A DNA stretch of 64,000 nucleotides. It comes from an uncultured virus (IMG/VR IMGVR_UViG_3300021959_000014) (Duplodnaviria > Heunggongvirae > Uroviricota > Caudoviricetes). Under the pieces are notes generated by a model. That model had not been told where the DNA came from. It did no database searches and was given only the letters and a program-made list of their open reading frames with translations. Where the stretch lies: the IMG/VR virus record IMGVR_UViG_3300021959_000014; one strand, 5' to 3'. Positions 1-64,000 of this stretch are shown piece by piece (positions within the stretch are counted from its first letter, which is position 1; the number at the start of each line of letters is the position of its first letter). A program made the translations under genes and the position numbers.

Positions 1-693
1 ATATGTTAATGTAGATTCTGCATTAACGCTTGATCCTCCGGTTGCAGTTATAATTCGATCGTTACTGTTATTAGATACTGCTAAAGTATCTCCAGTATTA
101 CCTTTATCTCCTTTGTCACCTTTATCTCCTTTGTCACCTTTATCGCCCTTAGAACCGTTTGTACCATCAGTGCCATTTGTACCAGGGTTTCCTTTATCTC
201 CTTTTGCTCCATTTGTTCCGTTTGTACCGTTTGTACCAGGGTTTCCTTTATCTCCTTTATCGCCCTTAGAACCATTTGTTCCGTCTGTACCAGGGTTACC
301 CTTGTCTCCTTTAGCACCTGCTGTTCCGTCTGCACCATTAGTACCAGGGTCTCCTTTATCACCTTTATCACCTTTTCCTCCTACACTTGCTGCTGCTGTT
401 GAATCTTTACCAAAAGCATCTACAATGTATGCATGTATTTCTTCTATTTCTTCTCTTAAGTCTTCTAATTGTTTAAGGTAGAATTTAGCTTGATTAAATA
501 AAGCAGGGTCATTAATTAATACTGAAGGATCTGATGCTTGTTCGATTGCTTCTTTAATCTCAGATGTCATAATTAATTCACCGGAAGTATTCATTTCCGC
601 TTTTCTGCTTTTCTTAGCCATCTCTGTTAATTCCGCAGAACTAGCTTGTTTCTTTAATCTCTTACTTCTAATATTGTCGTTTATTCTTGCCAT
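1..693 (-). CDS. Collagen-like (Gly-X-Y) structural/fiber protein, 3'-truncated by the window edge
   Basis: Not in the ORF track because it runs off the window. ATG at 693; translates MARINDNIRSKRLKKQ...VGGKGDKGDKGDPGTNGADGTAGAKGDKGNPG...GDTLAVSNNSNDRIITATGGSSVNAESTLTY with no stop through position 1; about 30 uninterrupted G-X-Y triplets. Confidence 0.85.
   Translation of the reverse strand, partial: MARINDNIRSKRLKKQASSAELTEMAKKSRKAEMNTSGELIMTSEIKEAIEQASDPSVLINDPALFNQAKFYLKQLEDLREEIEEIHAYIVDAFGKDSTAAASVGGKGDKGDKGDPGTNGADGTAGAKGDKGNPGTDGTNGSKGDKGDKGNPGTNGTNGTNGAKGDKGNPGTNGTDGTNGSKGDKGDKGDKGDKGDKGNTGDTLAVSNNSNDRIITATGGSSVNAESTLTY
90..380 (-). repeat. Coding 9-bp-period collagen repeats (GDK/GTN/GNP)
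   Basis: Repeated cctttatct/cctttgtca/ccgtttgta units on the + strand. Confidence 0.9.
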
Positions 694-713
694 ATCTTAT
701 TACCTTTTATTTT

Positions 714-3700
714 TTAAATATTCCATACAGCTACCATATTCCAATAGTGGTTACTGCTAGTTGCTGCCTCAATCCCAAATGCTATTGCGTTTTGATTACC
801 AGCTGTTCCATTCATATTAATTTGCTTATTAAACTGTATCCACGTTTGTCGGTTTGCAGTAACTGTGAAAGTTTGCGTGTCTAATAGTGATGGTAATGCA
901 ACTACGTCTGCATCATATAACCTTAATTTATTATTACCAAGTAAGGTGGATTGAGTGGTAATACCTACCCCTACCAATGTTGCGCCTTTAGGTATTAAGA
1001 AACGTGATGTATAATTTAATGAGCTACCAAGAAAAGAAGCATAATTTGGTATATACCTTAATGATGTTGTGTTTGAAAAGAAAGCATATTGATGCTGTGT
1101 CACCATTGATGGCATTCTAGTTCTAACATTACCTCCTGCTGCTGATAAAGGTTCGTTAGATTGCCATGATGAATTATTATAGTAAGTTACTGCTGCATTA
1201 TCAGTACTATTAAAGAAGTTGTCGTAAACTATTGTATCTTCAAATAATGCTGCTACTCCGTATTGTTGTTTCTTTTGTACCCACAGCTGTATATCTGTAT
1301 TCGAGTTTACTACTAATTTTAAACTATCTGCTTGATATGCTGATCCAGCACCGGTTCCTGATCTTGCTTCAAAACTATCTGCTCCACTTGCCATTTCAAG
1401 TATTCTAATATCAGCTACTTGAGGTGTAGTACCTGAACTATTAGATCTTAGTTCAACTGCAAATCTCATATACCCTGCTTGAGATATCTCTTCCATCATC
1501 AGTGTGTATGTAGCTCTTATTTCATTAGCAGCACTTGTTATTGAAAACTTCGCTAATTTTGTCCAGTAGTTTTGTTGTCCTGCAACTGCTGAATGATTTG
1601 AAGTAGCATCTGGTGTTCTTCTGATGCGACCGCTTATTCTACCGTTTACAGATAATTTTGATGTTTCCCCTGTACTTACATGAGCTGTATCTCCGTTAAC
1701 AATAACATTTCCTGAAGTTAATGTTAGGCTTGGTGTCCCTGCGCTGAGGTTTGAACCTGCCATTTTAAACTTACCATCAGTTCCATCAATACCCATTGCA
1801 AATGTACCTGTTCCTTTTTGGAACGCTAATCTAGCATCTCCTGCTCCTTGTTGATTTATAATAATACCGCTGTTGATTGTGGAATCGTTTTGTTTAATGT
1901 ATAGTTTACCATCAACACCGTTATCTACTCCAACAGTAATTTGTTCATCTGCATACAATCTTGCTGTATCTAGATCTCCTCCGACTTCTAAGTCATTATT
2001 AAAGACAGAATTTTGAACTACGTCTATATATCCATTAATATCTACGTTACTTTTGAAATTTGCGCTTCCGGTAACTAACAGAGTTGAAGTTATATTTGCA
2101 TTTCCTGAAACATGGAAGTTGTGATTTATTGCACCAATAGTTCCTACTGCGAAATCACCATCGGTTTTAACTTGTCCAGTTGCGTCGTTTACATGTAATC
2201 CCGATCCGCCAGGACCTCCTGCTAGTAGGTGTATTTCATCACCTTGGGTGTATATATCAGACTCTGCAGCTGTCTCTAAGCGAATTGCTCCGCTAACATT
2301 TAAAGCACCTGTTGCAAGATCATTAGTTGTTGTAGATCCATTATCAGTTACACTGTCTAATGTTGCTCCGGAAGGACCGATTCCTCCTATTTGGTTTAGT
2401 AATTGAGATCCAGAAACATATTTAACAACTGCTCCGTCCAGTACTAAGAATTTATCTGTATCTGTGGTAGTACCTGCTACACTACCTATATTTAACTTCC
2501 CGTCTAGTATAAGTCTATTATTAATAAATCTTACTTCTCCTGAGGAGTGTCCAGATTCAATGATCATTTGATGCTGACCTGTTGTATTTGAAGTGTAAAA
2601 AGTTAAAGATCCGGTTACTCCTGCTGATGCGCCTCCTCCTACAATTAATATAGGTTGTGTATGGTCTGTATGGTCTAGTAATAACGCTCTCTCATGTATT
2701 TGAACTGTGCTTGCAAATGTTGTATTAGGAGAGCTTGTACCAAAGAGTGTGTAAGAACCTGTAACTACAAGCGTGTTAGCTCCAAATGAACCCATTGTAA
2801 CCTTATCAGAAGAATCTACTTCTAAGATTGGAATACCAGCTACGTCACTAACAGAGAATAATGTACCTTCTAAAGAATCTGTTATTGAGAATAACTGACC
2901 TTGGGATCCCTGTACGTCAAATAGTACACTTCCTGATCCTTCTATAGTAACTAGATCTGTTGTACCAGAAACATGCAATTTAGATGCTGGGGTATCTGTT
3001 CCTATCCCCACATTACCAACAAAGGTAGATTTACCTGTTGCTACTGTTAACTCAGTAACTGCTGAAGGCTGTAGGTATATCGGTTTGTTTTCTCCGGTAT
3101 TATAATCAGACTGTATTATTAAAGCATCTGCTGCGCTTAGGTATGCTGCTGCTGCGTCATTTATAAATCTTATTTGGTCACCATTGACAACAATGTCACT
3201 TGCAAATGCAGCTGTTCCTGCATTTGACATATCTAACGATAAAGCCGTAAAAAATGTACCGCCGTCATTACCTCTAAATATCATATCCTTGTTACTAACT
3301 GAGGAGATAAATGTAAGGTTCTGTGAAGTCATATTAACTTTACCAATAAGCGTACCGTTATCAGTAAGTTGTATAGAATCTCCTGCTGCATCTAAAATTA
3401 TATCTCCTGCAGAGTCGATAGTAAAGTTACCCGTTGAGTTATTTATTTCACCATTTGCTCCGTTATGGAATATTTGCATATCATTGTCATCTCCTAACTG
3501 AAGTTGAGCTGAATCGTTGTCTAGGTGTATATTTCCTGTTGTAGTAATAGAAGGTACCGATAGTAACCCTGCAGAAGAATATGTCATTCTATTAGTAGCA
3601 CTACCTGCAGGTCTCCATTCTAGATTACCACCATTGTAGGATGCGATATCCCATGATACCGTACTGTCGTCTCTAAGTCTTAAATATGCCCAATTACTTC

Positions 3701-6700
3701 CTCCATTTTCTATTTCTATTCTAGCAGATGCTGATGAATCAACTTTAAAACCTAATCCATTTGTAGATTTAATAGTTTGATTTGTACTAGAACCTCTATC
3801 GGCAACAGTATCTAAAGTATCTGCTTCTGCAGTTAGAACTGTACCATCCGAAATAGCAGTATTTAATTGTGCTGTTGTAAATGATCCTAGCGATGTTGCA
3901 TTTCCTACTGATGTAATATGTCCAGTTAAATTAGCATTTGTAGTTACTGTATCTGCTATTAATGCATGTGATGCTGAAGTAGCTGAAGTAGCTGAAGTAG
4001 CAGAAGTAGCAGTAGTAGCACTATTTGCTGTTAATGCATGTGATGCTGAAGTAGCAGAAGTAGCAGTATTAGCAGTATCAGCAGCAGTAGCTGATGCAGC
4101 AGTAGTAGCTGTATCTGCTGTTAATGCATGTGATGCTGAAGTAGCATTATCTGCAGTTCCTGTTGTATCTTGATTCCAAGTTGGAACTGTTCCTGATATT
4201 TCACTATAGACTGGTTTATGTCCTTCGTGGAAGATCTTATAGTCTGTTTCACTAGCACCAACTCTTACCCTGAATCCTTCTGCGTGTGGAGCGTTAAGTA
4301 TTACGTGATCTGTACTGTCGTTTGAAACACCTACTATTAATTCAGCATTTTCTCCAGATGTCCCTGTACCGTAGGCATGGTATTGTATAAATCCAAAATC
4401 AGTACTATGGTTAATGTTAGTACCATCTTTTTCTGATTCGAAGAATATACCGCTTATCCCTACAGAGTTTCCTTTTAATACAATGTTATCTGATCCTGTA
4501 TGGTAGTTAGATGAGGCAACATAAGTTCCTCTAGATAAACTTCCATTAAGTGTTAATCCCCCTCCTGTAATGTTTCCTGAAGTGGTCAGATTACCGATTA
4601 TGTCTAAGCTTTTATTAAAGTCCCAGGTATTATTAGTTTCATCCCATAGTATACTAGCACTTGAACCAGATACAAATATACCTGAACCTCCTGAGTTTGC
4701 TTCTGTTTGTCCTGCTCCAAGGATAATAAGTTTATCAACTACATTTAAATTATTTACGTTATAAGTGTCTACTGTTCCTGTAATTACAAGGTTACCGGTT
4801 ACTGTTAAGTCGTCAAATGTTGGAGAAGTATTCGGCTGTACTGCTGTTCCTGCTAAACTTCCTGAAGCTAGTGTTGCATACCTGCCATCTCCAAATGTTT
4901 TAGTAACTAGTGTTTGCCATGGTCCCCAACTCGTACCTCTATACCTATATGCTAACCCCTCTCCATTATTAGCACTACTGTTAGAAGTCATCTGCCATCC
5001 GTAATTACCACTACCTTCTGTAAGTGTTAGTCCTGTAGTATGGGAAGTGCCGAAAGGTCCGTTTGTGGTTCCTTGAAATCTATAAAGACCTCTAGTTGTA
5101 ATGGTATCATAATCAGCTGTTGATACTGCAAAATTAGAAAAAGCATTTGAGTTTAACCACAATGTACTTGCTGTTGCTCCAGTTCCTCCTTCAGCAACTG
5201 CTAAAGCAGTTCCCAATGTCAGCGTTCCAGATATATCGGCATCACCGTTTATGTCTAAAGCACCAGCCGTTAAAGAGTTGCTACCAGCCGTAACGTTACC
5301 TCCAAAAGTAACAGTTTTATCAGCTGCCCATCTCATAGTAGTGTCGTTGTAAGCGGTACCTATATACCCATAGCTAAATGTATTATTACTTCCGTAAGCT
5401 CCTATCGCATATAAAGATGTGTTATCGTGTTCTTTAAAATTCATCAATGCTCTTGCCCAACCACCACTTGAGTAGTCAGGTTTTTTAACAACAACATTAT
5501 CACCGTCTAGTATAGTAGTTGCAAAACCACCAGGTATTGTAAGTGTTCCTGATAAATTACCATTACCGTTAATGTCTAAACTTGTACCTTCTAATTCCGT
5601 ACCGCTTATCTTACCGGTCGATGTTATAGCTCCTCCATCTATGGTTCCTTCAAAAATTGCATTACCACTTTGATTAACACTAGCAACTACGTTAGCAGAA
5701 TTATAACTACCTGTATTAGAAAGTATTTCAAATTTACGGGTGTTGTCGTCATTATTTGCATCAATAAATAATCTTATACCTTGATTTGATTTAAGATCAA
5801 ATTGAGCGCCAGCATTATTTTGTATTATAAAATCACCAGTGCTACCGAAAATATTACCCCCTGATGATAATGTCAAATTGCCTCCTATATCAGCATTACC
5901 GTTTATATCTAAGCTAGTACCTTCTAATTCTGTACCGCTTATCTTACCGGAAAAAGTTGCATCCCCGGTAGATTCAGCTATTGTAAGTCTAATATCATCT
6001 CCAGCATCTCCACCTACAGTTTCTTTTATTAAAAACCCTACGCCCTCGTCTACAATAAGGTCAAACGCTAAATTATTACTGTCTGAGTCTTCTAACCTGA
6101 TACCTGCTTGACCAGCGTTTTTAATCTGTAATTGTACAGCAGCGTTAACAGCATTACTTAGGGTGCTATCGCCAATCATCATCTTTCCGTCTATTCTGGC
6201 TTGTCCGTGAACCTCTAGCTTATTCGCAGAATTAACTGATGTTGTATTAACCCCGAGTGTTGAGTTAACCATTAACTCTCCTCCATTTAAGGTTAATTTA
6301 TTACTACTATGTACAAATTTAACATCGCCTGCAGCAAAATCAAGCTCACCACCAGAAGGAAGACCTATGTTGTGGCTAAATAAAGCAGAACCACCGTCTG
6401 ACATATCAAGAGTAAGCGCGTTTACAGATGTTCCATCATCATTTCCATAAAACTTTATATCACCATCTGTAACATTAGAAGTTATTAAAAAATGATTTCC
6501 ACTTTTTGTAAACGTACCGAAATTTGTTCCTGCTGCTTTTAATCTAATATCGTTACCAGCCGCGTCAAAAGCTATATCGCCTCCAGCATCTAATATTATA
6601 TCGTCTGGAGCTGCAATGGTCATAATTCCAGCACTACTTTCTGTAAATGTTACCGCGTTGCTACCGTCACCAGATATGGATAAAGCACCGCCCAATACAT

Positions 6701-7409
6701 TAACATCACCATCGGAGTTTATTACCATTCTATTACTTCCACTTGTCATGAAAGTTATACTTCTTGTTGCTCCTGCAAATGATATTGAGGAATAGGTATT
6801 ATTTACTTTATCCTCTATACTAGTTATCCTAGCAGCGTTTGTGTATACAACTCCATTTAGTAAGTCTACGCCTCCTGCTCTTGTGTAACCTCCTACATTT
6901 AATAAGTAAGAACCTTGCGTAGCTCCTATATTTAATTTTTCAAATGAACCAGTTCCTGATGAAGCTATATTACCGGTTACATCTAATAGTGTTCCGTTAA
7001 AAGTAAGATTTGCTTCAGCATCTAATTCTGTTGTGGTAGACCCAACGGTTACTAATTCATTAGCAGTCGCATTATTAATTGCAGTAACTGCTCCTGATGA
7101 AAGACCTGTCAATCCTGATGCATCTCCTACAAAAGAACCAGAAAATGAACCAGAAAGAATTCCGTTAGATATGGTAGCTGTACTACCGGATATTATTATA
7201 GCTTCTGCTCCATGAGTACCCATTTTAATAGTGTCATCAGAAAAGACTTCAAAGATAGGAATACCGGATATATCTGATATACCGAATAACGATCCTGAAA
7301 GAGAGTCTGTTACAGAAAATAATTGTCCATGAGAACCACGGACATCTAATACTACTGAGCCTGATCCATCAACGATCAGTCCTTTTTTTACTTTAAATTC
7401 GTTTGCCAT
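714..7409 (-). CDS. Long tail fiber / adhesin-like structural protein (2231 aa)
   Basis: G/S/T/N-rich beta-repeat sequence, GNVGIGTDTP motif, ATSASHAL repeats, internally duplicated modules; lies in the fiber cluster. Confidence 0.8.
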   Translation of the reverse strand: MANEFKVKKGLIVDGSGSVVLDVRGSHGQLFSVTDSLSGSLFGISDISGIPIFEVFSDDTIKMGTHGAEAIIISGSTATISNGILSGSFSGSFVGDASGLTGLSSGAVTAINNATANELVTVGSTTTELDAEANLTFNGTLLDVTGNIASSGTGSFEKLNIGATQGSYLLNVGGYTRAGGVDLLNGVVYTNAARITSIEDKVNNTYSSISFAGATRSITFMTSGSNRMVINSDGDVNVLGGALSISGDGSNAVTFTESSAGIMTIAAPDDIILDAGGDIAFDAAGNDIRLKAAGTNFGTFTKSGNHFLITSNVTDGDIKFYGNDDGTSVNALTLDMSDGGSALFSHNIGLPSGGELDFAAGDVKFVHSSNKLTLNGGELMVNSTLGVNTTSVNSANKLEVHGQARIDGKMMIGDSTLSNAVNAAVQLQIKNAGQAGIRLEDSDSNNLAFDLIVDEGVGFLIKETVGGDAGDDIRLTIAESTGDATFSGKISGTELEGTSLDINGNADIGGNLTLSSGGNIFGSTGDFIIQNNAGAQFDLKSNQGIRLFIDANNDDNTRKFEILSNTGSYNSANVVASVNQSGNAIFEGTIDGGAITSTGKISGTELEGTSLDINGNGNLSGTLTIPGGFATTILDGDNVVVKKPDYSSGGWARALMNFKEHDNTSLYAIGAYGSNNTFSYGYIGTAYNDTTMRWAADKTVTFGGNVTAGSNSLTAGALDINGDADISGTLTLGTALAVAEGGTGATASTLWLNSNAFSNFAVSTADYDTITTRGLYRFQGTTNGPFGTSHTTGLTLTEGSGNYGWQMTSNSSANNGEGLAYRYRGTSWGPWQTLVTKTFGDGRYATLASGSLAGTAVQPNTSPTFDDLTVTGNLVITGTVDTYNVNNLNVVDKLIILGAGQTEANSGGSGIFVSGSSASILWDETNNTWDFNKSLDIIGNLTTSGNITGGGLTLNGSLSRGTYVASSNYHTGSDNIVLKGNSVGISGIFFESEKDGTNINHSTDFGFIQYHAYGTGTSGENAELIVGVSNDSTDHVILNAPHAEGFRVRVGASETDYKIFHEGHKPVYSEISGTVPTWNQDTTGTADNATSASHALTADTATTAASATAADTANTATSATSASHALTANSATTATSATSATSATSASHALIADTVTTNANLTGHITSVGNATSLGSFTTAQLNTAISDGTVLTAEADTLDTVADRGSSTNQTIKSTNGLGFKVDSSASARIEIENGGSNWAYLRLRDDSTVSWDIASYNGGNLEWRPAGSATNRMTYSSAGLLSVPSITTTGNIHLDNDSAQLQLGDDNDMQIFHNGANGEINNSTGNFTIDSAGDIILDAAGDSIQLTDNGTLIGKVNMTSQNLTFISSVSNKDMIFRGNDGGTFFTALSLDMSNAGTAAFASDIVVNGDQIRFINDAAAAYLSAADALIIQSDYNTGENKPIYLQPSAVTELTVATGKSTFVGNVGIGTDTPASKLHVSGTTDLVTIEGSGSVLFDVQGSQGQLFSITDSLEGTLFSVSDVAGIPILEVDSSDKVTMGSFGANTLVVTGSYTLFGTSSPNTTFASTVQIHERALLLDHTDHTQPILIVGGGASAGVTGSLTFYTSNTTGQHQMIIESGHSSGEVRFINNRLILDGKLNIGSVAGTTTDTDKFLVLDGAVVKYVSGSQLLNQIGGIGPSGATLDSVTDNGSTTTNDLATGALNVSGAIRLETAAESDIYTQGDEIHLLAGGPGGSGLHVNDATGQVKTDGDFAVGTIGAINHNFHVSGNANITSTLLVTGSANFKSNVDINGYIDVVQNSVFNNDLEVGGDLDTARLYADEQITVGVDNGVDGKLYIKQNDSTINSGIIINQQGAGDARLAFQKGTGTFAMGIDGTDGKFKMAGSNLSAGTPSLTLTSGNVIVNGDTAHVSTGETSKLSVNGRISGRIRRTPDATSNHSAVAGQQNYWTKLAKFSITSAANEIRATYTLMMEEISQAGYMRFAVELRSNSSGTTPQVADIRILEMASGADSFEARSGTGAGSAYQADSLKLVVNSNTDIQLWVQKKQQYGVAALFEDTIVYDNFFNSTDNAAVTYYNNSSWQSNEPLSAAGGNVRTRMPSMVTQHQYAFFSNTTSLRYIPNYASFLGSSLNYTSRFLIPKGATLVGVGITTQSTLLGNNKLRLYDADVVALPSLLDTQTFTVTANRQTWIQFNKQINMNGTAGNQNAIAFGIEAATSSNHYWNMVAVWNI
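3950..4160 (-). repeat. Coding tandem repeat (ATS)n / ATSASHAL x3
   Basis: aatgcatgtgatgctgaagtagc at about 3961, 4033 and 4123, separated by gctgaagta/gcagtagta 9-mers. Confidence 0.85.
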
Positions 7410-7417
7410 AATAATAT

Positions 7418-7439
7418 CCTTTTTTCATTTTCCAAAAGG
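7418..7439 (-). promoter_or_regulatory. 5' leader hairpin CCUUUU-GGAAAAUGAA-AAAAGG upstream of the fiber gene
   Basis: Perfect 6-bp stem with a 10-nt purine-rich loop, 8 nt upstream of the ATG at 7409. Confidence 0.45.
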
Positions 7440-7445
7440 TCTATA

Positions 7446-7453
7446 ATAAATAG
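7446..7453 (-). promoter_or_regulatory. Putative late promoter (C/A)TATTTAT
   Basis: Motif recurs in 12 intergenic gaps upstream of minus-strand genes. Confidence 0.6.
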
Positions 7454-7465
7454 TTACATTAATAC

Positions 7466-8608
7466 TTACAATTCAAATCTATGTCGTAAACTATTAAAAC
7501 TATTTAATACTTCTTCTGCAGTTAATACTTTGTTATAAATCTTAGCTATGGGTAACTCTCCATTAAGCGGTCTATTTGTTCCTCCATCTCCTCCTATTTT
7601 TAATGTAGCACTGTTTGTGTTACAGGGCAATGTTGTACTCCAGCTATTTGTTGCTACTAAACTTCCATTAACATATATCCTACCGTTTTGTCCGTCGTAT
7701 GATGTAATTATATGAGTCCATTTATCTGATGGAAACGCACTCCCTACATTTACCTGCCTCAGACCATCTGATGTTGATATATTTTGTGCGATAGAAAATG
7801 GTGATGACACACTAAGGTGTACTAAGTAAACACTTTTATCTAGTAATCTCGGGTAAGGGTTACTTTGAGATGAATCTGCTTTTACTATAAATTCAAAAGA
7901 TAGGTTTGATGTTAAATCTAAATCGTTTGAATCAGCTATTTCTATAGAATCGTTTGTTCCATCAAAAGCTATTTGTGCATTACTGTTAAAACTTACATTA
8001 CTTACGTTTATATCTTTTGATCTTTTTAAATCTATCAACGATCCAGATACTGATCTTATATCATCTGTGAATGGTGAAGGTACCCCTAATTCTACTTGTG
8101 CATTAAATAACGTAATAGATGAACTTACTGGTACTGATATATCTAGAAACCGATATGTAGAGTTATACTCAGATCTAGAACCTGACATAAACACCCTATT
8201 AGAAGAACCAAAGTTTGCTACTGAAAATGCTGTGTTGTTTACATCACACCAATCTAAAATAACGGCAGTTCCTACTCCAGGGTTAAAGTTTTCATAATTA
8301 ACACTACATCCGTAAATTGCATTATCAGTTAGATCATTAACGTTTGTGTATAGTCTAATGGTTGATCCACCTGTTCCGTCATTAACGAATTTAAATTTAC
8401 CGCCTCCAAGATCAGTCTTTGTTGTATTGTTGTATATATCTGTACGGACATCTAAAGATTGTGCTCCTGTTTGTGTAAGTAAATTTGTTGTTGGTTTACC
8501 TTTATTAAATTTAAAGACATCTCTAGAAGTACCCACTAACGGGTAGCCGGTATCATATCCAACTACTAACCCTTCTTCAATTATATTTGGTCCTAAATGA
8601 GAAGCCAT
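7466..8608 (-). CDS. LamG/concanavalin A-like lectin domain protein (paralog 6 of tandem array)
   Basis: GYDTGYP N-terminal anchor; FDGTNDSI; W-T-H-I..SYDG..GRIYVNG; C-terminal IYNKVLTAEEV..F..LRHRF. Confidence 0.8.
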   Translation of the reverse strand: MASHLGPNIIEEGLVVGYDTGYPLVGTSRDVFKFNKGKPTTNLLTQTGAQSLDVRTDIYNNTTKTDLGGGKFKFVNDGTGGSTIRLYTNVNDLTDNAIYGCSVNYENFNPGVGTAVILDWCDVNNTAFSVANFGSSNRVFMSGSRSEYNSTYRFLDISVPVSSSITLFNAQVELGVPSPFTDDIRSVSGSLIDLKRSKDINVSNVSFNSNAQIAFDGTNDSIEIADSNDLDLTSNLSFEFIVKADSSQSNPYPRLLDKSVYLVHLSVSSPFSIAQNISTSDGLRQVNVGSAFPSDKWTHIITSYDGQNGRIYVNGSLVATNSWSTTLPCNTNSATLKIGGDGGTNRPLNGELPIAKIYNKVLTAEEVLNSFNSLRHRFEL

Positions 8609-8617
8609 ATACTAAGT

Positions 8618-8962
8618 TTATGATGGTGAATCTAATACATCTTGATCAGTCCATTCATCTGTTGCTAGTAAAGCTAGTATTTCACTATGTGTATATTCAG
8701 AGTAACTATCTAAATAAAAAGACGGTCTACCATATACACCTGCTTCGTGTAAAATTGAAATTTCTTCTCCTGTTTCAGCATCCATACCTATTGTTGAGTA
8801 TGATGCGGTTATTTCATTAACTTCGTACTTTACGAAGGTTTTTGTGTTATCTATAGAGTATCTTAGACCTTCCGCTGAATGTTCTAAAACCTGATTAAAA
8901 TCTATAGTTTCTACGTCTGTTGCTGGTACTACTAACCAGCGTCTGTTTGGAAATCTACTCAT
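8618..8962 (-). CDS. Small acidic phage protein within the LamG array (possible fiber assembly factor)
   Basis: 114-aa ORF with ATG and its own upstream TATTTAT motif; function inferred only from context. Confidence 0.65.
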   Translation of the reverse strand: MSRFPNRRWLVVPATDVETIDFNQVLEHSAEGLRYSIDNTKTFVKYEVNEITASYSTIGMDAETGEEISILHEAGVYGRPSFYLDSYSEYTHSEILALLATDEWTDQDVLDSPS

Positions 8963-8980
8963 TGTTATTATGTTTTAATT

Positions 8981-8988
8981 ATAAATAT
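8981..8988 (-). promoter_or_regulatory. Putative late promoter ATATTTAT
   Basis: About 19 nt upstream of ATG 8962. Confidence 0.55.
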
Positions 8989-10334
8989 CAAATATTAAAT
9001 CTTTTTTTAATTCCTTTAAAGTTTTGTTTTATTTCTGTTTCTGTTAATCTATTACTATAAAATTTAACTATCGGAATAACTCCATCAAAGTATTCCTTTC
9101 CTCCTGATTTAGAGTTAAACCCTATATTGTATTGTTGCATACCTGATGAATAGTTTAGAGTAGAAGCAGAACCCCAAGATCCTACTTGTTCTCCGTTTAC
9201 ATAAAGGCTAGGGTATAATGTTGATTCATCCCATACTGCTACTACATGGTAATAAGATGTTGTTGTAAGTGTTGTTGTTCCTTGTAGAAATTGATAGTTA
9301 GAATTATCATACCATACAAACTGTACTTTATTACTACTTTGTCGAATACCTCCATTACAGTAGTGAGAGCAACCATCGCCTGATTTATGTCCGAATATAC
9401 AATGCACTCCAGTAAGTGTATCTGTTTTAAATACTACTTCCCAAGTCCTTGGCTTGTCTGTATTATCAATATTTAATGATGCAGGCCAGCTCTCTTTCAT
9501 CTTATCATCAGTACCATCAAATTCCATCTGTGCATTTGAATTAAATGTTACATCTTCTACGTTTATCTTCCACTTTAATAACTGGTCAGCACTACTAACC
9601 ATTGTTGGGAATCCTGTTCCAGAAAAAGCAGGGTATGTATATGGCTGTACAATGTTTTTTAGTGAAGTCGGTAGAAATTGACCTGAGTTACTACCTTGAC
9701 TTCCTGTATATGCTACTCTAGATCCATGTCCATTAGGTGGATATGCAAAAGCTAAGCCTGCAAAGGGTGTGTGGTGGGTATTTTTTTCCACCTGTAGTCT
9801 CCTAATATAAATTGTATCTGTAAGACCTCCGTTGTCTGTGCCTCGCAATCCTATGCATATTCTAGTTCCATTTGTACTATTAACACCGGTAAACGATCCT
9901 GTGTAGGTTTTCCATTCTGTAAGAGATGGTGATGTAAAATTACCTAAACTTACGTTGTAATTACCTAACGAAGTTCCGTTAAGTACGAATCCCCATATTC
10001 CTGAGGTTTGTTGTGATTTAAGTTTATATTCAAATGATACGTACATATTTTCCGATATTACACCGTTTCCTAATTCGTAATATATGCTATGCCATCCATT
10101 TGTTGCTGTTAACTCGATTGCATTTTCTGCTTGACTCCATTCTACATCTCCAGGCCATCCATGTTCTGTCCAATCTGATACTGAACCGAATGGGTTATTA
10201 TTATCTGAAACATAGTTATAAGTTGGTTCCCCAGCATTAAATCTGTAACTATCTAAGTTTGATTCAACTACTGGATATCCTGTGTCGTATCCCCAGCTAA
10301 CTTTGCTTGCGTTTGTGTTTGGACCTATAAACAT
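8988..10334 (-). CDS. LamG/ConA-like lectin domain protein (paralog 5)
   Basis: GYDTGYP..FNAGEPT anchor; FDGTDD; YYHVVAVWD..LYVNG; LTETEIKQNF..KKRFNI. Confidence 0.8.
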   Translation of the reverse strand: MFIGPNTNASKVSWGYDTGYPVVESNLDSYRFNAGEPTYNYVSDNNNPFGSVSDWTEHGWPGDVEWSQAENAIELTATNGWHSIYYELGNGVISENMYVSFEYKLKSQQTSGIWGFVLNGTSLGNYNVSLGNFTSPSLTEWKTYTGSFTGVNSTNGTRICIGLRGTDNGGLTDTIYIRRLQVEKNTHHTPFAGLAFAYPPNGHGSRVAYTGSQGSNSGQFLPTSLKNIVQPYTYPAFSGTGFPTMVSSADQLLKWKINVEDVTFNSNAQMEFDGTDDKMKESWPASLNIDNTDKPRTWEVVFKTDTLTGVHCIFGHKSGDGCSHYCNGGIRQSSNKVQFVWYDNSNYQFLQGTTTLTTTSYYHVVAVWDESTLYPSLYVNGEQVGSWGSASTLNYSSGMQQYNIGFNSKSGGKEYFDGVIPIVKFYSNRLTETEIKQNFKGIKKRFNI

Positions 10335-12079
10335 TATATGAATCTTTTTTTAGTTGAGTTATAATACGCAATTAAATCTTTGTCTGTCTTTTCTACTTTT
10401 TCAAAATACCTTACTCCATCTATACTACCCTCCCAGTATGTATTTGAGCCCTCAAATTCAGCTCCTATTGTCAAGTCTTTCATGACATTGTACCCGGAAC
10501 TATTAACTGTTCGTGTACCGTCTTCTAATAAAGAAGATGTTACTAAGTCATCATTACTGTCAAAGTAGAACACTGTTATTGCTTGTGTTGATAATCTGAA
10601 TCCTACACATTTCCAGTCTCCATCGTATATACTAAAGTTAGATGATGAAACTTGGCGACTTTCAAGAGCTGTATCTATTGTCTGAACTTGTATTGCTCCA
10701 GTGCTCGTACCGTATAGGTTTATCCCACCATGATCAAATTCTGGATGAGCATAAGAACTGAAGATACCTCTTCTTTCGTTTGATGGACCATCGGACCTAA
10801 CCCACGCAATAAAAGTTATGTGGTTGTTATCGCTACTAAATTGTATCGAATCCTCTGGAGGATATACTTTATTGAGTTCAATACGATCATTCGTACCGTC
10901 AAAATATGGGAGTCTGTTACTGTCCATACTGACAAACTGTGTTTTTGCTCCTCTGTATGTAATAGCATTGTAAGATGAGCTGAAAGCATTATCGGGTAGA
11001 TTAGCTAATAAATCGGTATGCCCTCTGTTACCTGTTCCGTATTTTTTAAACTTATAGTTTTTATTATTACCATTTGCAGCATCTGTGGTGACTATTCGTG
11101 ATTTCATTGGTGCGCTCCAGTATGTAGTCATTTCTTTACCCGTTGATACTCCTGCGGAATCAAAGTATATTTTCCAGTATTTGCTATCCGTTAAATAAGG
11201 GGTAGCTGAATATACGTATGATCTAAGTCTTATTGAACCTGCTGAAGGCATGTTTACTCTTAAGTATATTGTTTGGTTTATATCACTAGCACTACTGGTT
11301 GGGAAGTTCCATACTGGGTTAAATACTGGTTTTGTATATGAAGCATCTAATCCATAATCTAAAATAGATGCGCCTACATTATCATAATCGTTTTGTACTG
11401 TATTGGTTAATTGGTAAGTGCCTCTATAATTAGCGTCTCCGCCAAGGTATTGAGCAGTATCAACCGAATGTGTTACTGTACTTATTCCAGAGGGTAGATC
11501 AATTGTGGTATAGGTATTACCTGCATATCTACCCGATAAAAGGGTAGTGCCGTCTGCTGAGTATGAAGTTGTTGAGTTGGTGAAGAATGTATAAAGTCTA
11601 TACCAACCATCTCCTTCAGGTACCATTGTTTTTGATGTACCGTGTGAGTTCCATCCACCAATATTAGAGTACCCGTTATTAAAACTACCGGTAATTACCG
11701 GGCTTGATGAATCTGCTTTAAATGAAATTGAAGCTATGTACTTCGATGTTGCATCGTATTGAGTTACAGAACTATGGTAACAGCCAAATCCTTCCCCGCT
11801 TGATAATCTTGACTCTTTTCCTGAATCAGCTATGTGTGTTAATTTCCAAATCGGTGTTTTATGTATTGGATGTAATCTACCTGTGTTTGTGTTTGTTCCG
11901 GAAAAACCTGGGTTGTTATATCTGGATAATGTTGTTGTATCGGGTATTACGTTTTCATGTAGAAACTGTCCTTTGTAATACTTAGTTTCATGAGTAGAAC
12001 CAGTAGATGCTGGATACCCTGTATCGTATCCTGCTACTAATCCTTTAGATATGTTATTTGGTCCTCCTCCTGTTGCCAT
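10334..12079 (-). CDS. LamG/ConA-like lectin domain protein (paralog 4, longest insert)
   Basis: GYDTGYP anchor; YFDGTNDRI; TFIAWVR; W.GSID.VR; ends KKRFI. Confidence 0.75.
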   Translation of the reverse strand: MATGGGPNNISKGLVAGYDTGYPASTGSTHETKYYKGQFLHENVIPDTTTLSRYNNPGFSGTNTNTGRLHPIHKTPIWKLTHIADSGKESRLSSGEGFGCYHSSVTQYDATSKYIASISFKADSSSPVITGSFNNGYSNIGGWNSHGTSKTMVPEGDGWYRLYTFFTNSTTSYSADGTTLLSGRYAGNTYTTIDLPSGISTVTHSVDTAQYLGGDANYRGTYQLTNTVQNDYDNVGASILDYGLDASYTKPVFNPVWNFPTSSASDINQTIYLRVNMPSAGSIRLRSYVYSATPYLTDSKYWKIYFDSAGVSTGKEMTTYWSAPMKSRIVTTDAANGNNKNYKFKKYGTGNRGHTDLLANLPDNAFSSSYNAITYRGAKTQFVSMDSNRLPYFDGTNDRIELNKVYPPEDSIQFSSDNNHITFIAWVRSDGPSNERRGIFSSYAHPEFDHGGINLYGTSTGAIQVQTIDTALESRQVSSSNFSIYDGDWKCVGFRLSTQAITVFYFDSNDDLVTSSLLEDGTRTVNSSGYNVMKDLTIGAEFEGSNTYWEGSIDGVRYFEKVEKTDKDLIAYYNSTKKRFI

Positions 12080-13263
12080 TATATATTAAATCTATCCTTT
12101 AAGGTGTTAAAGTTCTGTGTTACTTCTGATGATGAAAGTGCTCTATCGTAAATTCTAAATACCGGTATTTCTCCTTGCCATTCACCAGGGGCGCCCATGC
12201 TTCCGTAAATATCTCCTATTCTTAAATCACCATTTCCATGATTCCAAGTTGTACCTGTGGATGAGGTTGTTTCTAGTATTCCGTTAAAGTAAATCCTAAG
12301 TTCTCCAGTGCCGGTACCATCCCAAATGCATACTCCATAAAAGTACCTGTCTATAGGTATATCTGTTGTTGATCTTGGAATACCACCAGTAGCGTAAACT
12401 CTGAATTCTAGTTTATTATTAGAAGAAGATCTTTTGATACCAAATCCTGTTCCTGCTGGGCCTGTATAATCTCCGCTAATTCCTATTGGGTTTGTTAGGT
12501 TATCTGCTTTTGCTACAAATTCAAAAGTTATTCCTGTAGGATTTGTTCCTACAAGGTCAGATAAGTTTAGATCTAATTCTATAAAGTCATCCGAACCATC
12601 AAAAGTAATTTGTGCATTATTATCAAATGTTACATTGGATAAATCTATATCCGTTGTTCTTGTTATATCTATTAATGAACCTGTTGAGGATCTTGTAGTT
12701 TCTGTAAATGGTGAATTATGTGGGTTAGTTTCAATTTGATAATTTTTAAAGTATATAGTATCATCTATTGATGCTCTATTCACATTATTATTCATTAAAA
12801 ATAAAGCTTGACTCCCGTTACTTGACCTTGTATGTGTTAACGAATGTATATACCCGGTATCTTTAATATTACTTCCAAGAGTACCGGTTGAACCGTCTAA
12901 TTTCCAGTAGTATCCTGATAGTTCATTAAAATCATATTCAACACTATATGTATTTGTTGTATTAGCTACATGAGTAATATATGGGAATTGTGCAATTCTG
13001 TAATTAGTTCCATGTGTTGTAATATTTATCTTTTTCCACCCATCTCCTTTTTCAGGTGCGGATGATACCTCTACTACATGACCGTAACCACCTACATTGT
13101 GTCCAACTATTGTTCTCTTTGTATCTGTGTTTGCTATATTAGTTGTAGGTTCACCTAAATTAAATCTATAAAAATCAAAACTAGACGACACTATGGGATA
13201 GCCTGTATCATATCCGTATACAAGACCTTCTCTAACTATATTTGCTCCTCTATTTATTCCCAT
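12079..13263 (-). CDS. LamG/ConA-like lectin domain protein (paralog 3)
   Basis: GYDTGYP..FNLGEPTTN; FDGSDDFI; RIYFNG; IYDRALSSSEVTQNF..RFNI. Confidence 0.8.
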   Translation of the reverse strand: MGINRGANIVREGLVYGYDTGYPIVSSSFDFYRFNLGEPTTNIANTDTKRTIVGHNVGGYGHVVEVSSAPEKGDGWKKINITTHGTNYRIAQFPYITHVANTTNTYSVEYDFNELSGYYWKLDGSTGTLGSNIKDTGYIHSLTHTRSSNGSQALFLMNNNVNRASIDDTIYFKNYQIETNPHNSPFTETTRSSTGSLIDITRTTDIDLSNVTFDNNAQITFDGSDDFIELDLNLSDLVGTNPTGITFEFVAKADNLTNPIGISGDYTGPAGTGFGIKRSSSNNKLEFRVYATGGIPRSTTDIPIDRYFYGVCIWDGTGTGELRIYFNGILETTSSTGTTWNHGNGDLRIGDIYGSMGAPGEWQGEIPVFRIYDRALSSSEVTQNFNTLKDRFNI

Positions 13264-13268
13264 TTAAT

Positions 13269-13276
13269 ATAAATAT
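13269..13276 (-). promoter_or_regulatory. Putative late promoter ATATTTAT (very short leader)
   Basis: Occupies the 13-nt gap upstream of ATG 13263. Confidence 0.45.
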
Positions 13277-14458
13277 CTAAATATTAAACCTACTCCTAAG
13301 TCCTTTAAAATTACTTTTTACTGTTGATGCTGACATCTCGTTTTTATACACTTTTAGTATAGGAAGTTCACCATCGTAGTTGAATGTATTATTTGCTCTT
13401 TGTCCTATGTCCCAATTACCTGTCCAGGGTGCTGCTGATACTGTTGGTGTAACGGTTGTTTCTAATTCACCGTTTATGTATACCTTTATTGCACTTTGTG
13501 TTTTTGATATAACAAAGTGTGTGTATTCTGCTGTACTTAATTGAGTTGTGCTTTTACATGTATCTCCTGTGGTATCTGCTGCTGCCACAAAAACTCCTCC
13601 TATTTGACCATTACTCCAAATTCTTATATATTGATCAATTCCTGTACTGTTTGGATTAATTAACATAGGGCTATTTGAATAACTATCTGGTTTAAGTACC
13701 ATCTCAATAGTAAATCTATCATTTGATATACCGGGATTATTTATTGTTATATGGTCATCGGTTCCGTCAAAAAACATTTGTGCATCAGTATCAAAAGATA
13801 CATCTGATATGTTTATTGTTGTATTTCTTTTTAAATCAATTAATGAGTTTTCTACAGACCTTGTATTACCTTGCCCTGCGTAAGGTGTATTATGCGGTTT
13901 AGTTTCAAACTGCATATTTCTATAATATATTTTTTTATTTTGAAAATGAGGATATACCATATTAAAAAAGTCATAGGTATAAGCTCCAGTTAAATTAGCT
14001 TTCATAGTAACTGTTAAACTAAACTTAGTCCACTCATTTGCCGGTATAGAAGATGGCCTTATGTTTGTAAATCCTACTCTTGATAAATCGTTACTAGTTG
14101 GGAATTGATCAGAATATTCATTTGTATCAAAGTAATACTTATTTCCACTCTGTGTTATCGTCTCTGTTGAATATAATTCAAATGACCAGGTGTATACTTC
14201 ATTGGATACAACCGTTATACTTGGTAGTTGAAATCTAGAATAGCTGGAAGTTATATCTGCTAATTGTATATAGGTACCAAAATCATCTGAGTCAAGGCTT
14301 GCACCGTTTCCTTGACCTAGTATATTGTTGTTTAGTTTATTGGTAGTTGGTTCACCTAAGTTAAATTTATATGAATCATTACTTGTAGTAATTAATGGGT
14401 AACCAGTATCATACCCAAACAGTAGAGCGTCTGTATCTATTTTTGGTCCTGTATTCAT
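13277..14458 (-). CDS. LamG/ConA-like lectin domain protein (paralog 2)
   Basis: GYDTGYP..FNLGEPTTN; FFDGTDDHI; FTIEM; KVYINGEL; ends RFNI. Confidence 0.8.
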   Translation of the reverse strand: MNTGPKIDTDALLFGYDTGYPLITTSNDSYKFNLGEPTTNKLNNNILGQGNGASLDSDDFGTYIQLADITSSYSRFQLPSITVVSNEVYTWSFELYSTETITQSGNKYYFDTNEYSDQFPTSNDLSRVGFTNIRPSSIPANEWTKFSLTVTMKANLTGAYTYDFFNMVYPHFQNKKIYYRNMQFETKPHNTPYAGQGNTRSVENSLIDLKRNTTINISDVSFDTDAQMFFDGTDDHITINNPGISNDRFTIEMVLKPDSYSNSPMLINPNSTGIDQYIRIWSNGQIGGVFVAAADTTGDTCKSTTQLSTAEYTHFVISKTQSAIKVYINGELETTVTPTVSAAPWTGNWDIGQRANNTFNYDGELPILKVYKNEMSASTVKSNFKGLRSRFNI

Positions 14459-15213
14459 TATATAAATCTATGTTTTTGAGCGTTATAGTTAATGCTTACT
14501 TCAGTAGCCGATAGTGCTTTATTATATATTCTTACTGGACCTACTTCCATTTCTCCTCTATATGAACTCCATCCTGATATGTATAGATGGTCTTCTATGT
14601 TAACGTTTACATTATTGTCATTATTATTTGTAGCTACTTCTACCCCGTCTAGATAAAGTTTAATGTTTGTTCCATCTCTTAACCCTACAATGTGGTGGAA
14701 TTTATCATCTCTAAAATCATATGAAGAAGAGTTATAAGAAACACTTGCTATATTACTTCCCCCTGTTGCGTCAAATCTTACTGATATTGTAGAACTATTG
14801 GTAAACATAGTGTTAAATCCACCGTCACAGCCATCACATAATGGATTTCCTCTAGTGACTATAACTGCTATAGTATTTGAACCTGTTTGTTGAAGTTTTA
14901 CCCAAGATTCTATCGAGAATGCTGAAGATGTAAAGTTAACAGGTAGAGGTGCTGTAGCGCTATTATTTGCAAAAAGTAGACTGTCGTTAGTTCCGTCGAA
15001 ACCGAATACTTTAGTTGTCGACCCTGTCGTAGGTACAGTTACTGTTGTACCTCCTGATAGTTGCCCAGAGGGTGGAAATGTTGCTGTTGTAGTGCCGCCG
15101 TAGCGTGTTAGTTCATAAACATTTGTTGATCCTGGATAGCTTTTTGAACTTGCTGGATCAATACTGAATACAATACCATCTTTTATAACTGTTGGTCCTC
15201 TTGAAAACGCCAT
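14458..15213 (-). CDS. LamG/ConA-like lectin domain protein (paralog 1, no insert)
   Basis: GP.VIKDGIVFSIDPASSKSYPG; FDGTND; FSIESWVK; FHHIVG; LYLDG; RIYNKALSATEV..NYNAQKHRF. Confidence 0.85.
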   Translation of the reverse strand: MAFSRGPTVIKDGIVFSIDPASSKSYPGSTNVYELTRYGGTTTATFPPSGQLSGGTTVTVPTTGSTTKVFGFDGTNDSLLFANNSATAPLPVNFTSSAFSIESWVKLQQTGSNTIAVIVTRGNPLCDGCDGGFNTMFTNSSTISVRFDATGGSNIASVSYNSSSYDFRDDKFHHIVGLRDGTNIKLYLDGVEVATNNNDNNVNVNIEDHLYISGWSSYRGEMEVGPVRIYNKALSATEVSINYNAQKHRFI

Positions 15214-15223
15214 TTAATATGTT

Positions 15224-18200
15224 TTAAACTTTTATACCTCTAATATTTGCTTTTATTGTCCAGTTATCTGTTAATGTTGTAGCTTGTAATTTCATATTAC
15301 TTCCATCTATCACTACCTTTAACTTAACGTCTGTCGTGTTACCTAAATCTACGGTTGATACTTCATTAAATTTAATATTTGTTCCGTCGTGAGCAGCTGT
15401 TAATGTACCGGCTCTTAAGTTTGTACCGTTCTTTATTACATAGTCAAAAAAGACTGCTTGGTATGTTGATAGTGCTAGAGATTTAATGTCTTCAGTTCCT
15501 GTATCAACATCTGTATTTTCACAGTATCCTAGTAGATGTTTAAGTCCTATTTGAGCTGTATCTGCGGTTGAGTCTCCAACTGTCAAACCTCCTAGTGTGA
15601 TTACATTTCCTGTAAATGTTGCAGCTAAGTTAGTATCTAAAGTTAAAGCAAGAGATGAGCCTCCTACATTAAACTTTAATCCTTTCCCAGATAGTCCTGT
15701 TATTAAAGCGTAGTTTCCACTCCAATTTAACTGTCCATGTCCTGCAGCAGATCCCCATGACATAACCCCGTCGCCTCTAAATAGGATTCTATTATTAAGA
15801 CTGAGAGATGTAGTTGATGAGTTTGAAGCATCAACAATTTTTAATGTAGCGTCTGGTGCTGTTGTTCCGATACCGACTTGCTGGTCGTGATCAATGTACA
15901 TCGCTCTAGTAAGATCTCCTTCTTTACTAGTCCAGAAAGACATTGCACCTTCAGTTTCAAGTCCACCATCTCCTGCGTTGTCATTTACCCAAGAAATCCT
16001 ACCCCATTCTGTATTGGTATTAGAATCAGTAGCCCACATTGAAATATGTCCTTCTGTTGTGGCTTTTATATCCCCACCGGTATTTTTTCTTTGTAATCTT
16101 AATACCTCTACAGAAGCTTGTCCTGAGGCAAATTGAGTATTATCAACTACCACTAATCTCGCTGTAGGATTGAGATCTCCTACACCTAATTTACCAGTGC
16201 TTGTTAAAGCCATTTTATCACCATCTCCTCCATACTGGAATAATAGTGTGTTATCGTAGTAACTTGTTTTACCTATACCTAGATTCCAAGTTTCTGTTCC
16301 TGTGCTTTGTAATCTTATTTGATAAGGGCTGTCTACGTCTCTTAGATGTAGTCTTGTGTTAGGGCTATCGGTCCCGATTCCTACGTTACCTGCAGCAGCT
16401 TCAGTTACAAGAGCGTACTTATTGGTTAAGGTTCCTGATACAGAAGCTCCGTCTATGTAAGCGCCGTAGTAGGTTGCTATTTCTGAACTTGTAGCTACCT
16501 CTGGTGCATCAATTCTTAAACCGTATCCTTTAGCAACCGGGCCTGAACCTGCTGTGAATGTTGTAGTTACTTTACCGTGAAGAGCTGTTAAGGAACCACC
16601 AGCAGCAACTCCGCTGTAAACGTTATCAACATCAATTGTAGCAAGTGATTTAACACCTATAAGGTCGGAATTTCCTATCCTATTGGCGTTGGAAACTTTA
16701 AAATTACCAGCTGTAGTATCTGAGTTGTACCACCCGCCTCTGATTGTTTCTACATCTAATCCAGTTCGAGTATTGCCGTTTGCTGCGACGTTACCGTTAC
16801 TGTAGATCTTACTAGTTGTAATATCTCCTGATGTTGGATTTTGAGAATCATAGACCTCTAGCTTAGAACTAGGGCTAGTAGTCCCAATACCTACGTTACC
16901 CGCGTTGGATATTGTCATCCTCGTAGAGTTGTTTGTTTTAAAGAACATAGGGTAATAAGCAGAGTTACTTAGCGAAGTTTCATTTCCGGACTCGTTAAGC
17001 AAAGTGTAACTACCTGCTTTAAAACCTGTAGTAGCTTTTGCATAACCAACTACCTCTAACTTTTCAGCAGGACTAGTTGTTCCAATACCTACGTTACCTG
17101 CAGACTGAATAGTTACCCTAGCATATGTAAAAGGATCAGAAGCAATACTAGTGTTGTTAGCAGCTAGGAATAAGTTACCGTTATAGTAACTGAATATACC
17201 AGCTCTAGTATCTGATGTACTATTAACTGCATCTCCTCTTGTAGAAAATCCAATACCCCAAGATCCTGTGGAATTTAAGTTAGCATTACTAGGTCTATGA
17301 ACTCTTAATGGAATGGTTTCGTTAGAGTATATATCTAATTTGTGATTTGGATTAGTAGTTCCTAGACCTACGTTACCGCCAGACTTAATAAAAAGTCTTG
17401 TCTCACCTGAATTATTTTTAAGAGCTACTGTGTCAGTGCCAAAAAACATTCCAGTGCCTCCGTCTCCCCAATGTTGAATATCATTTCCAACATATATAGT
17501 TCCTTCAGCTATACCTGTTTCAAATCTAGCTGTACCTGCAATATCAAATAATTCGTCAGGTGTTGCTGTTCCAATACCTACCTTTGAACCTGATACTGTA
17601 AGTATATTATTTGTAGTTGTCGAACCTCCTACCTCTAAAGCTACTTTAAGAATTTCTGAGTCATTCGTTATTCTATAGTGCTTTGTAGTATTTGAAGGAG
17701 TAGTAGGGGCTAATCTAAATGAACTTTCCAGTATTAAAGGTCGTCCAAATATATGAGCTCCTCCTGCGGTATAGAAATGACTATGTCCGTTTCTTCCTCC
17801 ATCTTCTATTGCTCTCTCTGTTTTAATATTAAATCCTGTTGATTTACTAACATGTAGTGCTACTGTTGGTGATGTTGTCCCAATCCCTACTCTCTCATCA
17901 GCTTCATCAAGATGCATAATGGTTTTACCATTTAAGATAAACTGTGCATCACCTCCTGCTTGACCTGTGGTTGCTTTCCAAACACCGGAATAGTTTCTAA
18001 ACGAACCTGCAGCGCTTGTGTATAAGTTAGAGGTTGAAGTAATACCTGCGGAATTAAATGCTCCTTTTATTCCTCCATCAACTACAATATTAAACTGCTT
18101 TGTGCTGCTATTGTAATCGCCAAGGTATATACCTGTATTAGCAGAAGATGAAAAGTTTAGTGCTAAATCTGAAAGTACTCCATCTGGTAAGGTTAGTCCA

Positions 18201-18742
18201 CCGCTTACTTGTAGACTACCTGTAAAAGAGTGAGTATCGTCTAATGTATCTCCAAACTTAGTTGAGCCTGATTCGTACAAAATACTAGCTGATACAATTT
18301 CTGTATTAAATTCTTGTGCGGTTATGGTTCCAGTTACTACTAATGAACCTGTTACCCCTACATCACCTGTATAGGATTCTAAGTCCATTGGGATGTTTGT
18401 AATATCTGTACCGTCACCAATAAATGTACCTACAAATGCTGATGCTGTAATTGCTCCTATAGTTGCGTTCGATAAATCTATAGTGTCTCCGACTTCTCCT
18501 AATACAAGTGTACTACCGTTTGGCGTAATTGTTCCTCCACCTAAAAAAGTAAAGTCTACTGCAGTACCTACAGCACCTACTTCAATATCATTAATTGCTC
18601 CGTCTTCTCCAATTATAACAGTCCCTGAAGAATCTACTGGGTTAAGGATAAGATCAGATCCAGATACTTTAATTTCTGCTTTTTTATTATTAGAATCATC
18701 ATAAAATTCTAATGGATGTCCGTTGTAGATTCTTTGTTTCAT
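15224..18742 (-). CDS. Tail fiber protein with about 8 GxVGIGTxxP repeats (1172 aa)
   Basis: Repeated (G)NVGIGTTSP units; TAQEF..ESGSTKFGD module shared with 23142..29927. Confidence 0.8.
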   Translation of the reverse strand: MKQRIYNGHPLEFYDDSNNKKAEIKVSGSDLILNPVDSSGTVIIGEDGAINDIEVGAVGTAVDFTFLGGGTITPNGSTLVLGEVGDTIDLSNATIGAITASAFVGTFIGDGTDITNIPMDLESYTGDVGVTGSLVVTGTITAQEFNTEIVSASILYESGSTKFGDTLDDTHSFTGSLQVSGGLTLPDGVLSDLALNFSSSANTGIYLGDYNSSTKQFNIVVDGGIKGAFNSAGITSTSNLYTSAAGSFRNYSGVWKATTGQAGGDAQFILNGKTIMHLDEADERVGIGTTSPTVALHVSKSTGFNIKTERAIEDGGRNGHSHFYTAGGAHIFGRPLILESSFRLAPTTPSNTTKHYRITNDSEILKVALEVGGSTTTNNILTVSGSKVGIGTATPDELFDIAGTARFETGIAEGTIYVGNDIQHWGDGGTGMFFGTDTVALKNNSGETRLFIKSGGNVGLGTTNPNHKLDIYSNETIPLRVHRPSNANLNSTGSWGIGFSTRGDAVNSTSDTRAGIFSYYNGNLFLAANNTSIASDPFTYARVTIQSAGNVGIGTTSPAEKLEVVGYAKATTGFKAGSYTLLNESGNETSLSNSAYYPMFFKTNNSTRMTISNAGNVGIGTTSPSSKLEVYDSQNPTSGDITTSKIYSNGNVAANGNTRTGLDVETIRGGWYNSDTTAGNFKVSNANRIGNSDLIGVKSLATIDVDNVYSGVAAGGSLTALHGKVTTTFTAGSGPVAKGYGLRIDAPEVATSSEIATYYGAYIDGASVSGTLTNKYALVTEAAAGNVGIGTDSPNTRLHLRDVDSPYQIRLQSTGTETWNLGIGKTSYYDNTLLFQYGGDGDKMALTSTGKLGVGDLNPTARLVVVDNTQFASGQASVEVLRLQRKNTGGDIKATTEGHISMWATDSNTNTEWGRISWVNDNAGDGGLETEGAMSFWTSKEGDLTRAMYIDHDQQVGIGTTAPDATLKIVDASNSSTTSLSLNNRILFRGDGVMSWGSAAGHGQLNWSGNYALITGLSGKGLKFNVGGSSLALTLDTNLAATFTGNVITLGGLTVGDSTADTAQIGLKHLLGYCENTDVDTGTEDIKSLALSTYQAVFFDYVIKNGTNLRAGTLTAAHDGTNIKFNEVSTVDLGNTTDVKLKVVIDGSNMKLQATTLTDNWTIKANIRGIKV

Positions 18743-18744
18743 AT

Positions 18745-21700
18745 TTAAAACTTAAATTTTCTTAATTTAACTGTTGTTCTTGAACCTAGTTTTTTAGGTA
18801 CTTTCTGTTTACCTGAATAATCTGCTAATGCTATTTTATCTGGTCTACGCAATACTTTGTGTTCTTTAAATAGATTCTGAGATATAAAAACCTTGTTTGG
18901 TATAGTACCTGTTACGTTAAAGCTCATATCTTTGAAAGTAAATAGTGTTTGGCAATATGCTCTATTTCTATTTAATAACATATATAAATAGTTACCTGGT
19001 TTGGCTGTAAATGAATAATCGAAGGTAAAATCAGTAAAAGTTAATGATATCGGGGCTGCTTGTATAGTTACTGTTCTATCTTGATACAGCAGTACTCCTT
19101 TTATATCTTTATTAGTACTTGTTGTTGAACCTAAGTAATTATCATAGTACTGTCCAAATGGTGTTTTATATGTCATTTTTTGCTGTACCCTGATTTCTTG
19201 TTCCTCATATACTGAAAAGTTAGCTGACATTATCATTGGTGCTGCTCTGTTTAGAGATATGTTAACCATGTCATACTGGTTCTTTTTGTCTTTATTCTGT
19301 ATAATAAGTCTTCTTCCGTTGTCTACCAGAAGGTTTCTATTAGAAACGTAATCCTTACCTATAATTGGGCTCATCTCATGATAATCGGTACCCATAGATT
19401 GGTAGTCCAGTATATTTGCTTCTGAATACCATCTAAATCCATTTGGGTAAGTAAAGGGGTAGTATTTAGTACTTTCTATTCTATTATTTGGATTAGAATG
19501 TACACCGTAGTGGTCATTGTATGTTCTTCTATACCCTGATCCTTGCCTTTCAACATTATCGTATATATTTGTATTATTCTTAGGTGCTGTTTCTCTACCG
19601 TGATCAGCTCCTAATTGGAAATTTACATAATCTTGAAATGTAAAATAGTTATTTCTTATAGTTAACCTATTGCTACCTCCTTCATACGGTGTTGAGTGGC
19701 TATTAATGTACATATACCTTCCTGCATCAATTATATTACCTGAATAGTAATCACTTGTTGCGTGTACGTTTTTAAATTGGTAATTATAACTAGTGGAAAT
19801 TTCACCATGTGTTTTATGGTCACTGTGCATTCTAGAACCTCTATTACTAAAAGAACTAGCGTTTATCCATGCGTTATTTTTACGAACCATCCCTGAGTTG
19901 TTGAAGTATGGTGAGCCTGGTTCTATGTAGTGGAAAGCATTGTTAGAAACATTATACTTACCTACGTAAGGGTGTCTGTAAAAATACATTCTCTCTCTAG
20001 AATTTGAACCTAGGGATAAGAATGAAGCATTTTCAATATTAATATAGCAGGGGTTACTAGTACTATCAGAGTAAAATCCTCCAAAAGGTATACAGTTGCT
20101 TATGCCTGCTTGACTTTTTACTGTTATCCCTCTATCTAATTTTACTACTAAGGTATCAGGATGTATTTCATACCCCTCTATAAGCCTATCTAATGTAATA
20201 ACATTTCCTGTTTTAGCTGTGATGGTGTAGTGTAATGTAATTCCTCCCGGGTAATCACTTGCGGTTTTCGTACCTGCAAGAACTGCTGATCGGTAATTAT
20301 TTCTATGATGTGATGCTATGTATCCTCCAGCTCTTATTCCTTGCGGATTCATAAATGTAATAGTATCCCCAACTGCTAAATCTGATGTATTGTTTAGTTC
20401 TATACTGCTTCCTCTTCCATCAAATTTATAGAACCCCATAGCAACAATCCTATTATTAGAGGTATTACTTGCTCCATTAAGTCTAATTCTTAAAAATCTT
20501 GCAGTTATTTCTGAAAATTGATATATTCGGTAGTCTGCTCCTTGGTTACTTAATCTTGTATCGTCTGCCTGTGCTCTTGCTACACTCCAGGTATGTCCAT
20601 CTGTTGAGTATTCTATTCCAACACCTTTGGGATATGTAGCAGGATAGTGACTTGGTAGATTATAGAAATGTGCTAAACCAACAGCGTCTATATCCACTTC
20701 TTTCCCTAGGTTCAGATCTATAAAAGACTGGTTTGATGAGTCTAGTCTTAAGTAATAATCATAGTGGTTAAGGTCTGAAAATAAACTGTCTAGTCTAGCT
20801 CTATCCGAAGATGTGCTACTAGTTCTATATCTATTTTGGTTACCGTTATTAGACCAGAGTACCGGGACAACACAATCTGTTAAGTCTTTTCCTTTAGCAA
20901 ATTTAGATGGGATATTTTCATACCCTCTCATATCTGTTATCGTTGATGCTATTTTTACTACTTCTTGCCCACTTGGGTGAAGTACCTCAGTTCCTGTTAG
21001 ATGTACTTTAGAGCCTACACTTATAGAATCTGTTGTATCTAATACCAGCTCTTGAACATATTCTTCAACAATTAGTTTTTTTATACTGGAGCCTTCTCTT
21101 CGTAGGTGTATTGCTACTGAGCCTGCTTTTCTATTAATTACAGATGAGTTTAAATATTGACCTTGGTATGTAAAGTCTACATTCTCACGTAAAGCATTTA
21201 TCTCTACAGTTACTTCTCCTTCTCTCATACCGCTACTAATATTAGGGGTATTAATTAAATCGTCTCCGTCTAATCTAGACCAGTGATCTACTCTAGATCC
21301 ATAGTAAACATCATCTGAGTATATCCCTATATAAGATGCTTTTGCGTAAGTGTATCTATTATAGAATGAAAGTACTCTATCCCTATTGTAGGGCTCCTCA
21401 CAAATACTTACTCCTGCCATCCTATCACCATTCCAATTTCCACTGTCGTCGACTTGACTACATGTTAATGTAACTTTTAAGTCTCTCAATTTCATATCTT
21501 TCATGAAAAGTGATTTATAATAGTTACTTGTGCCTACTAAACTTCCAGACATCTGAAGCCCTGTAGAACCTGTTATAAATCCTGAGTTGCATTTTATTTC
21601 GTTAGTAGATCCTGAACCAATAAATTCATCAACCCAGAAATCGTCTAGATTATCACCATTTACAAAGTCTACTGTTTTAAATGGTATTAATTTATCTGCT

Positions 21701-22854
21701 ACCTCTAGTACCGTGTATACACTATTGCCAATAGCTACCCTATCACCTGCTTTGTATTGGTTATTTTCAGATCTTACACTTATTGATGTTTTATTTCCTG
21801 TAAATCTACTTTTTGATCTACCGTGGTCTTTTTGATAAACTCTTCTTGTAATTGCTCCTTGAGTATGTGTTACAGTTCCTACGGGAGTAAACTTCTTTTT
21901 AACTATTAAATTATTTCCATTTACTGCACAAACTTCAAAAGTTTCGTCTTCATCTTTGACTACGTTATTATGAAAGTACGGGTAAATTGATCCTGTTGTA
22001 GTGTAGTAGTATGGTTCATAATCTGAGTTGGTGTTAATACCGTGTGTGCCTTGAACTTCTACATCATGTTTGCCGTATATTGATATATAATCTCCTGGTT
22101 CAAAATTACTTCCGTTTGCTACTGGTATAATTCCGCTTCCTGTATTAACTGATGTAGAAACTGTAGTTCTTGTTCTAAGGTCCGAAGATCCTGATATATT
22201 AATTGAGCAGTATACGTCGTCTTCTAAGTGTATTAAACTACTGTTTCTTTCTGTTGAACCTGTTAATATAGCATTTGATTGATCAAACATTTCAAAACAT
22301 GCATCTGCTATTCCTACAAAAGCATCTTCTGGATCAGAATCTAATGCTAAAGTTGCAGTATCTTTTACGGTAAATTTTGCGTGGTCTCTAAGATAAACTC
22401 TACCTACATGCCAGGTACTGGAACCAGAAACATAAATATGTGTATGGTCCATTCTAAATACTGGGGCATCATTTTTTAAGTAGCCATATGCTTTATCGTC
22501 GTCAACACTTCCTGATTCAGAAGTAGACCATTCTCTAAAGCTGTGGTCTATAGAGCATGAGTTAAAGTAGTCATCTCCATTAATTGTATCATAATCTACT
22601 TTAATTATGTTTTGAGATAAATAAGTGTACGTATAAAATGAACCAGAAGTAGCCGGGAATCCTGAGGTTGTATCTACTCTTATTTCCGACTTGGTACCTT
22701 CCCATGGGAGATATCCGTTTCCAAAATTAATTTGGGTAAAACTGGACTCTATATACGCTCTATCGGTTTTGCCGGGTACAACTCCTCCTACCCAAGCAGT
22801 AGGATCATCCCAGTGTTTTATTCCAGCGTTTTTTACTGTAAGTATTGTTGCCAT
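18745..22854 (-). CDS. Large carbohydrate-binding/spike-like protein with F5/8 type C (discoidin)-like domain (1369 aa)
   Basis: N-terminal WDDPTAWVGGVVP (G8-like start); IDLNLG..IDAVGL..IEYSTDGHTWS..ARFLRIRL discoidin signature; Asn/Tyr-rich beta-helix-like C-terminal part. Confidence 0.65.
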   Translation of the reverse strand: MATILTVKNAGIKHWDDPTAWVGGVVPGKTDRAYIESSFTQINFGNGYLPWEGTKSEIRVDTTSGFPATSGSFYTYTYLSQNIIKVDYDTINGDDYFNSCSIDHSFREWSTSESGSVDDDKAYGYLKNDAPVFRMDHTHIYVSGSSTWHVGRVYLRDHAKFTVKDTATLALDSDPEDAFVGIADACFEMFDQSNAILTGSTERNSSLIHLEDDVYCSINISGSSDLRTRTTVSTSVNTGSGIIPVANGSNFEPGDYISIYGKHDVEVQGTHGINTNSDYEPYYYTTTGSIYPYFHNNVVKDEDETFEVCAVNGNNLIVKKKFTPVGTVTHTQGAITRRVYQKDHGRSKSRFTGNKTSISVRSENNQYKAGDRVAIGNSVYTVLEVADKLIPFKTVDFVNGDNLDDFWVDEFIGSGSTNEIKCNSGFITGSTGLQMSGSLVGTSNYYKSLFMKDMKLRDLKVTLTCSQVDDSGNWNGDRMAGVSICEEPYNRDRVLSFYNRYTYAKASYIGIYSDDVYYGSRVDHWSRLDGDDLINTPNISSGMREGEVTVEINALRENVDFTYQGQYLNSSVINRKAGSVAIHLRREGSSIKKLIVEEYVQELVLDTTDSISVGSKVHLTGTEVLHPSGQEVVKIASTITDMRGYENIPSKFAKGKDLTDCVVPVLWSNNGNQNRYRTSSTSSDRARLDSLFSDLNHYDYYLRLDSSNQSFIDLNLGKEVDIDAVGLAHFYNLPSHYPATYPKGVGIEYSTDGHTWSVARAQADDTRLSNQGADYRIYQFSEITARFLRIRLNGASNTSNNRIVAMGFYKFDGRGSSIELNNTSDLAVGDTITFMNPQGIRAGGYIASHHRNNYRSAVLAGTKTASDYPGGITLHYTITAKTGNVITLDRLIEGYEIHPDTLVVKLDRGITVKSQAGISNCIPFGGFYSDSTSNPCYINIENASFLSLGSNSRERMYFYRHPYVGKYNVSNNAFHYIEPGSPYFNNSGMVRKNNAWINASSFSNRGSRMHSDHKTHGEISTSYNYQFKNVHATSDYYSGNIIDAGRYMYINSHSTPYEGGSNRLTIRNNYFTFQDYVNFQLGADHGRETAPKNNTNIYDNVERQGSGYRRTYNDHYGVHSNPNNRIESTKYYPFTYPNGFRWYSEANILDYQSMGTDYHEMSPIIGKDYVSNRNLLVDNGRRLIIQNKDKKNQYDMVNISLNRAAPMIMSANFSVYEEQEIRVQQKMTYKTPFGQYYDNYLGSTTSTNKDIKGVLLYQDRTVTIQAAPISLTFTDFTFDYSFTAKPGNYLYMLLNRNRAYCQTLFTFKDMSFNVTGTIPNKVFISQNLFKEHKVLRRPDKIALADYSGKQKVPKKLGSRTTVKLRKFKF

Positions 22855-22863
22855 TAAGTTTAC

Positions 22864-23142
22864 TTAGTTTAATTTTATTAACAGGTTTTTTAAAAGCTCT
22901 AAAGAGTCATTTAAATCTTGGATTTGATTAATACTTAGTTCCTCGTTTTCCCTTTCGACTTCACCTTCTAGTATATTTAATTCCGTCTCTATCATAGTTA
23001 TTTTTTCTTCTATATCACCTATATCATAAGCTATTGTTACATTAAGTGTTACGTTCTTATTAACTGAATCAATGGTATAGCTACTGTAGTTATCCATTAT
23101 AATTTGAAGTGCTTGTTGTTTTTCTGAGATATATTTAATCAT
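22864..23142 (-). CDS. Small acidic coiled-coil protein (possible fiber chaperone)
   Basis: 92-aa ORF translationally coupled (TAATG) to the upstream fiber; heptad-like C-terminus. Confidence 0.6.
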   Translation of the reverse strand: MIKYISEKQQALQIIMDNYSSYTIDSVNKNVTLNVTIAYDIGDIEEKITMIETELNILEGEVERENEELSINQIQDLNDSLELLKNLLIKLN

Positions 23143-26100
23143 TATGATAAAGATTTATAAGTTAAAACTGATCCTTGTGGGATATTCATCAATACTCTGA
23201 TAGTAGTTGTTGTTACTTCTTCAAAGTCTATTGTTCTATTTAGTCTAATTCCATCTAAGAAGATTTCTAGGTATTCATATCCTCCTGATGATATTGTGTA
23301 TGTTAGCGAGTTTGGTAATGTTACAACGGCGTTTTCTGCTAAATCAGCAGCTAATGCGGAATACTCAACTTTTGGTGCAAATTTTACTATATTACTTTCT
23401 ACTACATTTCCGTTAGTATCAACTTGAAGAGTTTTAGTAGCTGTTCCTGTATGTGTTCCTGATCCGTACTGGTTAAATCTTGCTGCTCCAAGAGCATTGA
23501 TACTAAATCTTTCAATTAACGTATTACCTGTATTTGCTGTTTTTAGTACAAAGTTTCCTCCGTTAGTATTATTACCATATGGTGCAGCATACATTGCTGC
23601 TTTTATTTGACTCTGTCCAGATGAATTAGTTGCGTTAAATCGTAAATCGTAGCTTGACTGAGAGTTTCCAGATGTATGGTTTAATTGAATGTTTCCTTGA
23701 ACTGTTAATTTTTGAGGGGTTAAAGTAGTTCCAACTCCTACATTTCCTCCATTAGGTTGTAATGTTAATCCATAGTATGCAGATTGTGTTTTTGTAGAAG
23801 ATTGAAGCCATGAGTTTCCGGATCCTAAAATACCAGCAAATAAACCATAACCCTCTTCGTTCTTTTGAATCGAGAATAATGCATCTGCTGCGGTGCTTGT
23901 ATTACCTCCAGATATTTGAAATTTACTAGATGGTGTTCTTGTTCCAACTCCTAAATCTCCTCCGTAAGTCTGTAATGATAATGTTCCTGAATTACCACTA
24001 CCTACGGTTGTTTGTAATTGATAATGCCCATCTTGATCGTCAAATCTTCTAAGGTACATTCCATCATTGGTACCGTTAACTATTGAAACAGGACTGTTTC
24101 CAGCACTTATAGTTAGTTTAGCAGTACCTCCAACAGTGCTTAATGTTTCTGTTCCTATACCAACATTTCCTCCGTTGGCCATAAGGAACATATTTCCATT
24201 ATCTTGTATCTTAAATGAAGAAGCACCACGTGTATAATCATGTATTGAATAATCGTTACCACTTGTTTTAAATAGTTCCCATTTTGCAGTACCATTGTCT
24301 GCAAGAATTATACCACTTTCTTCTCCTCCGGCTCCGTCTTGATTAGAGTCAATGTAAAGAAAAGCGTTATCAGTATTTGATGTAATTTTTAATGTCGTAT
24401 TACCTGTTGCTTTATACAACTGTAATAAACTATCTGGAGTTGTTGTCCCTATACCTACATTACCTTGGTAGTCTACTCTAAATTTTTCAGCAAGTGTAGT
24501 AGGTGTTGAACCACTGACTGTGGCGGCGTTGTTTGTATATACTACAAAAGCACCAGAGCCTTCTTTTTCTTGACTATCAGCATTGGCGTTTCTTCCTACT
24601 TCTGCTCCAATTCTTACTTGTGGTGTTTCATTGTCATTAGCATCTCTTAAGATAAAGTCAATAAAACTCTTTTGTTGCTGTAAATCGGATCCTACATTAT
24701 TCTCTAAATTTAGTAAAGTTGTACCGGTAGAACTTGTTGAAGTGTTTGATTCTTTGTATATATGTAGTGGTGAAGTTGGTGTACTTATTCCAATACCTAC
24801 GCTTCCTTGTGTAGTTACAATACCTGAGTCTTTTACACCTAAAGTTAATGTGTTTGCTGTAGCTACATTACCTACAATTGTTGTAGTGTTAGAAGCATTC
24901 GTAACAGTAGTAACCAGGTGTCCATTATTATTAGTATCTCTTATAGTATCTGATATTACCCTAGTTGCTTTAACGTTACCGGTAACTTCTAGTTTTTCAG
25001 AAATAGCAGATGTTCCTGTACCAATACCAAGATTACCATCATCATCAAGAATCATTTTATAGTTAGAATCAGTGCTATTAAAAAATGCTAGACCTGCAGT
25101 TATTTTACCTATTATAAAATCATCTCCGTTTCCTACAAACTCTATTCCTGGAGCTCCTCCGGTAAGTTTTATTCCGTCAAAACCGTTACCTATATCTGCC
25201 CCATATTTAAAGCTGTCTGATCCGTCTATTATATGTAATTTATGTGTTGGTGTGGTAGTGCCAATTCCTAATGCTCCACTAGGTATTAGTACATCTCCAT
25301 TTCCTCTAAATCTTAATTCATCTCTACTATCAGTTAAGTTATAGAAACCTAAACCTGCGCTATGAGATAATGCTATTCTATATGAATCGTGGTTCTCTCT
25401 TTCTAATCTTATATGATTAGCAGTAGAAGATGATAGGTGTAGTTTGTAGCTTGTGCCAGTTAAACTGTGATGACCTATCCCTACAGATGTATTAAATGTA
25501 ACGGGTGCTGCTCCACTTCCGTTAATAAAGAAAGCGGCAGTATTTGATCCTCCTGCTGATTGTCCGAACCTTAATTGATTACCTAGGTTCCAAATCTGGA
25601 AGGTGTTATGTACTCCGCTGTAAGTATCTGTAAGATCTATTCTTGGGTACTTACGTTTACCATGAAATACTTTGTATGTATCATTATCTGCTGCACCTTC
25701 AACTAAAACATAGTTTGATGTTGTAGATGTATCTCCTGATCTTATTATGCCGTTAACATCTAATTTATGGCTAGGTGTTTTTCCTATTCCTACACTAGAG
25801 CTTAATGCCATAATAACATCAGCTGATCCTGACATTATTGAAATAGACCCTGTTGACGGTATACCGAAGTTAATACCTTTGTTACCCAATAGCATCAACG
25901 CTTGTGAATTTGATCCTGGGAAATGGTATCCTGAGTTGTGCCATCCAATTCTACCTAAGCCTACAGAGCCAGAAAGGAATTTCATGGAACTATGTTCTGC
26001 TACCGAGCTTATTAATTCTAATGTATCGTATCCGGCATTACTAAGTCTTACCTTGTTACTAAAGTACTTAAGGTTACTAGTTGCCGTTACAGTATCTGTA

Positions 26101-29100
26101 TCTGACCATATTGCTAGTGATTGAGATATACCTGATCCGTCTATACCGGCAGCAGTAGGTACTACCTCTATAACCTTACCTGAAGAATCAACTCCTAATG
26201 ATTTTGCTAATGTGCCTGTGTGCGTACCTGATCCGTAGTCTGTAAGTGTTATACTGTTATTATCATTTACGCTAATACCCTCTCCTCCATCATTTACAAC
26301 CTCAAGTCCGTTTCCATCTCTAGCAGATATTTTCCTTGTTGATATAATGTACGAGTTAGCAGAGGTAGTTATATTTCCGGCTACTGTAAGACCTGTGTAA
26401 GGGGAAGTAGTACCTATACCTACATAACCTTCTGCAGAAATAGTCATTCTAGTTTGAGGAGTTGCATCAGTATTTTCAGAAGTCTTAAATCTCAGTTCTC
26501 CTTCAGGGCCTGATGCTGCTCCAGTCCCACTGTATGTTTCAATCTCTGTTAAAGCTCTTGCTCCTGGTGATGTAGTATCTGATGTGCTGAACTGTATTCT
26601 ACTTACTGTTACATCGTCCCATTCTCCAACATTTAAGTTACGTTTATCTCTTAGTATTAATGTAGGTGTAGTATCTACAATTTCTAACTTAGCTTCTGGG
26701 CTATCTGTTCCTAGTCCTAATTGACCATCTTGATCTATTCTAGCTGTCTCTGTTCCTCTATTTTTAAATATTATATTTCTATACCCGTCTCCACTGTTTG
26801 AATCACTGTCTGCATTTAATGTTAAATTTACTATAGAGTTTATAGTATTAGCAGTGGTGCCAGTAAGTCTTATATTCCCATATACATCTGTATGGTTAAG
26901 TGATGAAGTTGCTGTACTTATTGTTGTTGTTAATTGGGAAGAAGAGTTAAATAGTATTAATCTAGAATCATTAGTATACCCACCTGACAGTGTTGCGTAG
27001 TTTAAATCATCAAAGTTTTGACCAACGCCATTGTAACTGTCTTTAAAATTGACTACATGGGTATAATTACCTCCTTTAATTGTTAATTGAGCATTTTGTA
27101 TTGATGCTGAATTGGATGTGTAAATATAATTTTTATTAGCACCATTATTTAGTGCCAATCGTTGGTCGTAATTGGTGTTATTATATCCTACTTCTAAATC
27201 TCCTTCGGCTCTAATATCCCCACTTGCACTTATATTTCCAGCTACATGAAGTTTTTCACTAGGACTATCCGTTCCGATCCCGACGTTACCTGAGCTAGAA
27301 ATAAACATTCTAGCACTTGTTAGAGTCTTAAATGTTATACCGCCAGCACCTGTATTTTGAATAGTTTGTGTTGCTCCTGTGGAAGATATCCAGTTATTAT
27401 AATTTATATAATTACTGCTATTATCTTTCCAAAGGTAAATCTTACCGCTATTTTTTAATCTTACATCTCCATCAATTCCAACACTACCTGTAAAGTCGTG
27501 ATTATCATCTGATGTATCTCCAAACTTAGTTGAACCTGATTCGTATATTATACTAGAAGATACAAATTCAGTGTGGAATTCCTGTGCTGTTACGGTGCCA
27601 TCCACTGTTAAGTTTCCTGCTACTGTCTGATTTCCGTATACTTTAAATTCAGTTGAATTAAAGTGGGCTAGTATGTTATTATAATCTCCGTTACCGTCGC
27701 TATCTCTAAGTACATATAGATGGTCACTATTTAATCCAATATGGTACCCTTCTGTATTTCCTTGATCTTTGAAGTATACAGCTGGGTTTTGAGCTTCTAA
27801 GTAAAGCGTTCTCCATTCTGCACCACCTGATATGTGTAGAGGTGCTAAAGGTGCTTGAACGCCCATACCAACGAATCCAGAATCTCCTTCTAATTTCATT
27901 ACTCTAGATGAACTATAGTTGAATACTATATCACCTGTCATACTATGGTAGGTTGGATCTCCAGCTGTTATTACGACTGTTCCTTTGTCTGCTGCTGTGT
28001 CTGAGTCTCTTTGTCCTAGTTTTATAAATGACCCGTTTGAAGAATTTATATTTCTAGGTGCCATGTAAAGGTTTCCATCACCTGATCCTGCTCCGTGTGG
28101 GTAACCCCAAAGTCCATACCTATTACTATTACTCCCCTGTCCTATATTTACTCCAGCAAAGCCACGAGCATATATATTACCGTTACTTGTAAGGTCTTGA
28201 AAGAATCTAGAACCTGATGCAGCAGTAGTGTATGTTGAAGAGTAATGTGCTCCGTGAGTTCTATATGTATGTACTCCATCGTCTTCTTGAGAGTAATGGT
28301 ATAGAATTGTCCCATTAGCAGCAGACCCTATATTTACTGTTCCTGTTCCGTTAGGTACTAGTTCTAATGGCTGGTTTGAAGTTGTTCGTATACTACCGGT
28401 TTGGGATTGTGGTAGGAATGTGAAAGAACCTGATAGTTGTATATTTTTACCGTAAGTAGAAGTTCCTCCTACCTTTATTACAGCATCTCTATAATCATTC
28501 TGAGTAGAAACTATCGATATATCGTTGCCGCCGTTACCTTCGTGGGTTATATTTAGTGTACGGTTATTATCACCGGCGCTTACTGTAAATTTATGATCAT
28601 CACCGTTTAAGAAGTTTATTGCTGGGCTTGTCCCGGATCCGTCGTCTAGTGTTATTTGATTAGAAAATGTTTTTATACCAGATATTGTCTGATTAGTACT
28701 TTTGGTTACCATATCAGATATATCAGCAGATGATATCCCTCCTATATCAGCTAGTACTTGAGATCCTGATCTATATTTTACAGTACCTGCATCTGAAACT
28801 AAGAATTTATCTGTATCAGATGTTGCATTGTCTACTGTATGTATTGTAACTGATCCGCTTGTTACTATATCTCCTTTTGAGTATATTCCATTTGTAGGGA
28901 AGCTATCTGAGAAGTCATTGGTAACTCCTAATCCTCCTACTTTAATGTTTTTAGCAGATCCTCCAGATGCAAAAAATCCTAAGTAACTAGAATATGTTCT
29001 AATTCTTGTTTCACTACCTCCAAGGTAAAAGTTATCTCCTCCTAGGTATAGGTTACCGCTACCGCTTATATTTCCTGCTACTGTTAGTTTTTCTGGGGCA

Positions 29101-29927
29101 AAACCAGATCCTATCTGTAATTTACCTTCAGAACTTAAAGTCATTTGAACTTCCGCTGACGTAGTGCTATTATCATTAGTTAAAAATTGTAATGCACTAC
29201 TACCAAAATCTTGAGTATCGGGACCTGTATCTCTTATACCTCTAATTCTACTACCACTATATTGGCTATTATGGTCTAAAATTAAATCTGAAGTTGCGTT
29301 TGCACCCCTAATTCTAATATCACCACCATCAACATGTAATTTATCTATAGGTGTAGTTGTTCCTATACCTACTTTACCAGAATCTAATACAATATTTCCC
29401 GATCTAGCACGAAAAGCATAATGGGTTGCGGATAAAGCGTTAGTAAGACCTGGGTCATAATCAATACCTGTGATTGATCCTGATTGGTTTGTCCCTGTTT
29501 GGTTTACAGTTCCGTCTACCTTTATATAGGTGTAATCAGCAGCTAATGTATTTTGGTTGTAACCTCCATTTACATTTAATGCAGTGTAGTTTACAGTTCT
29601 TGCTTGATTTAAAAAGGCTTTAAGTCTAAATGCTGATGTATCAGAGGTATTTAGTGCTCCTCCTGCTGTGAATCTAAGAGTTCTGTTTGAACCTTCAGCG
29701 TGTATTGATTGCCCTGTCCAGGTTCCACCGGTAGCGTTGTTAACAACCTCTATATTACCGAGTCTTGCGACTCTTGAGTTTGTCCCTTCAGAGGCTATTA
29801 AAGATCCTCCTGTATAGGTGTCTGTTCCTATCCTAACTTGAGTTCCAAAGGAACCAGTTGAGTTGACTACAATCGAATTTAAGTTAGCATCAGACCCGCT
29901 AACTATGAGTTTTTTCCAGTTTGGCAT
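23142..29927 (-). CDS. Long tail fiber protein with about 15 GxVGIGT-type repeats (2261 aa)
   Basis: MPNWKKLIVSGS N-terminus; many GNVGIGTxxP units; YGSGTHTGT module twice; C-terminal LEIFLDGIRL..DFEE beta domain. Confidence 0.8.
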   Translation of the reverse strand: MPNWKKLIVSGSDANLNSIVVNSTGSFGTQVRIGTDTYTGGSLIASEGTNSRVARLGNIEVVNNATGGTWTGQSIHAEGSNRTLRFTAGGALNTSDTSAFRLKAFLNQARTVNYTALNVNGGYNQNTLAADYTYIKVDGTVNQTGTNQSGSITGIDYDPGLTNALSATHYAFRARSGNIVLDSGKVGIGTTTPIDKLHVDGGDIRIRGANATSDLILDHNSQYSGSRIRGIRDTGPDTQDFGSSALQFLTNDNSTTSAEVQMTLSSEGKLQIGSGFAPEKLTVAGNISGSGNLYLGGDNFYLGGSETRIRTYSSYLGFFASGGSAKNIKVGGLGVTNDFSDSFPTNGIYSKGDIVTSGSVTIHTVDNATSDTDKFLVSDAGTVKYRSGSQVLADIGGISSADISDMVTKSTNQTISGIKTFSNQITLDDGSGTSPAINFLNGDDHKFTVSAGDNNRTLNITHEGNGGNDISIVSTQNDYRDAVIKVGGTSTYGKNIQLSGSFTFLPQSQTGSIRTTSNQPLELVPNGTGTVNIGSAANGTILYHYSQEDDGVHTYRTHGAHYSSTYTTAASGSRFFQDLTSNGNIYARGFAGVNIGQGSNSNRYGLWGYPHGAGSGDGNLYMAPRNINSSNGSFIKLGQRDSDTAADKGTVVITAGDPTYHSMTGDIVFNYSSSRVMKLEGDSGFVGMGVQAPLAPLHISGGAEWRTLYLEAQNPAVYFKDQGNTEGYHIGLNSDHLYVLRDSDGNGDYNNILAHFNSTEFKVYGNQTVAGNLTVDGTVTAQEFHTEFVSSSIIYESGSTKFGDTSDDNHDFTGSVGIDGDVRLKNSGKIYLWKDNSSNYINYNNWISSTGATQTIQNTGAGGITFKTLTSARMFISSSGNVGIGTDSPSEKLHVAGNISASGDIRAEGDLEVGYNNTNYDQRLALNNGANKNYIYTSNSASIQNAQLTIKGGNYTHVVNFKDSYNGVGQNFDDLNYATLSGGYTNDSRLILFNSSSQLTTTISTATSSLNHTDVYGNIRLTGTTANTINSIVNLTLNADSDSNSGDGYRNIIFKNRGTETARIDQDGQLGLGTDSPEAKLEIVDTTPTLILRDKRNLNVGEWDDVTVSRIQFSTSDTTSPGARALTEIETYSGTGAASGPEGELRFKTSENTDATPQTRMTISAEGYVGIGTTSPYTGLTVAGNITTSANSYIISTRKISARDGNGLEVVNDGGEGISVNDNNSITLTDYGSGTHTGTLAKSLGVDSSGKVIEVVPTAAGIDGSGISQSLAIWSDTDTVTATSNLKYFSNKVRLSNAGYDTLELISSVAEHSSMKFLSGSVGLGRIGWHNSGYHFPGSNSQALMLLGNKGINFGIPSTGSISIMSGSADVIMALSSSVGIGKTPSHKLDVNGIIRSGDTSTTSNYVLVEGAADNDTYKVFHGKRKYPRIDLTDTYSGVHNTFQIWNLGNQLRFGQSAGGSNTAAFFINGSGAAPVTFNTSVGIGHHSLTGTSYKLHLSSSTANHIRLERENHDSYRIALSHSAGLGFYNLTDSRDELRFRGNGDVLIPSGALGIGTTTPTHKLHIIDGSDSFKYGADIGNGFDGIKLTGGAPGIEFVGNGDDFIIGKITAGLAFFNSTDSNYKMILDDDGNLGIGTGTSAISEKLEVTGNVKATRVISDTIRDTNNNGHLVTTVTNASNTTTIVGNVATANTLTLGVKDSGIVTTQGSVGIGISTPTSPLHIYKESNTSTSSTGTTLLNLENNVGSDLQQQKSFIDFILRDANDNETPQVRIGAEVGRNANADSQEKEGSGAFVVYTNNAATVSGSTPTTLAEKFRVDYQGNVGIGTTTPDSLLQLYKATGNTTLKITSNTDNAFLYIDSNQDGAGGEESGIILADNGTAKWELFKTSGNDYSIHDYTRGASSFKIQDNGNMFLMANGGNVGIGTETLSTVGGTAKLTISAGNSPVSIVNGTNDGMYLRRFDDQDGHYQLQTTVGSGNSGTLSLQTYGGDLGVGTRTPSSKFQISGGNTSTAADALFSIQKNEEGYGLFAGILGSGNSWLQSSTKTQSAYYGLTLQPNGGNVGVGTTLTPQKLTVQGNIQLNHTSGNSQSSYDLRFNATNSSGQSQIKAAMYAAPYGNNTNGGNFVLKTANTGNTLIERFSINALGAARFNQYGSGTHTGTATKTLQVDTNGNVVESNIVKFAPKVEYSALAADLAENAVVTLPNSLTYTISSGGYEYLEIFLDGIRLNRTIDFEEVTTTTIRVLMNIPQGSVLTYKSLS

Positions 29928-29993
29928 ATTCTAAACAATTACGGTTGGTTGCTCAATGTGAGTCCACTTCCCTTTCGGGCCTATAATATACGT
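29928..29993 (-). promoter_or_regulatory. GC-rich structured 5' leader (candidate cis-regulatory RNA)
   Basis: Transcript reads AGGCCCGAAAGGGAAGUGGACUCACAUUGAGCAACCAACCGU: a CCC-GAAA-GGG GNRA hairpin plus a CUCA-CAU-UGAG hairpin, between the TATTTAT motif and the ATG. Confidence 0.5.
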
Positions 29994-30001
29994 ATAAATA
30001 G
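29994..30001 (-). promoter_or_regulatory. Putative late promoter CTATTTAT
   Basis: Upstream of the structured leader of fiber 23142..29927. Confidence 0.6.
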
Positions 30002-30012
30002 CAAAGGAGACC

Positions 30013-30198
30013 TTAAGTCCCCTTTTTGCTTTCTAAATAGTGTAATGTTTCTGTTAGCTTTACCCAAACATTGTAAAAGTGTTCAAATTCTTCTCCAGTG
30101 TATGTTGCAATTCTCATTTTAGATAGAAGAAACTTAAGATCTTCTACTGTCAATTCTTGAGAACCTTTTGGTTTGGTAATTTTTGATAATATACCCAT
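30013..30198 (-). CDS. Small hypothetical protein (61 aa)
   Basis: ATG preceded by an A-rich leader; fills the gap between fiber genes; predicted helical. Confidence 0.65.
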   Translation of the reverse strand: MGILSKITKPKGSQELTVEDLKFLLSKMRIATYTGEEFEHFYNVWVKLTETLHYLESKKGT

Positions 30199-30242
30199 AT
30201 AACTTATTTTTTTATTATTTAATTAACTATTGTACTGTGTTA

Positions 30243-31370
30243 CTATGCCCAGATGTAAATGTCTCCACCTTCATGTTTAATGTTACCTACTTGTTCGTAT
30301 ACATCTGCTGTCATTGATGCATCTATATCAACTACTACTGCTGCATATGCTTCAGGAGTTGCTGTAGTTGCTTCTTTACCTAAGTTGTTAGCAAGTGACC
30401 ATCTATCTGCATTTCCATCAAAGTAGAATGCTGATCCAGATCCTGCTGATCCAGATTCTACGATTATACCACCTTCTCCTACTGGAGATACTGATCCTGA
30501 TCCTGCATTAACAAATATGAATTTATCTTCTACCTGTAGGTTTGCTGTATTAACTGTGGTTGTGTCTCCGTTTACAATTAAATCCCCTGTTACTGTTAAA
30601 TCTTGGGCGATTGTAATACTGTCTGTTAATTTAGATCCGTCTACTTTATTTGCTCCTATTGTTGCTACCCCTGCTGCAGAAATTGTAACATCTCCAGTAA
30701 CTGTACCAAATGTAGATCCTGTAATATAAGGAAGTAATGATCCTGAGTCAACACTAAATATTCTTGAATTTGCACCATCAAATGTTCCTGGTGCAGTTAA
30801 ACCAGCTCCTGCTGATAAAGCATTAGGTACTTTTAATACAGATAATGTATTTGAAGAAACTTCTATTGTAGTGGTATCTGCAACGTTTGTATTTAACATT
30901 GTACCTTCTACTGCTCCTGCTCCAATTACGGATGCTCCTGCTGCTGAAATTGTTACGTCTCCGGCTACTTCGTCAAATATGTTTTTATATAACTGGCCGT
31001 AAGTAATTTTTTTCTCTGTTCCACCATCAGAAACTACAAATAAGTCACCGTCTACTAAACTGGTGTTACTCATACCTGTATTAGCTAAAGCATCAATATC
31101 TAATGCTATACCGGTTAAGCCAGATCCATCTCCTGTATGTTCTCCTGCGAAGGAACCTGTAAAGGAACCTGTTAGTGCTGAAGAGGCTCCAGTTGCAACT
31201 AAACTAGTTGCTCCAAAAGAGTATGTTGAAGAAGCGAATGTTATTCCACTGTTCTGAATTAACCCGCTAGTTCCACCTATCAGAACGGTTCCTGCTGTTA
31301 AATTGTCAGCTTTAACATTCGCTAATATAGCTTGTGATCCGCTAACAATTATCTTTTTCCAATTTGCCAT
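30243..31370 (-). CDS. Fiber/structural protein (375 aa) with MANWKKIIVSGS N-terminus
   Basis: Shares N-terminal motif with 23142..29927; GDVTISAAG repeat x2; LTVTGDLIVNGDTTTVNTANLQVEDKFI fiber module. Confidence 0.75.
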   Translation of the reverse strand: MANWKKIIVSGSQAILANVKADNLTAGTVLIGGTSGLIQNSGITFASSTYSFGATSLVATGASSALTGSFTGSFAGEHTGDGSGLTGIALDIDALANTGMSNTSLVDGDLFVVSDGGTEKKITYGQLYKNIFDEVAGDVTISAAGASVIGAGAVEGTMLNTNVADTTTIEVSSNTLSVLKVPNALSAGAGLTAPGTFDGANSRIFSVDSGSLLPYITGSTFGTVTGDVTISAAGVATIGANKVDGSKLTDSITIAQDLTVTGDLIVNGDTTTVNTANLQVEDKFIFVNAGSGSVSPVGEGGIIVESGSAGSGSAFYFDGNADRWSLANNLGKEATTATPEAYAAVVVDIDASMTADVYEQVGNIKHEGGDIYIWA

Positions 31371-31408
31371 GTTATAATTTTTTGTTTAAGTAATTGAGTC
31401 GTATAGTA

Positions 31409-31416
31409 ATAAATAT
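31409..31416 (-). promoter_or_regulatory. Putative late promoter ATATTTAT
   Basis: About 39 nt upstream of ATG 31370. Confidence 0.6.
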
Positions 31417-31419
31417 GGG

Positions 31420-31725
31420 TTAATCTCTAAACCCTAAGAAAAAATCGTTTGAAGCTGAGTAAAATAAACCACCGGATACTGCGGTTGGTGTTGTTGTTTG
31501 AGCTTTCATTTGTAAAGTACCTTCTTCATTAATTCTTAACTTTTCTTCTCCACTTACATTAACACTAAAATAGTCTGCTGCTCCGTCGAAGTTCAAAGTA
31601 AATGACCCTGATGATTGTTCAACACTACCTGTCAGGTTTATACTCCCTGAGATACCTAGAGATCCTGTTAGAACTCTAGAACCTGTTAAATCGCCATCTA
31701 TCTGTTTCCAATGTATTAAAGCCAT
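31420..31725 (-). CDS. Small structural protein (LTGS/ISGS repeats)
   Basis: 101 aa, coupled by TAATG to the gp15-like gene; same TGS/SGS motif as the fibers. Confidence 0.7.
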   Translation of the reverse strand: MALIHWKQIDGDLTGSRVLTGSLGISGSINLTGSVEQSSGSFTLNFDGAADYFSVNVSGEEKLRINEEGTLQMKAQTTTPTAVSGGLFYSASNDFFLGFRD

Positions 31726-32954
31726 TATGTTACGTTCTTTATTTTACCTGTAAAAATAATTTGATCTCCTGATCCTATGTTGTATCCCAGGTTAGTTACG
31801 TCAACACATATCTCTATATTACTACCTACCTCTACTACTGTGTAGTCTTGTGGGGCTATATGTTGTCCGTTAATATATAGTGAGAATCTTTCTTCTCCTG
31901 GTATAAATCCATTTGGTGCTGGTACGAATGCTAAGTTATTAAAGGTAATACAGTTGTTATTTAACGATCCTACTGTAGTAACTGTTAAATTTGTACCTAT
32001 ATAAGCTATTTCGTCGGGTGTCAGTGTTGATTGTGCCGGTATTCCACCTCCTGCTGAATCGATAAACCTTGTAGTTGTTTCTGCTTGAGATGTTCCTGCT
32101 TTTGCTGTTAACTCTTCTAAAGTACCTGCTGTTTCTAGTTTAAAGTTTACACTAGACTTAGAATAATACTTATTCATACCCGCAATATGTGATTGTATTG
32201 AGTCTGATATAATATATCCGTGCATCTGTATAGTAAAAGTGGTCTTTACGGCCCTGTCTTCCCCCTGTGTTAGTTCTGTAGCTGTAGTATACGTGTCTAT
32301 TTTAGCTCTAAAGCTAAATTTTTCTTCATCTCCCCAATAAGAGTCAGAAGCATAGTTTATTGCTTCTATTATCTTATTCATTTGTTCAATGTAATCTGTG
32401 AATATTAAACAAGAGTACGATAATGTAACATAATCCGGTACAATTACCCCGTATAGTTCATCTGATTTACTTCGATTGGTTAATACGCTAAATCTATCGT
32501 ATATATTCTTTCTAGAAAAGCTTTTTTTAAAAATACCATACGTTAATGGGTTGTTTGGATCTACCTTATTGCCTAAACCTCTATTTTTTTCAACGCTATC
32601 GCGTTTAAACATAAGTAAAGGTGCTTGAATCTTACCATTCTTATCTCGGTAAAAGCCGTCTTTCTGTACTGCTTTCCATCTTTCCGGAGAACCGTATAAT
32701 ACCGGTACGTTCTTACGAGAGCCATTCTGTATTACAGAGGGTTTAATAACATTGTTAAAATAGTAGACTATTGTTTCATCTATATCCCTTAAACCAATGT
32801 GTAATCTTTTGGTGGTATCGTTTTTTACAGATCTCTGTAGTTCTCTTTTTGTATTGTCAGCAATAGTTGGTTTAGGTCCAGACGCTTGTGAGCTAATTAT
32901 GTTATTAGCTATTTCTTTCTGTGATTTTGGTATTGGTCTGTTTTTCTTTGCCAT
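31725..32954 (-). CDS. gp15: T4 gp15-like tail completion/terminator protein with C-terminal beta-domain extension
   Basis: VPVLYGSPERW, PLLMFKR, VPDYVTLSY..IFTDYIEQMNKIIE, TTFTIQMHGYI pattern; position after gp13/gp14-like genes. Confidence 0.6.
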   Translation of the reverse strand: MAKKNRPIPKSQKEIANNIISSQASGPKPTIADNTKRELQRSVKNDTTKRLHIGLRDIDETIVYYFNNVIKPSVIQNGSRKNVPVLYGSPERWKAVQKDGFYRDKNGKIQAPLLMFKRDSVEKNRGLGNKVDPNNPLTYGIFKKSFSRKNIYDRFSVLTNRSKSDELYGVIVPDYVTLSYSCLIFTDYIEQMNKIIEAINYASDSYWGDEEKFSFRAKIDTYTTATELTQGEDRAVKTTFTIQMHGYIISDSIQSHIAGMNKYYSKSSVNFKLETAGTLEELTAKAGTSQAETTTRFIDSAGGGIPAQSTLTPDEIAYIGTNLTVTTVGSLNNNCITFNNLAFVPAPNGFIPGEERFSLYINGQHIAPQDYTVVEVGSNIEICVDVTNLGYNIGSGDQIIFTGKIKNVT

Positions 32955-32956
32955 TA

Positions 32957-33442
32957 TTATAAGCTTTGTCTTGCTATTCCTACTCTATCTGCTCTTGTTA
33001 AATGAGTATCTAATACTATTGATATTGAAGAACCAAATCCTGCTGTTCTTTCTACGTTATAGTCGTTGTTTCTTCCATAAAACAGCTCATTTTCTTTAAC
33101 TGTATCTACTTCATAGTAATCTTCATGCCACATTACTATATCTCCTACCTCTGGAACTAATGATATATCTACTAAGTCTTGTTTAAGTAAAGCAAATGAT
33201 GCATCCCTTCCTAAATCAGGTCCAAATTCATCTACATCTACTACCTGATCTCCTCTAGTTATCAAACAATTAAGTTTAACTGGTTGTAGATAAGTTTTTT
33301 GCATAGCTTCTCCGTATATATTAGTATTAGTATCTGCTAAATTCATCTTATAGATCAGAATTTCCTGTTCTATGACATCTTTAAGCAGTTCTCTATTAAT
33401 ATGAACTAGTAGGTTAAAATCTTTCTTACTTCCAAATAGCAT
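32957..33442 (-). CDS. gp14: T4 gp14-like neck/head-completion protein
   Basis: NIYGE, FG, PEVGDIVMW..YYEV pattern; position between gp13- and gp15-like genes. Confidence 0.6.
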   Translation of the reverse strand: MLFGSKKDFNLLVHINRELLKDVIEQEILIYKMNLADTNTNIYGEAMQKTYLQPVKLNCLITRGDQVVDVDEFGPDLGRDASFALLKQDLVDISLVPEVGDIVMWHEDYYEVDTVKENELFYGRNNDYNVERTAGFGSSISIVLDTHLTRADRVGIARQSL

Positions 33443-33741
33443 TACTTCTCTTGTATTGTTTCTTTCGCTGTTTCAATTTTAATTATATTAGGATACTTCT
33501 CCATAGCATTGCTTTTAAACAATTGAAATGCTTCAATTCCTTCTTTTTGAGTAATAACTTTTACTTTAAACGTCATTGTGCTCATTTCTGTAGATTGACC
33601 TGCATTTGTTACTGTTGTTACTCCTGGGAGTGCTCTTAGAAGTTCAGCTAAGTCTTCACTTTCACCGTCTTCGTAAAGGACTCTTATCATCCCTTCGTAG
33701 GTTTTGAACTGTATCTGCTCTAATATCCTTAATAGTTTCAT
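33442..33741 (-). CDS. Small hypothetical protein with MKLLRILE leader (ferredoxin-like beta-alpha-beta pattern)
   Basis: 99 aa, coupled on both sides by TAATG; LRALPGVTTV. Confidence 0.7.
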   Translation of the reverse strand: MKLLRILEQIQFKTYEGMIRVLYEDGESEDLAELLRALPGVTTVTNAGQSTEMSTMTFKVKVITQKEGIEAFQLFKSNAMEKYPNIIKIETAKETIQEK

Positions 33742-34883
33742 TATCCTACATGAATTGTTAGTGGAACTTGAGATAATGTCTGTCTTAGGAAGTCTGCTTC
33801 TTGAGCTTGTGCTTCCATTTGAGAACCTCTTGATGCTTCTTCTAACATTTCTCTTAAATTAAGAAGTAGTTTGTCTTTTTCGTTTCTTGCATCTGTTAAC
33901 AAATCTGCTTGATTAAGTGTTGCTTCAGCACCAGGTACTGGTACCGTTGCGTATTTTCCTCTTATGTATCCTAGCAATTCTTTAGCTAAGGCTAATGTGT
34001 ATTGGAATATCCACTGTCTACCCACACTATTAATATGTGTGTATGTTGGGTTTTCATATGGTACTTCTGATACAGTTGTTATAAGGTTAACTGAGTTATT
34101 AAAGTTAACTGCTTCTTTATCTGTATTTTTATAGTACTCAAAGAATAGCTTTCCAGCTGTTTGAGGTATAGGGAATAGTTTTAACTTGTTATTCACTAAT
34201 TCAAATGTAAATGTAGATCTTCTAATTTGATCATTAAATTCTATTGCTTGCATCTTCATAACGTCGTATGATGCTGGCATTAACATAAAGTTTATACCTG
34301 GGCTGAATTGTCCAAATCCAAATGAGTCCATTAGTGACTGTATTCCTGTCCCTGTTCCTGCATAAGGGTCAAAGTACCTTGTTATTGCTGGTGGTGCTTC
34401 ATAAAATACTCTTCTAATTTCTATTCCATCTGTTATTCCTTTTTCAGACGCCCATAAATCTAAATCGTATTCTTGTACTGAGCCGGTTAATTCTACTGAG
34501 CCAGAATATTTAGTTACATTTCCTCCTACTCCTGCTTCTGTACCGTAGTTCTTAGCTATGGTTACAAAACGAGTTATAGTCGGTTCAACTAATTGATTAT
34601 TTAATGAACTACCGGTAGAAGCCCCTTCTAAGTTTAAGTAATTTTCTCTAATTTTAAATTGAAAAACTTCATTCCCGTAGACAGTTACAGCTTCTTCAAA
34701 GCAAGCGTAAAAAGATCCTGATTGTAGTTCAACATCCATTAACGGGTACCCTAGTCTTTGAGCACAAAATCTTGCTACTTTATCAGCATCAGTACTAAAG
34801 TCCGAGTCACTGTCGTAAAATCCGAATGGTGTTTGGCCAGAACCAAATGTAGATGTTCCTGCCCATATAGATATATTACTCAT
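33741..34883 (-). CDS. gp13: T4 gp13-like neck protein
   Basis: RLGYPLMDVEL at the N-terminus and WIFQYTLALAKELLGYIRGKY..VP.PG....LN..LL signature. Confidence 0.8.
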   Translation of the reverse strand: MSNISIWAGTSTFGSGQTPFGFYDSDSDFSTDADKVARFCAQRLGYPLMDVELQSGSFYACFEEAVTVYGNEVFQFKIRENYLNLEGASTGSSLNNQLVEPTITRFVTIAKNYGTEAGVGGNVTKYSGSVELTGSVQEYDLDLWASEKGITDGIEIRRVFYEAPPAITRYFDPYAGTGTGIQSLMDSFGFGQFSPGINFMLMPASYDVMKMQAIEFNDQIRRSTFTFELVNNKLKLFPIPQTAGKLFFEYYKNTDKEAVNFNNSVNLITTVSEVPYENPTYTHINSVGRQWIFQYTLALAKELLGYIRGKYATVPVPGAEATLNQADLLTDARNEKDKLLLNLREMLEEASRGSQMEAQAQEADFLRQTLSQVPLTIHVG

Positions 34884-34898
34884 AGTTACAGTTTATAT

Positions 34899-34906
34899 AT
34901 AAATAG
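34899..34906 (-). promoter_or_regulatory. Putative late promoter CTATTTAT
   Basis: About 16 nt upstream of the neck gene ATG. Confidence 0.6.
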
Positions 34907-34909
34907 TGA

Positions 34910-35596
34910 CTAATCTCTGAAGGTTTTATATACCTCTAATATTGGTGCTACTATTTTGTGTCTGTGGTTATGCAAAAGTGCATATGTTTTGAATCCACTT
35001 ACCTTTTCTTCTATTCTAGATAAGAATGAAAACCCAGTTTCTCTTTTATCTTTAAGGTCTATCTGTGCCATATCGCCACATATTACCATTTTAGATCCTT
35101 TACCTAGTCTACCAACAACTGTTTCCATTTGATTGTGGGTAACATTCTGTGCTTCATCTACTATGACGAAAGAATCAACAAATGTACGTCCTCTCATAAA
35201 AGCAAATGGTACAATCTCAATATTACCTGCTTCAACTTCTTTATCAACTTTCTCTTTATTATATAACATATAAAGGTTGTGGTATATTGGAGCTAACCAT
35301 GGGTCCATTTTTTCTCTAATATCTCCTGGTAGAAATCCTATATCTTCTTTTGATACTGTTGGTCTTGTGATAACTATCTTATGTACCTGTTTAGTAAAGA
35401 GTAGATCTAACGCAACCTGTGTAGCTACTAATGTCTTTCCTGATCCTGCCATACCTTTTAGTACTGTGACAGGTGCGTCCATTATTATAGCTTTAGCTGC
35501 TTTTTGCTCTTCGTTAAGTTGAACTTGAAATTTTATTGGGCGTTTTGGTCTTCTCTTTTGGACGAATACTTCGTCAGTGTGGTGTTTTGAAGGCAT
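34910..35596 (-). CDS. phoH: PhoH-family ATPase
   Basis: GMAGSGKT Walker A, ITRP, GFLPGD, FMRGRTF, IVDEAQN, RLG, GD..QIDL, RH. Confidence 0.95.
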   Translation of the reverse strand: MPSKHHTDEVFVQKRRPKRPIKFQVQLNEEQKAAKAIIMDAPVTVLKGMAGSGKTLVATQVALDLLFTKQVHKIVITRPTVSKEDIGFLPGDIREKMDPWLAPIYHNLYMLYNKEKVDKEVEAGNIEIVPFAFMRGRTFVDSFVIVDEAQNVTHNQMETVVGRLGKGSKMVICGDMAQIDLKDKRETGFSFLSRIEEKVSGFKTYALLHNHRHKIVAPILEVYKTFRD

Positions 35597-35622
35597 TTAT
35601 TAAAACGTTTTAATTTATACTA

Positions 35623-35630
35623 ATAAATAG
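35623..35630 (-). promoter_or_regulatory. Putative late promoter CTATTTAT for phoH
   Basis: Immediately downstream of the capsid terminator, about 27 nt upstream of the phoH ATG. Confidence 0.6.
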
Positions 35631-35633
35631 TAC

Positions 35634-35659
35634 AAAAAAAAAGAGGCCCGAAGGCCTCT
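35634..35659 (-). terminator. Rho-independent terminator after the major capsid gene
   Basis: AGAGGCC-UUCG-GGCCUCU followed by a U-tract; C(UUCG)G tetraloop. Confidence 0.95.
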
Positions 35660-35682
35660 CTTAATATAAATCTAGGTTAATA

Positions 35683-37287
35683 CTAGATAGTAGCTAATCC
35701 ACTAACGTGTACTTTACCGTAGAATTCTGGTCTGATCATTTTCTTCGCGTAACGAGTCATGATACCTTTTCTTGGTGTGAAAGATACTGGATCGTATACT
35801 AGAGGAGTCATGATTAATGGTACATAAGGAGCATATACAGCACCGCTTTCTAAGAACTGACCACCTCTAAATCCACAAAGGATAGTGTTTTCAGTCATAT
35901 AAGGGTTTTTGTATACCTTAAATCTACCGTTTAATTGACCTACTTTCTGTACTCCGAAAGCAAATTCTGCTGAGTCACCATCTGTATTAGCAGCATATCC
36001 TGGAATTGATTCTAAGATTGTAGCTACTGTTGGAGAACATACTAGGAAGTTTGCACCACCTCTTAATGTTTTTTGGTGAATCTTGTTAGATACTTTTTGG
36101 ATTTTAGTTCCTAAAGTTTGGAACCATTGTCCTTGAGTATTGTAGAAGTCTGATCCAGCATCTGCCCAAGCAGTACCGTTCCATACTCTGTTGTTTTGTG
36201 CAGACCATCTTTCAGTAGTAGCTGCACCACTGATCAACATGTCTAAGATCTCTAGATCAATTTCCATTGAGATGTACTCACTCAATAAAGAAGTAAGTTC
36301 TGCCTCAGCGTCAATTGAATGATAAGCATTAAGATCCTGAGCAAACTCTGGAGTCCATTGTGCTTTCAATTTTCTAGTTTTAGCAACTACTGCTTCAGAT
36401 TTCAACTCTACGTTGATTTCTGGAATAGCTAATGAAGAAACTGCTCCTGCTGCAGGTGCTGATGAATCTTCAAAGTCACCTCTTGAATTGTCTGCTGGTT
36501 GTGCGTGATAGTTAACTGATGCAGAGAATGGAGAAACTAAAGTTTTTCCAGCTGGTGCATCTTCTACTACGAATGTTACATCTGTTCCGTCAAACTTAGT
36601 AAGTTCTGGGTTAAGTGTAATATCTACTGAAGAAGATAAAAGTCTAAATGCTCTTACACCTTCTGCGTCAAATCCTGGTATAGTTGCTGCTGCAACTGTT
36701 ACTTTTCTGTAGTTCGCTGGATCTTTAGCATCATCGTAATCGATAAGTGCTTCAGTAGCTGAACCAGTTACTTGAGCGTCTGCTGCTCCAGTTAACGCTT
36801 TAATAGAGTATCCGAATTGACCTGCTCCGTAAAGTCCGTCTGCAGCATCAACATCTTTTGCCATTTTTGTTCCAGCTTCAGTCACGTTACCGTGCATGTT
36901 GTCGCCGTCTGCTCTACCGATTGAATCAGCAGAACCGTATTTAAAGTCTAAGTAAAATACTAGACCTGAAGGTAAGTTCATTGGTTGAACTGATACAAAG
37001 TCTTTTGCAGAGATTTGAGCGAATACCTTACGTACTAAAGGTAAAGCTACTCCAGCCCACTGCTCATTACCTGAAGCAGTTGCACCGATTGCACCTGTAC
37101 CTGTAGATGATTGTTCTGCTACGATTTGCTTAGCTTGATTTTCTAACATCATCGACATGTTTGCCGAATCTTTAGAGTTCAATCCTTCTAGCAATCCAGA
37201 AGCAGCCCATTTGTCAGCTAAACGTGATGCATCAGCAGCGAGTGCTTTGTATCCGTTAGCGCTTTCTAAAAGAGAATTAATTTCCAT
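35683..37287 (-). CDS. gp23: Major capsid protein, T4 gp23-like
   Basis: LPLVRKVF, VQPM..PSGLVFYL, AKTRKLKAQWTPEFAQDL.AYH.IDAEAEL, YAPYVPL, FTPRKGIMTRY. Confidence 0.97.
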   Translation of the reverse strand: MEINSLLESANGYKALAADASRLADKWAASGLLEGLNSKDSANMSMMLENQAKQIVAEQSSTGTGAIGATASGNEQWAGVALPLVRKVFAQISAKDFVSVQPMNLPSGLVFYLDFKYGSADSIGRADGDNMHGNVTEAGTKMAKDVDAADGLYGAGQFGYSIKALTGAADAQVTGSATEALIDYDDAKDPANYRKVTVAAATIPGFDAEGVRAFRLLSSSVDITLNPELTKFDGTDVTFVVEDAPAGKTLVSPFSASVNYHAQPADNSRGDFEDSSAPAAGAVSSLAIPEINVELKSEAVVAKTRKLKAQWTPEFAQDLNAYHSIDAEAELTSLLSEYISMEIDLEILDMLISGAATTERWSAQNNRVWNGTAWADAGSDFYNTQGQWFQTLGTKIQKVSNKIHQKTLRGGANFLVCSPTVATILESIPGYAANTDGDSAEFAFGVQKVGQLNGRFKVYKNPYMTENTILCGFRGGQFLESGAVYAPYVPLIMTPLVYDPVSFTPRKGIMTRYAKKMIRPEFYGKVHVSGLATI

Positions 37288-37322
37288 GATTGTTTGTTTT
37301 TTTAATTTTAATTTTTAAATAA

Positions 37323-38357
37323 TTAGTTTGTTATAATACCTGCTAACTTTTGCATTCTTCTAACTGCATCAGATACTTCGCTAATAACTTCTGGCTTACT
37401 TGCAGTAGTTCCAGTAGCTTTACTTGCCATACCTAATTTTGATTCTTTAATAGTAGTAGATGGTTTTTTAACTACAATACTATCAGAAACAGTTTCAAAT
37501 ACTAATTTAACTTCTTTTACTGTTTCGGCTTTGTCGAAAGCAGCGATTATGTTAACTTTCTGTGATTCGTTAAGGTTATTTGCCTTAAACACTTTATTCA
37601 CATACATTAACTTAGCATTAAGAAGGTTTACTTCTTGAAGTTGACTTTGTAAAGTTCCAATAGTCGATAAAGCTTCGTTTAACTCAGAGTCATCTTCGTT
37701 AACTTCTTCTTCTACACCTTCCTCGTGAGGAGTGTTACAGTGTGCTTCTTCTACTTCTTCTTCTTCTAGTGTTTCTTCATTAGTAGCTTCTAGTTCTGCT
37801 AATAATTCATCTAGATCAATTTCTTCTTCAGATCCTGCAGCAGCGATGTCATCCATCTCTTCTCCAGCGTCCATGTCAGCATTGTCTAATTCTTCTGCAC
37901 CATCTCCCATTTCTTGAGAAATAATGTCACGAATAAGATTTTTTAAGTCATCGACTTCCATGTCTTTAACTTCTACCTCTTCTTCGTCTTCGATTGCGTC
38001 GTCTTCAGATTCTTCTGAATCATCCTCAGCATCGTCAGCTTCTTCTTCAGCTTCTTCCATTTTTTTGTAGTCGCCTTCTGCAACGTCTTCTTCTACTTCC
38101 TCAAGTTGATCGTGTGGATTCTCATCATGAGCATCTACATTACCTTGAGCTTCTGCTACTTCTTCTTCTACATCTTCAGATTCGGTAACCACTTCTTCTA
38201 CAGTAGAATCTTCCATCTCTTGTAGTTTAGCAGCTAACATATCTTTTAGGTGAGGAGTTAAAGTCTCTTCTAAAGCTTCTTTAGCGTTGGTTATTGCGGC
38301 TTCTCTAATAGATTTTGCTTCAGCAATAGCTTGCTTGAATAAATCTTTGTTTGCCAT
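37323..38357 (-). CDS. Prohead core scaffold protein (gp22-like)
   Basis: Highly acidic coiled-coil protein directly upstream of the capsid gene; many (L/I/V)xE sites; ends RMQKLAGI. Confidence 0.8.
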   Translation of the reverse strand: MANKDLFKQAIAEAKSIREAAITNAKEALEETLTPHLKDMLAAKLQEMEDSTVEEVVTESEDVEEEVAEAQGNVDAHDENPHDQLEEVEEDVAEGDYKKMEEAEEEADDAEDDSEESEDDAIEDEEEVEVKDMEVDDLKNLIRDIISQEMGDGAEELDNADMDAGEEMDDIAAAGSEEEIDLDELLAELEATNEETLEEEEVEEAHCNTPHEEGVEEEVNEDDSELNEALSTIGTLQSQLQEVNLLNAKLMYVNKVFKANNLNESQKVNIIAAFDKAETVKEVKLVFETVSDSIVVKKPSTTIKESKLGMASKATGTTASKPEVISEVSDAVRRMQKLAGIITN

Positions 38358-38445
38358 AATAAATTTTTTGGATTTCTACGATTATTTAAATCGTAATAGG
38401 AAATTATAAAAAGTTAATGCAGTATAAGGAACTGCATATTCCTAT
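38358..38445 (-). promoter_or_regulatory. Structured 5' leader of the scaffold-capsid operon
   Basis: Inverted repeats ATGCAGT/ACTGCAT (38417-38437), TACGATT/AATCGTA (38377-38395) and ATAGGAA/TTCCTAT. Confidence 0.55.
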
Positions 38446-38453
38446 ATAAATAT
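38446..38453 (-). promoter_or_regulatory. Putative late promoter ATATTTAT for scaffold/capsid
   Basis: About 89 nt upstream of the scaffold ATG, just after a terminator. Confidence 0.65.
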
Positions 38454-38464
38454 ATACTTTTTTC

Positions 38465-38497
38465 ATAAAACAAGAAAACCACCTAAAAAAGATGGTT
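38465..38497 (-). terminator. Probable intrinsic terminator after 38541..39086
   Basis: AACCAUCU-UUUUU-AGGUGGUU stem (one G-U pair) followed by UUCUUGUUUU. Confidence 0.65.
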
Positions 38498-38540
38498 AAC
38501 TTTCCTGCTCGTCGGTAGCGTCCGAGGAATTATCGTTACA

Positions 38541-39086
38541 TTAAGATACTAGATCTGATGCTGCCTGTTTAAGTAGAGAGGTTACTTCCACGCCTTTAAT
38601 TAATGCTTTTGCGGAAAGACCTGCTGCTGCTGCCCATCTAGTAGTTTTAAGAGCTTGTAGAGCTCCTCCTCCTGCTTGACCTGCCATTAAGAAAATTAAG
38701 ATACCGTATACTATTTTAGTTGCTGCTGATTTCTTCTTTTCATCTTTAGTAAACATGCCCACTATACGTTTGATAGGTGCCATAAACGCTGCTTCGTTCT
38801 TATGTGTGAAGTCTTCCCACCATTCAGCACTTTTGAGTATTCCGGGTTTATTATATTTCTTAGATAGCGATTTAGCAATCTTAGCAAGCATATGTGCTAC
38901 TGTGTTAGATAGAAGTATATATCCTATTATACCTACTACTCCAGCGACTTCGTTTGTATCTCCGTCTAATTCACCTTTATGCGGTCTTAGCTCTTTTTCT
39001 ATTGCTTTTGCTATTTGGTCTGCCATTTGCCCCATTCCTGGTTCAGCATTACCTTCTGCTTCTAGAATAATACTTGCTAACTTCAT
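38541..39086 (-). CDS. Hypothetical protein with MKLASIILE leader and hydrophobic Gly/Ala-rich helices
   Basis: 181 aa; VAGVVGIIGYILL and IVYGILIFLMAG segments; coupled to the protease gene. Confidence 0.75.
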   Translation of the reverse strand: MKLASIILEAEGNAEPGMGQMADQIAKAIEKELRPHKGELDGDTNEVAGVVGIIGYILLSNTVAHMLAKIAKSLSKKYNKPGILKSAEWWEDFTHKNEAAFMAPIKRIVGMFTKDEKKKSAATKIVYGILIFLMAGQAGGGALQALKTTRWAAAAGLSAKALIKGVEVTSLLKQAASDLVS

Positions 39087-39664
39087 TAAGCTCTTAGTAT
39101 ATCGTTTAAGATTGCATCCAGCTTAATAAACTTAGATGCCTTACCTTTTCCTTCATTAAGTGAAATAGGATTCATAAATGCTCCATGAGTAGAAGGATTA
39201 GATACAAAATCCCAACATACCAATTCAAAATCATCTTGCACTTCTAATGCTCCTTCATTTGTTTGTTGTACTGAGCCTGTTCCTCTAGATGATATCCCTA
39301 TAGTGTGTCCTGCTTTAATTATTTCTTTTACAATATTACCTGAAGGTGTATTTAGTAGTTCCACACGTCCCATAAGGTCGTTTCCCTTCCACCATAAGTC
39401 TTTTACTATGTGTGAAGCGTTCTTTAGAGAGACAATGGGAGACTCAGGGTGATCTAATTCTCCAAATGCATTACCGTTTGAAACAAATTCAGAGATATAC
39501 TTCTTAGTTTCTCTTTCTAAAATAGCTTTACTATAAGTTCTACCATTTTGATTCTTTGCAGTTGCTCTTTGCATAACTCCTTCTACTTCGTATACTCCAG
39601 GTCTTTCTTTGGATTCTCTTAGAATAGGATTAAATGATGTAACTTCTATAAGTAATTGTGCCAT
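39086..39664 (-). CDS. gp21: Prohead core protease, T4 gp21-like
   Basis: KNQNGRTY, GELDHP, SH, NTPSG.I, GISSRGTGS, DFVSNPS..GAF. Confidence 0.95.
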   Translation of the reverse strand: MAQLLIEVTSFNPILRESKERPGVYEVEGVMQRATAKNQNGRTYSKAILERETKKYISEFVSNGNAFGELDHPESPIVSLKNASHIVKDLWWKGNDLMGRVELLNTPSGNIVKEIIKAGHTIGISSRGTGSVQQTNEGALEVQDDFELVCWDFVSNPSTHGAFMNPISLNEGKGKASKFIKLDAILNDILRA

Positions 39665-39684
39665 GTTATTTTTGTTTTTTCAGA

Positions 39685-40311
39685 TTAAAGATTTAAATCA
39701 TCTTTAGATGCTACTTTTATGATTTTATGCATCTCGTTATTTAAATGGTTAACAACATCTTCTGCGTAAAATAAATCGTCCTGTACTAAATCAGTGTAAA
39801 GTTCTTGAAAATAGTTTAAGAATTTAGCTTTTAATTGTTGGTTTAATAAACCTTCGATACGTTCCGCTACTTCTCTATCAACTCTAGCTTCATATATATT
39901 ATCTGATGGTGAGTTTGAAATAGCATTTAGTATATCATCAGCTGTTTCTGGTTGGATCTGTCCGTCATCTAATAATTTAAATATTATTTTTCTAAGAGTT
40001 TCTGTTGATGCTGTCATTTTTAAAGCTTCTTCAACTTCTCCATCTGCAGGATCAATATCTTTTAGTAAGTCAATTGCTCTTGCTATTTTAGGATTTTTAA
40101 GAATATTTTCGTTTTCTTTTTCCGCTAACTTATTTACCAGAGCAATGACTGCAGATGCCATTGTTTGTGGGTTTTTTATCTGGTTTGCAAAGTTATTAAG
40201 TACTGAGTCGGGTATTGTAGGAAGGTTAACTGCTTGTGCTTCTTCTAGCTTGCGTGCTTCTGTTAAACGTCTTTTTTGATTCCAACTATATATGTCAAAG
40301 TTATCTTTCAT
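39685..40311 (-). CDS. Modular hypothetical protein, putative internal head protein
   Basis: MKDNFDI..RLTE|ARKLEE|A leader; further VEE|A and IYE|A junctions. Confidence 0.7.
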   Translation of the reverse strand: MKDNFDIYSWNQKRRLTEARKLEEAQAVNLPTIPDSVLNNFANQIKNPQTMASAVIALVNKLAEKENENILKNPKIARAIDLLKDIDPADGEVEEALKMTASTETLRKIIFKLLDDGQIQPETADDILNAISNSPSDNIYEARVDREVAERIEGLLNQQLKAKFLNYFQELYTDLVQDDLFYAEDVVNHLNNEMHKIIKVASKDDLNL

Positions 40312-42764
40312 TATTTTCTTTTTTTATTTTCTTGTAAAGTTCCATTAACTGTAGGTCTTGAGTATACCGTTTCTTTTTCTACTTCTCCTAGAGGATTTTG
40401 TGTTTCAATATCTTTCTGTGATATCATTTTTACTTTAGGTTGTGTTAGTCCTTTTGTGAATCCACCTTTAATTGCTGGTCTTAAGTCCTTATTAAATGCT
40501 TGCTCTATTGCAGGAGCTAAAAATCCTCCTACTTTTAGACCTTCTTCATTCCTAATATCACCTAAAGTGTCATATACTTTCTGAATCTTACTTCTTGTTT
40601 TATCGTAGTATGCTTCAATATCTGTTACAACATCTTGAAGATTTATAATTGATTGTTTCATTCCTTCATATCCTCCGTATGTTTCAGAGAAATCTGCTAA
40701 TGCATTTGTTGCAGCTTCATTTACTACCCCTTCTTCTAATACCTTAACAATTATAGATTTAATATTTTCTTTAACTACCTTCTCCTTGCCCATTGCTTTT
40801 TTAATAGCAGCATCTTTACTAGCCATATAATCATCTCCATCTACATCTCCATCTCCATCGTGATCTTTACCTTTAGCTTCTTCAAGATTTTCTACCATAA
40901 ATTGAGTTTCTAGGTATGTCAATACATCTTTTTTAGCAAACTCTACCATTCCTGGTTCTGTCATTGGACCCATTTTCCATTCTTCCCAAGCCTTGATTAG
41001 CATATTAACTCCTTTATCAAATAAAGGTCCCATACTCTCAACATATCCTCCAGTTTCGTAGTCGTTTTCAGTTACTACTTTACCTCCTTTAGTCTTTCTT
41101 CTTCTACCTTCGTTAATTGAATCATCTCCATGGAACAGTTGAGACTCTAATCCTGCTAGATTAAAATCATACTTATCAGCAATTGCTATCATCATTTCCA
41201 TAGCAGCATCTTTCTCGCTAACATCTCCATCTGTGGCGATATCTTGAATTCCTTGAACGCATAAATCAAATGCTCCTCGACTTTCCTGTATATCACTATC
41301 CTCTGCTACTACTTTTCTTACCTTATCAGCTCCTTCGTCCATTTCTCCTAAAGTTTTACGTACTGCTTGTCTAAACATCTTTAAGTGATCTAAAGCTCCT
41401 TTTTTATCTCCATCTTGTATGTAGTCTATAGCATTACCTAAATGTCCGTTTTCTCTATGGTAATTTACATCTTCAAAAGAGTCATAAAGTTTTTGCATTT
41501 TATCTAAAGGAGTACTTATTTTAAGTTTAAGCCCTGCTTTTAGCATTCCGTCGTAGTCAAAGTCTGTTGAAAATTTGTCTCCTAATTTATAAATTTTATC
41601 AATTGCTTTCATATCTGTATCTTTACCGTACTTAGCAATCTTTTTCATTTCATCATCAGTCATAGCTTCTGCTACAAATTGTGTTTTGGCTGCTTCAAGA
41701 TCTCCTTTATATAGGTTATCTACTACTTTTTTCCCTAAAATTTCTAAATCGCCGTTAGTTAGAGAATGAGGTCTATTAAAACCCTCTAAATATCCTCTAC
41801 CTATAGCTATTAAAGTTTCATCTGGATTGTCAGTATCTTCAGGCTCTAGTGTTAAATCTTCTGCTTCTTGCATGTAGTCCCCAGGCATTTCGTAATTTAC
41901 TGATAAGAACTCTTGAAAATTATCTAATGCATCTTGAGGTTCTTGATCTCTTGATTCAGGGTGTGTTGCGAAAAAGTCACCTATAATATCATCATCTATT
42001 AGACTTTTTCCTGTGTTGGGGTTAGAGTAGTACTTTATAATAAAATTTGCAATAGATTCTTCTTGATTACTTTCTTTGATATCTTCTACCATTACTAATC
42101 CTATATCTCTATAATCTATTTCTTCTTCTTGTCCATCTAGGTCAACAGCAAATACAGTATCGTCATGCCACATTGCAGCATTATCATCATTATTAGAATT
42201 AGGATTATAAATTATATATTCTTTTCCGTTACCGGTTTGAATACGAGCATCGTCTGCGTCACCTAATTTTTTCAGTAACTTTTCTTTGGTATAGTTTTCT
42301 TTTAAATCAGCTTTTTTCATGCCGTTAAAAGTATCTACTTTATTCTTATCAGTTGGTTCTACCATTTTATCGTGCTTATCAACTTTTGCTGATTCTCCTG
42401 CTAGTATGTTAAGGTAGTGCATTCTATCTTTTTCAAGGTTTTTGATTGCAATTTTCTCTGCTTTATCTTTATCCTCTTTGGTTACAGTAGCAGCCGAATC
42501 TACTCCAGCTTTTTCTAATTCAAAGTCTACCCCTCTTGTTAGGTCCTCTACCGAGTATTGAGATACTGGGCATTCGTACTCTAATGAAGCTTCTTTTTTA
42601 GCTTCAAAAAGAATCCCTTTACTTTTAAGGATTGATACTGTGTCTGGGAATCCGTTAAAGGGAGATAGGAATTGAGATAGCTCTCTCTTAGCATCTTTAA
42701 GGAATTGTTGTTTAGAGAATGTACCCTCTACAACTGCGTTATATTTTTCTTGTATTGTTTTCAT
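40311..42764 (-). CDS. Large modular protein (817 aa), putative protease-processed head polyprotein
   Basis: About 8 unrelated segments joined by LKE, MVE/IKE, MQE, VAE, MDE/VAE/IQE, INE/VTE, MVE/LEE, VKE/LEE/VNE; contains a DHDGDGDVD motif. Confidence 0.75.
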   Translation of the reverse strand: MKTIQEKYNAVVEGTFSKQQFLKDAKRELSQFLSPFNGFPDTVSILKSKGILFEAKKEASLEYECPVSQYSVEDLTRGVDFELEKAGVDSAATVTKEDKDKAEKIAIKNLEKDRMHYLNILAGESAKVDKHDKMVEPTDKNKVDTFNGMKKADLKENYTKEKLLKKLGDADDARIQTGNGKEYIIYNPNSNNDDNAAMWHDDTVFAVDLDGQEEEIDYRDIGLVMVEDIKESNQEESIANFIIKYYSNPNTGKSLIDDDIIGDFFATHPESRDQEPQDALDNFQEFLSVNYEMPGDYMQEAEDLTLEPEDTDNPDETLIAIGRGYLEGFNRPHSLTNGDLEILGKKVVDNLYKGDLEAAKTQFVAEAMTDDEMKKIAKYGKDTDMKAIDKIYKLGDKFSTDFDYDGMLKAGLKLKISTPLDKMQKLYDSFEDVNYHRENGHLGNAIDYIQDGDKKGALDHLKMFRQAVRKTLGEMDEGADKVRKVVAEDSDIQESRGAFDLCVQGIQDIATDGDVSEKDAAMEMMIAIADKYDFNLAGLESQLFHGDDSINEGRRRKTKGGKVVTENDYETGGYVESMGPLFDKGVNMLIKAWEEWKMGPMTEPGMVEFAKKDVLTYLETQFMVENLEEAKGKDHDGDGDVDGDDYMASKDAAIKKAMGKEKVVKENIKSIIVKVLEEGVVNEAATNALADFSETYGGYEGMKQSIINLQDVVTDIEAYYDKTRSKIQKVYDTLGDIRNEEGLKVGGFLAPAIEQAFNKDLRPAIKGGFTKGLTQPKVKMISQKDIETQNPLGEVEKETVYSRPTVNGTLQENKKRK

Positions 42765-42969
42765 CTAAGTAATCAAACATTTTAGTGTTATAAGGTCTTT
42801 TTTTATTTTTAACTTTTTTAAAACCTAGCTTTTCAGCTTGCTTTGTTGCTCTATTATCACCTTTCTTTTTACTAAAGGCAAATGGAGTTTGATACCCTCC
42901 TACTGCTGCTGAGGTGCTAAGTTCTTCTATTACTTCTTTTATAGCTTTTCTTATTGTGCTTTTTTTCAT
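42739..42969 (-). CDS. Small basic protein with leader MKKSTIRKAIKEVIEE
   Basis: 76 aa, ATGA-coupled; GGYQTPFAF motif then a Lys-rich tail. Confidence 0.7.
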   Translation of the reverse strand: MKKSTIRKAIKEVIEELSTSAAVGGYQTPFAFSKKKGDNRATKQAEKLGFKKVKNKKRPYNTKMFDYLDENNTRKI

Positions 42970-43820
42970 ACTGATTTCATCTCATTTACCAAATCATAAT
43001 ATTGCATAAGATTAACAAGGTGGTTATCTGTAATTTTTTCTGTCTTAGTTAAAGTCTTTATTGATTTAACTACTTCCTCTAATTTTATCCTTACTACTTC
43101 GTCCTTTACTTTAGAAGATAGTTCACTAATAAGCTCTTTAATTTTTACTATCTCTTCATTAACTATGTTTCTAAGTCTAGTAGTTGAGTCAACTGAGGTT
43201 ATAAACTCTTTAAGTATGTATTTCTGTTCTGGTAGTAAATCTTTATAGTTGGAATTAAATTTCTCTAAAAGAATTTTATATGTAAGTAGTCTTAAATCCT
43301 TATCGTATTTAGCATACTCTTCAATAAGTGTATCTTTTACTGCATCTTTATCTACTTTAGAAGAAGTTAGGTGCTCTAGAATAGTAAGTTTATTATTAAT
43401 TAAAAATTCTGGTGCAACTAATGTGCTAGAATTTTGTGCTTCTAATAAACAGTACATAGCTGCTAGTGCTTTATAATCTCTAACTTGTATACCGAAGAAC
43501 TCTTCAATATTATAATGTTTCTTAACTTCTGAGATTAATCTATACTTCTGTTCTTTTAGTGCCTTTTGATTTAGCTTTCTAGAAATTTCAGTGATAGTTG
43601 ATAAAACTGTTTCAGCTTTTACTTCAACTAAATTAGTATTTTTAAGTATATACTCATAAAGTTTCAATTCTTTGGCTAGTGTAGAGCTACCTGCAAAAAA
43701 CTCTTTGAGTATACCTAAAGCTGGTGATTCACTTTTTGACAAAGTGTCTGCTGCTATCTGCTTTACTAATAGTTCGTAAATCAGGCCGGTATTTTTAAAC
43801 TTTGAATGTTTTATCTTCAT
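42966..43820 (-). CDS. Helical protein downstream of the portal (probable prohead core component)
   Basis: 284-aa all-helical ORF with its own TATTTAT motif, located between portal and protease; function by synteny only. Confidence 0.7.
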   Translation of the reverse strand: MKIKHSKFKNTGLIYELLVKQIAADTLSKSESPALGILKEFFAGSSTLAKELKLYEYILKNTNLVEVKAETVLSTITEISRKLNQKALKEQKYRLISEVKKHYNIEEFFGIQVRDYKALAAMYCLLEAQNSSTLVAPEFLINNKLTILEHLTSSKVDKDAVKDTLIEEYAKYDKDLRLLTYKILLEKFNSNYKDLLPEQKYILKEFITSVDSTTRLRNIVNEEIVKIKELISELSSKVKDEVVRIKLEEVVKSIKTLTKTEKITDNHLVNLMQYYDLVNEMKSV

Positions 43821-43838
43821 AATGTACGGTTCCTATAT

Positions 43839-43846
43839 ATAAATAT
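43839..43846 (-). promoter_or_regulatory. Putative late promoter ATATTTAT
   Basis: About 19 nt upstream of ATG 43820. Confidence 0.6.
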
Positions 43847-43849
43847 GGG

Positions 43850-45739
43850 CTAGTTATCTAAATCTTTAAGTTGATTCTCGTCTAATAGTTTAGACTCATC
43901 TTTATTTTTTGTTTCATATACCATTTCTTTATCTTGTTTAAATGAATCTTTTATTTGATGGTATACTTTCTGTGTAAGAAGGTTGTTAGATTCCATTACG
44001 TTTTCATTATCTGAGTCATACCCTCCATGCATTCCATGTACTCCTAATCTGTCTCTACCTCCTAATGGGTCATTATTAGTTCCGTAAACGGACATTTTTT
44101 CTCTTGGTCTTCCTCCTTCAGGTCCTATTTCGCTATACCCTGGAGGTACTTCTCCTGGGCCGTTTCCTTTTTCTGTTGATGTTGCTCTTCTACCGTACAT
44201 AGATGCTAAGTCATGAGGAGTACCGTAAGAACGTCCAGATTTAGCTGGATCGTTTCCTTCTGCTTCTAATTGACCTAATCTAAAGATTCGTTTAGAGTCT
44301 TCTCTTACTAGATCTCTCATTTCGTTGTACTTATCTTCTGATAGGTTAAATATACTATCGTATATATAATCTGTTGAAAATAGTTTAGAGTCTTTCATTT
44401 GATTAGCTAAATCAACCTTCTCTTTAAGCAGTGCTACTTTTTCTTGTTCAAATATAATAGACGGATTAGTTAAAGATATTTCAAAGTTTGTTAAACTTTC
44501 TCCAGTAAATCCTTGTGTATATAAATGTACTAACGCAATCTTAGTTAATTCAGATTCTAATATTCTCTGTATTCTTTCTACAGTCCGAGCAAATCTTATA
44601 TCTTCTGCTGCTAAAGTAGCTTTTCCTTGTAAATCCCCTTCATATCCAAAATATGCTTTAGGTACCTTAAGAGCGGCGAACATTTTAGACTGTAAGTAGT
44701 CTATATCGTTTGTTCCATCATAATCCAGTCCTTTAGTTGTTTCTATTCTAGTAGAAGCATCCCCTCCCCTTACAGGAACGTAGAAGTCTTCCATCATATT
44801 CTGCATATTGAACTTTAAATTATACTGACCTGTTTTAGGGTCAACATAAGGTGTTTTCTTCATTGTGTTGATAGTCTTTTGCATAAACTGATCAACTTCT
44901 GCAGGAGGTATAGAACCTACGTTTACAAAGAAAGTTCTCTTTTCTGGTGCTCTCATTATACGATGTATTAACATCGCATCTTCCATTAATGTAAGTTGTT
45001 TAAATATTTTTCTAGCTGGTTCGATGTATGATCTACCATAAGGAAGGTAGTTAGTATCTGATAGTAACCTAAAGTGAGCTACTTCATAATTGTCTAATAC
45101 TATCGCATTACTGTCTCTTTTAGGAACGTATGTAGGTTCATTTGAAGCCATAATACCGTCTGGGTCTATTGCGAATTGAACTTTTCCTGGGTCTTCCGGA
45201 TCCAATCCTTCGTATCTTGCCATATTATAGACTGTATAAGGAAGGACGTTGTATACTCCAAATGTTTCAGCAACTTCTAGTTTTAGGAAAAAGTCTCCAT
45301 ATTTACACATGTTTCTAGTCCATGACCATAAGTTAAATTCTATATTTAGTACATCGTAGAATAGATTATAAAGAACTCTTTGTAGATTTTCATCTGATGA
45401 TTTAATTGATAGAACTTCTCCTTGATCGCTTTTAAGTGTTGCTTCATCTGCTAAAATATCTAACGCTGATGCAATTATAGGATCAGTATCCATTGCTTCG
45501 TAATCAGAGTATAACTGTACTCTTAGAGTCTGGTAATTTAGATTTGGATTGTATATATTTTTATTGTTATATATGTGCAACCTACTAAATCTATCAACTA
45601 GTGAGTTTGTTTCAAAATTTCCTGTTGTTTGAATCTTGTTTATATCAGCAACCTTAAGCTGGTCGCCACCTACATTTCTTATTATTACGTCCGAGGAGAA
45701 GAGAGTTCTTAATCTCCCAAATAGAGAAGTATCAGCCAT
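43850..45739 (-). CDS. gp20: Portal protein, T4 gp20-like
   Basis: QLTLMEDAMLIHRIMRAPEKRTFFVNVG..P, MMEDFYVPVRG, DIDY...K.F.ALKVP, EDIRFAR. Confidence 0.95.
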   Translation of the reverse strand: MADTSLFGRLRTLFSSDVIIRNVGGDQLKVADINKIQTTGNFETNSLVDRFSRLHIYNNKNIYNPNLNYQTLRVQLYSDYEAMDTDPIIASALDILADEATLKSDQGEVLSIKSSDENLQRVLYNLFYDVLNIEFNLWSWTRNMCKYGDFFLKLEVAETFGVYNVLPYTVYNMARYEGLDPEDPGKVQFAIDPDGIMASNEPTYVPKRDSNAIVLDNYEVAHFRLLSDTNYLPYGRSYIEPARKIFKQLTLMEDAMLIHRIMRAPEKRTFFVNVGSIPPAEVDQFMQKTINTMKKTPYVDPKTGQYNLKFNMQNMMEDFYVPVRGGDASTRIETTKGLDYDGTNDIDYLQSKMFAALKVPKAYFGYEGDLQGKATLAAEDIRFARTVERIQRILESELTKIALVHLYTQGFTGESLTNFEISLTNPSIIFEQEKVALLKEKVDLANQMKDSKLFSTDYIYDSIFNLSEDKYNEMRDLVREDSKRIFRLGQLEAEGNDPAKSGRSYGTPHDLASMYGRRATSTEKGNGPGEVPPGYSEIGPEGGRPREKMSVYGTNNDPLGGRDRLGVHGMHGGYDSDNENVMESNNLLTQKVYHQIKDSFKQDKEMVYETKNKDESKLLDENQLKDLDN

Positions 45740-45768
45740 TAATGCTCTGTTTTATTAGTATCTATATT

Positions 45769-45776
45769 ATAAATAG
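45769..45776 (-). promoter_or_regulatory. Putative late promoter CTATTTAT
   Basis: About 30 nt upstream of the portal ATG. Confidence 0.6.
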
Positions 45777-45781
45777 CTCGT

Positions 45782-47353
45782 TTAAAGTAACCAAGAAATA
45801 TCTTCGGGTCCATAGCCATTATCTACAATATACGGATTATTTTGCTGGTTTCCAACTGATCTCATGACTCCTTTGTTTTGAGCGTTTAAATTTTGGAATG
45901 ATGATAGTTGAGCTCTGGCTAGATCCATTCCTTGCTGTCTTAACCTTAGTGCTGTATCTCTTACATAAAGTGCTGTAGCACATGCTATAAGTAAGTCATC
46001 ATTGTAATTAATTTGTGCTTGTGGTTTACCATTTTTCCATACAAAGACTCTCATCTCACCTATTAACCTTTTAGACTGTATTGTAACTCCTTTTTCTCTG
46101 ATGTATTCAATCATCTTAGCTATTACTAATGGTCTAGTTCTTACCGACATTGTAAACCCGGGTACTAGTTTATCTCTTTCGTACTTAGTCATGTAGGACT
46201 CTACTGTTTCCATTTGTGATTTAGAGCTGTAGTATAGGTTTTTATATTCTCTTTCTAGTATCTGTTCTATTGTAGCCCAACCTATGTTAGCGTTTTCTAC
46301 TACTAATAGAGCATCGTTGAATTCTGATGCTATACCTACTAGTACGTTTCCGTAATCTTTAGGTGAAAGTTTACCTTTATATTCTCCTACTTGTACACAG
46401 TTTTCAATATCAAATATATGAAATGCAGAATAATCTGCAGAGTCTCCTCTCGCAACATCTGCTACTACCATATAGGTTTTAGAGTAATCTACTCCTTCCC
46501 ATATCCATAAATTACCGTCGACTCCTCTTTTTTCCAGTGGATCTTTTTGGTATGTTTGTTCGTAAAATAACATATCATCAGGTTCAAATACTGTATCCCC
46601 AGATGCCAAGAAATCACAATCACATTCCTGTCCTGCCATTCTTGCTCCTAGATCTGCATCTTGCTGTATTCTCCACTCCTCATTCCTTTCAGGGTGAACT
46701 GTCCAAGGTAGTCTAATAGGTACAAAACTGTTTTCTCCTGATTCAGCTTTATCCCATGTTTGATGAAACCAGTTACCTATTCCGTTAGGAGTTGATAATG
46801 CCATACACTGTCCACCTGTTGCTAAGGTTTGTTGTGCTGCTGTAAACGTTTCTTGAATGTTGTCAATAAAGGCTGCCTCATCGATAAGCAGTAGTGATAC
46901 TGCCTCTGACCTTGCAGCATCGGCGTTAGAAGATTTAGCTGTAATTTTTGATCCATTCTTCAGTCTTAAAGATAGTTTATTTTTCTCTAAAGCAGGTAGC
47001 TTCAACCATTTTGGCAATTGATCATACATAAACATAGTTTTAGAAACTAAGTTTCTTGCAGTAGCTTGAGTTGTTGCTAGAGCAAGTACGTTCTTATCTT
47101 TATGAAATAACATAAGCCACAGAGAGTAACCTGCTGCTAGGGTAGATATACCTAACTGTCTAGACTTAAGAGTAATTAAGTATTGATGATCTCTAAATAA
47201 ATGTAATACTTTGTCCTGAAATGGGTATAGGTTAAATAAGATACGTCCTCTAGTAGGGTGCTGTATATAACAATATTTCCGCATAAAGTATGCTGGATCT
47301 TTAGCACACTTGATATACTCTTGTGCTATTATTTTTTTTATGTCTTTTGCCAT
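45782..47353 (-). CDS. terL: Terminase large subunit, T4 gp17-like
   Basis: LYPFQ, KSRQLGIST (Walker A), LLLIDEAAF (Walker B), STPNG, ADVARG..DYS, DDL nuclease acidic residues. Confidence 0.95.
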   Translation of the reverse strand: MAKDIKKIIAQEYIKCAKDPAYFMRKYCYIQHPTRGRILFNLYPFQDKVLHLFRDHQYLITLKSRQLGISTLAAGYSLWLMLFHKDKNVLALATTQATARNLVSKTMFMYDQLPKWLKLPALEKNKLSLRLKNGSKITAKSSNADAARSEAVSLLLIDEAAFIDNIQETFTAAQQTLATGGQCMALSTPNGIGNWFHQTWDKAESGENSFVPIRLPWTVHPERNEEWRIQQDADLGARMAGQECDCDFLASGDTVFEPDDMLFYEQTYQKDPLEKRGVDGNLWIWEGVDYSKTYMVVADVARGDSADYSAFHIFDIENCVQVGEYKGKLSPKDYGNVLVGIASEFNDALLVVENANIGWATIEQILEREYKNLYYSSKSQMETVESYMTKYERDKLVPGFTMSVRTRPLVIAKMIEYIREKGVTIQSKRLIGEMRVFVWKNGKPQAQINYNDDLLIACATALYVRDTALRLRQQGMDLARAQLSSFQNLNAQNKGVMRSVGNQQNNPYIVDNGYGPEDISWLL

Positions 47354-47355
47354 AA

Positions 47356-48756
47356 CTACATTACTTTTAGGTACACAGCAGAAATAGAGCTTCTTGAACC
47401 AGCATAATTTACTATGTCTGTTAATGCTGCTTCTACTTTATCCTTGCTACCTGTTTTTAAAACCTTTGCTACTTTTAATGCTTGGTACTTTGAATTTAAC
47501 CAATCAGTAGTTTTTGAATTTAATTCTTCTTCAGTTATACTGAAGTATTCATTACATAATTCGAGTAATTCGTTAACAAATGAGGGTGTGTACTCTATAG
47601 CTAACTTAGCAGATTCTTTCTGAGTTGGTATAGGTCCTAATCCTTGTTTATCTAAAAACGTTTTGAGTACACCTCCACCTATTTTTCCTTGAGCGGCAGT
47701 TTTACCTTTCAATTCTCCTTGAAACGAATTACCACCGGTTGTTCTAAGTTGTAATATTTTTCCTGATTTAGTGTTTACATAAGCATCTTTAGAACCGCCT
47801 GAAGAAATTATACTATCTAAAACTTCTATTTCTGAAACTCTTTCTTTATTTACTGTTTTTACAGTTGGAGATTTACCAAGTTTCTTTAGCGAAATACCTA
47901 TTAAAGTTCTACTATTGAATAAATCTAACAGTTGGTTGTTATATTCTTCTAATGTTTCACTATCTAATTTAATATTTTTTCCTGTTGGTTTTACTGCCCA
48001 AATATCCGATGGATTCCATTTATCATCTTTGATACTCCATTTATTTTTTTTCTTTATTTTTTTCCACACTTCGTATATAGAATCTACAAATGATGAACCT
48101 CGATGGAATTCGTACCCTTTATCTAAATAGCCAGATAATAAAGAAGCTGTGTTAACAAATGTAGAAGCCCAGCCGGGAGAATTAGTAATATAATCTACTA
48201 TTTCCTCTACGCTTGATGTAGTCTCTATATCTTTGGAAATACTTTTTATATTTTCTGAGGTAAGATCTTTCTCTTCTAATTTGCCTTGTTTCTGGTATAA
48301 AGCTAAAACTGCACACATACTTGATTCTTGTATATCTGTTTGTGCTGATCCTGCTCCAGATCCTGCTCCACCTCCAAAATCTGCTGATTTTGCTAATTTA
48401 GATGTTGTAATAGAATTTCCTTCTCTGTTAAAAAGAGTCACTGCCTTTTTAGATACATCCCATTTTTCTAATTCACTTACTTTTTCACCTCTTGGATCAT
48501 ATACTAAAAAAGTATCTTCTGAATCATCTATAGCTAGAGGTTCTTTGTTCTTAATTTTTCTTATTAGTATATCAATTCTATTTTCTTTTGTATTAGAATT
48601 TACTTTATCTAATTCAGCTGGTGTAAGAGGTGTTTCATTAAGGTTAAAACCGAATATAGATTCAAACAAATCCATATCCTCTTGACTGTTAATGTCAGGA
48701 TACCCTTTTTTGGTCTTATAGGACCATTCTAATAAAACTTTATCTATAAGATTCAT
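47356..48756 (-). CDS. Putative PD-(D/E)XK restriction-endonuclease-like protein with an N-terminal LLEWSY..GYPD leader
   Basis: QES..., DKWNPSDIW and LIGISLKK spaced like a PD...(D/E/S)xK active site; leader ends FNLNE. Confidence 0.55.
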   Translation of the reverse strand: MNLIDKVLLEWSYKTKKGYPDINSQEDMDLFESIFGFNLNETPLTPAELDKVNSNTKENRIDILIRKIKNKEPLAIDDSEDTFLVYDPRGEKVSELEKWDVSKKAVTLFNREGNSITTSKLAKSADFGGGAGSGAGSAQTDIQESSMCAVLALYQKQGKLEEKDLTSENIKSISKDIETTSSVEEIVDYITNSPGWASTFVNTASLLSGYLDKGYEFHRGSSFVDSIYEVWKKIKKKNKWSIKDDKWNPSDIWAVKPTGKNIKLDSETLEEYNNQLLDLFNSRTLIGISLKKLGKSPTVKTVNKERVSEIEVLDSIISSGGSKDAYVNTKSGKILQLRTTGGNSFQGELKGKTAAQGKIGGGVLKTFLDKQGLGPIPTQKESAKLAIEYTPSFVNELLELCNEYFSITEEELNSKTTDWLNSKYQALKVAKVLKTGSKDKVEAALTDIVNYAGSRSSISAVYLKVM

Positions 48757-48775
48757 TCTATGCTAGTTACTATTA

Positions 48776-49138
48776 CTATGCTTTTTCTCCTCCTGAGATT
48801 TCTTCATTCCAAGCTTTCATCCAGTCGTTAACAAATTGTTCTAATTCTTGACCTTCAAGTTCAACAACGTATTTACCTATTCTATGTCCTTCGTCTTTAG
48901 CTTGTTCTTTATTTAACTCGGCAGCATTTTTATAGTTCTTCAGTGAGTAAGGTTCAGGGATCTGGTAGCCTGCTTTAACTTGCAGTTTGTAAGATTCGTA
49001 CCCGTTATCGCTATAATTTTTACCTCCTTTATCAAGGTCCGGTACTAGATCTAACGCTTCTTCATCACTATGATCTTGGTTTTCAATAACTGTTTTTTTA
49101 TTTTCAGCTAAAAATTTTCTTAAGTCAAAATTGTCCAT
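48776..49138 (-). CDS. Small protein with MDNFDLRKFLAE leader
   Basis: 120 aa; leader resembles that of 39685..40311. Confidence 0.7.
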   Translation of the reverse strand: MDNFDLRKFLAENKKTVIENQDHSDEEALDLVPDLDKGGKNYSDNGYESYKLQVKAGYQIPEPYSLKNYKNAAELNKEQAKDEGHRIGKYVVELEGQELEQFVNDWMKAWNEEISGGEKA

Positions 49139-49167
49139 TGTATTTGTTTTATTTTTTTATTTTTTTA

Positions 49168-51636
49168 TTATGCTTCTGGTTCTTCTGCTGGTTCTTCAAA
49201 ATCAACAGGTTCATCTGTTAAATCAGCTCCTTCTTCTTCTCCTGCATCTGCTGTATCATCTCCATCTGGGGTATCTTCTCCGGAATCTCCTCCTCCTTCT
49301 TCTCCAGGAAAATCTCCGCCACTTCCGCTTGATGATCCACTATCTGTTTCTGGGGCTGGTTCTGCTGGTTCTTCTGGTTCTCCCATTGGACCTTCCTTAT
49401 ATAAAATTGCTAACTTATCCAATGCTTGTTGAAATTCATTTATCTTATTTAAGAAGTATCTTTTACCCAGTATCTGAGCTTCAAAGCCTTTACCTGTCCA
49501 CTTCAAAATGTAATCCTGTCCATTGGTTAAGTTAATTCTAAATTCCGTTGGTCTCGGTGATATCCAATCAATCTTGTTAACAAATTCTTTAAAGTCTTCT
49601 GTTTGAAGTCTTATTAACACTGCTTTTAGTGTAGGAAATTTTTCTAACATTATATCCGTAGCATCTTCTAAAATTGTTTCTGATCCTATCTCTTCATTGA
49701 TTCCGTCAATAGTTCTCTTATCGTATTCAGCTGATAAGAAGTCATTAAAGTAACTGTTCATATTAAAGTTACTAGGTAACTTTGTATTAGCATCTTGATC
49801 TTCTATTCTTTTATGCATGTAGTTAATAAAGTTAGCTTCAACTTTATCGTCTACTATTGCAGATGCTTTATCATCAACATCCATTTTATCCAAAAACGTA
49901 TTGGTTGTTTTACCATCTTGTTTTTTAGCTAAAGCTCTAATAACATCTATACCTGTTTTTACGTTTCCTATCCCAGGTATAAAACCTATTGCTGCATCTA
50001 GTGCTCCACCTACTTTTTTTGCTACTATTTTAGTTTTAGTAAGTTTTATAAATTTCTGTAGGTCTCCAAAAGTTTGTATTTTATTTAGCTTTCCTGAGTC
50101 GCTGTTTTCTTCTTCCTTTAATATTTCATCCATCTCTGTGGAAGAATCTACTACAGTTATATCGTTAGCTCCTAAGTCCATTACTACATCGTAAACGAAT
50201 GCTTGTGGATCTTCGTCTGGTTCTTGATAAAATTCTGAATCTGGGTTTTCTGAGTCATCATACATGTCGTCGAAACCGGCTTCATGTTTAAATATAAAGT
50301 AGATAATAACATTACCGTTTCCGTCATTGTCAACAACCTCCATCTTAACATAAGTTGGATCTACGTTTTGATCTAAGATAGCCATAGCTTTCTTATAATC
50401 GTGTAATTTTACTTTAATGTAGTGATGATCATCTCCTTCACCTTCACTTAGGTTAGCTGCTTTTATCTTTTCAATATCGTCTTTATCTAGGAACTCTGAA
50501 GCTAATGCTGGATCGTTAGCAATCTTATTAGCTGCATCTGCTCTTACAGTGTGGTCAGCATCTTCTGCTTCTTCCTCAGACCATCCAAGGTATTCCATTG
50601 CAACTTCTGATGTTCCCATATCATCTAGTAACTCTTCTATATGAGCAACTACGCTATCTCTATGCTTATCAATAAACGTACTATCAGCAAATATCTCAGT
50701 AACTTTACCAACTGCTTGGTCGTAGGTCATTCTCTTATTGTATATGCCTGCTGCTTTTTCAATAGCATTGTCAATTTTATTTAATTGATCTCCGTACATA
50801 TCTGATACTGGACCACCTTGAGGTTCGGTACCTGGATCGTTTTCCATTTCTCTTTCTACTTGTGCTCTTTTGATTTTTAACTTACGAACTATCTCTCTAG
50901 CTTTTTGTTCTTTTCTTTCTGCACTAGCTTGTGTTCTTACAGCAGCTCTACCTTCAGGGGATTTTGAATAAGCATCTAATTTTTTCATTTTATCTGAATG
51001 CATCTTAGCTTGCCTTATCTTTACCATAACCGGGTCATTCATATCAGTTACTTCTCTTAAGTGGTTCATGTAAGGTTCTTCTGTACCGTCTACAAAAGTT
51101 ACTGTCCAGTCTTCGGGGTCTAGGCCTACTTTATTTATTCTAGCTACCTCTTTACTCCCTATTGATAACCTATATTCCTTTAGAGCTGATATGTTCTCCT
51201 CTAAAGACCTAGTTGATTTCATAAGTTCATATTGATCTGGTCTTTCTGTTCTGAGGTATTTTTGTATCTGTCTAAAATTAGATTTGATCAGTTCAAATAA
51301 CTCTCTTGCAGCTTTATCACTTCTAACATCGGCACTGTTCATTAACTGTCTTACATCATCTATTATATCTGAGTATCCGAAATATAGGCTTTGAAAAGAA
51401 GGGAGATCATATACTTTGTGATCAACCGAGTTTGTTTCTTTATTAATTTTATGAGTAAAGTAGTATGTCTCTAAGTTTGCACTAACAAAATCCTGTTCAG
51501 GATCTACCGATTTACCGTATCTCTTTTCTAGTGCTTTCCTCATTACAGGAGTTAAGTCGTCTAAGCGAAGCACTTTTTTGTCCTCTCTTAAAACTTCAGC
51601 ATAGCTTTCTAGTATTAGTTTTTCTAATTTATGCAT
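49168..51636 (-). CDS. Large modular protein (822 aa), putative protease-processed head polyprotein
   Basis: MHKLEKLILE|SYAEVLRE leader; junctions LEE/LKE, LRE, VTE, LSE, MDE/LKE, INE/ILE; acidic disordered tail. Confidence 0.75.
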   Translation of the reverse strand: MHKLEKLILESYAEVLREDKKVLRLDDLTPVMRKALEKRYGKSVDPEQDFVSANLETYYFTHKINKETNSVDHKVYDLPSFQSLYFGYSDIIDDVRQLMNSADVRSDKAARELFELIKSNFRQIQKYLRTERPDQYELMKSTRSLEENISALKEYRLSIGSKEVARINKVGLDPEDWTVTFVDGTEEPYMNHLREVTDMNDPVMVKIRQAKMHSDKMKKLDAYSKSPEGRAAVRTQASAERKEQKAREIVRKLKIKRAQVEREMENDPGTEPQGGPVSDMYGDQLNKIDNAIEKAAGIYNKRMTYDQAVGKVTEIFADSTFIDKHRDSVVAHIEELLDDMGTSEVAMEYLGWSEEEAEDADHTVRADAANKIANDPALASEFLDKDDIEKIKAANLSEGEGDDHHYIKVKLHDYKKAMAILDQNVDPTYVKMEVVDNDGNGNVIIYFIFKHEAGFDDMYDDSENPDSEFYQEPDEDPQAFVYDVVMDLGANDITVVDSSTEMDEILKEEENSDSGKLNKIQTFGDLQKFIKLTKTKIVAKKVGGALDAAIGFIPGIGNVKTGIDVIRALAKKQDGKTTNTFLDKMDVDDKASAIVDDKVEANFINYMHKRIEDQDANTKLPSNFNMNSYFNDFLSAEYDKRTIDGINEEIGSETILEDATDIMLEKFPTLKAVLIRLQTEDFKEFVNKIDWISPRPTEFRINLTNGQDYILKWTGKGFEAQILGKRYFLNKINEFQQALDKLAILYKEGPMGEPEEPAEPAPETDSGSSSGSGGDFPGEEGGGDSGEDTPDGDDTADAGEEEGADLTDEPVDFEEPAEEPEA

Positions 51637-51639
51637 ATC

Positions 51640-53835
51640 TTATTTGCTAGTATTATTTTTATTGTCGTCTATGCCCTGGTAGTTTATATCTTTGAATTCC
51701 ATTGCAGATTTTACTGCACCTTGTGCAAATCTCTTTACTTCTCTTCCGGGGATTTGTATATAGTCAAAACCACTGCCATTTAATTTCGGCACTGTAATCT
51801 GTAAGCTAGGTCCGTTTACTTTGCCTCCTGCATATCTTGTGAATGTAAAATAAGAATCTTGATAAAGGTCTGTAGACTCTTTTAGTTTCTTTCCTTTTAC
51901 TTCATTGTAGTAATCTTCTTCTTCTTCGTCATTATATCCCCAAGGATCATCATCGTAATCATCTTCATCATCTTCAAATTCAGGTTCATAATCAAATATA
52001 TCACCTACGTTATTAGGAGTATATTTACCTTGTCTAGATTCAATATAATCTAAAATCATATCTAAAGCATCTTTGAGCATTCTTTCATAAGAACTATCTC
52101 CAGAGGGTTCATCTAATACTTTAATCATTGCTGATTTTAAAGGATGATTGGCATTAACTAAAAATGAGTGGGCAGGTCCTGCAGTTTCTGTCCCATACCC
52201 TTGAAAGTATTTATCTCCATCATTGTAGAAACGGTAAGCTATTCTATTTATAGCTCGTAGCATTTCACCTTCTACTGTTTCTGATTTACCTTGCCCTGCT
52301 ACTAATGCATCATATAAAGGTTCGTTTCTATCTTCTAATTCTTTGCCTACAAATTCCTTTAACATACTACCTTCAGCTATATCAGCATCTAATTCAAACT
52401 TCTTAAATTTATCTACGTCATTAATGCTTTTAATATGAACCCTCTTACCGTCTTTATCTAATCCGTATACTTTAGAACCATCATTTCCAGGTTTCTTTAG
52501 CTCTGCTTTAGCTCTACGTTTAGATACTGATGAACCTATTCCTAAGTCCTTTCTAGTAGCTTCGAATAAATCTTTAGCTTTTAATACTTTTTCTAAGTCA
52601 AATATAGCATTATGCATTGAATCTAATTTAACCTTTAAGTCTTTATCTTTAGCAGCGATCATCTTTAATGGATTTGAATGTCTAAACTTAAACATTGCTC
52701 CATTAATATCTGCTACTGCTTTCTTTACTAAAGCTTTTGAGTTATCAGCATCTAATTCGTTTAAATTTTCACTAACTCTTTTACCTAATCCAGGTAAATT
52801 TCTAAGATCTTGAACGTACTCATCTGTCTTAACAATTATAGTACCTAGATTAGTATCTTCTCCATCTGGGTCTTTAAATAAAGTAATTTTAGATACTCCA
52901 GGGTTAAAGTTAGGATCTTTGTCTTTAAAGTTACTGTTATAGTACTGTGTTTGATGCATTTGGTATTTTTCACCTTCGTGCTCTAAATTATGATACTGAA
53001 CGTGTACAAACATTGGTGCATACCTTCCCATTCTAGCTTTAATAGGACTCTTATCATGAGCTTTTAAAGCTTCTACGGCAGCATTTTCACTTGCTACTCC
53101 TTTAGGAAGTAAGTCAGCAAATACACCTTTACCGAACATATCAGGCCCTCTTTCGTTAGCATCATCTATTACTTCTGATCCTTTAAAGCTGTGGTCTGTA
53201 AATTCTTTTAGTATATTTTTAGTTTCATTTACCGATGCAACTGATTTAAAGTGTTTAATAAGTTCGTTTTTTAATACATCTTGATTTATAAATGCTTCAC
53301 CGGATGGTTTCACTCCTATATCAACTAATTTTTTGTTAAAAGAAAAATCAGCTAAATGAAGATTACCGTTTTGAATATGAAATGCAAATTCATCTTCTCC
53401 TTGTTCACCTTTATATGTAACATGTATATCAAATGAATTTTCTTCTAAACGATGTGCTTTAATTCTTGCAACTTCATCTCCTAGTGTTTTTAGACATTTA
53501 GTTAGTGATCTACCTACTTGAGTTATCATACTTCTCATATCGTCAACTGAGAAGTTTACATTGTTCTCTTCGTTTTCTTCTATTTTATCTACTAAGTCTA
53601 CATTAACTCCCTGTTTAGTAAGCTTCTCTGCTTTTCTTTCATCATCTGTGCGGACTGTTCCATCTTCTTCTTTTAGTAGTGAGAGTTTATTAAGAATGGA
53701 TTCTTTAAGGGTTGTGAGTTTAACTGTTGTTTCCTTAACAAATGTAGTGGAGTGCTTTAAATCTGTGTTTGTATTCAAATCTTTTAAAGCAGTTTCTACC
53801 TTAATTAAGCGTTTTTTAAGCTCTTTATAGGTCAT
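51640..53835 (-). CDS. Large modular protein (731 aa), putative protease-processed head polyprotein
   Basis: Junctions LKE, IEE, VNE/LKE, VSE/LNE, LFE, IAE/LKE, YNE/LKE separate compositionally distinct segments. Confidence 0.75.
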   Translation of the reverse strand: MTYKELKKRLIKVETALKDLNTNTDLKHSTTFVKETTVKLTTLKESILNKLSLLKEEDGTVRTDDERKAEKLTKQGVNVDLVDKIEENEENNVNFSVDDMRSMITQVGRSLTKCLKTLGDEVARIKAHRLEENSFDIHVTYKGEQGEDEFAFHIQNGNLHLADFSFNKKLVDIGVKPSGEAFINQDVLKNELIKHFKSVASVNETKNILKEFTDHSFKGSEVIDDANERGPDMFGKGVFADLLPKGVASENAAVEALKAHDKSPIKARMGRYAPMFVHVQYHNLEHEGEKYQMHQTQYYNSNFKDKDPNFNPGVSKITLFKDPDGEDTNLGTIIVKTDEYVQDLRNLPGLGKRVSENLNELDADNSKALVKKAVADINGAMFKFRHSNPLKMIAAKDKDLKVKLDSMHNAIFDLEKVLKAKDLFEATRKDLGIGSSVSKRRAKAELKKPGNDGSKVYGLDKDGKRVHIKSINDVDKFKKFELDADIAEGSMLKEFVGKELEDRNEPLYDALVAGQGKSETVEGEMLRAINRIAYRFYNDGDKYFQGYGTETAGPAHSFLVNANHPLKSAMIKVLDEPSGDSSYERMLKDALDMILDYIESRQGKYTPNNVGDIFDYEPEFEDDEDDYDDDPWGYNDEEEEDYYNEVKGKKLKESTDLYQDSYFTFTRYAGGKVNGPSLQITVPKLNGSGFDYIQIPGREVKRFAQGAVKSAMEFKDINYQGIDDNKNNTSK

Positions 53836-53866
53836 GTTAATGTTTTTTAATTTTATAGCTATATAA

Positions 53867-53874
53867 ATAAATAG
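53867..53874 (-). promoter_or_regulatory. Putative late promoter CTATTTAT (overlapping tandem copy)
   Basis: CTATTTATTTATAT about 30 nt upstream of ATG 53835. Confidence 0.6.
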
Positions 53875-53897
53875 ATTCTTTTTATTAAATCTCTGTA

Positions 53898-54098
53898 TTA
53901 CTGACAGTGGTAGTTTAAGTACCTCTGTAATGCTTTTGCAAAATGTGTTCCTTTATCTTTTAATTTACTTTTTTCTTTACGTACTTTTGAACAAGATAGT
54001 TTTCCAATCCTCTTTTTTAATATACCCGGTTTTACCGGATCGTGTGGACCTTCATATAGCACCTCAAGTATTACATCTTTTAAATCGTTCCTATTCAT
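53898..54098 (-). CDS. Small basic protein with leader MNRNDLKDVILEVLYE
   Basis: 66 aa; Lys-rich body after the LYE|G site. Confidence 0.7.
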   Translation of the reverse strand: MNRNDLKDVILEVLYEGPHDPVKPGILKKRIGKLSCSKVRKEKSKLKDKGTHFAKALQRYLNYHCQ

Positions 54099-54103
54099 GT
54101 TAG

Positions 54104-54301
54104 TTATATTGCATTTCTTTTTTTAAGTTCCAAACTAATTACTTTTCTTTTTCTCTTCATAGAAGGGCTATCGAGATGCTTTAACAGCTCCTTTGTTGAT
54201 GTACTTGCAACTGTATAGTGCTTCCATTCCCATTTGCTGGTCATTCTACCGTTACGGTCTTTTTTATATTCTTTAGAACTTGGTTTTAGTTTTGGTGCCA
54301 T
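54104..54301 (-). CDS. Small highly basic hypothetical protein
   Basis: 65 aa, ATG, K/R-rich, fills the gap in the operon. Confidence 0.65.
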   Translation of the reverse strand: MAPKLKPSSKEYKKDRNGRMTSKWEWKHYTVASTSTKELLKHLDSPSMKRKRKVISLELKKRNAI

Positions 54302-54314
54302 TTTAATATTACTG

Positions 54315-54995
54315 TTATTTCTCTTTCCATATATCCCCTCGTCTACATCTTACCACTGCTCCTGAGGCATAAGCTGATGGCCATGTGTCGTATTTCTGTT
54401 TTGCTAATCTAGTACATCTATCGTCTTTCTTCTCGTTTAAATTACCGTCAGTATAAGCATCGTATCTATCTTCATCGCTTTGTGCATAATTTAACATATC
54501 GTTCAAATCGTAATCACTATGAAGTTTTGGATTCAAAATAGTTACAGCGTTAGGTAAATCGTCTCCTCTTCCTATATGGAGTTCATAATCTACGCCAGGT
54601 TTGTATTTACTTCTTAAGTGGTTAACAACGTCCTCAATAGCGTCTAAATCGTATCCAAAGCTAATTAAGTTTTGAGGGTTTTTTATTTCGTTTACCATCC
54701 CTACTACTAGGTTTGTTAAATCTTCTTTTGTTACCTTTGCTTTTTTTGTATTCTTCACGACTGTCTTTCCTTTACTTCCTGCTTTCTTTTTCTTTGCTGC
54801 AGTAGCGGCTCTTTGGCCTTTTGTTAAACTCTGTGCTTTTGATTTCGGCAAGCACCTATCCGGATTTTTTTTATTCTTTGAAGTACCACAGTCTCCTGCT
54901 ATGTTACCAGAAGATGATATTCTTACCCATTTTTCTTTTTTAAACCAATCTCTTAATGACTCTTTAACTATATCTCTTACTGTACTTTGTTTCAT
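54315..54995 (-). CDS. Modular basic Cys-containing protein (LRDWF..EKWV and WPSAYASG modules)
   Basis: 226 aa; leader VRDIVKE|S; junctions VNE|I and LNE|K. Confidence 0.75.
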   Translation of the reverse strand: MKQSTVRDIVKESLRDWFKKEKWVRISSSGNIAGDCGTSKNKKNPDRCLPKSKAQSLTKGQRAATAAKKKKAGSKGKTVVKNTKKAKVTKEDLTNLVVGMVNEIKNPQNLISFGYDLDAIEDVVNHLRSKYKPGVDYELHIGRGDDLPNAVTILNPKLHSDYDLNDMLNYAQSDEDRYDAYTDGNLNEKKDDRCTRLAKQKYDTWPSAYASGAVVRCRRGDIWKEK

Positions 54996-55351
54996 TACTG
55001 TATACGTATTACTTCTGATAATAGTTTAATTACTACACCAGCGAGAACTGTAAATATAATCCAAAGAGCTTTCTGTACACTATCTTTCCATTTTTTTAAA
55101 TCTTGTATTTCTTGAAGTTTATTGAAAAAATCTTTTTCATTATCTTCCATCCTTTTACGGAAAGCTGAGTTTTGATTGGTTTTAACTATAGTACCGTCTT
55201 CTGGGTTTAGTAATGTATACTTGAGATCCGACATATCATCTTTCAGTCCTTTAACGTCTTTCAGCATAATTTTTAGTTCACCGTTAGGCATATGCTTTTT
55301 TATGTGAACTAATTCTTTAAGTACTGATTCAAGTAAATCTTTTTGTGTCAT
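54995..55351 (-). CDS. Coiled-coil protein with one C-terminal transmembrane helix
   Basis: ALWIIFTVLAGVVIKLL hydrophobic segment at the C-terminus. Confidence 0.7.
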   Translation of the reverse strand: MTQKDLLESVLKELVHIKKHMPNGELKIMLKDVKGLKDDMSDLKYTLLNPEDGTIVKTNQNSAFRKRMEDNEKDFFNKLQEIQDLKKWKDSVQKALWIIFTVLAGVVIKLLSEVIRIQ

Positions 55352-55383
55352 ATTAACTATGCTAGAATTTGTATATATATCTT

Positions 55384-55391
55384 ATAAATAT
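55384..55391 (-). promoter_or_regulatory. Putative late promoter ATATTTAT
   Basis: About 33 nt upstream of ATG 55351. Confidence 0.55.
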
Positions 55392-55394
55392 AGT

Positions 55395-55970
55395 CTATTC
55401 TAGCTTAAGTTTTAAAAATTCTATATACTCCTGTAATTCTTTAGTAATTTTTCTTTTTGTTTCCGTTTCATTACTTTTCCAGTCCTCTATATCTCCTTGC
55501 TCTGTTACAAATGTTTGCTTAGATGAGTTGTTTATATGCTCAATTTTTTGCTCAAATGCTTTGATAAAGTATTTAATATTACCCTTGTTAACACTTCTAA
55601 TGTAGTCTTCAAATAATCCGTTTTTCCTGAGCTCTTCCGTATATGTCATATAACAGTTAAAACACATTTTTGATTTCTTATATGTCTCTTTACTCAGGTA
55701 GTAATTCATTGGTCCGCTGCATTTAGGACAGGTAAGAGGAGTCTGCATTGCTTTTTTTGCTGCGTCAAACTTGGTAACGTTTTGTTTTATCCCGTTCTTT
55801 ATTACCCATTGTTTTCCATTTTCTTCCCAAACTTCACCTTCTTTATGTACTGTGTATGTTTTTTTATACCCTATCTGTGACTTAGTAGATGCAGTATAAT
55901 CTTTTTTAATAAGATTTCTCATGCGCTCTACATCAGCTTTTTTAAACTCTTTTTTTAGTTTATTACTCAT
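55395..55970 (-). CDS. Zinc-ribbon (CxxC...CxxC) hypothetical protein
   Basis: CPKC and CFNC pairs; GEVWEENGKQW motif. Confidence 0.75.
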   Translation of the reverse strand: MSNKLKKEFKKADVERMRNLIKKDYTASTKSQIGYKKTYTVHKEGEVWEENGKQWVIKNGIKQNVTKFDAAKKAMQTPLTCPKCSGPMNYYLSKETYKKSKMCFNCYMTYTEELRKNGLFEDYIRSVNKGNIKYFIKAFEQKIEHINNSSKQTFVTEQGDIEDWKSNETETKRKITKELQEYIEFLKLKLE

Positions 55971-56553
55971 ATCCTAACTCTTTAAGACCGTTTAGTGCTT
56001 CTGTTATGTCTCCTCCTTTAACTCTAAACGCTATACCGCCTTTTGCTCTCCACTCTTCTATGTTTGACTTTTTATCATCAATGAGTATAGCATTAGGGTT
56101 AGCATAGTTTTGTTTATATGCTGAGTATGCAAATATTACTTTAGGTTTTGGAGTAAGTTGATTCTTAACCCAGAGGTTTTTACCTAATCTGGATGTGTTA
56201 TCTCTTGATGGTGAAGTAAGAAGCGATGGATTGTATTTAGATATAAAGCTCCAGAGTTCTTTTCCTCTTGGCATCCAGTCCATTCCTACCCAGAATGATA
56301 CACCAACTATTTGGTCTATAAATTTCCAGAATTCAGTCATGCCGAATATTGCCTCAAAATCTTTTGGCTTAATTACTTTTTTTATGTCCTTAAGTGGGTA
56401 GTGATCAGGACCAACCTCATTTACTTTATCAAAGAATCTTTTTTCGAAGTCTGTTAATACTCCGTCCATATCGCAATATATCTTATACTTTGATGTTTTT
56501 TCTGCTACTGTTGGTGGGTGTGCATCTAATAAATCTATTATACTTGTATTCAT
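55963..56553 (-). CDS. HAD-superfamily 5'(3')-deoxyribonucleotidase-like protein
   Basis: IYCDMDGVL (motif I), LLTSP (motif II), K, ILIDD (motif IV). Confidence 0.85.
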   Translation of the reverse strand: MNTSIIDLLDAHPPTVAEKTSKYKIYCDMDGVLTDFEKRFFDKVNEVGPDHYPLKDIKKVIKPKDFEAIFGMTEFWKFIDQIVGVSFWVGMDWMPRGKELWSFISKYNPSLLTSPSRDNTSRLGKNLWVKNQLTPKPKVIFAYSAYKQNYANPNAILIDDKKSNIEEWRAKGGIAFRVKGGDITEALNGLKELGYE

Positions 56554-56583
56554 AACCTTTTTTTAGTTTATACTATTCTTTCT

Positions 56584-56614
56584 TAATATACGAATTTTTT
56601 TTCTAACTACCAAC
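56584..56614 (-). promoter_or_regulatory. Putative early/middle promoter GTTG-N17-TCGTATATTA
   Basis: Same elements and identical spacing as the site upstream of the primase; resembles the Bacteroidota -33 TTG / -7 TAnnTT layout. Confidence 0.6.
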
Positions 56615-56629
56615 TGTTTACTGTTATTT

Positions 56630-58198
56630 CTATATAGTGTAAACCGGTGTAGATGTTTTGAAGTCTTTCTTTCTCATTATAGTCTTTGCGTACATATCTA
56701 TACCATCATCTGTAACATCAATTGCAAAAGGAACGTTAATATCATTGTTGAAATCTTTTACTACTGCGTTAATATCCGTATCTAATCTTGAAAGAGGTTT
56801 ACCATGTTTTCTATGTAACCTCTTAAACATACCAATTAGTTCTGGTACTGTTATTGTTTTACCGTTCCGGTCATCGTTAGCTCTGTCCAAAAAGTGTTTT
56901 GTAAACTCTATATCTATCCCTAACTTTATAAAAAGTTTATCTGCGTATTTTTCTATTGCGTTTAATTCTGTTTTTGTAATATTTTCACCTACAATTGATT
57001 CCTTTTTAGTCTTTTCTAAAGAGTCTCCTGCTTTTTTAGCAGCTTTATACGCTTTTGAGTTTTTATGAGAAGCTTTCTTTCCTTTCTTTTTCTTAGCATT
57101 AATATTAGCCCAGAGACCTTCTTCTAAACCTTTTAAACTATCCTCCCAGTTACGGAAAGTTATGTTGCCTAATAGGTACGCTTCTTTTTCTATCTCCATT
57201 AAGTACTCATCTTCATTTGTATTTGAAGTACCTATACGCCCTAACCTACCTTCTATGTTCTGAATATGGTGAATCATTTCGTGAGCAAAAGATCTAACGA
57301 TATCTTTATCGTGTCTTCCTTCTGCGAAAAGTACTATCTCTTTTAATGATGGACTGTAATATGCAGTTCTGCCGAAAAAGTTACTTGCTTCTATTGGGTC
57401 CCTTTTAATTTTTATTTCCGGTAAAGGTAATATGTTCATTTTACGGTCTAACATATATTCAGTCAAAGATGTTATATAATCTTTTAATTCTAGTTTCTTA
57501 CCTGCTTCTTCATTTATTTCTACCTCTAATTGTTCTACTTCGTTATTTTCGTTAAGAGCAAAATATTCATCTATAATTCCGCTGAGACTTGAGCTTATTA
57601 CTTCTGCTACTATTTTATCTTTCAAACCTGTAAGTATTGATAGTATTTCTTCTCTAGATAACTCTTTAGGGAAAAAATCTAAAATCTTATCTAAGTTACC
57701 CGATAGTATATTGTTTCTAAAATCTGTTGCTCTAATTGTTGACCCAGGTTTTGCTGCGAGTGCTAATCCTTTAACATTGGGAGCGTTTTTATAAGTAGTA
57801 ACTCTCCTTAAATCTACAAAATCTTTCTCACCTCTTATTCCTGTTACTGATGCGAATTCTTGTTCAGGGTTAGCTTGTGCATAATCTTTGGCTGCAAACA
57901 TTGGGTTGCTCCCTCCGTCTTTTATCTCAACATTACCTAAGTATTTAGCATAAGTATTCCATATAGACATTGATTCATCTTTAGATATACCGTTTCTCTC
58001 ACCTGCTCCTACGAAAACTATAACCTTGTCTATATTCGGTTTTTCACCGTTGCTGCCACCTAGAAGTGAAGCACCAGTTTCTTTGTAATTATCTTTATTA
58101 TATATTGAACCGTTATATGAGCCGTCTAATAATGACTTTACTACGTTGTAATGTCCTCTATGAGGAGGTTTATATGCGCCTGGGTATAATGCTATCAT
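56630..58198 (-). CDS. Multidomain protein: HxGH nucleotidyltransferase-like + zincin HExxH + basic peptide + C-terminal FTKHFLDR domain
   Basis: PGAYKPPHRGH and RATDFR (Rossmann NTase); FAHEMIHHIQ..EKEAY (zincin); GLWANINAKKKKG; IEFTKHFLDR. Confidence 0.8.
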   Translation of the reverse strand: MIALYPGAYKPPHRGHYNVVKSLLDGSYNGSIYNKDNYKETGASLLGGSNGEKPNIDKVIVFVGAGERNGISKDESMSIWNTYAKYLGNVEIKDGGSNPMFAAKDYAQANPEQEFASVTGIRGEKDFVDLRRVTTYKNAPNVKGLALAAKPGSTIRATDFRNNILSGNLDKILDFFPKELSREEILSILTGLKDKIVAEVISSSLSGIIDEYFALNENNEVEQLEVEINEEAGKKLELKDYITSLTEYMLDRKMNILPLPEIKIKRDPIEASNFFGRTAYYSPSLKEIVLFAEGRHDKDIVRSFAHEMIHHIQNIEGRLGRIGTSNTNEDEYLMEIEKEAYLLGNITFRNWEDSLKGLEEGLWANINAKKKKGKKASHKNSKAYKAAKKAGDSLEKTKKESIVGENITKTELNAIEKYADKLFIKLGIDIEFTKHFLDRANDDRNGKTITVPELIGMFKRLHRKHGKPLSRLDTDINAVVKDFNNDINVPFAIDVTDDGIDMYAKTIMRKKDFKTSTPVYTI

Positions 58199-59136
58199 GC
58201 TAAAAATGATTGTACTTTAGAGTCTATTTCTCCTACTGAGGAGTGATTTAATTTTTCTTGAAATGTTGGATTGTATATCATATCTACAATATTATCTAGA
58301 ACTTCATCTGCTTTTCCTTTTCTTTTTATATTGCTGTCTCTATACTTTTGAACTGCTGCTTTAAGCTTATCCTGTCCTGGGCCTGCTCCGTTCTTTCTGT
58401 AAGCTTTTAGAAATGCAGTTTTAATTGCTTTGTCTTCTGATCTATTTTCTTTATCCCAATCTATACTACCAACATCTTTTATAAATTGTTGCTCTTCTTC
58501 AGGTGTCATCTCTACTGGTACAAAGAAGGAAGAGCCGCCGACATTATTATCTTGATTAAATTTCTCTAAATAATCTTTTACTCCACTTAAGCCACTTTTA
58601 GCAGCTTTATCAAATCCTTCAACTTCTTTTTTATATTTACCGCCTCTATCACTTACAAAGATAGATAAGTTACCTTTTAACTGTCTGTTAAAGTCTTCTA
58701 TTTTAGTATACACATTTCTCCAGGTAGCAAATACAGAATCGCCAGGAATATTTCTTTCCCTAGCCATAAAGTTAGAAACGTAAGAAATCATAGGGTGAGC
58801 ATACACCATAACCATATAGACCTGGTAGCCTGTTGCAAGTAATTTATCTAGATTTTTTTGGAAGCCTGCTCCGGATGCAGTAGTATCCCAAACAAAGCTA
58901 GTTTTTTCTTCTGCTGCTGCCATTGCGTCTTTGGACGTTTGATTGGCTGCTGGTCCTAGTTTGTTGTAATACGGGTGGTCTTTGTCCTCCACGTACTTGT
59001 CTGGGTTGAATTGTACTAGGCTGTCTAGTCCTAATTGGTTGAGTAGGTACGTTTTCCCTGATCCTGCTCCTCCCGCCATTATTATTGCTTTGGGTGCGGA
59101 TCTGTCCTCTAGTATTAGTGTTGATAATTTTATCAT
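58195..59136 (-). CDS. P-loop kinase (zeta-toxin/AAA_33-like) with MIKLSTLILE leader
   Basis: AIIMAGGAGSGKT Walker A, FNPDKY, FVWDTT, R.R.IP lid motif. Confidence 0.85.
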   Translation of the reverse strand: MIKLSTLILEDRSAPKAIIMAGGAGSGKTYLLNQLGLDSLVQFNPDKYVEDKDHPYYNKLGPAANQTSKDAMAAAEEKTSFVWDTTASGAGFQKNLDKLLATGYQVYMVMVYAHPMISYVSNFMARERNIPGDSVFATWRNVYTKIEDFNRQLKGNLSIFVSDRGGKYKKEVEGFDKAAKSGLSGVKDYLEKFNQDNNVGGSSFFVPVEMTPEEEQQFIKDVGSIDWDKENRSEDKAIKTAFLKAYRKNGAGPGQDKLKAAVQKYRDSNIKRKGKADEVLDNIVDMIYNPTFQEKLNHSSVGEIDSKVQSFLA

Positions 59137-59734
59137 CTGTCGTGTTATTTGTTCTTCGGTTTCTTACTTCTAGTTTAATTATATCTGCAATCTCGTCTAC
59201 TGTTTGAGTTCTTCTTGTAGTTTGTCTTAATCTTCTACCTGAAGGAACTATATTAACACTTCTTCTACCGTACATGTATGTTGCATTCCATCCTCTATTA
59301 TAATTAGGATAATAGTTCCAATTGTGCCATCCGTAGTAGTTATTCCAACCGTAGTTATTATACCCCCATCTGTCGTATCCAAATGGTGACCATCTATGAG
59401 GTGTGATACCCCATGCCCAATCGTTCCACATTTGAGTTCTGTTCCAATAGGGACTATAACCTAACCCGTAGTATGGATTATACCTATTGTACCTGTTACC
59501 TAGAATACGATTATTCCAATCAAATGATATGGGTTGACTTAACGCATATTGAGCAAAGTCAAATCTAAAATTAAAATCTGTTCTTAATAGTCGTTGAAGT
59601 TCAAACTCATTATCTATTACTATTATTTCTGCATCTGATCCTTGTATGCTATAGTTAGGATCGTGATTTAAGGTGCTTACCTGTAAAGAAGAGCATCCTG
59701 TTAATAATACTAGTAAAAATAATAACTTTTTCAT
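58898..59734 (-). CDS. Lipoprotein with a Y/W/G/N-rich middle and R/Q/S-rich tail, overlapping the kinase gene by 239 nt
   Basis: MKKLLFLLVLLTG-C lipobox; the kinase codons in the overlap avoid creating stops in this frame. Confidence 0.8.
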   Translation of the reverse strand: MKKLLFLLVLLTGCSSLQVSTLNHDPNYSIQGSDAEIIVIDNEFELQRLLRTDFNFRFDFAQYALSQPISFDWNNRILGNRYNRYNPYYGLGYSPYWNRTQMWNDWAWGITPHRWSPFGYDRWGYNNYGWNNYYGWHNWNYYPNYNRGWNATYMYGRRSVNIVPSGRRLRQTTRRTQTVDEIADIIKLEVRNRRTNNTTDDKIINTNTRGQIRTQSNNNGGRSRIRENVPTQPIRTRQPSTIQPRQVRGGQRPPVLQQTRTSSQSNVQRRNGSSRRKN

Positions 59735-59737
59735 ACA

Positions 59738-60520
59738 TTATAATTTTAGAGTTGTAGGGTAACTATTATAAATAGGTTCTGTATTAGGGTTCTCTAATGA
59801 ATATAGTTTATATATCATTTTAAACAATTCAAAATTTTCCTCTATTTCATCTATTTGTAATACTTTCCACCCTTTACCTTGTATTACGTTTTTCTGTTTT
59901 GATGGACCTCTAGAATGAGCTTTTAACCATATTATCCCTGTACGTTGTATTTTTATTCCTTTTGCTTCTTCTAAACCTTTTGCATAAGCTGAAAGCTGTA
60001 AATCAAAAGACTTGTGGACTGAATTGGATGTTTTAATATCCAGTAGCCATATTTCTCCGTGCATCTTTACTACCAAGTCTGCTGTTCCTGCATATTTGTG
60101 TTCATCTGACCATACAAAATCTTCAGCAGATATTAATTCCGGCTTATGTGTTCTCCAGAAATCAGCAAACTTTAATATCATTTCCCAAACTATTTGAGAG
60201 TATTTTGCATTGCCGTAATCATCCATCCAGGTAACTTCTTTACCTAGAACTAATTGTTCACATGCTTCATGTACCTGTGTTCCTTGTTTTCCTGCTCGTC
60301 TCATAATAAGATCGGCGTTATGCCCAACATCCTTGAGCCAAGACTCAAAAAATTTGTTTTTGGGCATATACTGAAGTATGGTTGTTACGGACGGGTAATA
60401 TACTCCTTCGCCTCTCTTATAAACTCTTCTATCTAAGAAATTAATCTGCTTTAGTTGGGGATTAAAATCTAATCTTTTCTTTTCATTCTGTTCAAGAATA
60501 TTCATTCCTTGCTTTATCAT
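59738..60520 (-). CDS. PD-(D/E)XK (Cas4/RecB-like) phage exonuclease
   Basis: YPSVTTIL, GTQVH, E, YAGTADL, LLDIKTS, QLSAY. Confidence 0.88.
   Translation of the reverse strand: MIKQGMNILEQNEKKRLDFNPQLKQINFLDRRVYKRGEGVYYPSVTTILQYMPKNKFFESWLKDVGHNADLIMRRAGKQGTQVHEACEQLVLGKEVTWMDDYGNAKYSQIVWEMILKFADFWRTHKPELISAEDFVWSDEHKYAGTADLVVKMHGEIWLLDIKTSNSVHKSFDLQLSAYAKGLEEAKGIKIQRTGIIWLKAHSRGPSKQKNVIQGKGWKVLQIDEIEENFELFKMIYKLYSLENPNTEPIYNSYPTTLKL
59768..59775 (-). promoter_or_regulatory. Possible late promoter CTATTTAT embedded in the exonuclease 3' end, for the lipoprotein
   Basis: About 34 nt upstream of ATG 59734, matching the spacing of the intergenic copies. Confidence 0.4.
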
Positions 60521-61440
60521 AGGTTTAATTTTTGCAGCATTATTTTAGAAAAGTCTAGTTCTGCTGCGTTCTGTACTAATTTAGTAAAGTTTTTAAACCC
60601 TAACTGTGATGGGTCTTTACCTTTTAGCTCTATTAAATAAACTTTAAATCCTGCTGCTATAAATTTTTCAGCTATTTTTAAAGCTGCGTCTTGAGCATCT
60701 TCGTCTAATGCGATATATATGTCTGTAAGACGGCTTGTTATTATTTTTTTATATAGTTCAGTTGATACACTTTTACCAAGAAGCGGTATGGCGTTTCTTT
60801 TAATTGCCATTGCATCAAACACTCCTTCACATAGTATGATTGGAGCATTCCAGTTAATAAGGTTTTCGTAAAATATTATGTCTTTAGAAACTTCAGGATT
60901 TTTGTATTTAAAGAAGTTTCCATCATAGCTTCTTCCAACAAAATAGTTGAGCCTATTGGACTCAGTATAACTTGGCAAAATAACTCGTCCTCCATACTCA
61001 CCAGTTGTGCAGTATCCAATACTATATTTAATAAAATCATTGTCGGTAAGTCCTCGTTCATATAGGTAGTTTTTAACTATATTAGCTACAACTGATGTGT
61101 TTGATGCTTTATATAGTAGTTGATACTCTTTTGGTAGCTCTACTATAGATAGCTGTTTATATTCTATATTTGAACCTTTAGGTAGGTACTTTAGAACTAA
61201 TGCTGCTTCTTCCTTTGGTGTTCTTAGCTGTTTTAGTAATGAGCGTATAGTACGGCCTCTTGTCTGACATACCCAGCACTCCCAAGGGTTATGTCCCTCC
61301 TCGTTAGTTTCCATGTTTATCTCTAACTTGGGTTTTCTATGGTTGCAAAATGGACAGTGAAAAGCGTGGTTTCCTCTAGCTCTCTTATGAGATTTACCCA
61401 AGAGGTTTTCAATAGAACCTAATAAAAAAGAATATTCCAT
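60517..61440 (-). CDS. DnaG-type DNA primase (Zn finger + TOPRIM)
   Basis: CPFCNH...CWVC zinc-binding domain; YLYERG; ILCEGVFDA; IALDEDA; KDP. Confidence 0.9.
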   Translation of the reverse strand: MEYSFLLGSIENLLGKSHKRARGNHAFHCPFCNHRKPKLEINMETNEEGHNPWECWVCQTRGRTIRSLLKQLRTPKEEAALVLKYLPKGSNIEYKQLSIVELPKEYQLLYKASNTSVVANIVKNYLYERGLTDNDFIKYSIGYCTTGEYGGRVILPSYTESNRLNYFVGRSYDGNFFKYKNPEVSKDIIFYENLINWNAPIILCEGVFDAMAIKRNAIPLLGKSVSTELYKKIITSRLTDIYIALDEDAQDAALKIAEKFIAAGFKVYLIELKGKDPSQLGFKNFTKLVQNAAELDFSKIMLQKLNL

Positions 61441-61465
61441 GTAGTTGTCCGTAACTATTATCTTA

Positions 61466-61496
61466 TAATATAAGAAAAATAATTCTAAATATCAAC
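61466..61496 (-). promoter_or_regulatory. Putative early/middle promoter GTTG-N17-TCTTATATTA
   Basis: Second copy of the motif, upstream of the primase; the GTTG lies in the last codons of the kinase-like gene. Confidence 0.6.
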
Positions 61497-61913
61497 TAAT
61501 TTCAGTTTATTTTTTTGATTTACCATTACATTTGATGGTCTTATATCTAGTTCTTCTGGGTCGAGTCCCATCCTTTGTGCTTCAGCTTCAGTTGCTTCAA
61601 TCCATTCTTCAGGAATATCTCCTTTAAATTCTCCTAGCACTTCCATTTGAATTATTCCTAACTTTTCATTAATCTCTTCTACATCGTATATAAAAGCAAA
61701 GTTATTTGTTTTTTTACCTTTAAGTATATGTGCATGTTCTAACTCTATTGAATCAGTTGTTACTTTATAAACTCTACCGTTTAGAAGATATGCAGAGCCG
61801 TAATCTCCTGAGCCTAGATACTTCCCTCCAAGTTCTTTTACTTTCTCTACTTCTTTTTCAAACCCGGGATCGTAGTAAAGAATCTCTCCTAATATTACGT
61901 GTGATAGTCTCAT
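61485..61913 (-). CDS. Minimal protein-kinase-like (PKL fold) protein
   Basis: LGSGDYGSAY Gly-loop, VYK, E in helix C, IQME hinge, LDIRPSNVM catalytic loop, terminal LVDI. Confidence 0.75.
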   Translation of the reverse strand: MRLSHVILGEILYYDPGFEKEVEKVKELGGKYLGSGDYGSAYLLNGRVYKVTTDSIELEHAHILKGKKTNNFAFIYDVEEINEKLGIIQMEVLGEFKGDIPEEWIEATEAEAQRMGLDPEELDIRPSNVMVNQKNKLKLVDI

Positions 61914-61918
61914 ATCTT

Positions 61919-62350
61919 TTAATCTAATGAACCATGTTTACCGGAATGCATATCATCTCCAAATTTACGAGCTTGTTTTGTAAGTACACTTATGTAAATT
62001 GGATGGTCGTCAGATCCTTTAGGACCAGTTCCGTAATAGGAGTTAATTCTTATACCTTCTAAATCATCTCCTTTATCCATATGGGCTTTTACTACTTTAC
62101 CGACTGTTGTGATAACATCACTTTTCCAAGAACCTTCCGGTTTAATTGTTTGTGTATCTTTGCTGGTCTTAAAGATGGTTGTATTAGTAGGTATACTTAT
62201 AGATTTTATAGTACTAGGCATTCTATCTATTGCTTTTTTAAAATCTTCTAAAGTATCAGCTGTGCCTAGCCAGTTAACAGAGTATTTTTTTCCGTTTATA
62301 GTTGAAGCGTCTTCTCTAAAGCCTTCGAATATGATATTAGTTAATTTCAT
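61919..62350 (-). CDS. Hypothetical protein with MKLTNIIFE leader
   Basis: 143 aa, ATGA-coupled to the upstream ORF. Confidence 0.7.
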   Translation of the reverse strand: MKLTNIIFEGFREDASTINGKKYSVNWLGTADTLEDFKKAIDRMPSTIKSISIPTNTTIFKTSKDTQTIKPEGSWKSDVITTVGKVVKAHMDKGDDLEGIRINSYYGTGPKGSDDHPIYISVLTKQARKFGDDMHSGKHGSLD

Positions 62351-62622
62351 TTGCGTTCTATTTTAAGGGTTAAGTCTCCTGTGCCTTTTATTAGCCGGTG
62401 GTACACTTCCTTTGGTATAAATAGCTTGTTATCATCTAAAGAAACGGGAAGGTTATTATCAAATTGAAATTGCCAGTCTGTTTTATGCATTGCTACAACA
62501 TACCGATCCTCTCGGTCTTTGTGCCAAACAAATTCATCTTCATCTGTGTTTTGATTGAAGAATCTAATATCACCGTCATCTAAGTACGGTCTACCAATAT
62601 CCTGAGAAGTTTCTTTTTCCAC
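62347..62622 (-). CDS. Small cupin-like protein (start uncertain, GTG)
   Basis: WHKDREDR and FIPKEVYHRL match the two cupin motifs; no in-frame ATG near the 5' end. Confidence 0.65.
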   Translation of the reverse strand: MEKETSQDIGRPYLDDGDIRFFNQNTDEDEFVWHKDREDRYVVAMHKTDWQFQFDNNLPVSLDDNKLFIPKEVYHRLIKGTGDLTLKIERK

Positions 62623-63760
62623 CTAATGATTTCCAATAACGTCCAATATTACAAGCCCAGTATCCTGGTTTTGTTTTGTCTTTTTTAGTTGCACATTTAT
62701 GACGTGCAGCAAATGATGATCTTGCTCCAGGTTCATCTATCTTAACATTTAAACCTGTTGTACCTCCGAAAGATACTTTTACAACATTCCCTTTTTTATT
62801 CTTTGTGTATACGTAGAATTTTTTAGAACCTCCACGTTTTGGTTTATTTAGAGGTACATCTTTACCTTTGTATTCTGCTTCATCTAATTGACCTTTTATA
62901 GGTAGTTTTCTTTTAGCTATGGCCAGCAAAGCGCTTCTTAACTGTCTTTTCATATTACCTGCTTCCCATTCCCAGTATCCTATGTCTCCTTCTTTCCAAA
63001 AAATCATGTAGTCCTGATCTCTACCTTGTCCAGCTATTTTAATTTTAAATTCACTGTTTCTTAGTTTATGGAAAGGGAATTTTGATTTACGGTGATCGTC
63101 TTTAGTTACAATATACTCAGGTATAGATTTAGCTTCTTTAACTGGTTCTTTTAGGTTTTTAAACCATTTCATTAACTCATCATAAGACATATCGTATGCT
63201 GGGTGATTATCGGTGTCATCAAAGGCTTTTAATTCTGTAGGTTTTGCCTTTAGTAAGGATCGTATAGCTTTGTACCTATTATTAGTTGCATTTATAGTTT
63301 TAGTTGCATTAAATAAATTGTCTTTAGGCAACTTCCATTTTACATCCCAATCTTTTTGAGAAAATGATTCATCTAATGATTTTTCTAAATCTTTTATTTT
63401 TTGGGTTAAAAAAGGCACATTCCCTCCATCATTTGGGTCGGCTATTCTCGCTTTTAATCTATCAATTGTTTGTTGAATAGTTTCTTCCTTATCATATTTA
63501 GATTCTTCTAACATAGGTAAATCTAATGGTACTTTTATTCCTTCATATACTCCATATAGCCCTATATCTGTTGTTTCTATTAACTTTAAATCTTCTTCGT
63601 TAAGTTGAATTTTACCGTCTCTATAAGCGTCTCTTGCTTCAGCAAATAATTGTATAAAGCTATCGCTAGAATAACGGTAGACATTCTCATATAAAGAGAG
63701 ACTGTTATCTATATGGTACTTAAGTGATGGTTTTCCTATTATTTCAGTTAATCTAATCAT
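62591..63760 (-). CDS. Modular protein (389 aa), putative processed head polyprotein with a basic C-terminal VSFG..RH.C..YW domain
   Basis: MIRLTE leader; junctions LEE|S, LDE|S, VKE|A, LDE|A. Confidence 0.75.
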   Translation of the reverse strand: MIRLTEIIGKPSLKYHIDNSLSLYENVYRYSSDSFIQLFAEARDAYRDGKIQLNEEDLKLIETTDIGLYGVYEGIKVPLDLPMLEESKYDKEETIQQTIDRLKARIADPNDGGNVPFLTQKIKDLEKSLDESFSQKDWDVKWKLPKDNLFNATKTINATNNRYKAIRSLLKAKPTELKAFDDTDNHPAYDMSYDELMKWFKNLKEPVKEAKSIPEYIVTKDDHRKSKFPFHKLRNSEFKIKIAGQGRDQDYMIFWKEGDIGYWEWEAGNMKRQLRSALLAIAKRKLPIKGQLDEAEYKGKDVPLNKPKRGGSKKFYVYTKNKKGNVVKVSFGGTTGLNVKIDEPGARSSFAARHKCATKKDKTKPGYWACNIGRYWKSLGGKRNFSGYW

Positions 63761-63766
63761 ATTATA

Positions 63767-64000
63767 TTACTTTTTATTTCTTTCTTGCCACTCTTGTGAT
63801 ATTGAATCTTTTTCAATTGGACCTCCTTTAGCCCAAGTTCTACAGCTTCTTGCGGAATGACATTTAAAATGATGCATCCAACAGTAACCTAGTCTTCCAT
63901 CCTCATCAGATGTAACTCCAGGCATACATTCATCCATCCTCTTGGAGATATCAAAAGCGACGCAGTTACTACAGTTAGTACCTTTTGCTGCTTTTTCTTC
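63767..64000 (-). CDS. Cys-rich protein C-terminus (5'-truncated by the window edge), HiPIP-like Cys spacing
   Basis: Reads EEKAAKGTNCSNCVAFDISKRMDECMPGVTSDEDGRLGYCWMHHFKCHSARSCRTWAKGGPIEKDSISQEWQERNKK*; not in the ORF track. Confidence 0.75.
   Translation of the reverse strand, partial: EEKAAKGTNCSNCVAFDISKRMDECMPGVTSDEDGRLGYCWMHHFKCHSARSCRTWAKGGPIEKDSISQEWQERNKK

Follow-up and report, generated by a model that had tools for sequence, protein, structure and literature searches.

A described counterpart is the capsid-targeting scheme of phage T4, in which N-terminal leaders are cut by the gp21 protease. Leaders in the T4 record read MKTYQEFIAE^A for ipII and ipIII, MELITELFDE^D for alt and MAKINELLRE^S for gp24 (a caret marks the cut). 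In one review, residues 4 and 7 of the leader are mapped for targeting and residues 8 and 10 for processing, 65 residues are removed from the capsid protein gp23, and core proteins that are cut at multiple sites are mostly expelled rather than delivered (PMC9026906). According to two reviews, the T-even internal proteins are a diverse set sharing only the capsid-targeting sequence, and 29 cut sites are placed in 19 proteins of phage 201phi2-1 (PMC3012670, PMC9026906). An initial annotation of the locus described here proposed that hydrophobic-x-Glu protease sites had been extended into a cargo platform not known to be described at this scale in tailed phages, a claim of novelty that was too strong in that these reviews already cover internal-protein diversity and the 201phi2-1 cut sites.

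The window, a stretch of 64,000 nucleotides, is part of the 167,696-bp genome (~168 kb) of a marine T4-like phage. The genome carries a T4-type head module of portal, S77 protease, acidic scaffold and gp23-like capsid protein. Gene order around the head block is T4-like, and protease, portal and capsid are assigned to families (Table 1), which confirms the gp21-type protease of the initial annotation. The portal gene serves as start marker of the head-core gene block. Relatives were sampled as 161 related loci, comprising 160 IMG/VR contigs and the immuto locus L001; a literature search turned up no proteome of virions from any cultured relative.

Table 1. Features of the head region and its surroundings. 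A caret marks a candidate cut.
Coordinates	Strand	Feature	Basis or remark
33442..33741	-	99-aa protein after head-tail adaptor gene, MKLLRILE^Q	relatives MKLxDIILE^I
35683..37287	-	major capsid protein, gp23 family, 534 aa	Pfam PF07068 E=1e-78
37323..38357	-	acidic scaffold-like protein, 344 aa, 21% Glu	position same as T4 gp22
38541..39086	-	181-aa protein, class-A leader MKLASIILE^A (39060-39086)	sequence
39086..39664	-	prohead protease, T4 gp21 family, 192 aa	Pfam PF03420 (S77) E=6.5e-36; phrog_207 E=3.3e-54
39685..40311	-	208-aa protein, class-B-like leader MKDNFDIYSWNQKRRLTE^A	sequence
40311..42764	-	817-aa mosaic head-core protein	position of T4 gp67/gp68; N-terminus MKTIQE^KYNAVVE^G
42739..42969	-	76-aa basic protein, class-C leader MKKSTIRKAIKE^VIEE^L	pI 10.2 after leader
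42966..43820	-	284-aa candidate core protein, directly after portal gene	Phi-x-E density
43850..45739	-	portal protein, gp20 family	Pfam PF07230 E=1.7e-69
47356..48756	-	466-aa protein, start MNLIDKVLLE^W	phrog_1462, function unknown
48776..49138	-	120-aa protein, class-B leader MDNFDLRKFLAE^N	sequence
49168..51636	-	822-aa protein, class-A leader MHKLEKLILE^S (51607-51636)	sequence
51640..53835	-	731-aa ORF, no leader	no site enrichment
53898-54098	-	small basic protein, MNRNDLKDVILE^V, pI 10.0	sequence
54104-54301	-	small basic protein, no leader	sequence
54315-54995	-	small basic protein, MKQSTVRDIVKE^S, pI 9.5	sequence
56630..58198	-	522-aa NMNAT-like / HExxH / phrog_23027 multi-domain enzyme	immuto ortholog annotated NMN adenylyltransferase
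58195..59136	-	313-aa P-loop kinase, Zeta-toxin fold family, class-A leader MIKLSTLILE^D (59107-59136)	Pfam PF06414 E=4e-12
61485-61913	-	small ORF, class-A-like leader MRLSHVILGE^I	weak PHROG match, phage protein kinase, E=2e-4
61919-62350	-	small ORF, class-A-like leader MKLTNIIFE^G	sequence
62591..63760	-	389-aa ORF, start MIRLTE^I	13 Phi-x-E vs 4.9 expected, z=4.2

The density of hydrophobic-x-Glu (Phi-x-E) in the head-core proteins is specific for Glu, with 99 sites where shuffled sequences give 61.1 (z=5.7), whereas Phi-x-D stays near the shuffled level (50 against 47.5, z=0.4). The motifs first quoted for capsid, protease and scaffold are all present in the sequence. The capsid protein begins MEINSLLE^S and carries four invariant sites in its propeptide region (Glu 8, 34, 49 and 58, in 100% of 35 orthologs), while its residues 66-118 align with T4 gp23 80-132; the cut originally proposed at Glu8 thus falls at an invariant site but is probably just one site inside a propeptide of 49 or 58 residues. 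The protease could cut itself at PILRE^S (Glu17) and at SLNE^G (Glu171). All 55 orthologs retain these two sites and the one at Glu 114; only 38% retain the LIE site at Glu7. The scaffold-like ORF has 25 Phi-x-E sites (16.6 expected), including VTE, LEE, VNE, LNE and IKE, and its motif Glu are kept at 0.87 in relatives compared with 0.67 for other Glu (p=5e-4), a preferential retention absent from TerL, PhoH, adaptor, exonuclease and primase. Its invariant C-terminal tail RMQKLAGII (R334-I341 invariant) comes after the site VISE^V (Glu327), and it is the sole family of 62 with a leader-like motif at the C-terminus. The C-terminal tail of the protease, FIKLDAILNDILRA, is conserved in relatives and likewise resembles the leader's first half. 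A leader matrix built from pattern-picked sequences with only P8 and P2 free ranks KLAGII and the protease tail among the best 0.05-0.06% of 49,418 6-mers (the protease 6-mer within the top 31). The likeness of these tails to the leader was spotted post hoc.

Approximately 12-16 ORFs of this phage, and 18 families in uncultured relatives, start with a conserved leader of 8-13 residues whose end is a Phi-x-E site. Plain [LIVM]-x-E ending at residue 6-20 occurs in 21 of 31 ORFs in the region singled out by the initial annotation and in 35 of the other 157 (Fisher p=1.7e-6). Genome-wide it is weak, found in 40/188 ORFs where 26.7 would be expected, and control motifs fare equally well at N-termini ([LIVM]xK, 47 against 28.4; [LIVM]xxE, 42 against 23.4). 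Because the plain motif is enriched no more than these controls, only an extended pattern counts as evidence, defined as hydrophobic-x-x-hydrophobic-hydrophobic-x-Glu with its last residue at positions 6-16. This pattern begins 16 of 188 ORFs genome-wide where 3.3 are expected (p=2.8e-7), which upholds the proposal of motif-ended leaders on unrelated ORFs, and it clusters at the head genes, occurring in 11 of the 25 adjoining ORFs and in 5 of the remaining 163 (p=7e-8). Across the related loci the N-terminal leader is kept in 18/62 protein families, compared with 3/62, 0/61, 0/55, 0/54 and 0/51 for internal control windows, and it is retained while the protein body changes, as in the 49168 family. 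Leu codons at leader P7 (TTA 68, CTA 67, CTT 14) and Glu codons at P1 (GAA 129, GAG 47) match background usage; synonymous codons at leader positions vary and selection therefore acts on the peptide, not the DNA. The full leader has 6 N-terminal and 2 internal matches with 1.3 expected, leaving no internal copies beyond chance in this genome. The bodies of tagged proteins are more basic (median pI 7.95 against 5.6), and a promoter-like motif common to structural genes sits upstream of several tagged ORFs.

The leader of 38541, an optional gene directly after the protease with two hydrophobic stretches, is kept in 29/31 distinct relatives, and the residues next to it vary. That of 42739..42969 is retained in all 45 distinct relatives, and that of 33442..33741 in 17/34 relatives by the strict pattern. 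The clearest enzyme-like cargo candidate is 58195, with a leader present in 42/57 distinct relatives and a leader Glu10 found in all 43 alignments. It stands between the exonuclease and the NMNAT-like ORF in a run that follows the primase, the start of which has another, early-like promoter motif. In one relative an 872-aa protein of the 40311 family carries the body of 48776..49138 as a C-terminal fusion, and body pieces of 39685..40311 turn up inside 40311-family proteins of relatives. Some pattern matches are unlikely cargo, such as 54315-54995, which has a C-terminal membrane anchor, and 47356, where the leader-like start is followed by WSYKTKKGYPDIN in all relatives and may be part of a conserved fold.

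The mosaic protein 40311 has about ten small predicted domains separated by linkers that hold Phi-x-E sites, 26 in total against 16.8 expected, and its orthologs range from 360 to 978 aa in otherwise fixed synteny. Site Glu are kept at 0.79 compared with 0.53 for other Glu (p=2.5e-4; p=1e-3 in a separate analysis), and L154 and E156 are invariant. The initial annotation had placed sites at composition changes in five long ORFs. Using predicted structures of 40311 and 49168, both of low overall confidence (pLDDT 64.8 and 66.3), 16/26 sites of 40311 fall in low-confidence linkers, which make up 29% of residues, against 13/50 other Glu (Fisher 0.003), 1/20 Phi-x-D and 10/27 Phi-x-K. Module breakpoints lie near sites in 6/12 cases in 40311 (2.7 expected) and in 15/34 for the five long ORFs combined (6.7 expected; Phi-x-D 3 against 6.0), although acidic linkers supply part of this signal because Glu in general is also enriched there (26/34 against 18.9). 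Overall, 40311 resembles a chain of modules connected at such sites; its internal sites are well supported, and it is a candidate multi-cut substrate. The core candidate 42966..43820 has 20 sites where 9.0 are expected (z=4.5), with 20/29 scored Glu standing in Phi-x-E, and is fixed at 284 aa in relatives with an intact ORF, a few copies being split or truncated by a contig end; its site Glu are not retained significantly better than other Glu (0.74 and 0.64).

The same placement of sites is weakly supported in 49168 and unsupported in 51640, 56630 and 62591. In 49168, linkers hold 5/16 sites against 22/68 other Glu (not significant); a difference (7/15 against 8/52, p=0.017) emerges only when a tolerance of +/-1 is allowed and the acidic tail is excluded. 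Its motif density is not enriched (z=-0.55), its sites have no preferential retention, and Foldseek gave no fold match. The acidic tail is preceded by two conserved modules, one N-terminal (to Glu147) and one C-terminal (653-751), with a variable stretch between them, 6/10 breakpoints lie near sites (1.6 expected), and in the family the leader is kept though the following sequence and length (205-978 aa) differ. It probably serves as cargo tagged by the leader, its middle modules being exchangeable and its internal cut sites weakly supported. The neighbouring 51640 swaps modules with 49168 in relatives; it is leaderless, its motif density is not enriched (z=0.36) and its site Glu are retained no better than other Glu, and a role as protease substrate is not supported. 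At the N-terminus of 56630 MIALYPGAYKPPHRGH is conserved instead of a leader. Motif density there is not enriched (z=0.39), site retention is weakly above other Glu (p=0.03), and the two best-supported breakpoints fall exactly at ALNE^ and GLEE^, sites retained in only 0.30 and 0.29 of relatives; a role as cargo is not supported. Both ORFs, 51640 and 56630, probably encode ordinary proteins of the cytoplasm. Site retention in 62591 is not above the background of other Glu. Searches of the long ORFs with Pfam, PHROGs, NCBIfam and Foldseek identified no effector domain.

How far do these observations carry the original reading, that all five long ORFs are multi-effector polyproteins, packaged, cut apart and injected as early effectors? 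The linker sites of 40311, the breakpoints near sites in 40311 and 49168, the shifting of modules between ORFs in relatives and the coincidence of the top two 56630 breakpoints with sites are consistent with it. However, 56630 and 51640 have no leader, the motif is not enriched in 49168, 51640 or 56630, preferential site retention is missing from 49168, 51640 and 62591 and poor at the 56630 breakpoints, the full leader is not repeated internally, the database and fold searches found no effector-like domain in the supposed polyproteins, and the multi-cut core proteins of T4 are mostly expelled; together these make the reading quite unlikely. An origin by chance, where an AT-rich genome encoding Lys/Leu/Ile/Glu-rich proteins with helical N-termini yields meaningless triplets, would fit the genome-wide triplet count, only 1.17x the shuffled expectation (907 against 774), and the plain N-terminal motif that does no better than controls. 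It is very improbable given the frequency of the extended motif, its clustering at head genes, the family-level retention, the signal for Glu and not Asp, and the codons that indicate selection on the peptide.

The leader could instead be a real shared element with another job, not removed by the protease, such as recruitment of the phage's own GroES/GroEL-like chaperonin, translation start or folding, or attachment to membrane or assembly. The genome encodes a putative GroES/GroEL-like pair (genome 2928-4866, named by N-terminal appearance), and the T4 capsid protein N-terminus reportedly directs proteins to GroEL, to go by the title of Snyder and Tarkowski 2005, a reference listed in PMC10052503. 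Moreover, tagged ORFs 38541 and 54315-54995 look membrane-bound, and the tagged 58195 lies downstream of a primase with an early-like motif. We nevertheless consider such a role unlikely, as the leader always ends in a Glu-specific motif that is enriched and kept in the expected substrates of the protease, matches T4 leaders known to be cut, is concentrated at the head module, and has an address half that recurs on scaffold and protease beside cut sites.

A T4-type prohead maturation and cargo-loading system, with candidate cleavage and packaging functions, is probably the better description of this locus. The first half of the leader (Lys-Leu-x-x-Ile-Ile) would act as an address peptide binding a prohead component, an element that may also end the scaffold and the protease, both times adjoining a cut site. 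The protease would then cleave after the leader Glu, freeing the cargo and removing the scaffold as in T4. The mosaic core protein 40311, standing where T4 has gp67 and gp68, would be cut at its linkers into domain-sized pieces, which may either be expelled like scaffold fragments or be kept in the head and injected. The initial proposal of an extended T4 mechanism is therefore partly supported, holding for the leaders and the 40311 modules and not for 51640, 56630 and 62591 as polyproteins, and the multi-effector platform is an unlikely reading. Leaders of T4 and of this phage are both hydrophobic at P7, P4 and P3 with Glu at P1, the positions to which targeting and processing were mapped in T4 (PMC9026906), an agreement that is partly by construction because the selecting pattern fixed those positions. 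The system here resembles the T4 capsid-targeting and gp21 scheme but is probably an enlarged variant of it, in that leaders on many unrelated proteins near the head genes would enlarge the capsid-loading mechanism known from T4.

The window corresponds to positions 68147-132146, on the reverse strand, of a single 167,696-bp contig in which one strand carries 184 of the 188 ORFs (by a simple greedy ORF call), and all genes of the finding lie on the minus strand of the window. Its head module was located by profile searches (see table; ORFs are named by the coordinate of one of their ends). By a profile score above the curated threshold ORF 39086 belongs to Peptidase S77 and is a predicted Glu-cutting protease. 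The order of portal, core proteins, protease, scaffold and gp23-type capsid protein parallels portal-gp67-gp68-gp21-gp22-gp23 in the T4 record, and the portal-to-capsid block is retained in 64 of 64 loci that have both a portal and a protease ORF, as far as the contigs extend. Capsid-protein identity places Flavobacterium phage vB_FspM_immuto nearest among cultured phages (68.6%), followed by Microcystis phage Mel-JY01 (53%) and Rhodothermus phage RM378 (36%); to judge from the nearest of these, the host is probably a flavobacterium. Relatives were drawn from IMG/VR, where the protease has 437 relatives; the 80 best loci, with 80-100% identity in the protease, were taken, with a second set of 80 further loci centred on the exonuclease gene.

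Features of the head module and ORFs bearing each leader class (h, hydrophobic)
Feature	Coordinates or ORFs	Strand	Evidence
Large terminase	45782-47353	minus	Pfam, PHROGs
gp20-family portal	43850-45739	minus	Pfam E=1.7e-69
Unannotated ORFs, portal to protease (284, 76, 817 and 208 aa)		minus	
S77/gp21-family prohead protease	39086-39664	minus	PF03420 124.1 bits against a cut-off of 27, E=6.5e-36; phrog_207 E=3.3e-54
Unannotated ORFs, protease to capsid protein (181 aa and 344 aa, the latter acidic)		minus	
gp23-family major capsid protein	35683-37287	minus	Pfam E=1e-78
Class A leader, MKLxxIILE	38541, 49168, 58195, 61919, 61485, 33442 and the ORF running off the window end at 63767		
Class B leader, M(D/N)NF(D/N)LRKFLxEN	48776; variant form in 39685		
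Class C leader, MK(K/R)SxhxxhhKE	42739, 54315, 53898		

Several features of this neighbourhood are recorded in their own right. The ORF at 42966-43820 (minus strand) encodes 284 aa in every listed relative with an intact ORF, and its neighbouring ORFs vary widely in length; 20 of its 29 scored Glu stand in hydrophobic-x-Glu, and family searches with it gave no match. The head module of Mel-JY01 (L165) has, between the protease and the scaffold-like gene, a gene (11185-11412) whose annotated product is ribosomal protein S21 (RpsU). Beyond the window, at genome positions 2928-4866, two neighbouring ORFs (102 and 545 aa) look, from their N-termini and sizes, like a GroES/GroEL-like pair. A phage-encoded chaperonin could bear on the folding of capsid and cargo proteins.

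Putative cut sites of the gp21 type, [LIVM]-x-E, are in excess in the expected substrates of the protease. Eight head-core ORFs contain 99 against 61.1 in shuffled sequences (z=5.7), the same ORFs contain 50 [LIVM]-x-D motifs against 47.5 expected, and [AGS]-x-E, the motif of giant phages, is depleted in them (37 against 51.3 expected). The excess of [LIVM]-x-E is absent from tail and fibre ORFs (67 against 68.9 shuffled) and from enzymes (46 against 38.6), with the remaining genome at 1.15 times expectation. Among relatives, motif Glu are retained better than other Glu in the acidic scaffold-like ORF 37323 (0.87 against 0.67, p=5e-4) and in the 817-aa ORF 40311 (0.84 against 0.60, p=1e-3), a difference not seen in terminase, PhoH, adaptor, primase or exonuclease. 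The substrate motifs quoted by the initial annotation are all found in the sequence. Capsid Glu 8, 34, 49 and 58 and protease Glu 17, 114 and 171 are retained in 100% of orthologs, and the protease LIE at Glu7 in only 38%. The cut point proposed for the capsid protein, MEINSLLE-S, is a conserved site, but the main maturation cut is more likely to fall after Glu49 or Glu58 than after Glu8, because capsid residues 66-118 align with T4 gp23 80-132 and gp23 loses 65 residues on maturation (PMC9026906, in the text available). Glu8 would be one among several sites within the propeptide.

The same motif had been proposed to end short N-terminal leaders on many otherwise unrelated ORFs. As a plain triplet it carries little weight alone, being found near the N-termini of 40 of the 188 ORFs against 26.7 expected genome-wide, with control triplets scoring as well. 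What bears the proposal out is an extended pattern, hydrophobic-x-x-hydrophobic-hydrophobic-x-Glu, which ends at residue 6-16 in 16 of the 188 ORFs, where internal windows predict 3.3 (p=2.8e-7). These ORFs are clustered: the 25 ORFs at window positions 38541-62350 include 11 of them, and the remaining 163 ORFs include 5 (p=7e-8). Comparing N-terminal 9-mers in an unbiased way yielded 57 similar pairs (24-27 at internal offsets) and recovered identical groups. The leaders are real and statistically solid. They fall into at least three classes (see table), and class A includes MKLASIILE, MIKLSTLILE, MHKLEKLILE and MKLTNIIFE.

Conservation of the leaders was assessed on 1,571 distinct ORFs of the 161 related loci (the 160 IMG/VR contigs and the immuto locus), clustered into families from residue 26 onward so that the N-terminus was excluded. 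Among families with at least three members, 18 of 62 have the N-terminal pattern in at least half of their members, compared with 3/62, 0/61, 0/55, 0/54 and 0/51 for internal control windows, and class-A leaders occur on 20 families. By these sequence families, one leader is common to otherwise unrelated proteins. Relatives of the 822-aa ORF 49168 have a constant start, (M)HKLEKLILE(A/S)Y, followed by complete divergence, with lengths of 205-978 aa. A cause at the DNA level, whereby a promoter or recombination signal would lie within the start of the ORF, was considered and ruled out: synonymous codons at the conserved leader positions vary in background proportions, and selection therefore acts on the leader peptide. 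Internal copies of the full leader could have served as polyprotein junctions, but this genome has 2 internal copies against 1.3-3.4 expected, beside 6 N-terminal hits, and that idea was also discarded. The head region of Mel-JY01 has one clear class-A-like leader only, and our claim for leaders is limited to exclude this phage. Immuto retains leaders of classes B and C, together with an ortholog of 40311. A tandem of leader elements was observed in a protein of the 38541 family (L010:6972-7559), which begins with a class-B leader (MENSFNLRKFLSEN...) and continues about 20 residues on with a class-A-like ILKESDE.

The leaders are best read as T4-type capsid-targeting propeptides, judging from their likeness to T4 protein starts. 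In the T4 record ipII and ipIII begin MKTYQEFIAE-A, alt MELITELFDE-D, gp24 MAKINELLRE-S, gp21 MNEPQLLIE-T and gp22 MLKEQLIAE-A. According to the available text of PMC9026906, the first ten residues of IPIII are enough for packaging, residues 4 and 7 of the T4 leader mainly govern targeting and 8 and 10 processing, and Asp at position 10 blocks processing. T4 residues 4, 7, 8 and 10 correspond to P7, P4, P3 and P1 (counted back from the Glu at P1), that is, to the class-A hydrophobic positions plus the Glu, a match that is partly by construction as the pattern by which leaders were collected fixes these four positions. At positions left free by the pattern, class-A leaders have Lys at P8 and Leu at P2. 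The loading principle is already known, because T-even internal proteins are described as a diverse set with the leader alone in common, and the leader has been suggested to be an evolutionary device to load various proteins (PMC3012670 and PMC9026906, as far as their text was available). Given the diversity of the T-even set itself, homology of the cargo to T4 is unexpected, and Pfam and PHROG searches found none between the tagged ORFs and T4 IPI-III or Alt.

A related peptide stands at the opposite end of two head proteins. The scaffold C-terminus, RMQKLAGII(K/TN), is invariant in relatives and found even in Mel-JY01; it equals the first half of the class-A leader, and among the 62 families the scaffold is the only one with this motif at the C-terminus. 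Scaffold body and tail are divided by a conserved site, VISE-V at Glu327 (0.95 retention). The protease ends in (K/N)LD(S/A)II(N)DILRA, directly after its conserved SLNE-G site. With the leader matrix limited to P8-P3, the scaffold tail ranks 26th and the protease tail 31st among 49,418 internal 6-mers, a likeness that was noticed after the fact. Leu-x-x-Ile-Ile may represent an address that docks on a prohead component. Scaffold, protease and cargo would each bear the address beside a cut site and would be released from it at maturation.

Among the tagged proteins an enzyme assignment could be made for ORF 58195 only, which falls in the Zeta-toxin fold family (PF06414, 46.4 bits against a cut-off of 22.3, E=4e-12) and has the P-loop GGAGSGKT. 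As its score against the NCBIfam PezT equivalog lies far below the cut-off (15.2 against 470), it is considered a member of the fold family and not a PezT ortholog. Of 57 relatives, 42 have its leader, and Glu10 is retained in all 43 alignments. Tagged bodies lean basic, with a median pI of 7.95 against 5.6 and a pI above 9 in 6 of 16 against 18% of others, and in this they resemble T4 internal proteins. Two tagged ORFs are doubtful as cargo: 54995 (54315..54995) has a C-terminal membrane anchor, and the leader-like start of 47356 runs on into a conserved fold.

Further observations concern the surroundings of these genes. A 278-aa ORF at 58898-59734 (minus strand), with a lipoprotein-type signal (MKKLLFLLVLLTGCSS) and a body rich in Asn, Tyr, Trp and Arg, overlaps the start of 58195 by 239 nt in a different frame. 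The ORFs at 54315-54995 and 62591-63760 (both minus strand) end in a basic Cys/Trp module (...WPSAYASGAVVRCRRGDIW in the former, ...GYWACNIGRYW in the latter). The C-module of 62591 matches phrog_7595, and that of 54315 overlaps a weak phrog_3477 match plus a phrog_727 match; both modules recur in relatives with varied N-terminal parts, and the PHROGs are of unknown function.

The initial annotation further regarded five long ORFs (40311, 49168, 51640, 56630 and 62591) as polyproteins of many effectors strung together by protease sites. The polyprotein idea holds well for 40311 and weakly for 49168, and finds no support in the other three. Orthologs of 40311 are 360-978 aa long, with an otherwise constant gene order. 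A conserved N-module ends at an invariant L154-K-E156, and a conserved C-module begins at about residues 640-666. Its AlphaFold model (pLDDT 64.8) has small folded units with low-confidence linkers between them. In this model the linkers, 29% of residues, are predicted to hold 16 of the 26 sites against 13 of the 50 other Glu (Fisher 0.003), or 19/26 against 15/50 with a tolerance of one residue on either side (p=4e-4), with Phi-x-D at 1/20 and Phi-x-K at 10/27 as controls. Neighbouring modules recur in the family: one relative has an 872-aa member to which the body of ORF 48776 is joined as a fusion, and parts of 39685 are embedded in other members. A Foldseek search of the model against BFVD returned uncharacterised phage proteins only (E 3.5e-7 and 4.5e-6). 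At a weaker level (E=2.5e-3) the model matches a 1074-aa BFVD entry named prohead core serine protease, and the 192-aa protease itself matches the long profile phrog_22848 (991 positions) and phrog_207 (519 positions), a hint that some phages may fuse the protease to a long core protein.

A clear class-A leader opens ORF 49168, and its middle modules are exchangeable. The sites in this ORF are neither enriched (16 against 18.1 expected) nor preferentially retained in relatives, its linker test passes on the predicted structure solely in the relaxed form, and Foldseek found no PDB match to its model at E<=0.001. Across the five long ORFs, 34 mosaic breakpoints were counted, each with two or more alignments behind it. 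Of these, 15 are no more than four residues from a site, against 6.7 expected (p=0.001; Phi-x-D 3 against 6.0), and breakpoints are enriched near any Glu too (26 against 18.9 expected). The site signal comes from 40311 (6/12) and 49168 (6/10), where modules may have been gained and lost at protease sites as proposed; the others give 0/2, 1/4 and 2/6. In the relatives' loci L102, L103, L121, L133 and L162, proteins of 918-1116 aa combine modules of the adjacent ORFs 51640 and 49168 (49168-53835 in the window, minus strand), so that these two ORFs exchange or fuse segments. ORF 51640 is without leader, motif enrichment or preferential site retention. ORF 56630 is an NMNAT-like enzyme of several domains in which the nucleotide-binding strand itself forms the conserved N-terminus, and its two junction sites are retained in just 0.30 and 0.29 of relatives. 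ORF 62591 has many sites (13 against 4.9 expected) and no preferential retention of them. Motif density was dismissed as evidence for all long ORFs, 49168, 51640 and 56630 not being enriched. Pfam, PHROGs and NCBIfam gave nothing on the function of 40311, 49168 and 51640, and the description of the long ORFs as effectors found no backing, as neither these searches nor Foldseek on the 40311 and 49168 models yielded a nameable effector domain.

Two promoter-like motifs were recognised, both in the window at 33741-64000 and genome-wide. The 8-mer TATTTATA, which we take to be the reverse complement of the T4 late-promoter core, has 45 copies, 24 of them no more than 60 nt upstream of a start. In the form (C/A)TATTTATA it lies at 20-40 nt upstream of structural genes (those for portal, adaptor, fibres, sheath and tube) and of several leader-tagged ORFs, and it also precedes 51640, the first in a same-strand run with 49168, 48776, 47356 and terminase. 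About 29 early-looking genes, primase 60517 and nucleotidase 55963 among them, have the motif TTTC(G/T)TATATT..AGATATAA at 14-55 nt upstream; primase is followed on its own strand by exonuclease, 58195 and the NMNAT-like ORF. The two motifs may reflect timing classes, early as opposed to structural genes.

In its fullest form, which we consider rather improbable, the reading of these data would be as follows. In a widespread marine T4-like clade (437 IMG/VR protease relatives), a swappable Leu-x-x-Ile-Ile address, copied from the docking tail of scaffold and protease and fused to a Glu cut site, would load a large and fast-changing capsid cargo of a Zeta-fold kinase, membrane-active and small basic proteins, and mosaic polyproteins cut into about ten domain-sized products, which would be injected with the DNA as first-wave host-takeover or anti-defence factors. 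If the leaders load cargo, the injected set is much larger and more changeable than that of T4, in abundant uncultured marine phages, and would be a natural hunting ground for anti-defence and host-takeover factors that act before phage gene expression. A scaffold-tail address joined to a protease site would provide a simple rule for predicting virion cargo from sequence alone, and the leader logic might find further use in packaging foreign proteins, a task for which the T4 leader has already served. With the 40311 family one would have a clear example of modular construction in a head protein, its exchangeable parts joined at protease sites. Literature searches on capsid-targeting leaders, polyprotein cargo and marine T4-like phages found only the T4 and giant-phage work cited here; the literature on immuto and Mel-JY01 gave no virion proteome of a cultured relative, and that on "Far-T4" mass spectrometry nothing usable.

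The nearest known system is the capsid targeting of T4 IPI-III and Alt with processing by gp21. The two share the protease family, the neighbourhood of portal, core genes, protease, scaffold and capsid protein, and a leader of about ten residues with hydrophobic P7, P4 and P3 and Glu at P1, borne by otherwise unrelated proteins of which several are small and basic. The system described here differs in its number of tagged families (about 12-16 ORFs and 18 clade families, against eight T4 proteins read, ipI left out), in having at least three leader classes where T4 has one, and in the range of tagged proteins, which extends to large mosaic proteins (822 aa), a kinase of the Zeta fold and a protein whose hydrophobic stretches look membrane-like. 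Unlike in the description of T4 capsid targeting, the address-bearing half of the leader also stands at the C-termini of scaffold and protease. The present system is a prediction from sequence. The place of T4 gp67 and gp68, between portal and protease, is taken by ORFs 42966, 42739, 40311 and 39685, and that of gp22 by the acidic ORF 37323; Pfam and PHROGs detected no similarity of these core ORFs to gp22, gp67 or gp68. Like the T4 core proteins that gp21 cuts into several fragments, they are dense in conserved cut motifs, except the small 42739 and 39685. In contrast to gp67 and gp68 (80 and 141 aa), 40311 is an 817-aa mosaic of folded modules, in variable number, and its counterparts in close relatives measure anywhere between 360 and 978 aa.

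Giant phages such as phiKZ, 201phi2-1 and SPN3US also have a distant gp21-type protease, many cuts after Glu in many head proteins and redundant propeptide sites, with 14 cut sites in 9 proteins of SPN3US (PMC10052503) and 29 in 19 proteins of 201phi2-1 (PMC9026906) in the text available from each source. Their motif is A/S/G-x-E, whereas here Phi-x-E is the enriched form in head-core proteins, and their propeptides are mostly long (111-254 residues) and without a short shared leader. More distant parallels can also be drawn. In herpesviruses and HK97-type phages the C-terminal tails of scaffold and protease bind the capsid protein, and encapsulins use cargo-loading peptides. The likeness lies in a short terminal peptide on scaffold, protease and cargo as a shell-loading address, putative in our case; the address here would differ in being N-terminal on cargo, C-terminal on scaffold and protease, and paired with a Glu-specific cut site. 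Among these systems we regard the one described here as an enlarged, multi-class variant of the T4 mechanism in an abundant uncultured phage group.

What the first reader, a model, noticed from the sequence alone, without database searches (positions are those of the whole stretch)
51640..53835. 731-aa polyprotein-like ORF with doubled cleavage sites at most junctions
Seen: SVNE|TKNILKE|F, RVSE|NLNE|L, DLFE|A, DIAE|GSMLKE|F, YYNE|VKGKKLKE|S. These separate a beta-rich module (MFVHVQYH..QTQYYNS), a helical module, a basic module, a GKSETVEGEMLRAINRIAYRFYNDGD module and a terminal TRYAGG..LQIT module. Doubled sites separated by 1-5 aa are what insertion of a cassette carrying its own site next to an existing site would leave. 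The gene has its own TATTTAT promoter-like motif.
Basis: partly seen in the sequence, partly recalled or inferred. Interest (0 to 1): 0.72.

Follow-up and report, generated by a model that had tools for sequence, protein, structure and literature searches.

The report
Cleavable phage head-cargo polyprotein
A marine relative of phage T4 strings five small, freely swapped protein modules behind a fixed front end, joined at the motif cut by T4-type head proteases and largely free of that motif inside, so one gene probably loads several separate small proteins into the capsid, although no cut or packaging has been measured.

Summary
The ORF is real (minus strand, 731 aa) and lies in the head cluster of a 168-kb marine T4-like phage, 12 kb from a gp21-type protease. 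It is a constant ~200-aa N-domain plus five modules. Motif-blind homology breaks fall on the named joints, and each joint has an L/I-x-E. Relatives add, drop and reorder modules; the same modules sit in other carrier genes, and two occur alone behind an ~18-aa leader. Hydrophobic-x-Glu is enriched at joints (129 of 149 joint types) and depleted inside modules. Inside module E it is at 0.34 of expectation when embedded, but 0.96-1.09 in leaderless relatives. This points to cutting by the head protease with the modules surviving. Doubling is real here, but single sites are the family rule (99 of 149), leaders are doubled too, and deletion gives the same pattern, so 'insertion scars' is not shown. 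No module has a known family or fold. Cutting, packaging and ejection are inferred. A cultured relative, Flavobacterium phage immuto (gp079), allows a test. The scan found this kind of system before on other DNA.

The parts
51640..53835 (-). The 731-aa carrier ORF (P0001); no Pfam, PHROG or NCBIfam family
53863..53873 (-). Two overlapping TATTTAT motifs, -38 and -34 from the ATG; phage-wide upstream motif, probable late promoter (inferred)
53575..53835 (-). Residues 1-87: probable head-targeting propeptide. Starts M-T-Y-x-E-L, like the front of the T4 capsid targeting sequence; hydrophobic-x-Glu at 45 and at 56 in 110 of 110 N-termini
53224..53574 (-). Residues 88-204: conserved second half of the constant N-domain; not folded here
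53203..53226 (-). Joint 1, doubled (Glu204, Glu211)
52768..53202 (-). Module B, residues 212-356 (145 aa); helices plus beta meander, folds alone (pLDDT 89.0); no fold match; stands alone behind a leader in L231
52756..52770 (-). Joint 2, doubled (Glu356, Glu360)
52561..52755 (-). Module C, residues 361-425 (65 aa, basic); in 6 of 120 carriers; relatives skip it exactly
52561..52563 (-). Joint 3, single site (Glu425)
52372..52560 (-). Module D, residues 426-488 (63 aa, basic); in 46 of 120 carriers and in other carrier families; not seen alone
52354..52374 (-). Joint 4, doubled (Glu488, Glu494); resembles the doubled end of the leader of stand-alone module E genes
51901..52353 (-). Module E, residues 495-645 (151 aa); helical domain plus acidic tail, folds alone (pLDDT 87.5); widespread family with leader-led, embedded and leaderless forms
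51877..51903 (-). Joint 5 (Tyr-Asn-Glu645, then Leu-Lys-Glu653)
51643..51876 (-). Module F, residues 654-731 (78 aa); in 22 of 120 carriers; no family
39086..39664 (-). gp21-type prohead protease (PF03420; T4 gp21 chain 5JBL, E 3.6e-26): the presumed cutting enzyme
35683..37287 (-). Major capsid protein (PF07068) with four hydrophobic-x-Glu in its first 60 residues, the last (V-A-E, residue 58) near the T4 maturation point
49168..51636 (-). Next gene downstream (822 aa): second carrier with a short leader, holding modules of the same pool; its C-terminal domain is fused to the N-domain gene in phage immuto

Best explanation
A late gene for an internal head-cargo polyprotein. (1) Shown: a constant N-domain carries a variable string of 20-150-aa modules drawn from a pool shared with other head-region genes, and joints carry hydrophobic-x-Glu. 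(2) Inferred: the N-terminal propeptide brings the chain into the prohead core, as the T4 capsid targeting sequence does. (3) Inferred, well supported: the phage's own gp21-type protease cuts after Glu at each joint, removes the propeptide and the 4-8-residue spacers and frees about six small proteins, which survive because they lack internal sites. (4) Inferred, weaker (about even odds): the freed proteins stay in the head and enter the host with the DNA, acting early against host defences or on DNA, like T4 IPI. (5) Evolution: crossovers in or beside the short, AT-rich site codons swap, add and delete modules in frame. A crossover inside the shared site leaves one site; keeping both flanking sites, or the doubled end of a leader, leaves two.
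For: Head-cluster context with terminase, portal, protease, scaffold-like gene and capsid; 22 of 34 head-region ORFs against 27 of 162 others have the motif in the first 18 residues. Motif-blind breaks carry the motif at 610 of 1250 ends (185 expected) and 709 of 1189 starts (218 expected); the Asp version is depleted and the Lys version at background. 129 of 149 joint types carry it, against 61 in shuffles. Flanks keep the site across neighbours: N-domain end 57 of 58, B start 54 of 55, B end 38 of 43, D start 12 of 12, D end 18 of 19, F start 14 of 14. Module E embedded in distant carriers has it at its start in 73 of 93 (13.3 expected). Inside 45 module families the motif is at 0.56 of expectation (21.3 against 37.9; Poisson 0.002), controls 0.83-1.28, non-head ORFs 1.12. 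Inside module E: 0.34 when embedded (n=70), 0.96 leaderless (n=41), 1.09 in the bacterial-genome set (n=22). B and E fold alone; synonymous changes outnumber amino-acid changes in B and D and in 2 of 3 comparisons of E. T4 gp21 cuts after L/I-X-E (PMC9026906, passages).
Against: No cut, packaging or ejection is measured. The motif is only two residues and its overall density in the protein is ordinary. Counts use related sequences and are not independent; the embedded module E set may be largely one clade. Modules were delimited at recombination points, so part of the interior depletion could be circular (the module E comparison uses one frame for all groups and avoids this). Val or Met at P3 is outside the T4 rule and rests on the capsid propeptide (inference). 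The first conserved sites are at 45 and 56, not at 10-19 as in T4 internal proteins. The mature capsid protein shows no depletion (6 against 4.7). 20 of 149 joint types lack the motif. In T4 and SPN3US the described cuts trim ends or destroy core proteins. Purifying selection is weak or absent in the comparisons for C, F and the N-domain.
Confidence: 0.72

Rival explanations
1. Core or scaffold filler, like T4 gp22, gp67 and gp68: cut at the sites and expelled; the modules have no job after maturation.
For: T4 core proteins are cut into many fragments by gp21 and mostly leave the head (PMC9026906). Many modules of the pool are only 20-45 aa. The gene lies in the head cluster.
Against: Sites are excluded from module interiors, not scattered. 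B and E fold well alone. Module E exists as a leaderless gene in unrelated phages and prophages. Content varies freely, which is not expected of a size-setting core protein (inference).
Confidence: 0.1
2. The motifs are uncut leftovers of leaders from fused small genes, and double as recombination points; the protein works whole, like a polyvalent protein.
For: Joint 4 resembles the doubled end of stand-alone leaders. Homology ends fall on the site codons in DNA.
Against: Sites are also kept at module C-ends, where no leader stood. The signal is specific to Glu. Interior depletion appears only in embedded copies. Leftovers should decay, yet 54 of 55 flanks before module B keep the site.
Confidence: 0.1
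3. One reading: cassettes carrying their own site are inserted beside an existing site, perhaps by a dedicated mechanism, and doubled sites are the scars. It is compatible with cleavage and differs only in how the chain is built.
For: Modules do carry their own flanking sites. Doubling is in modest excess with a peak at 4-5 residues, 77 against 32. Some pair types are nearly always doubled (14 of 15, 13 of 14).
Against: Single sites dominate (99 of 149). Leaders are doubled in 17 of 19. Joint 1 fits a deletion equally well. Codon use at sites is close to background, with no DNA signal beyond the codons. Redundant sites are known in phiKZ propeptides (PMC9026906).
Confidence: 0.15
4. The chain is cut by another enzyme (a host protease after ejection, or another phage protease), not during head maturation.
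For: The enzyme was not tested. Polyvalent proteins are proposed to be processed after injection in some cases (PMC5512222, passages).
Against: The same motif marks the capsid propeptide, the scaffold-like protein and both ends of the protease itself.
Confidence: 0.05

Closest known systems
Phage T4 internal proteins IPI, IPII, IPIII and Alt: capsid targeting sequence plus gp21 processing (PMC9026906, PMC3012670; passages read)
   Same: gp21-type protease, L/I-X-E motif, N-terminus resembling the targeting sequence, small variable cargo; stand-alone leader-plus-module genes in relatives have exactly the IP build.
   Different: IPs are single small proteins cut once behind a 10-19-residue leader. 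Here one long propeptide leads a chain of about six products, with modules shuffled within and between carrier genes. No sequence similarity to IPs was found.
Polyvalent proteins of phages and conjugative elements (PMC5512222; passages read)
   Same: Many unrelated domains in one chain, mosaic among orthologues, proposed processing, explicit analogy to polyproteins.
   Different: Those carry recognisable enzyme domains and an embedded peptidase, mostly zincin-like. Here no domain has a family, and the presumed protease is the separate head-maturation enzyme with a visible site at each joint.
phiKZ and SPN3US head proteins with long, multiply cut propeptides (PMC10052503, PMC9026906; passages read)
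   Same: Cuts after Glu by a gp21 homologue; several sites close together.
   Different: Their motif differs (A-X-E in SPN3US) and the extra sites lie in discarded propeptides, not between kept domains.
Flavobacterium phage vB_FspM_immuto_2-6A gp079 (YP_010114604.1, annotated hypothetical)
   Same: Same locus; part of the N-domain (27% identity, E 5e-7) and four modules of the family pool, with the motif at joints.
   Different: None of modules B-F; fused to the C-terminal domain of the neighbouring carrier; no functional study found (listing only).

Membership tests
T4 internal proteins (CTS plus gp21) | Phage encodes a T4-type gp21 prohead protease and gp23 capsid | tested here: met
   PF03420 E 6.5e-36, PF07068 E 1e-78; 5JBL E 3.6e-26
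T4 internal proteins (CTS plus gp21) | L/I-X-E in front of the mature part | tested here: met
   each of the five joints has a strict L/I-x-E (211, 360, 425, 488/494, 653)
T4 internal proteins (CTS plus gp21) | Short 10-19-residue N-terminal targeting peptide removed by one cut | tested here: not met
   front resembles the T4 sequence but the first conserved sites are at 45 and 56; met only by stand-alone relatives
T4 internal proteins (CTS plus gp21) | One small mature protein per gene | tested here: not met
   N-domain plus five modules
T4 internal proteins (CTS plus gp21) | Found in the mature head, cut, and ejected into the host | not testable with these tools
   no proteomics for this phage; none found for relatives
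Polyvalent proteins | Several unrelated domains in one chain, mosaic among orthologues | tested here: met
Polyvalent proteins | Known effector or polyvalent-associated domains, or an embedded peptidase | tested here: not met
   no Pfam hit above cut-off for the protein, its six parts or 19 homologues; none in NCBIfam for 13 proteins
T4 core proteins gp22/gp67/gp68 | Sites scattered so that the chain is degraded | tested here: not met
   sites confined to joints and depleted inside modules
Any solved fold (modules B and E) | Significant structural match | tested here: inconclusive
   best Z 4.5 for B and 6.8 for E, rmsd 3.9 over 99 residues, generic bundle

The most novel reading that the evidence does not exclude
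Marine Immutovirus-like phages run a genetically reshufflable payload system: a few carrier genes draw on a pool of dozens of unnamed mini-proteins, recruit ordinary phage genes such as module E by adding a leader and purging internal sites, and use the head protease to release them as separate injected effectors against host defences.
Probability: 0.4. Interest if true: 0.85.

Novelty: new variant of a known kind. Interest (0 to 1): 0.68.

Why it matters
It would extend the T4 rule of one leader, one cut, one cargo to a polyprotein cut by the head protease, a strategy known mainly from eukaryotic viruses. The motif then predicts domain boundaries in large 'hypothetical' phage proteins and yields a catalogue of small candidate injected proteins. 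The loss of internal sites in embedded copies is a sequence test for which phage proteins meet the head protease. A cultured relative makes the central claim testable by one proteomics experiment.

Tried and rejected
Family scans gave nothing usable for the protein or its modules (Pfam; PHROGs 6, 21, 43, 113, best phrog_20881 for F at E 0.008; NCBIfam 82). Fold searches: module E had no Foldseek match at E<=0.001 in PDB and one unnamed viral match at 4e-6; module B had none in the viral library. A missing match does not show a new fold. The N-domain and modules C, D, F were not folded. The ESM Atlas gave nothing for module E and an automatic name 'putative methyltransferase' with no common Pfam for a leaderless relative; the helical model gives no support, so it was not adopted. 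A PC4- or PUR-like DNA-binding fold for module F was a recalled resemblance; sequence searches did not support it. No stand-alone F of 42-137 aa was found (weak search); D was not seen alone in 55 loci; C only with the N-domain. A DNA recombination signal at joints was not seen. The T4 late promoter orientation is not enriched upstream (5 copies against 27 of the reverse octamer). RNA-library contigs hold the gene (6 runs) but cannot show transcription. The clustering splits some modules at indels, so 93 architectures among 120 proteins is an upper figure. Ten literature searches listed no paper describing such chains; subscription journals are mostly missing and supplements were not read.

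Full report
Observation. The ORF is at window 51640-53835 on the minus strand and has 731 residues. The protein holds 14 hydrophobic-x-Glu motifs against 13.0 expected from composition, so density says nothing. Placement does: eight lie at the five joints, four in the first 87 residues and two inside modules. TATTTAT lies at -38 and -34 and is a phage-wide upstream motif, 36 against 7.4 in shuffles over 189 ORFs. A contig from an RNA library spans the gene and its neighbours with no difference.

Context. The genome is one 167,696-base contig of 34% GC, held in seawater data. Downstream lie terminase and T4-type portal, a gp21-type protease and a gp23 capsid gene. The protease matches the T4 gp21 structure at E 3.6e-26; it has His and Ser where that chain shows Ala, which I recall as a catalytic mutant and did not check. 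The capsid protein has four motifs in its first 60 residues, the last near the T4 maturation point. 22 of 34 head-region ORFs, against 27 of 162 others, have the motif in their first 18 residues. The nearest cultured phage is Flavobacterium phage immuto (capsid 68.6%, protease 75.1%), so a Bacteroidota host is likely (inference).

Modularity. 464 homologues were found among 7,999 candidates scored; I analysed the 120 listed, 511-1,266 aa, the query included. Ungapped, motif-blind alignment puts the query's breaks on the named joints. Across the family the motif lies at 610 of 1,250 ends (185 expected) and 709 of 1,189 starts (218 expected). The Asp version is depleted and the Lys version is at background. 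These events are not independent. The proteins are a constant N-domain plus a variable string of 20-150-aa modules, with up to 93 architectures among 120 (over-split) and 54 of 684 module pairs in both orders. The pool is shared with other genes: five more ORFs of this genome carry modules, and module D appears in several other carrier families. In DNA, homology to relatives ends at the site codons. Contigs of related phages in two RNA-library runs skip exactly module C, 52560 to 52768, with three letters fitting either side (laid at 85% likeness).

Stand-alone forms. Module E occurs alone behind a leader of about 18 residues in genes of 160-170 aa. Module B occurs alone behind a leader in a 170-aa gene (L231). 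A profile of E matches 1,399 representatives at E<=0.001 (the acidic tail may inflate this). Of the 141 new ones listed, 41 begin with the domain and have no leader, 93 have it further in, and 7 are partial; 73 of the 93 have the motif at the domain start against 13.3 expected. Leaderless relatives also occur in 51 loci of bacterial genomes, mostly gut Firmicutes, several beside prophage terminase, DUF4314 and cyclotransferase genes.

Are the sites used? 129 of 149 distinct joint types carry the motif against 61 in shuffles, and flanks keep it whatever the neighbour. Inside 45 module families it is at 0.56 of expectation (21.3 against 37.9, Poisson 0.002), while Asp, Lys, reversed and shifted controls run 0.83-1.28 and non-head ORFs 1.12. 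Module E gives a natural control: 0.34 of expectation in 70 embedded copies, 0.96 in 41 leaderless copies, 1.09 in 22 from bacterial genomes, with the Asp and reversed controls alike in all groups. Shared ancestry among embedded copies weakens the nominal p-value. The simplest reading is that embedded copies meet a protease of this specificity and are selected to survive it. B and E fold alone with mean pLDDT 89.0 and 87.5. Against this: the mature capsid shows no depletion, and C, F and the N-domain show weak or no excess of synonymous change.

Doubling. Here three joints are doubled under the strict pattern, one is single and one needs Tyr at P3. In the family 99 of 149 joint types are single and 30 have two or more. 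With one site fixed and the rest shuffled, 122 of 518 linkers are doubled against 88, and 28.8 of 147 types against 23.7; spacing peaks at 4-5 residues (two within-module pairs were dropped). 17 of 19 leaders before module E are doubled, and joint 4 resembles them. Joint 1 overlaps both the N-domain end and the module-B start of a relative with five more modules. Codon use at sites is near background. So doubling follows from joining two site-bearing ends by any route, or from a leader; insertion is one route, not shown.

Mechanism. Late expression (inferred from the motif); loading into the prohead by the N-terminal propeptide (inferred; the family starts M-T-Y-x-E-I/L, and the T4 sequence is printed in bioRxiv 10.1101/2021.01.19.427310); cutting at 45, 56 and the joints by the phage's protease (inferred, 0.72); retention and ejection of about six small proteins (inferred, about even odds). 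No module has a family or a clear fold match, so their targets are open. By analogy with T4 IPI (PMC3012670), counter-defence is my leading guess.

Comparison. It works like the T4 internal-protein system but fails two of its defining features, a short leader cut once and one product per gene. It shares mosaic multi-domain build with polyvalent proteins but lacks their domains and embedded peptidase. Papers: PMC9026906, passages and section 2.6; PMC3012670, PMC10052503, PMC5512222, PMC7824862 and the bioRxiv preprint, passages only; others as search listings only. Ten searches listed no description of such chains; the library lacks most subscription papers and I read no supplements. Earlier notes of this scan describe the same kind of system in other genomes; they are unchecked AI notes and not evidence. 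My reading was written down before I saw them.

Test system. Immuto gp079 (841 aa) sits at the same locus with part of the N-domain, four pool modules and the motif at its joints. Virion proteomics on it would decide the central claim.

Verdict. Observation confirmed; interpretation partly supported; new variant of a known kind; interest 0.68.

Noticed in passing
window 40311-42764, 49168-51636, 54315-54995, 56630-58198, 62591-63760 (all minus strand): Five more ORFs carry modules of the same pool; the 817- and 822-aa ones look like further carrier chains.
   Followed up: partly
window 55963-56553, 58195-59136, 61485-61913 (minus strand): A 5'-nucleotidase-like gene, a P-loop kinase-like gene and a kinase-like gene start with short leaders ending in hydrophobic-x-Glu, so enzymes may be loaded into the head too.
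   Followed up: no
window 39086-39664 (minus strand): The protease has L-I-E at residue 7 and a site near its C-terminus; T4 gp21 has LIE-9 and C-terminal processing.
   Followed up: partly
genome-wide: The upstream motif TATTTATA is the reverse complement of the T4 late promoter as I recall it, and here lies on the coding strand (27 copies against 3.0 expected).
   Followed up: partly
L168, L178-L180, L248-L298: Leaderless module E genes sit in a Firmicutes prophage cassette with DUF4314, DUF3846, cyclotransferase, Nmad4 and terminase genes; one is fused to a MutS-I-like domain.
   Followed up: partly
P0004 residues 1174-1240 and relatives: A C-terminal module of the pool also occurs in cyanophage genes annotated 'possible cytidyltransferase', so the pool crosses host phyla.
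   Followed up: no
   Followed up: no
P0191, P0169, P0209, P0238: Several stand-alone module E genes end in Tyr-Gln-Glu at the stop, like the Tyr-Asn-Glu of joint 5; the site rule may accept Tyr at P3, or these genes came out of a chain.
   Followed up: no

Follow-up and report, generated by a model that had tools for sequence, protein, structure and literature searches.

Gene organization of the locus

All 36 open reading frames (ORFs) of at least 150 aa and all 42 ORFs of at least 100 aa in the window (the whole 64,000-nt stretch of DNA analysed here) are carried by the minus strand. The ORF list and profile searches identified a primase (61440..60517) and a PD-(D/E)XK exonuclease (60520..59738), and these are followed by a 278-aa lipoprotein ORF (59734..58898), a 313-aa P-loop kinase ORF of the Zeta_toxin family (59136..58195) and a 522-aa ORF (58198..56630) with a nucleotidyltransferase-like N-terminus, the last assignment being our own reading. 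The lipoprotein and kinase ORFs share 239 nt (58898..59136, minus strand), and this same-strand overlap, which had been proposed in a sequence-only reading of the window, is exact to the base. Within the dual-coding segment, which is delimited by the ORFs, the codon statistics and the relatives described below, kinase codons 1-80 occupy frame 0 and the lipoprotein tail occupies frame +2; since 59734-59134 = 600, position 3 of each kinase codon is position 1 of a lipoprotein codon, as the same reading had it. The kinase start ATG (59134..59136, minus strand), the first start codon after the in-frame stop, is nested in the lipoprotein codons GAT GAT. The Walker A motif (P-loop) GGAGSGKT, kinase residues 22-29 (59050..59073, minus strand), is read as ..NGGRSRIR.. 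in the lipoprotein frame, and the lipoprotein stop TAG (58898..58900, minus strand) is made by the kinase codons ACT AGC (T79 S80). Among the other pairs of ORFs of at least 100 aa each in the window, the overlap never exceeds 8 nt.

The lipoprotein begins with a signal peptide, MKKLLFLLVLLTGC, with the lipobox L-T-G-C, read directly from the sequence (59693..59734, minus strand; Cys14 codon at 59693-59695). Cys14 is invariant in all 56 aligned homologues, and the lipobox is of the bacterial type. The LPAM_1 lipid-attachment-site model matches 18 of the 56 family members at E<=1 (best 9.3e-5); the window protein itself, at E=0.95, is below threshold. Searches of Pfam and PHROG yielded no family other than LPAM_1. 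Homologues are numerous (589 at E<=0.001 among 995 candidates), and no Pfam domain was found among the 120 listed. A conserved core, approximately residues 40-110 (59405..59617, minus strand), is defined by invariant residues (F56 R57 A61 A64 Q67 P68 S70 F71 D72 W73 R99 M102 W103 D105 W106 W108) and by helices in the AlphaFold2 model, of which it is the sole part predicted with some confidence (pLDDT 59-81 in the blocks covering residues 31-80, 44-53 at residues 81-100 and 75 at residues 101-110). The model as a whole is poor (mean pLDDT 47.2, pTM 0.31). The C-terminal tail, approximately residues 191-278 (58901..59164, minus strand), is basic, polar and disordered, judging by composition and pLDDT, and its last 78 codons are inside the kinase gene. 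The ESM Atlas returned just unnamed viral clusters at 0.97 for this protein; the DUF6600 and YXWGXW-repeat clusters found at 0.76-0.80 were treated as leads only, with no confirmation from Pfam. An identification as an o-spanin (Rz1-like) was rejected given the length of 278 aa, the neighbouring exonuclease and kinase genes, and the lack of a PHROG spanin match.

The kinase matches PF06414 (Zeta_toxin) with E=4e-12 and 46.4 bits (cutoff 22.3) and phrog_2071 ('ATPase') with E=9.7e-9. Like the Zeta toxin / AAA_33 P-loop kinases, it scores above the Pfam threshold and contains a Walker A motif. It adjoins a nucleotidyltransferase-like gene. The PF06414 match begins at kinase residue 11, which corresponds to profile position 12. 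The first four residues, M1 I2 K3 L4, are invariant in all 14 aligned kinases, as are the P-loop residues G22, G23, G25, G27 and K28 among the aligned kinases. No solved structure matched the kinase profile among PDB sequences at E<=0.01, and tblastn against 50,697 phage records gave no match. The 522-aa ORF downstream contains an HxGH-type nucleotidyltransferase motif at the N-terminus (own reading) and a metallopeptidase-like HEMIHH motif, and its C-terminus matches phrog_23027, a family without an assigned function. In Flavobacterium phage immuto, the syntenic gene is annotated as a NadR-type NMN adenylyltransferase (NMNAT). The combination of a kinase with an NMNAT-like neighbour hints at a role in phage NAD metabolism.

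Codon usage of the kinase in the overlap

The part of the kinase gene that is shared with the lipoprotein is nearly devoid of codons ending in T. As noted in the sequence-only reading, only three of the first 80 kinase codons have T at the third position (T3), namely TAT, AAT and ACT, compared to 82 of the 233 codons in the rest of the gene (p=1.8e-9 in the Fisher comparison suggested there) and to a T3 frequency of 0.343 across the whole window. Every one of the 11 C-ending codons reported to precede AA or AG is present, and T-ending codons resume immediately after codon 80 (TTT GTT .. GAT ACT ACT). The overlap includes 24 codon junctions at which AA, AG or GA comes next, and at 18 of these, the preceding residue has a T-ending synonym that would make a stop in the other frame; T is used at none of the 18. 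Leucine codons are shifted as well, with CTN accounting for 7 of 9 inside the overlap and 5 of 12 outside it.

Given the kinase protein sequence and the codon usage of the window, a +2 frame free of stops over 78 codons has a probability of 1.2e-5, which drops to 2.8e-6 when codon usage is taken from the rest of the kinase gene. The overlap frame is the most extreme of the 28 alternative-frame runs of at least 45 codons found in the 42 ORFs of the window.

Conservation of the overlap in related viruses

Related loci were collected by scanning viral contigs with the kinase, which yielded 28 loci, followed by the best 80 of 257 and the best 80 of 245 relatives. The 79 complete kinase genes in this collection correspond to 60 distinct nucleotide sequences, with 61-100% protein identity to the window kinase. 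In 55 of the 60, the second frame is free of stops for 203-254 nt from the kinase start, and the first 65 alternative codons of these 55 overlap-type genes contain no stop at all. Stops scattered through the alternate frame of close relatives would argue against dual coding; such stops are confined to five relatives, precisely the ones whose lipoprotein terminates at or upstream of the kinase start or is missing. The overlap is also retained at 8 of 9 and 4 of 12 loci in further sets and at all 10 kinase-linked loci reached through the lipoprotein. The lipoprotein stop TAG is at the identical place in 15 of the 16 distinct sequences of the first set and is shared by most of the 55; in the other relatives, the stop is at nt 203-242, and for one gene (L082), for which another start was chosen, the value is 254.

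The codon signature is shared by these relatives. Pooled over the 55 overlap-type genes, T3 amounts to 312 of 3575 (8.7%) in codons 2-66 and to 4624 of 12660 (36.5%) after codon 82, the pooled counts coming from related and hence non-independent sequences. The profile across 41 relatives shows a sharp boundary at codon 80, where T3 rises from 0.03-0.20 in the bins covering codons 1-80 to 0.53 in the bin 81-90. At junctions where T would make a stop in the second frame, T3 is 0 of 903 in the overlap type, compared to 51 of 91 in the uncoupled genes and 1861 of 3446 outside the overlap. The depletion extends to junctions where no stop could result, with T3 at 312 of 1988 (15.7%) inside the overlap and 47% outside it, and 226 of these 312 codons yield Ser in the tail. 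By a parsimony count on the kinase tree, 12 at-risk third positions of the overlap changed 41 times, and T occurs at a single one of them, presumably the alternative early lipoprotein stop of some relatives; outside the overlap, T appears at 13 of 16 at-risk third positions. Diversity at codons for invariant residues is 0.278 inside the overlap and 0.380 outside it (p=0.01), synonymous-site constraint in orthologous kinases being a check that the sequence-only reading had suggested. Thus, both frames are open beyond chance in diverged relatives, and the synonymous sites are constrained inside the overlap only.

One contig departs from the common layout. In L019 (3236-3244), a TA duplication right at the lipoprotein stop turns CTAG into CTATAG, so that the lipoprotein frame is fused to kinase residues 80-313 in a 520-aa ORF and the kinase frame is truncated at 96 aa; the duplication is due to faulty assembly or else marks a defective variant that occurs in nature.

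Relatives in which the genes are uncoupled

Several relatives serve as natural controls. In L042/L044 and in L077, the lipoprotein stop is 2-9 nt ahead of the kinase ATG; in L078, the lipoprotein ends in an ATGA overlap with the kinase; and in L031, the lipoprotein gene is absent, the kinase still being 80% identical, and the second frame contains four stops. In the five uncoupled genes together, T3 is 104 of 325 (32%) in codons 2-66 and 442 of 1147 (38.5%) outside, and the second frame contains 4-16 stops. A further uncoupled clade (L093-L098, L102, L105) has T3 at 19-23 of 65 codons and 6-9 second-frame stops. The second frame thus decays where the two genes have come apart.

At the same lipoprotein-kinase junction, the uncoupled relatives show ATGA/TAATG coupling. 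The kinase start reads ATGA in every case seen, so that a lipoprotein moved into the +1 frame stops there at once. In L093 (2078-3001) and its relatives L094-L098, the lipoprotein is in the +1 frame and ends in the kinase ATGA, and the tail contains a repeated 7-residue motif (NNYKPS / NNYSRPS / SNYSRPS). The uncoupled kinase-linked lineages also bear their own S/R/N-rich basic lipoprotein tails.

A tree of the non-overlapping kinase residues places the uncoupled genes among overlap-type sequences and requires at least four changes to account for their state. Within this sample, therefore, the overlap looks older than the uncoupled state and seems to have been given up on several occasions. 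Part of this pattern may be due to recombination: compared to their nearest overlap-type relative, L042/L044 show 91% nucleotide identity after nt 246 and 75% in the first 240 nt, with 91% identity of the protein.

Composition and selection in the overprinted tail

The tail had been described from the window as an R/Q/S/N-rich, disordered peptide, and the relatives bear this out. Across the 55 overlap-type sequences, its composition is 17% R, 13% S, 13% Q, 11% P, 8% N and 8% G, and pLDDT is below 50 for most of residues 191-278 in the AlphaFold2 model. The leucine codons of the kinase are shifted to CTN in 356 of 480 cases inside the overlap versus 301 of 702 outside, as a result of which tail residues become T, P or A instead of hydrophobic.

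An OLGenie-style test revealed no purifying selection on the exact tail sequence, with dNN/dNS at 1.25 (bootstrap 0.85-1.91), that is, a second-frame ratio that does not fall below 1. In a control, a non-coding frame elsewhere in the kinase, the ratio is 1.20, so the exact tail sequence is not detectably conserved beyond the level imposed by the kinase. Likewise, the distance over changes that are synonymous in the kinase and nonsynonymous in the tail is 0.96 inside the overlap versus 1.28 outside, only about 25% lower. The earlier suggestion that selection keeps both frames open is thus supported, with the qualification that the constraint concerns stops and composition. The depletion of T at risk and non-risk junctions alike, the shift in leucine codons and the null dNN/dNS result jointly point to a constraint on openness and on a polar, basic composition.

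A tail of this kind is found throughout the lipoprotein family. Averaged over the 120 listed homologues, the C-terminal 80 residues have a net charge of +14 to +17. RRKN is the C-terminus of 44 of these proteins, 34 of which belong to the 84 without the PxxQQT pattern by which the overprinted type was recognized, a pattern that misses some overprinted tails. Lipoprotein loci without the kinase, which were reached through one lipoprotein homologue, adjoin a helicase gene, lie between DHFR-like and GlyA-like genes (identified by our own reading of ORF translations) or lie near small basic proteins (L106, L108, L116, L142, L148, L157, L167, L170). At these loci, the tail is encoded in unshared DNA, and stops occur throughout its other two frames. 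On other viral contigs, the family is found with at least four distinct sets of neighbouring genes, and from this distribution, the lipoprotein looks like a mobile gene of the 'moron' type.

The N-terminal body is nearly identical between the overlap-type and stand-alone-tail lipoproteins. In a tree of this body, built from 41 of 60 rows after 19 were dropped for a failed motif anchor, the two types are interspersed and poorly resolved (8 changes versus 9.1 on average after shuffling). When stand-alone and overprinted tails were aligned as nucleotides, the sole match was an A-rich one, about 15 nt long, at the RRKN end.

A probable dual-coding segment under compositional selection

These observations make it highly probable that the locus contains a genuine, long-maintained same-strand dual-coding segment in which the synonymous sites of the kinase have been purged of T to keep a polar tail frame usable. 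Ribosomes starting at the lipoprotein ATG (59734) would pass the kinase start and terminate only at the TAG (58898-58900), so that kinase codons 1-80, including those for Walker A, would encode the last ~79 lipoprotein residues in their +2 frame, and separate ribosomes would initiate independently at the kinase ATG (59136). A T at the third position of a kinase codon would make TAA, TAG or TGA before AA, AG or GA and would otherwise introduce F, L, Y, C or W into the tail; the purge of T would leave a second frame that gives a stop-free, polar, strongly basic and disordered tail. We infer that this tail is translated and useful. The overprinted tail would be the local version of a feature found across the lipoprotein family, elsewhere in unshared DNA, and selection would act on openness and composition rather than on the exact tail sequence.

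A broader evolutionary reading, to which we give roughly even chances, is that, instead of a de novo protein, the overprinted segment represents a like-for-like substitute for the polycationic disordered tail of the family, often ending in RRKN, drawn from the second frame of the P-loop region of the kinase and held only by selection on openness and composition. The segment would be old in a large clade of marine phages and would have been undone independently at least 4-5 times, with one escape growing a new tail of 7-residue repeats. More speculatively, and rather doubtfully at this stage, the lipid-anchored polycationic tail might act on an anionic polymer of the envelope or on incoming DNA, for example, in superinfection exclusion.

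That the tail amino acid sequence shows no detectable selection, and that the ATGA/TAATG coupling in uncoupled relatives implies that expression of the two genes is linked somehow, would also be compatible with a frame kept open for ribosome traffic, which would tune kinase initiation or protect the mRNA, the tail peptide itself being irrelevant. This explanation appears improbable, however, given that T is depleted threefold even where no stop is possible, with the remaining T-first codons mostly encoding Ser, and that the leucine shift to CTN swaps hydrophobic tail residues for polar ones. Furthermore, the composition, charge and frequent RRKN end match those of family tails in unshared DNA, and the uncoupled lineages swapped in another basic S/R/N-rich tail rather than losing the tail.

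Still less probable is a translated but functionless read-through, in which the openness of the frame would be a by-product of the kinase sequence and codon usage. Chance alternative frames of 58-71 codons do exist elsewhere in the window, and even in uncoupled genes, this part of the kinase gives an alternative frame that is intrinsically rich in R, S and T. A by-product, however, is contradicted by the contrast between overlap-type and uncoupled relatives and is hard to reconcile with the 1.2e-5 probability of an open frame in the window, with T at none of the 903 at-risk junctions in 55 distinct relatives despite 41 changes, or with the quick appearance of stops after uncoupling, such as the four in L031, where the kinase is 80% identical.

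An annotation or assembly artefact, with the true kinase start downstream of 58898 or the lipoprotein ORF lengthened by a frameshift error, is very improbable and is refuted by the retention of both frames in independently assembled contigs. The 2-nt TA duplication at the lipoprotein stop of L019 shows that indels happen there, but Walker A and the preceding strand are inside the overlap, in the kinase frame and invariant, the Pfam match starts at residue 11, and dozens of independent assemblies have this layout, as do 18 DNA and 6 RNA run assemblies in which at least 59% of the words are present. Programmed frameshifting to a lipoprotein-kinase fusion was rejected, as the fusion is found in one contig only (L019) and such a signal needs no 239-nt open frame.

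Comparison with known overlapping genes

In phage lambda, the gene for Rz1, a proline-rich lipoprotein of about 60 aa, lies entirely within the gene for Rz, the lysis-cassette protein with which Rz1 functions, and both proteins are produced. The dual-coding segment in the window likewise involves a phage lipoprotein gene that shares DNA with another gene on the same strand in a different frame. Unlike Rz1, only the C-terminal 79 residues of the 278-aa lipoprotein overlap, rather than the whole gene; the partner is a P-loop kinase located among genes for replication and nucleotide metabolism (primase, PD-(D/E)XK exonuclease, nucleotidyltransferase-like); and there is no sign here that the lipoprotein and the kinase work together.

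Overlapping genes in phages have long been known, and the pair in the window is a further, well-controlled example. According to PMC7017920, overlaps of more than 50 nt occur, by annotation, in 61% of dsDNA virus reference genomes. Overprinted viral proteins in general, the subject of PMC8227390, PMC6195259 and PMC7017920, resemble our case in combining an old frame, here an ancient P-loop fold, with a compositionally biased, disordered frame and constrained synonymous sites. The differences are that here the overprint is the tail of an existing lipoprotein, mirroring the family tail in unshared DNA, rather than a new protein, and that at least four lineages undid the overlap, which provides built-in negative controls. 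We found no paper on this particular lipoprotein-kinase gene pair, which is not proof of absence.

Long same-strand overlaps in large dsDNA phages are usually trimmed or dropped by gene callers and annotators, and few have internal controls. Here, the uncoupled sister lineages show the kinase codons without a second frame, so that the signature of dual coding (T3 loss, leucine shift and sharp boundary) is directly readable. The locus suggests that a disordered tail defined by its composition can move onto the alternative frame of another gene and be kept there by selection on stops and composition alone, a type of selection that overlap tests based on dN/dS miss. In practical terms, recoding or codon optimization of the kinase would destroy the lipoprotein tail.

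Expression and probable host

Between 59% and 92% of the words sampled from the stretch are present in six metatranscriptome libraries, and contigs of 1466 and 1245 nt, from two such libraries, span both genes with no difference. Contigs of this kind lend weak support to expression because RNA libraries can contain DNA and the contigs show neither strand nor translation.

A Shine-Dalgarno-like core precedes only 3 of the 42 ORFs, and the 20 nt upstream of the starts are 52% A; few Shine-Dalgarno cores and A-rich start upstreams are typical of Bacteroidota. Cultured relatives were found only among Flavobacterium phages of the immuto group, which match 255 nt of the exonuclease gene at 69% nucleotide identity and have the gene order in common with the window. 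This uncultured marine phage probably has a host from the Bacteroidota. Flavobacterium phage immuto also has the order primase-exonuclease-X-NMNAT; its X is an unrelated protein of 302 aa.

A 61-codon ORF inside the primase gene

A second candidate for dual coding lies upstream in the same locus. A 61-codon ORF (MNEDLPTMILLN..., 61061..60876, minus strand) is located fully within the +1 frame of the primase gene (60517-61440, minus strand). Its probability of being open in the window is 3e-4, the second most extreme among the 28 alternative-frame runs, and the encoded peptide has no match in PHROG. Judging from its conservation pattern, this ORF is probably a second real overlapping gene. Under the broader evolutionary reading given above, this clade of phages, with the primase-embedded gene as well, would be a natural model system for the gain, maintenance and loss of dual coding in large dsDNA phages. 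The ATG, length and stop of the embedded ORF are the same in all 73 distinct primase sequences, with no internal stops. Synonymous codons that would make a stop number 0 of 478 inside the ORF versus 665 of 1093 and 924 of 1333 in the two primase flanks, and third-position diversity of the primase is 0.244 inside the embedded ORF compared to 0.455 and 0.453 outside it.
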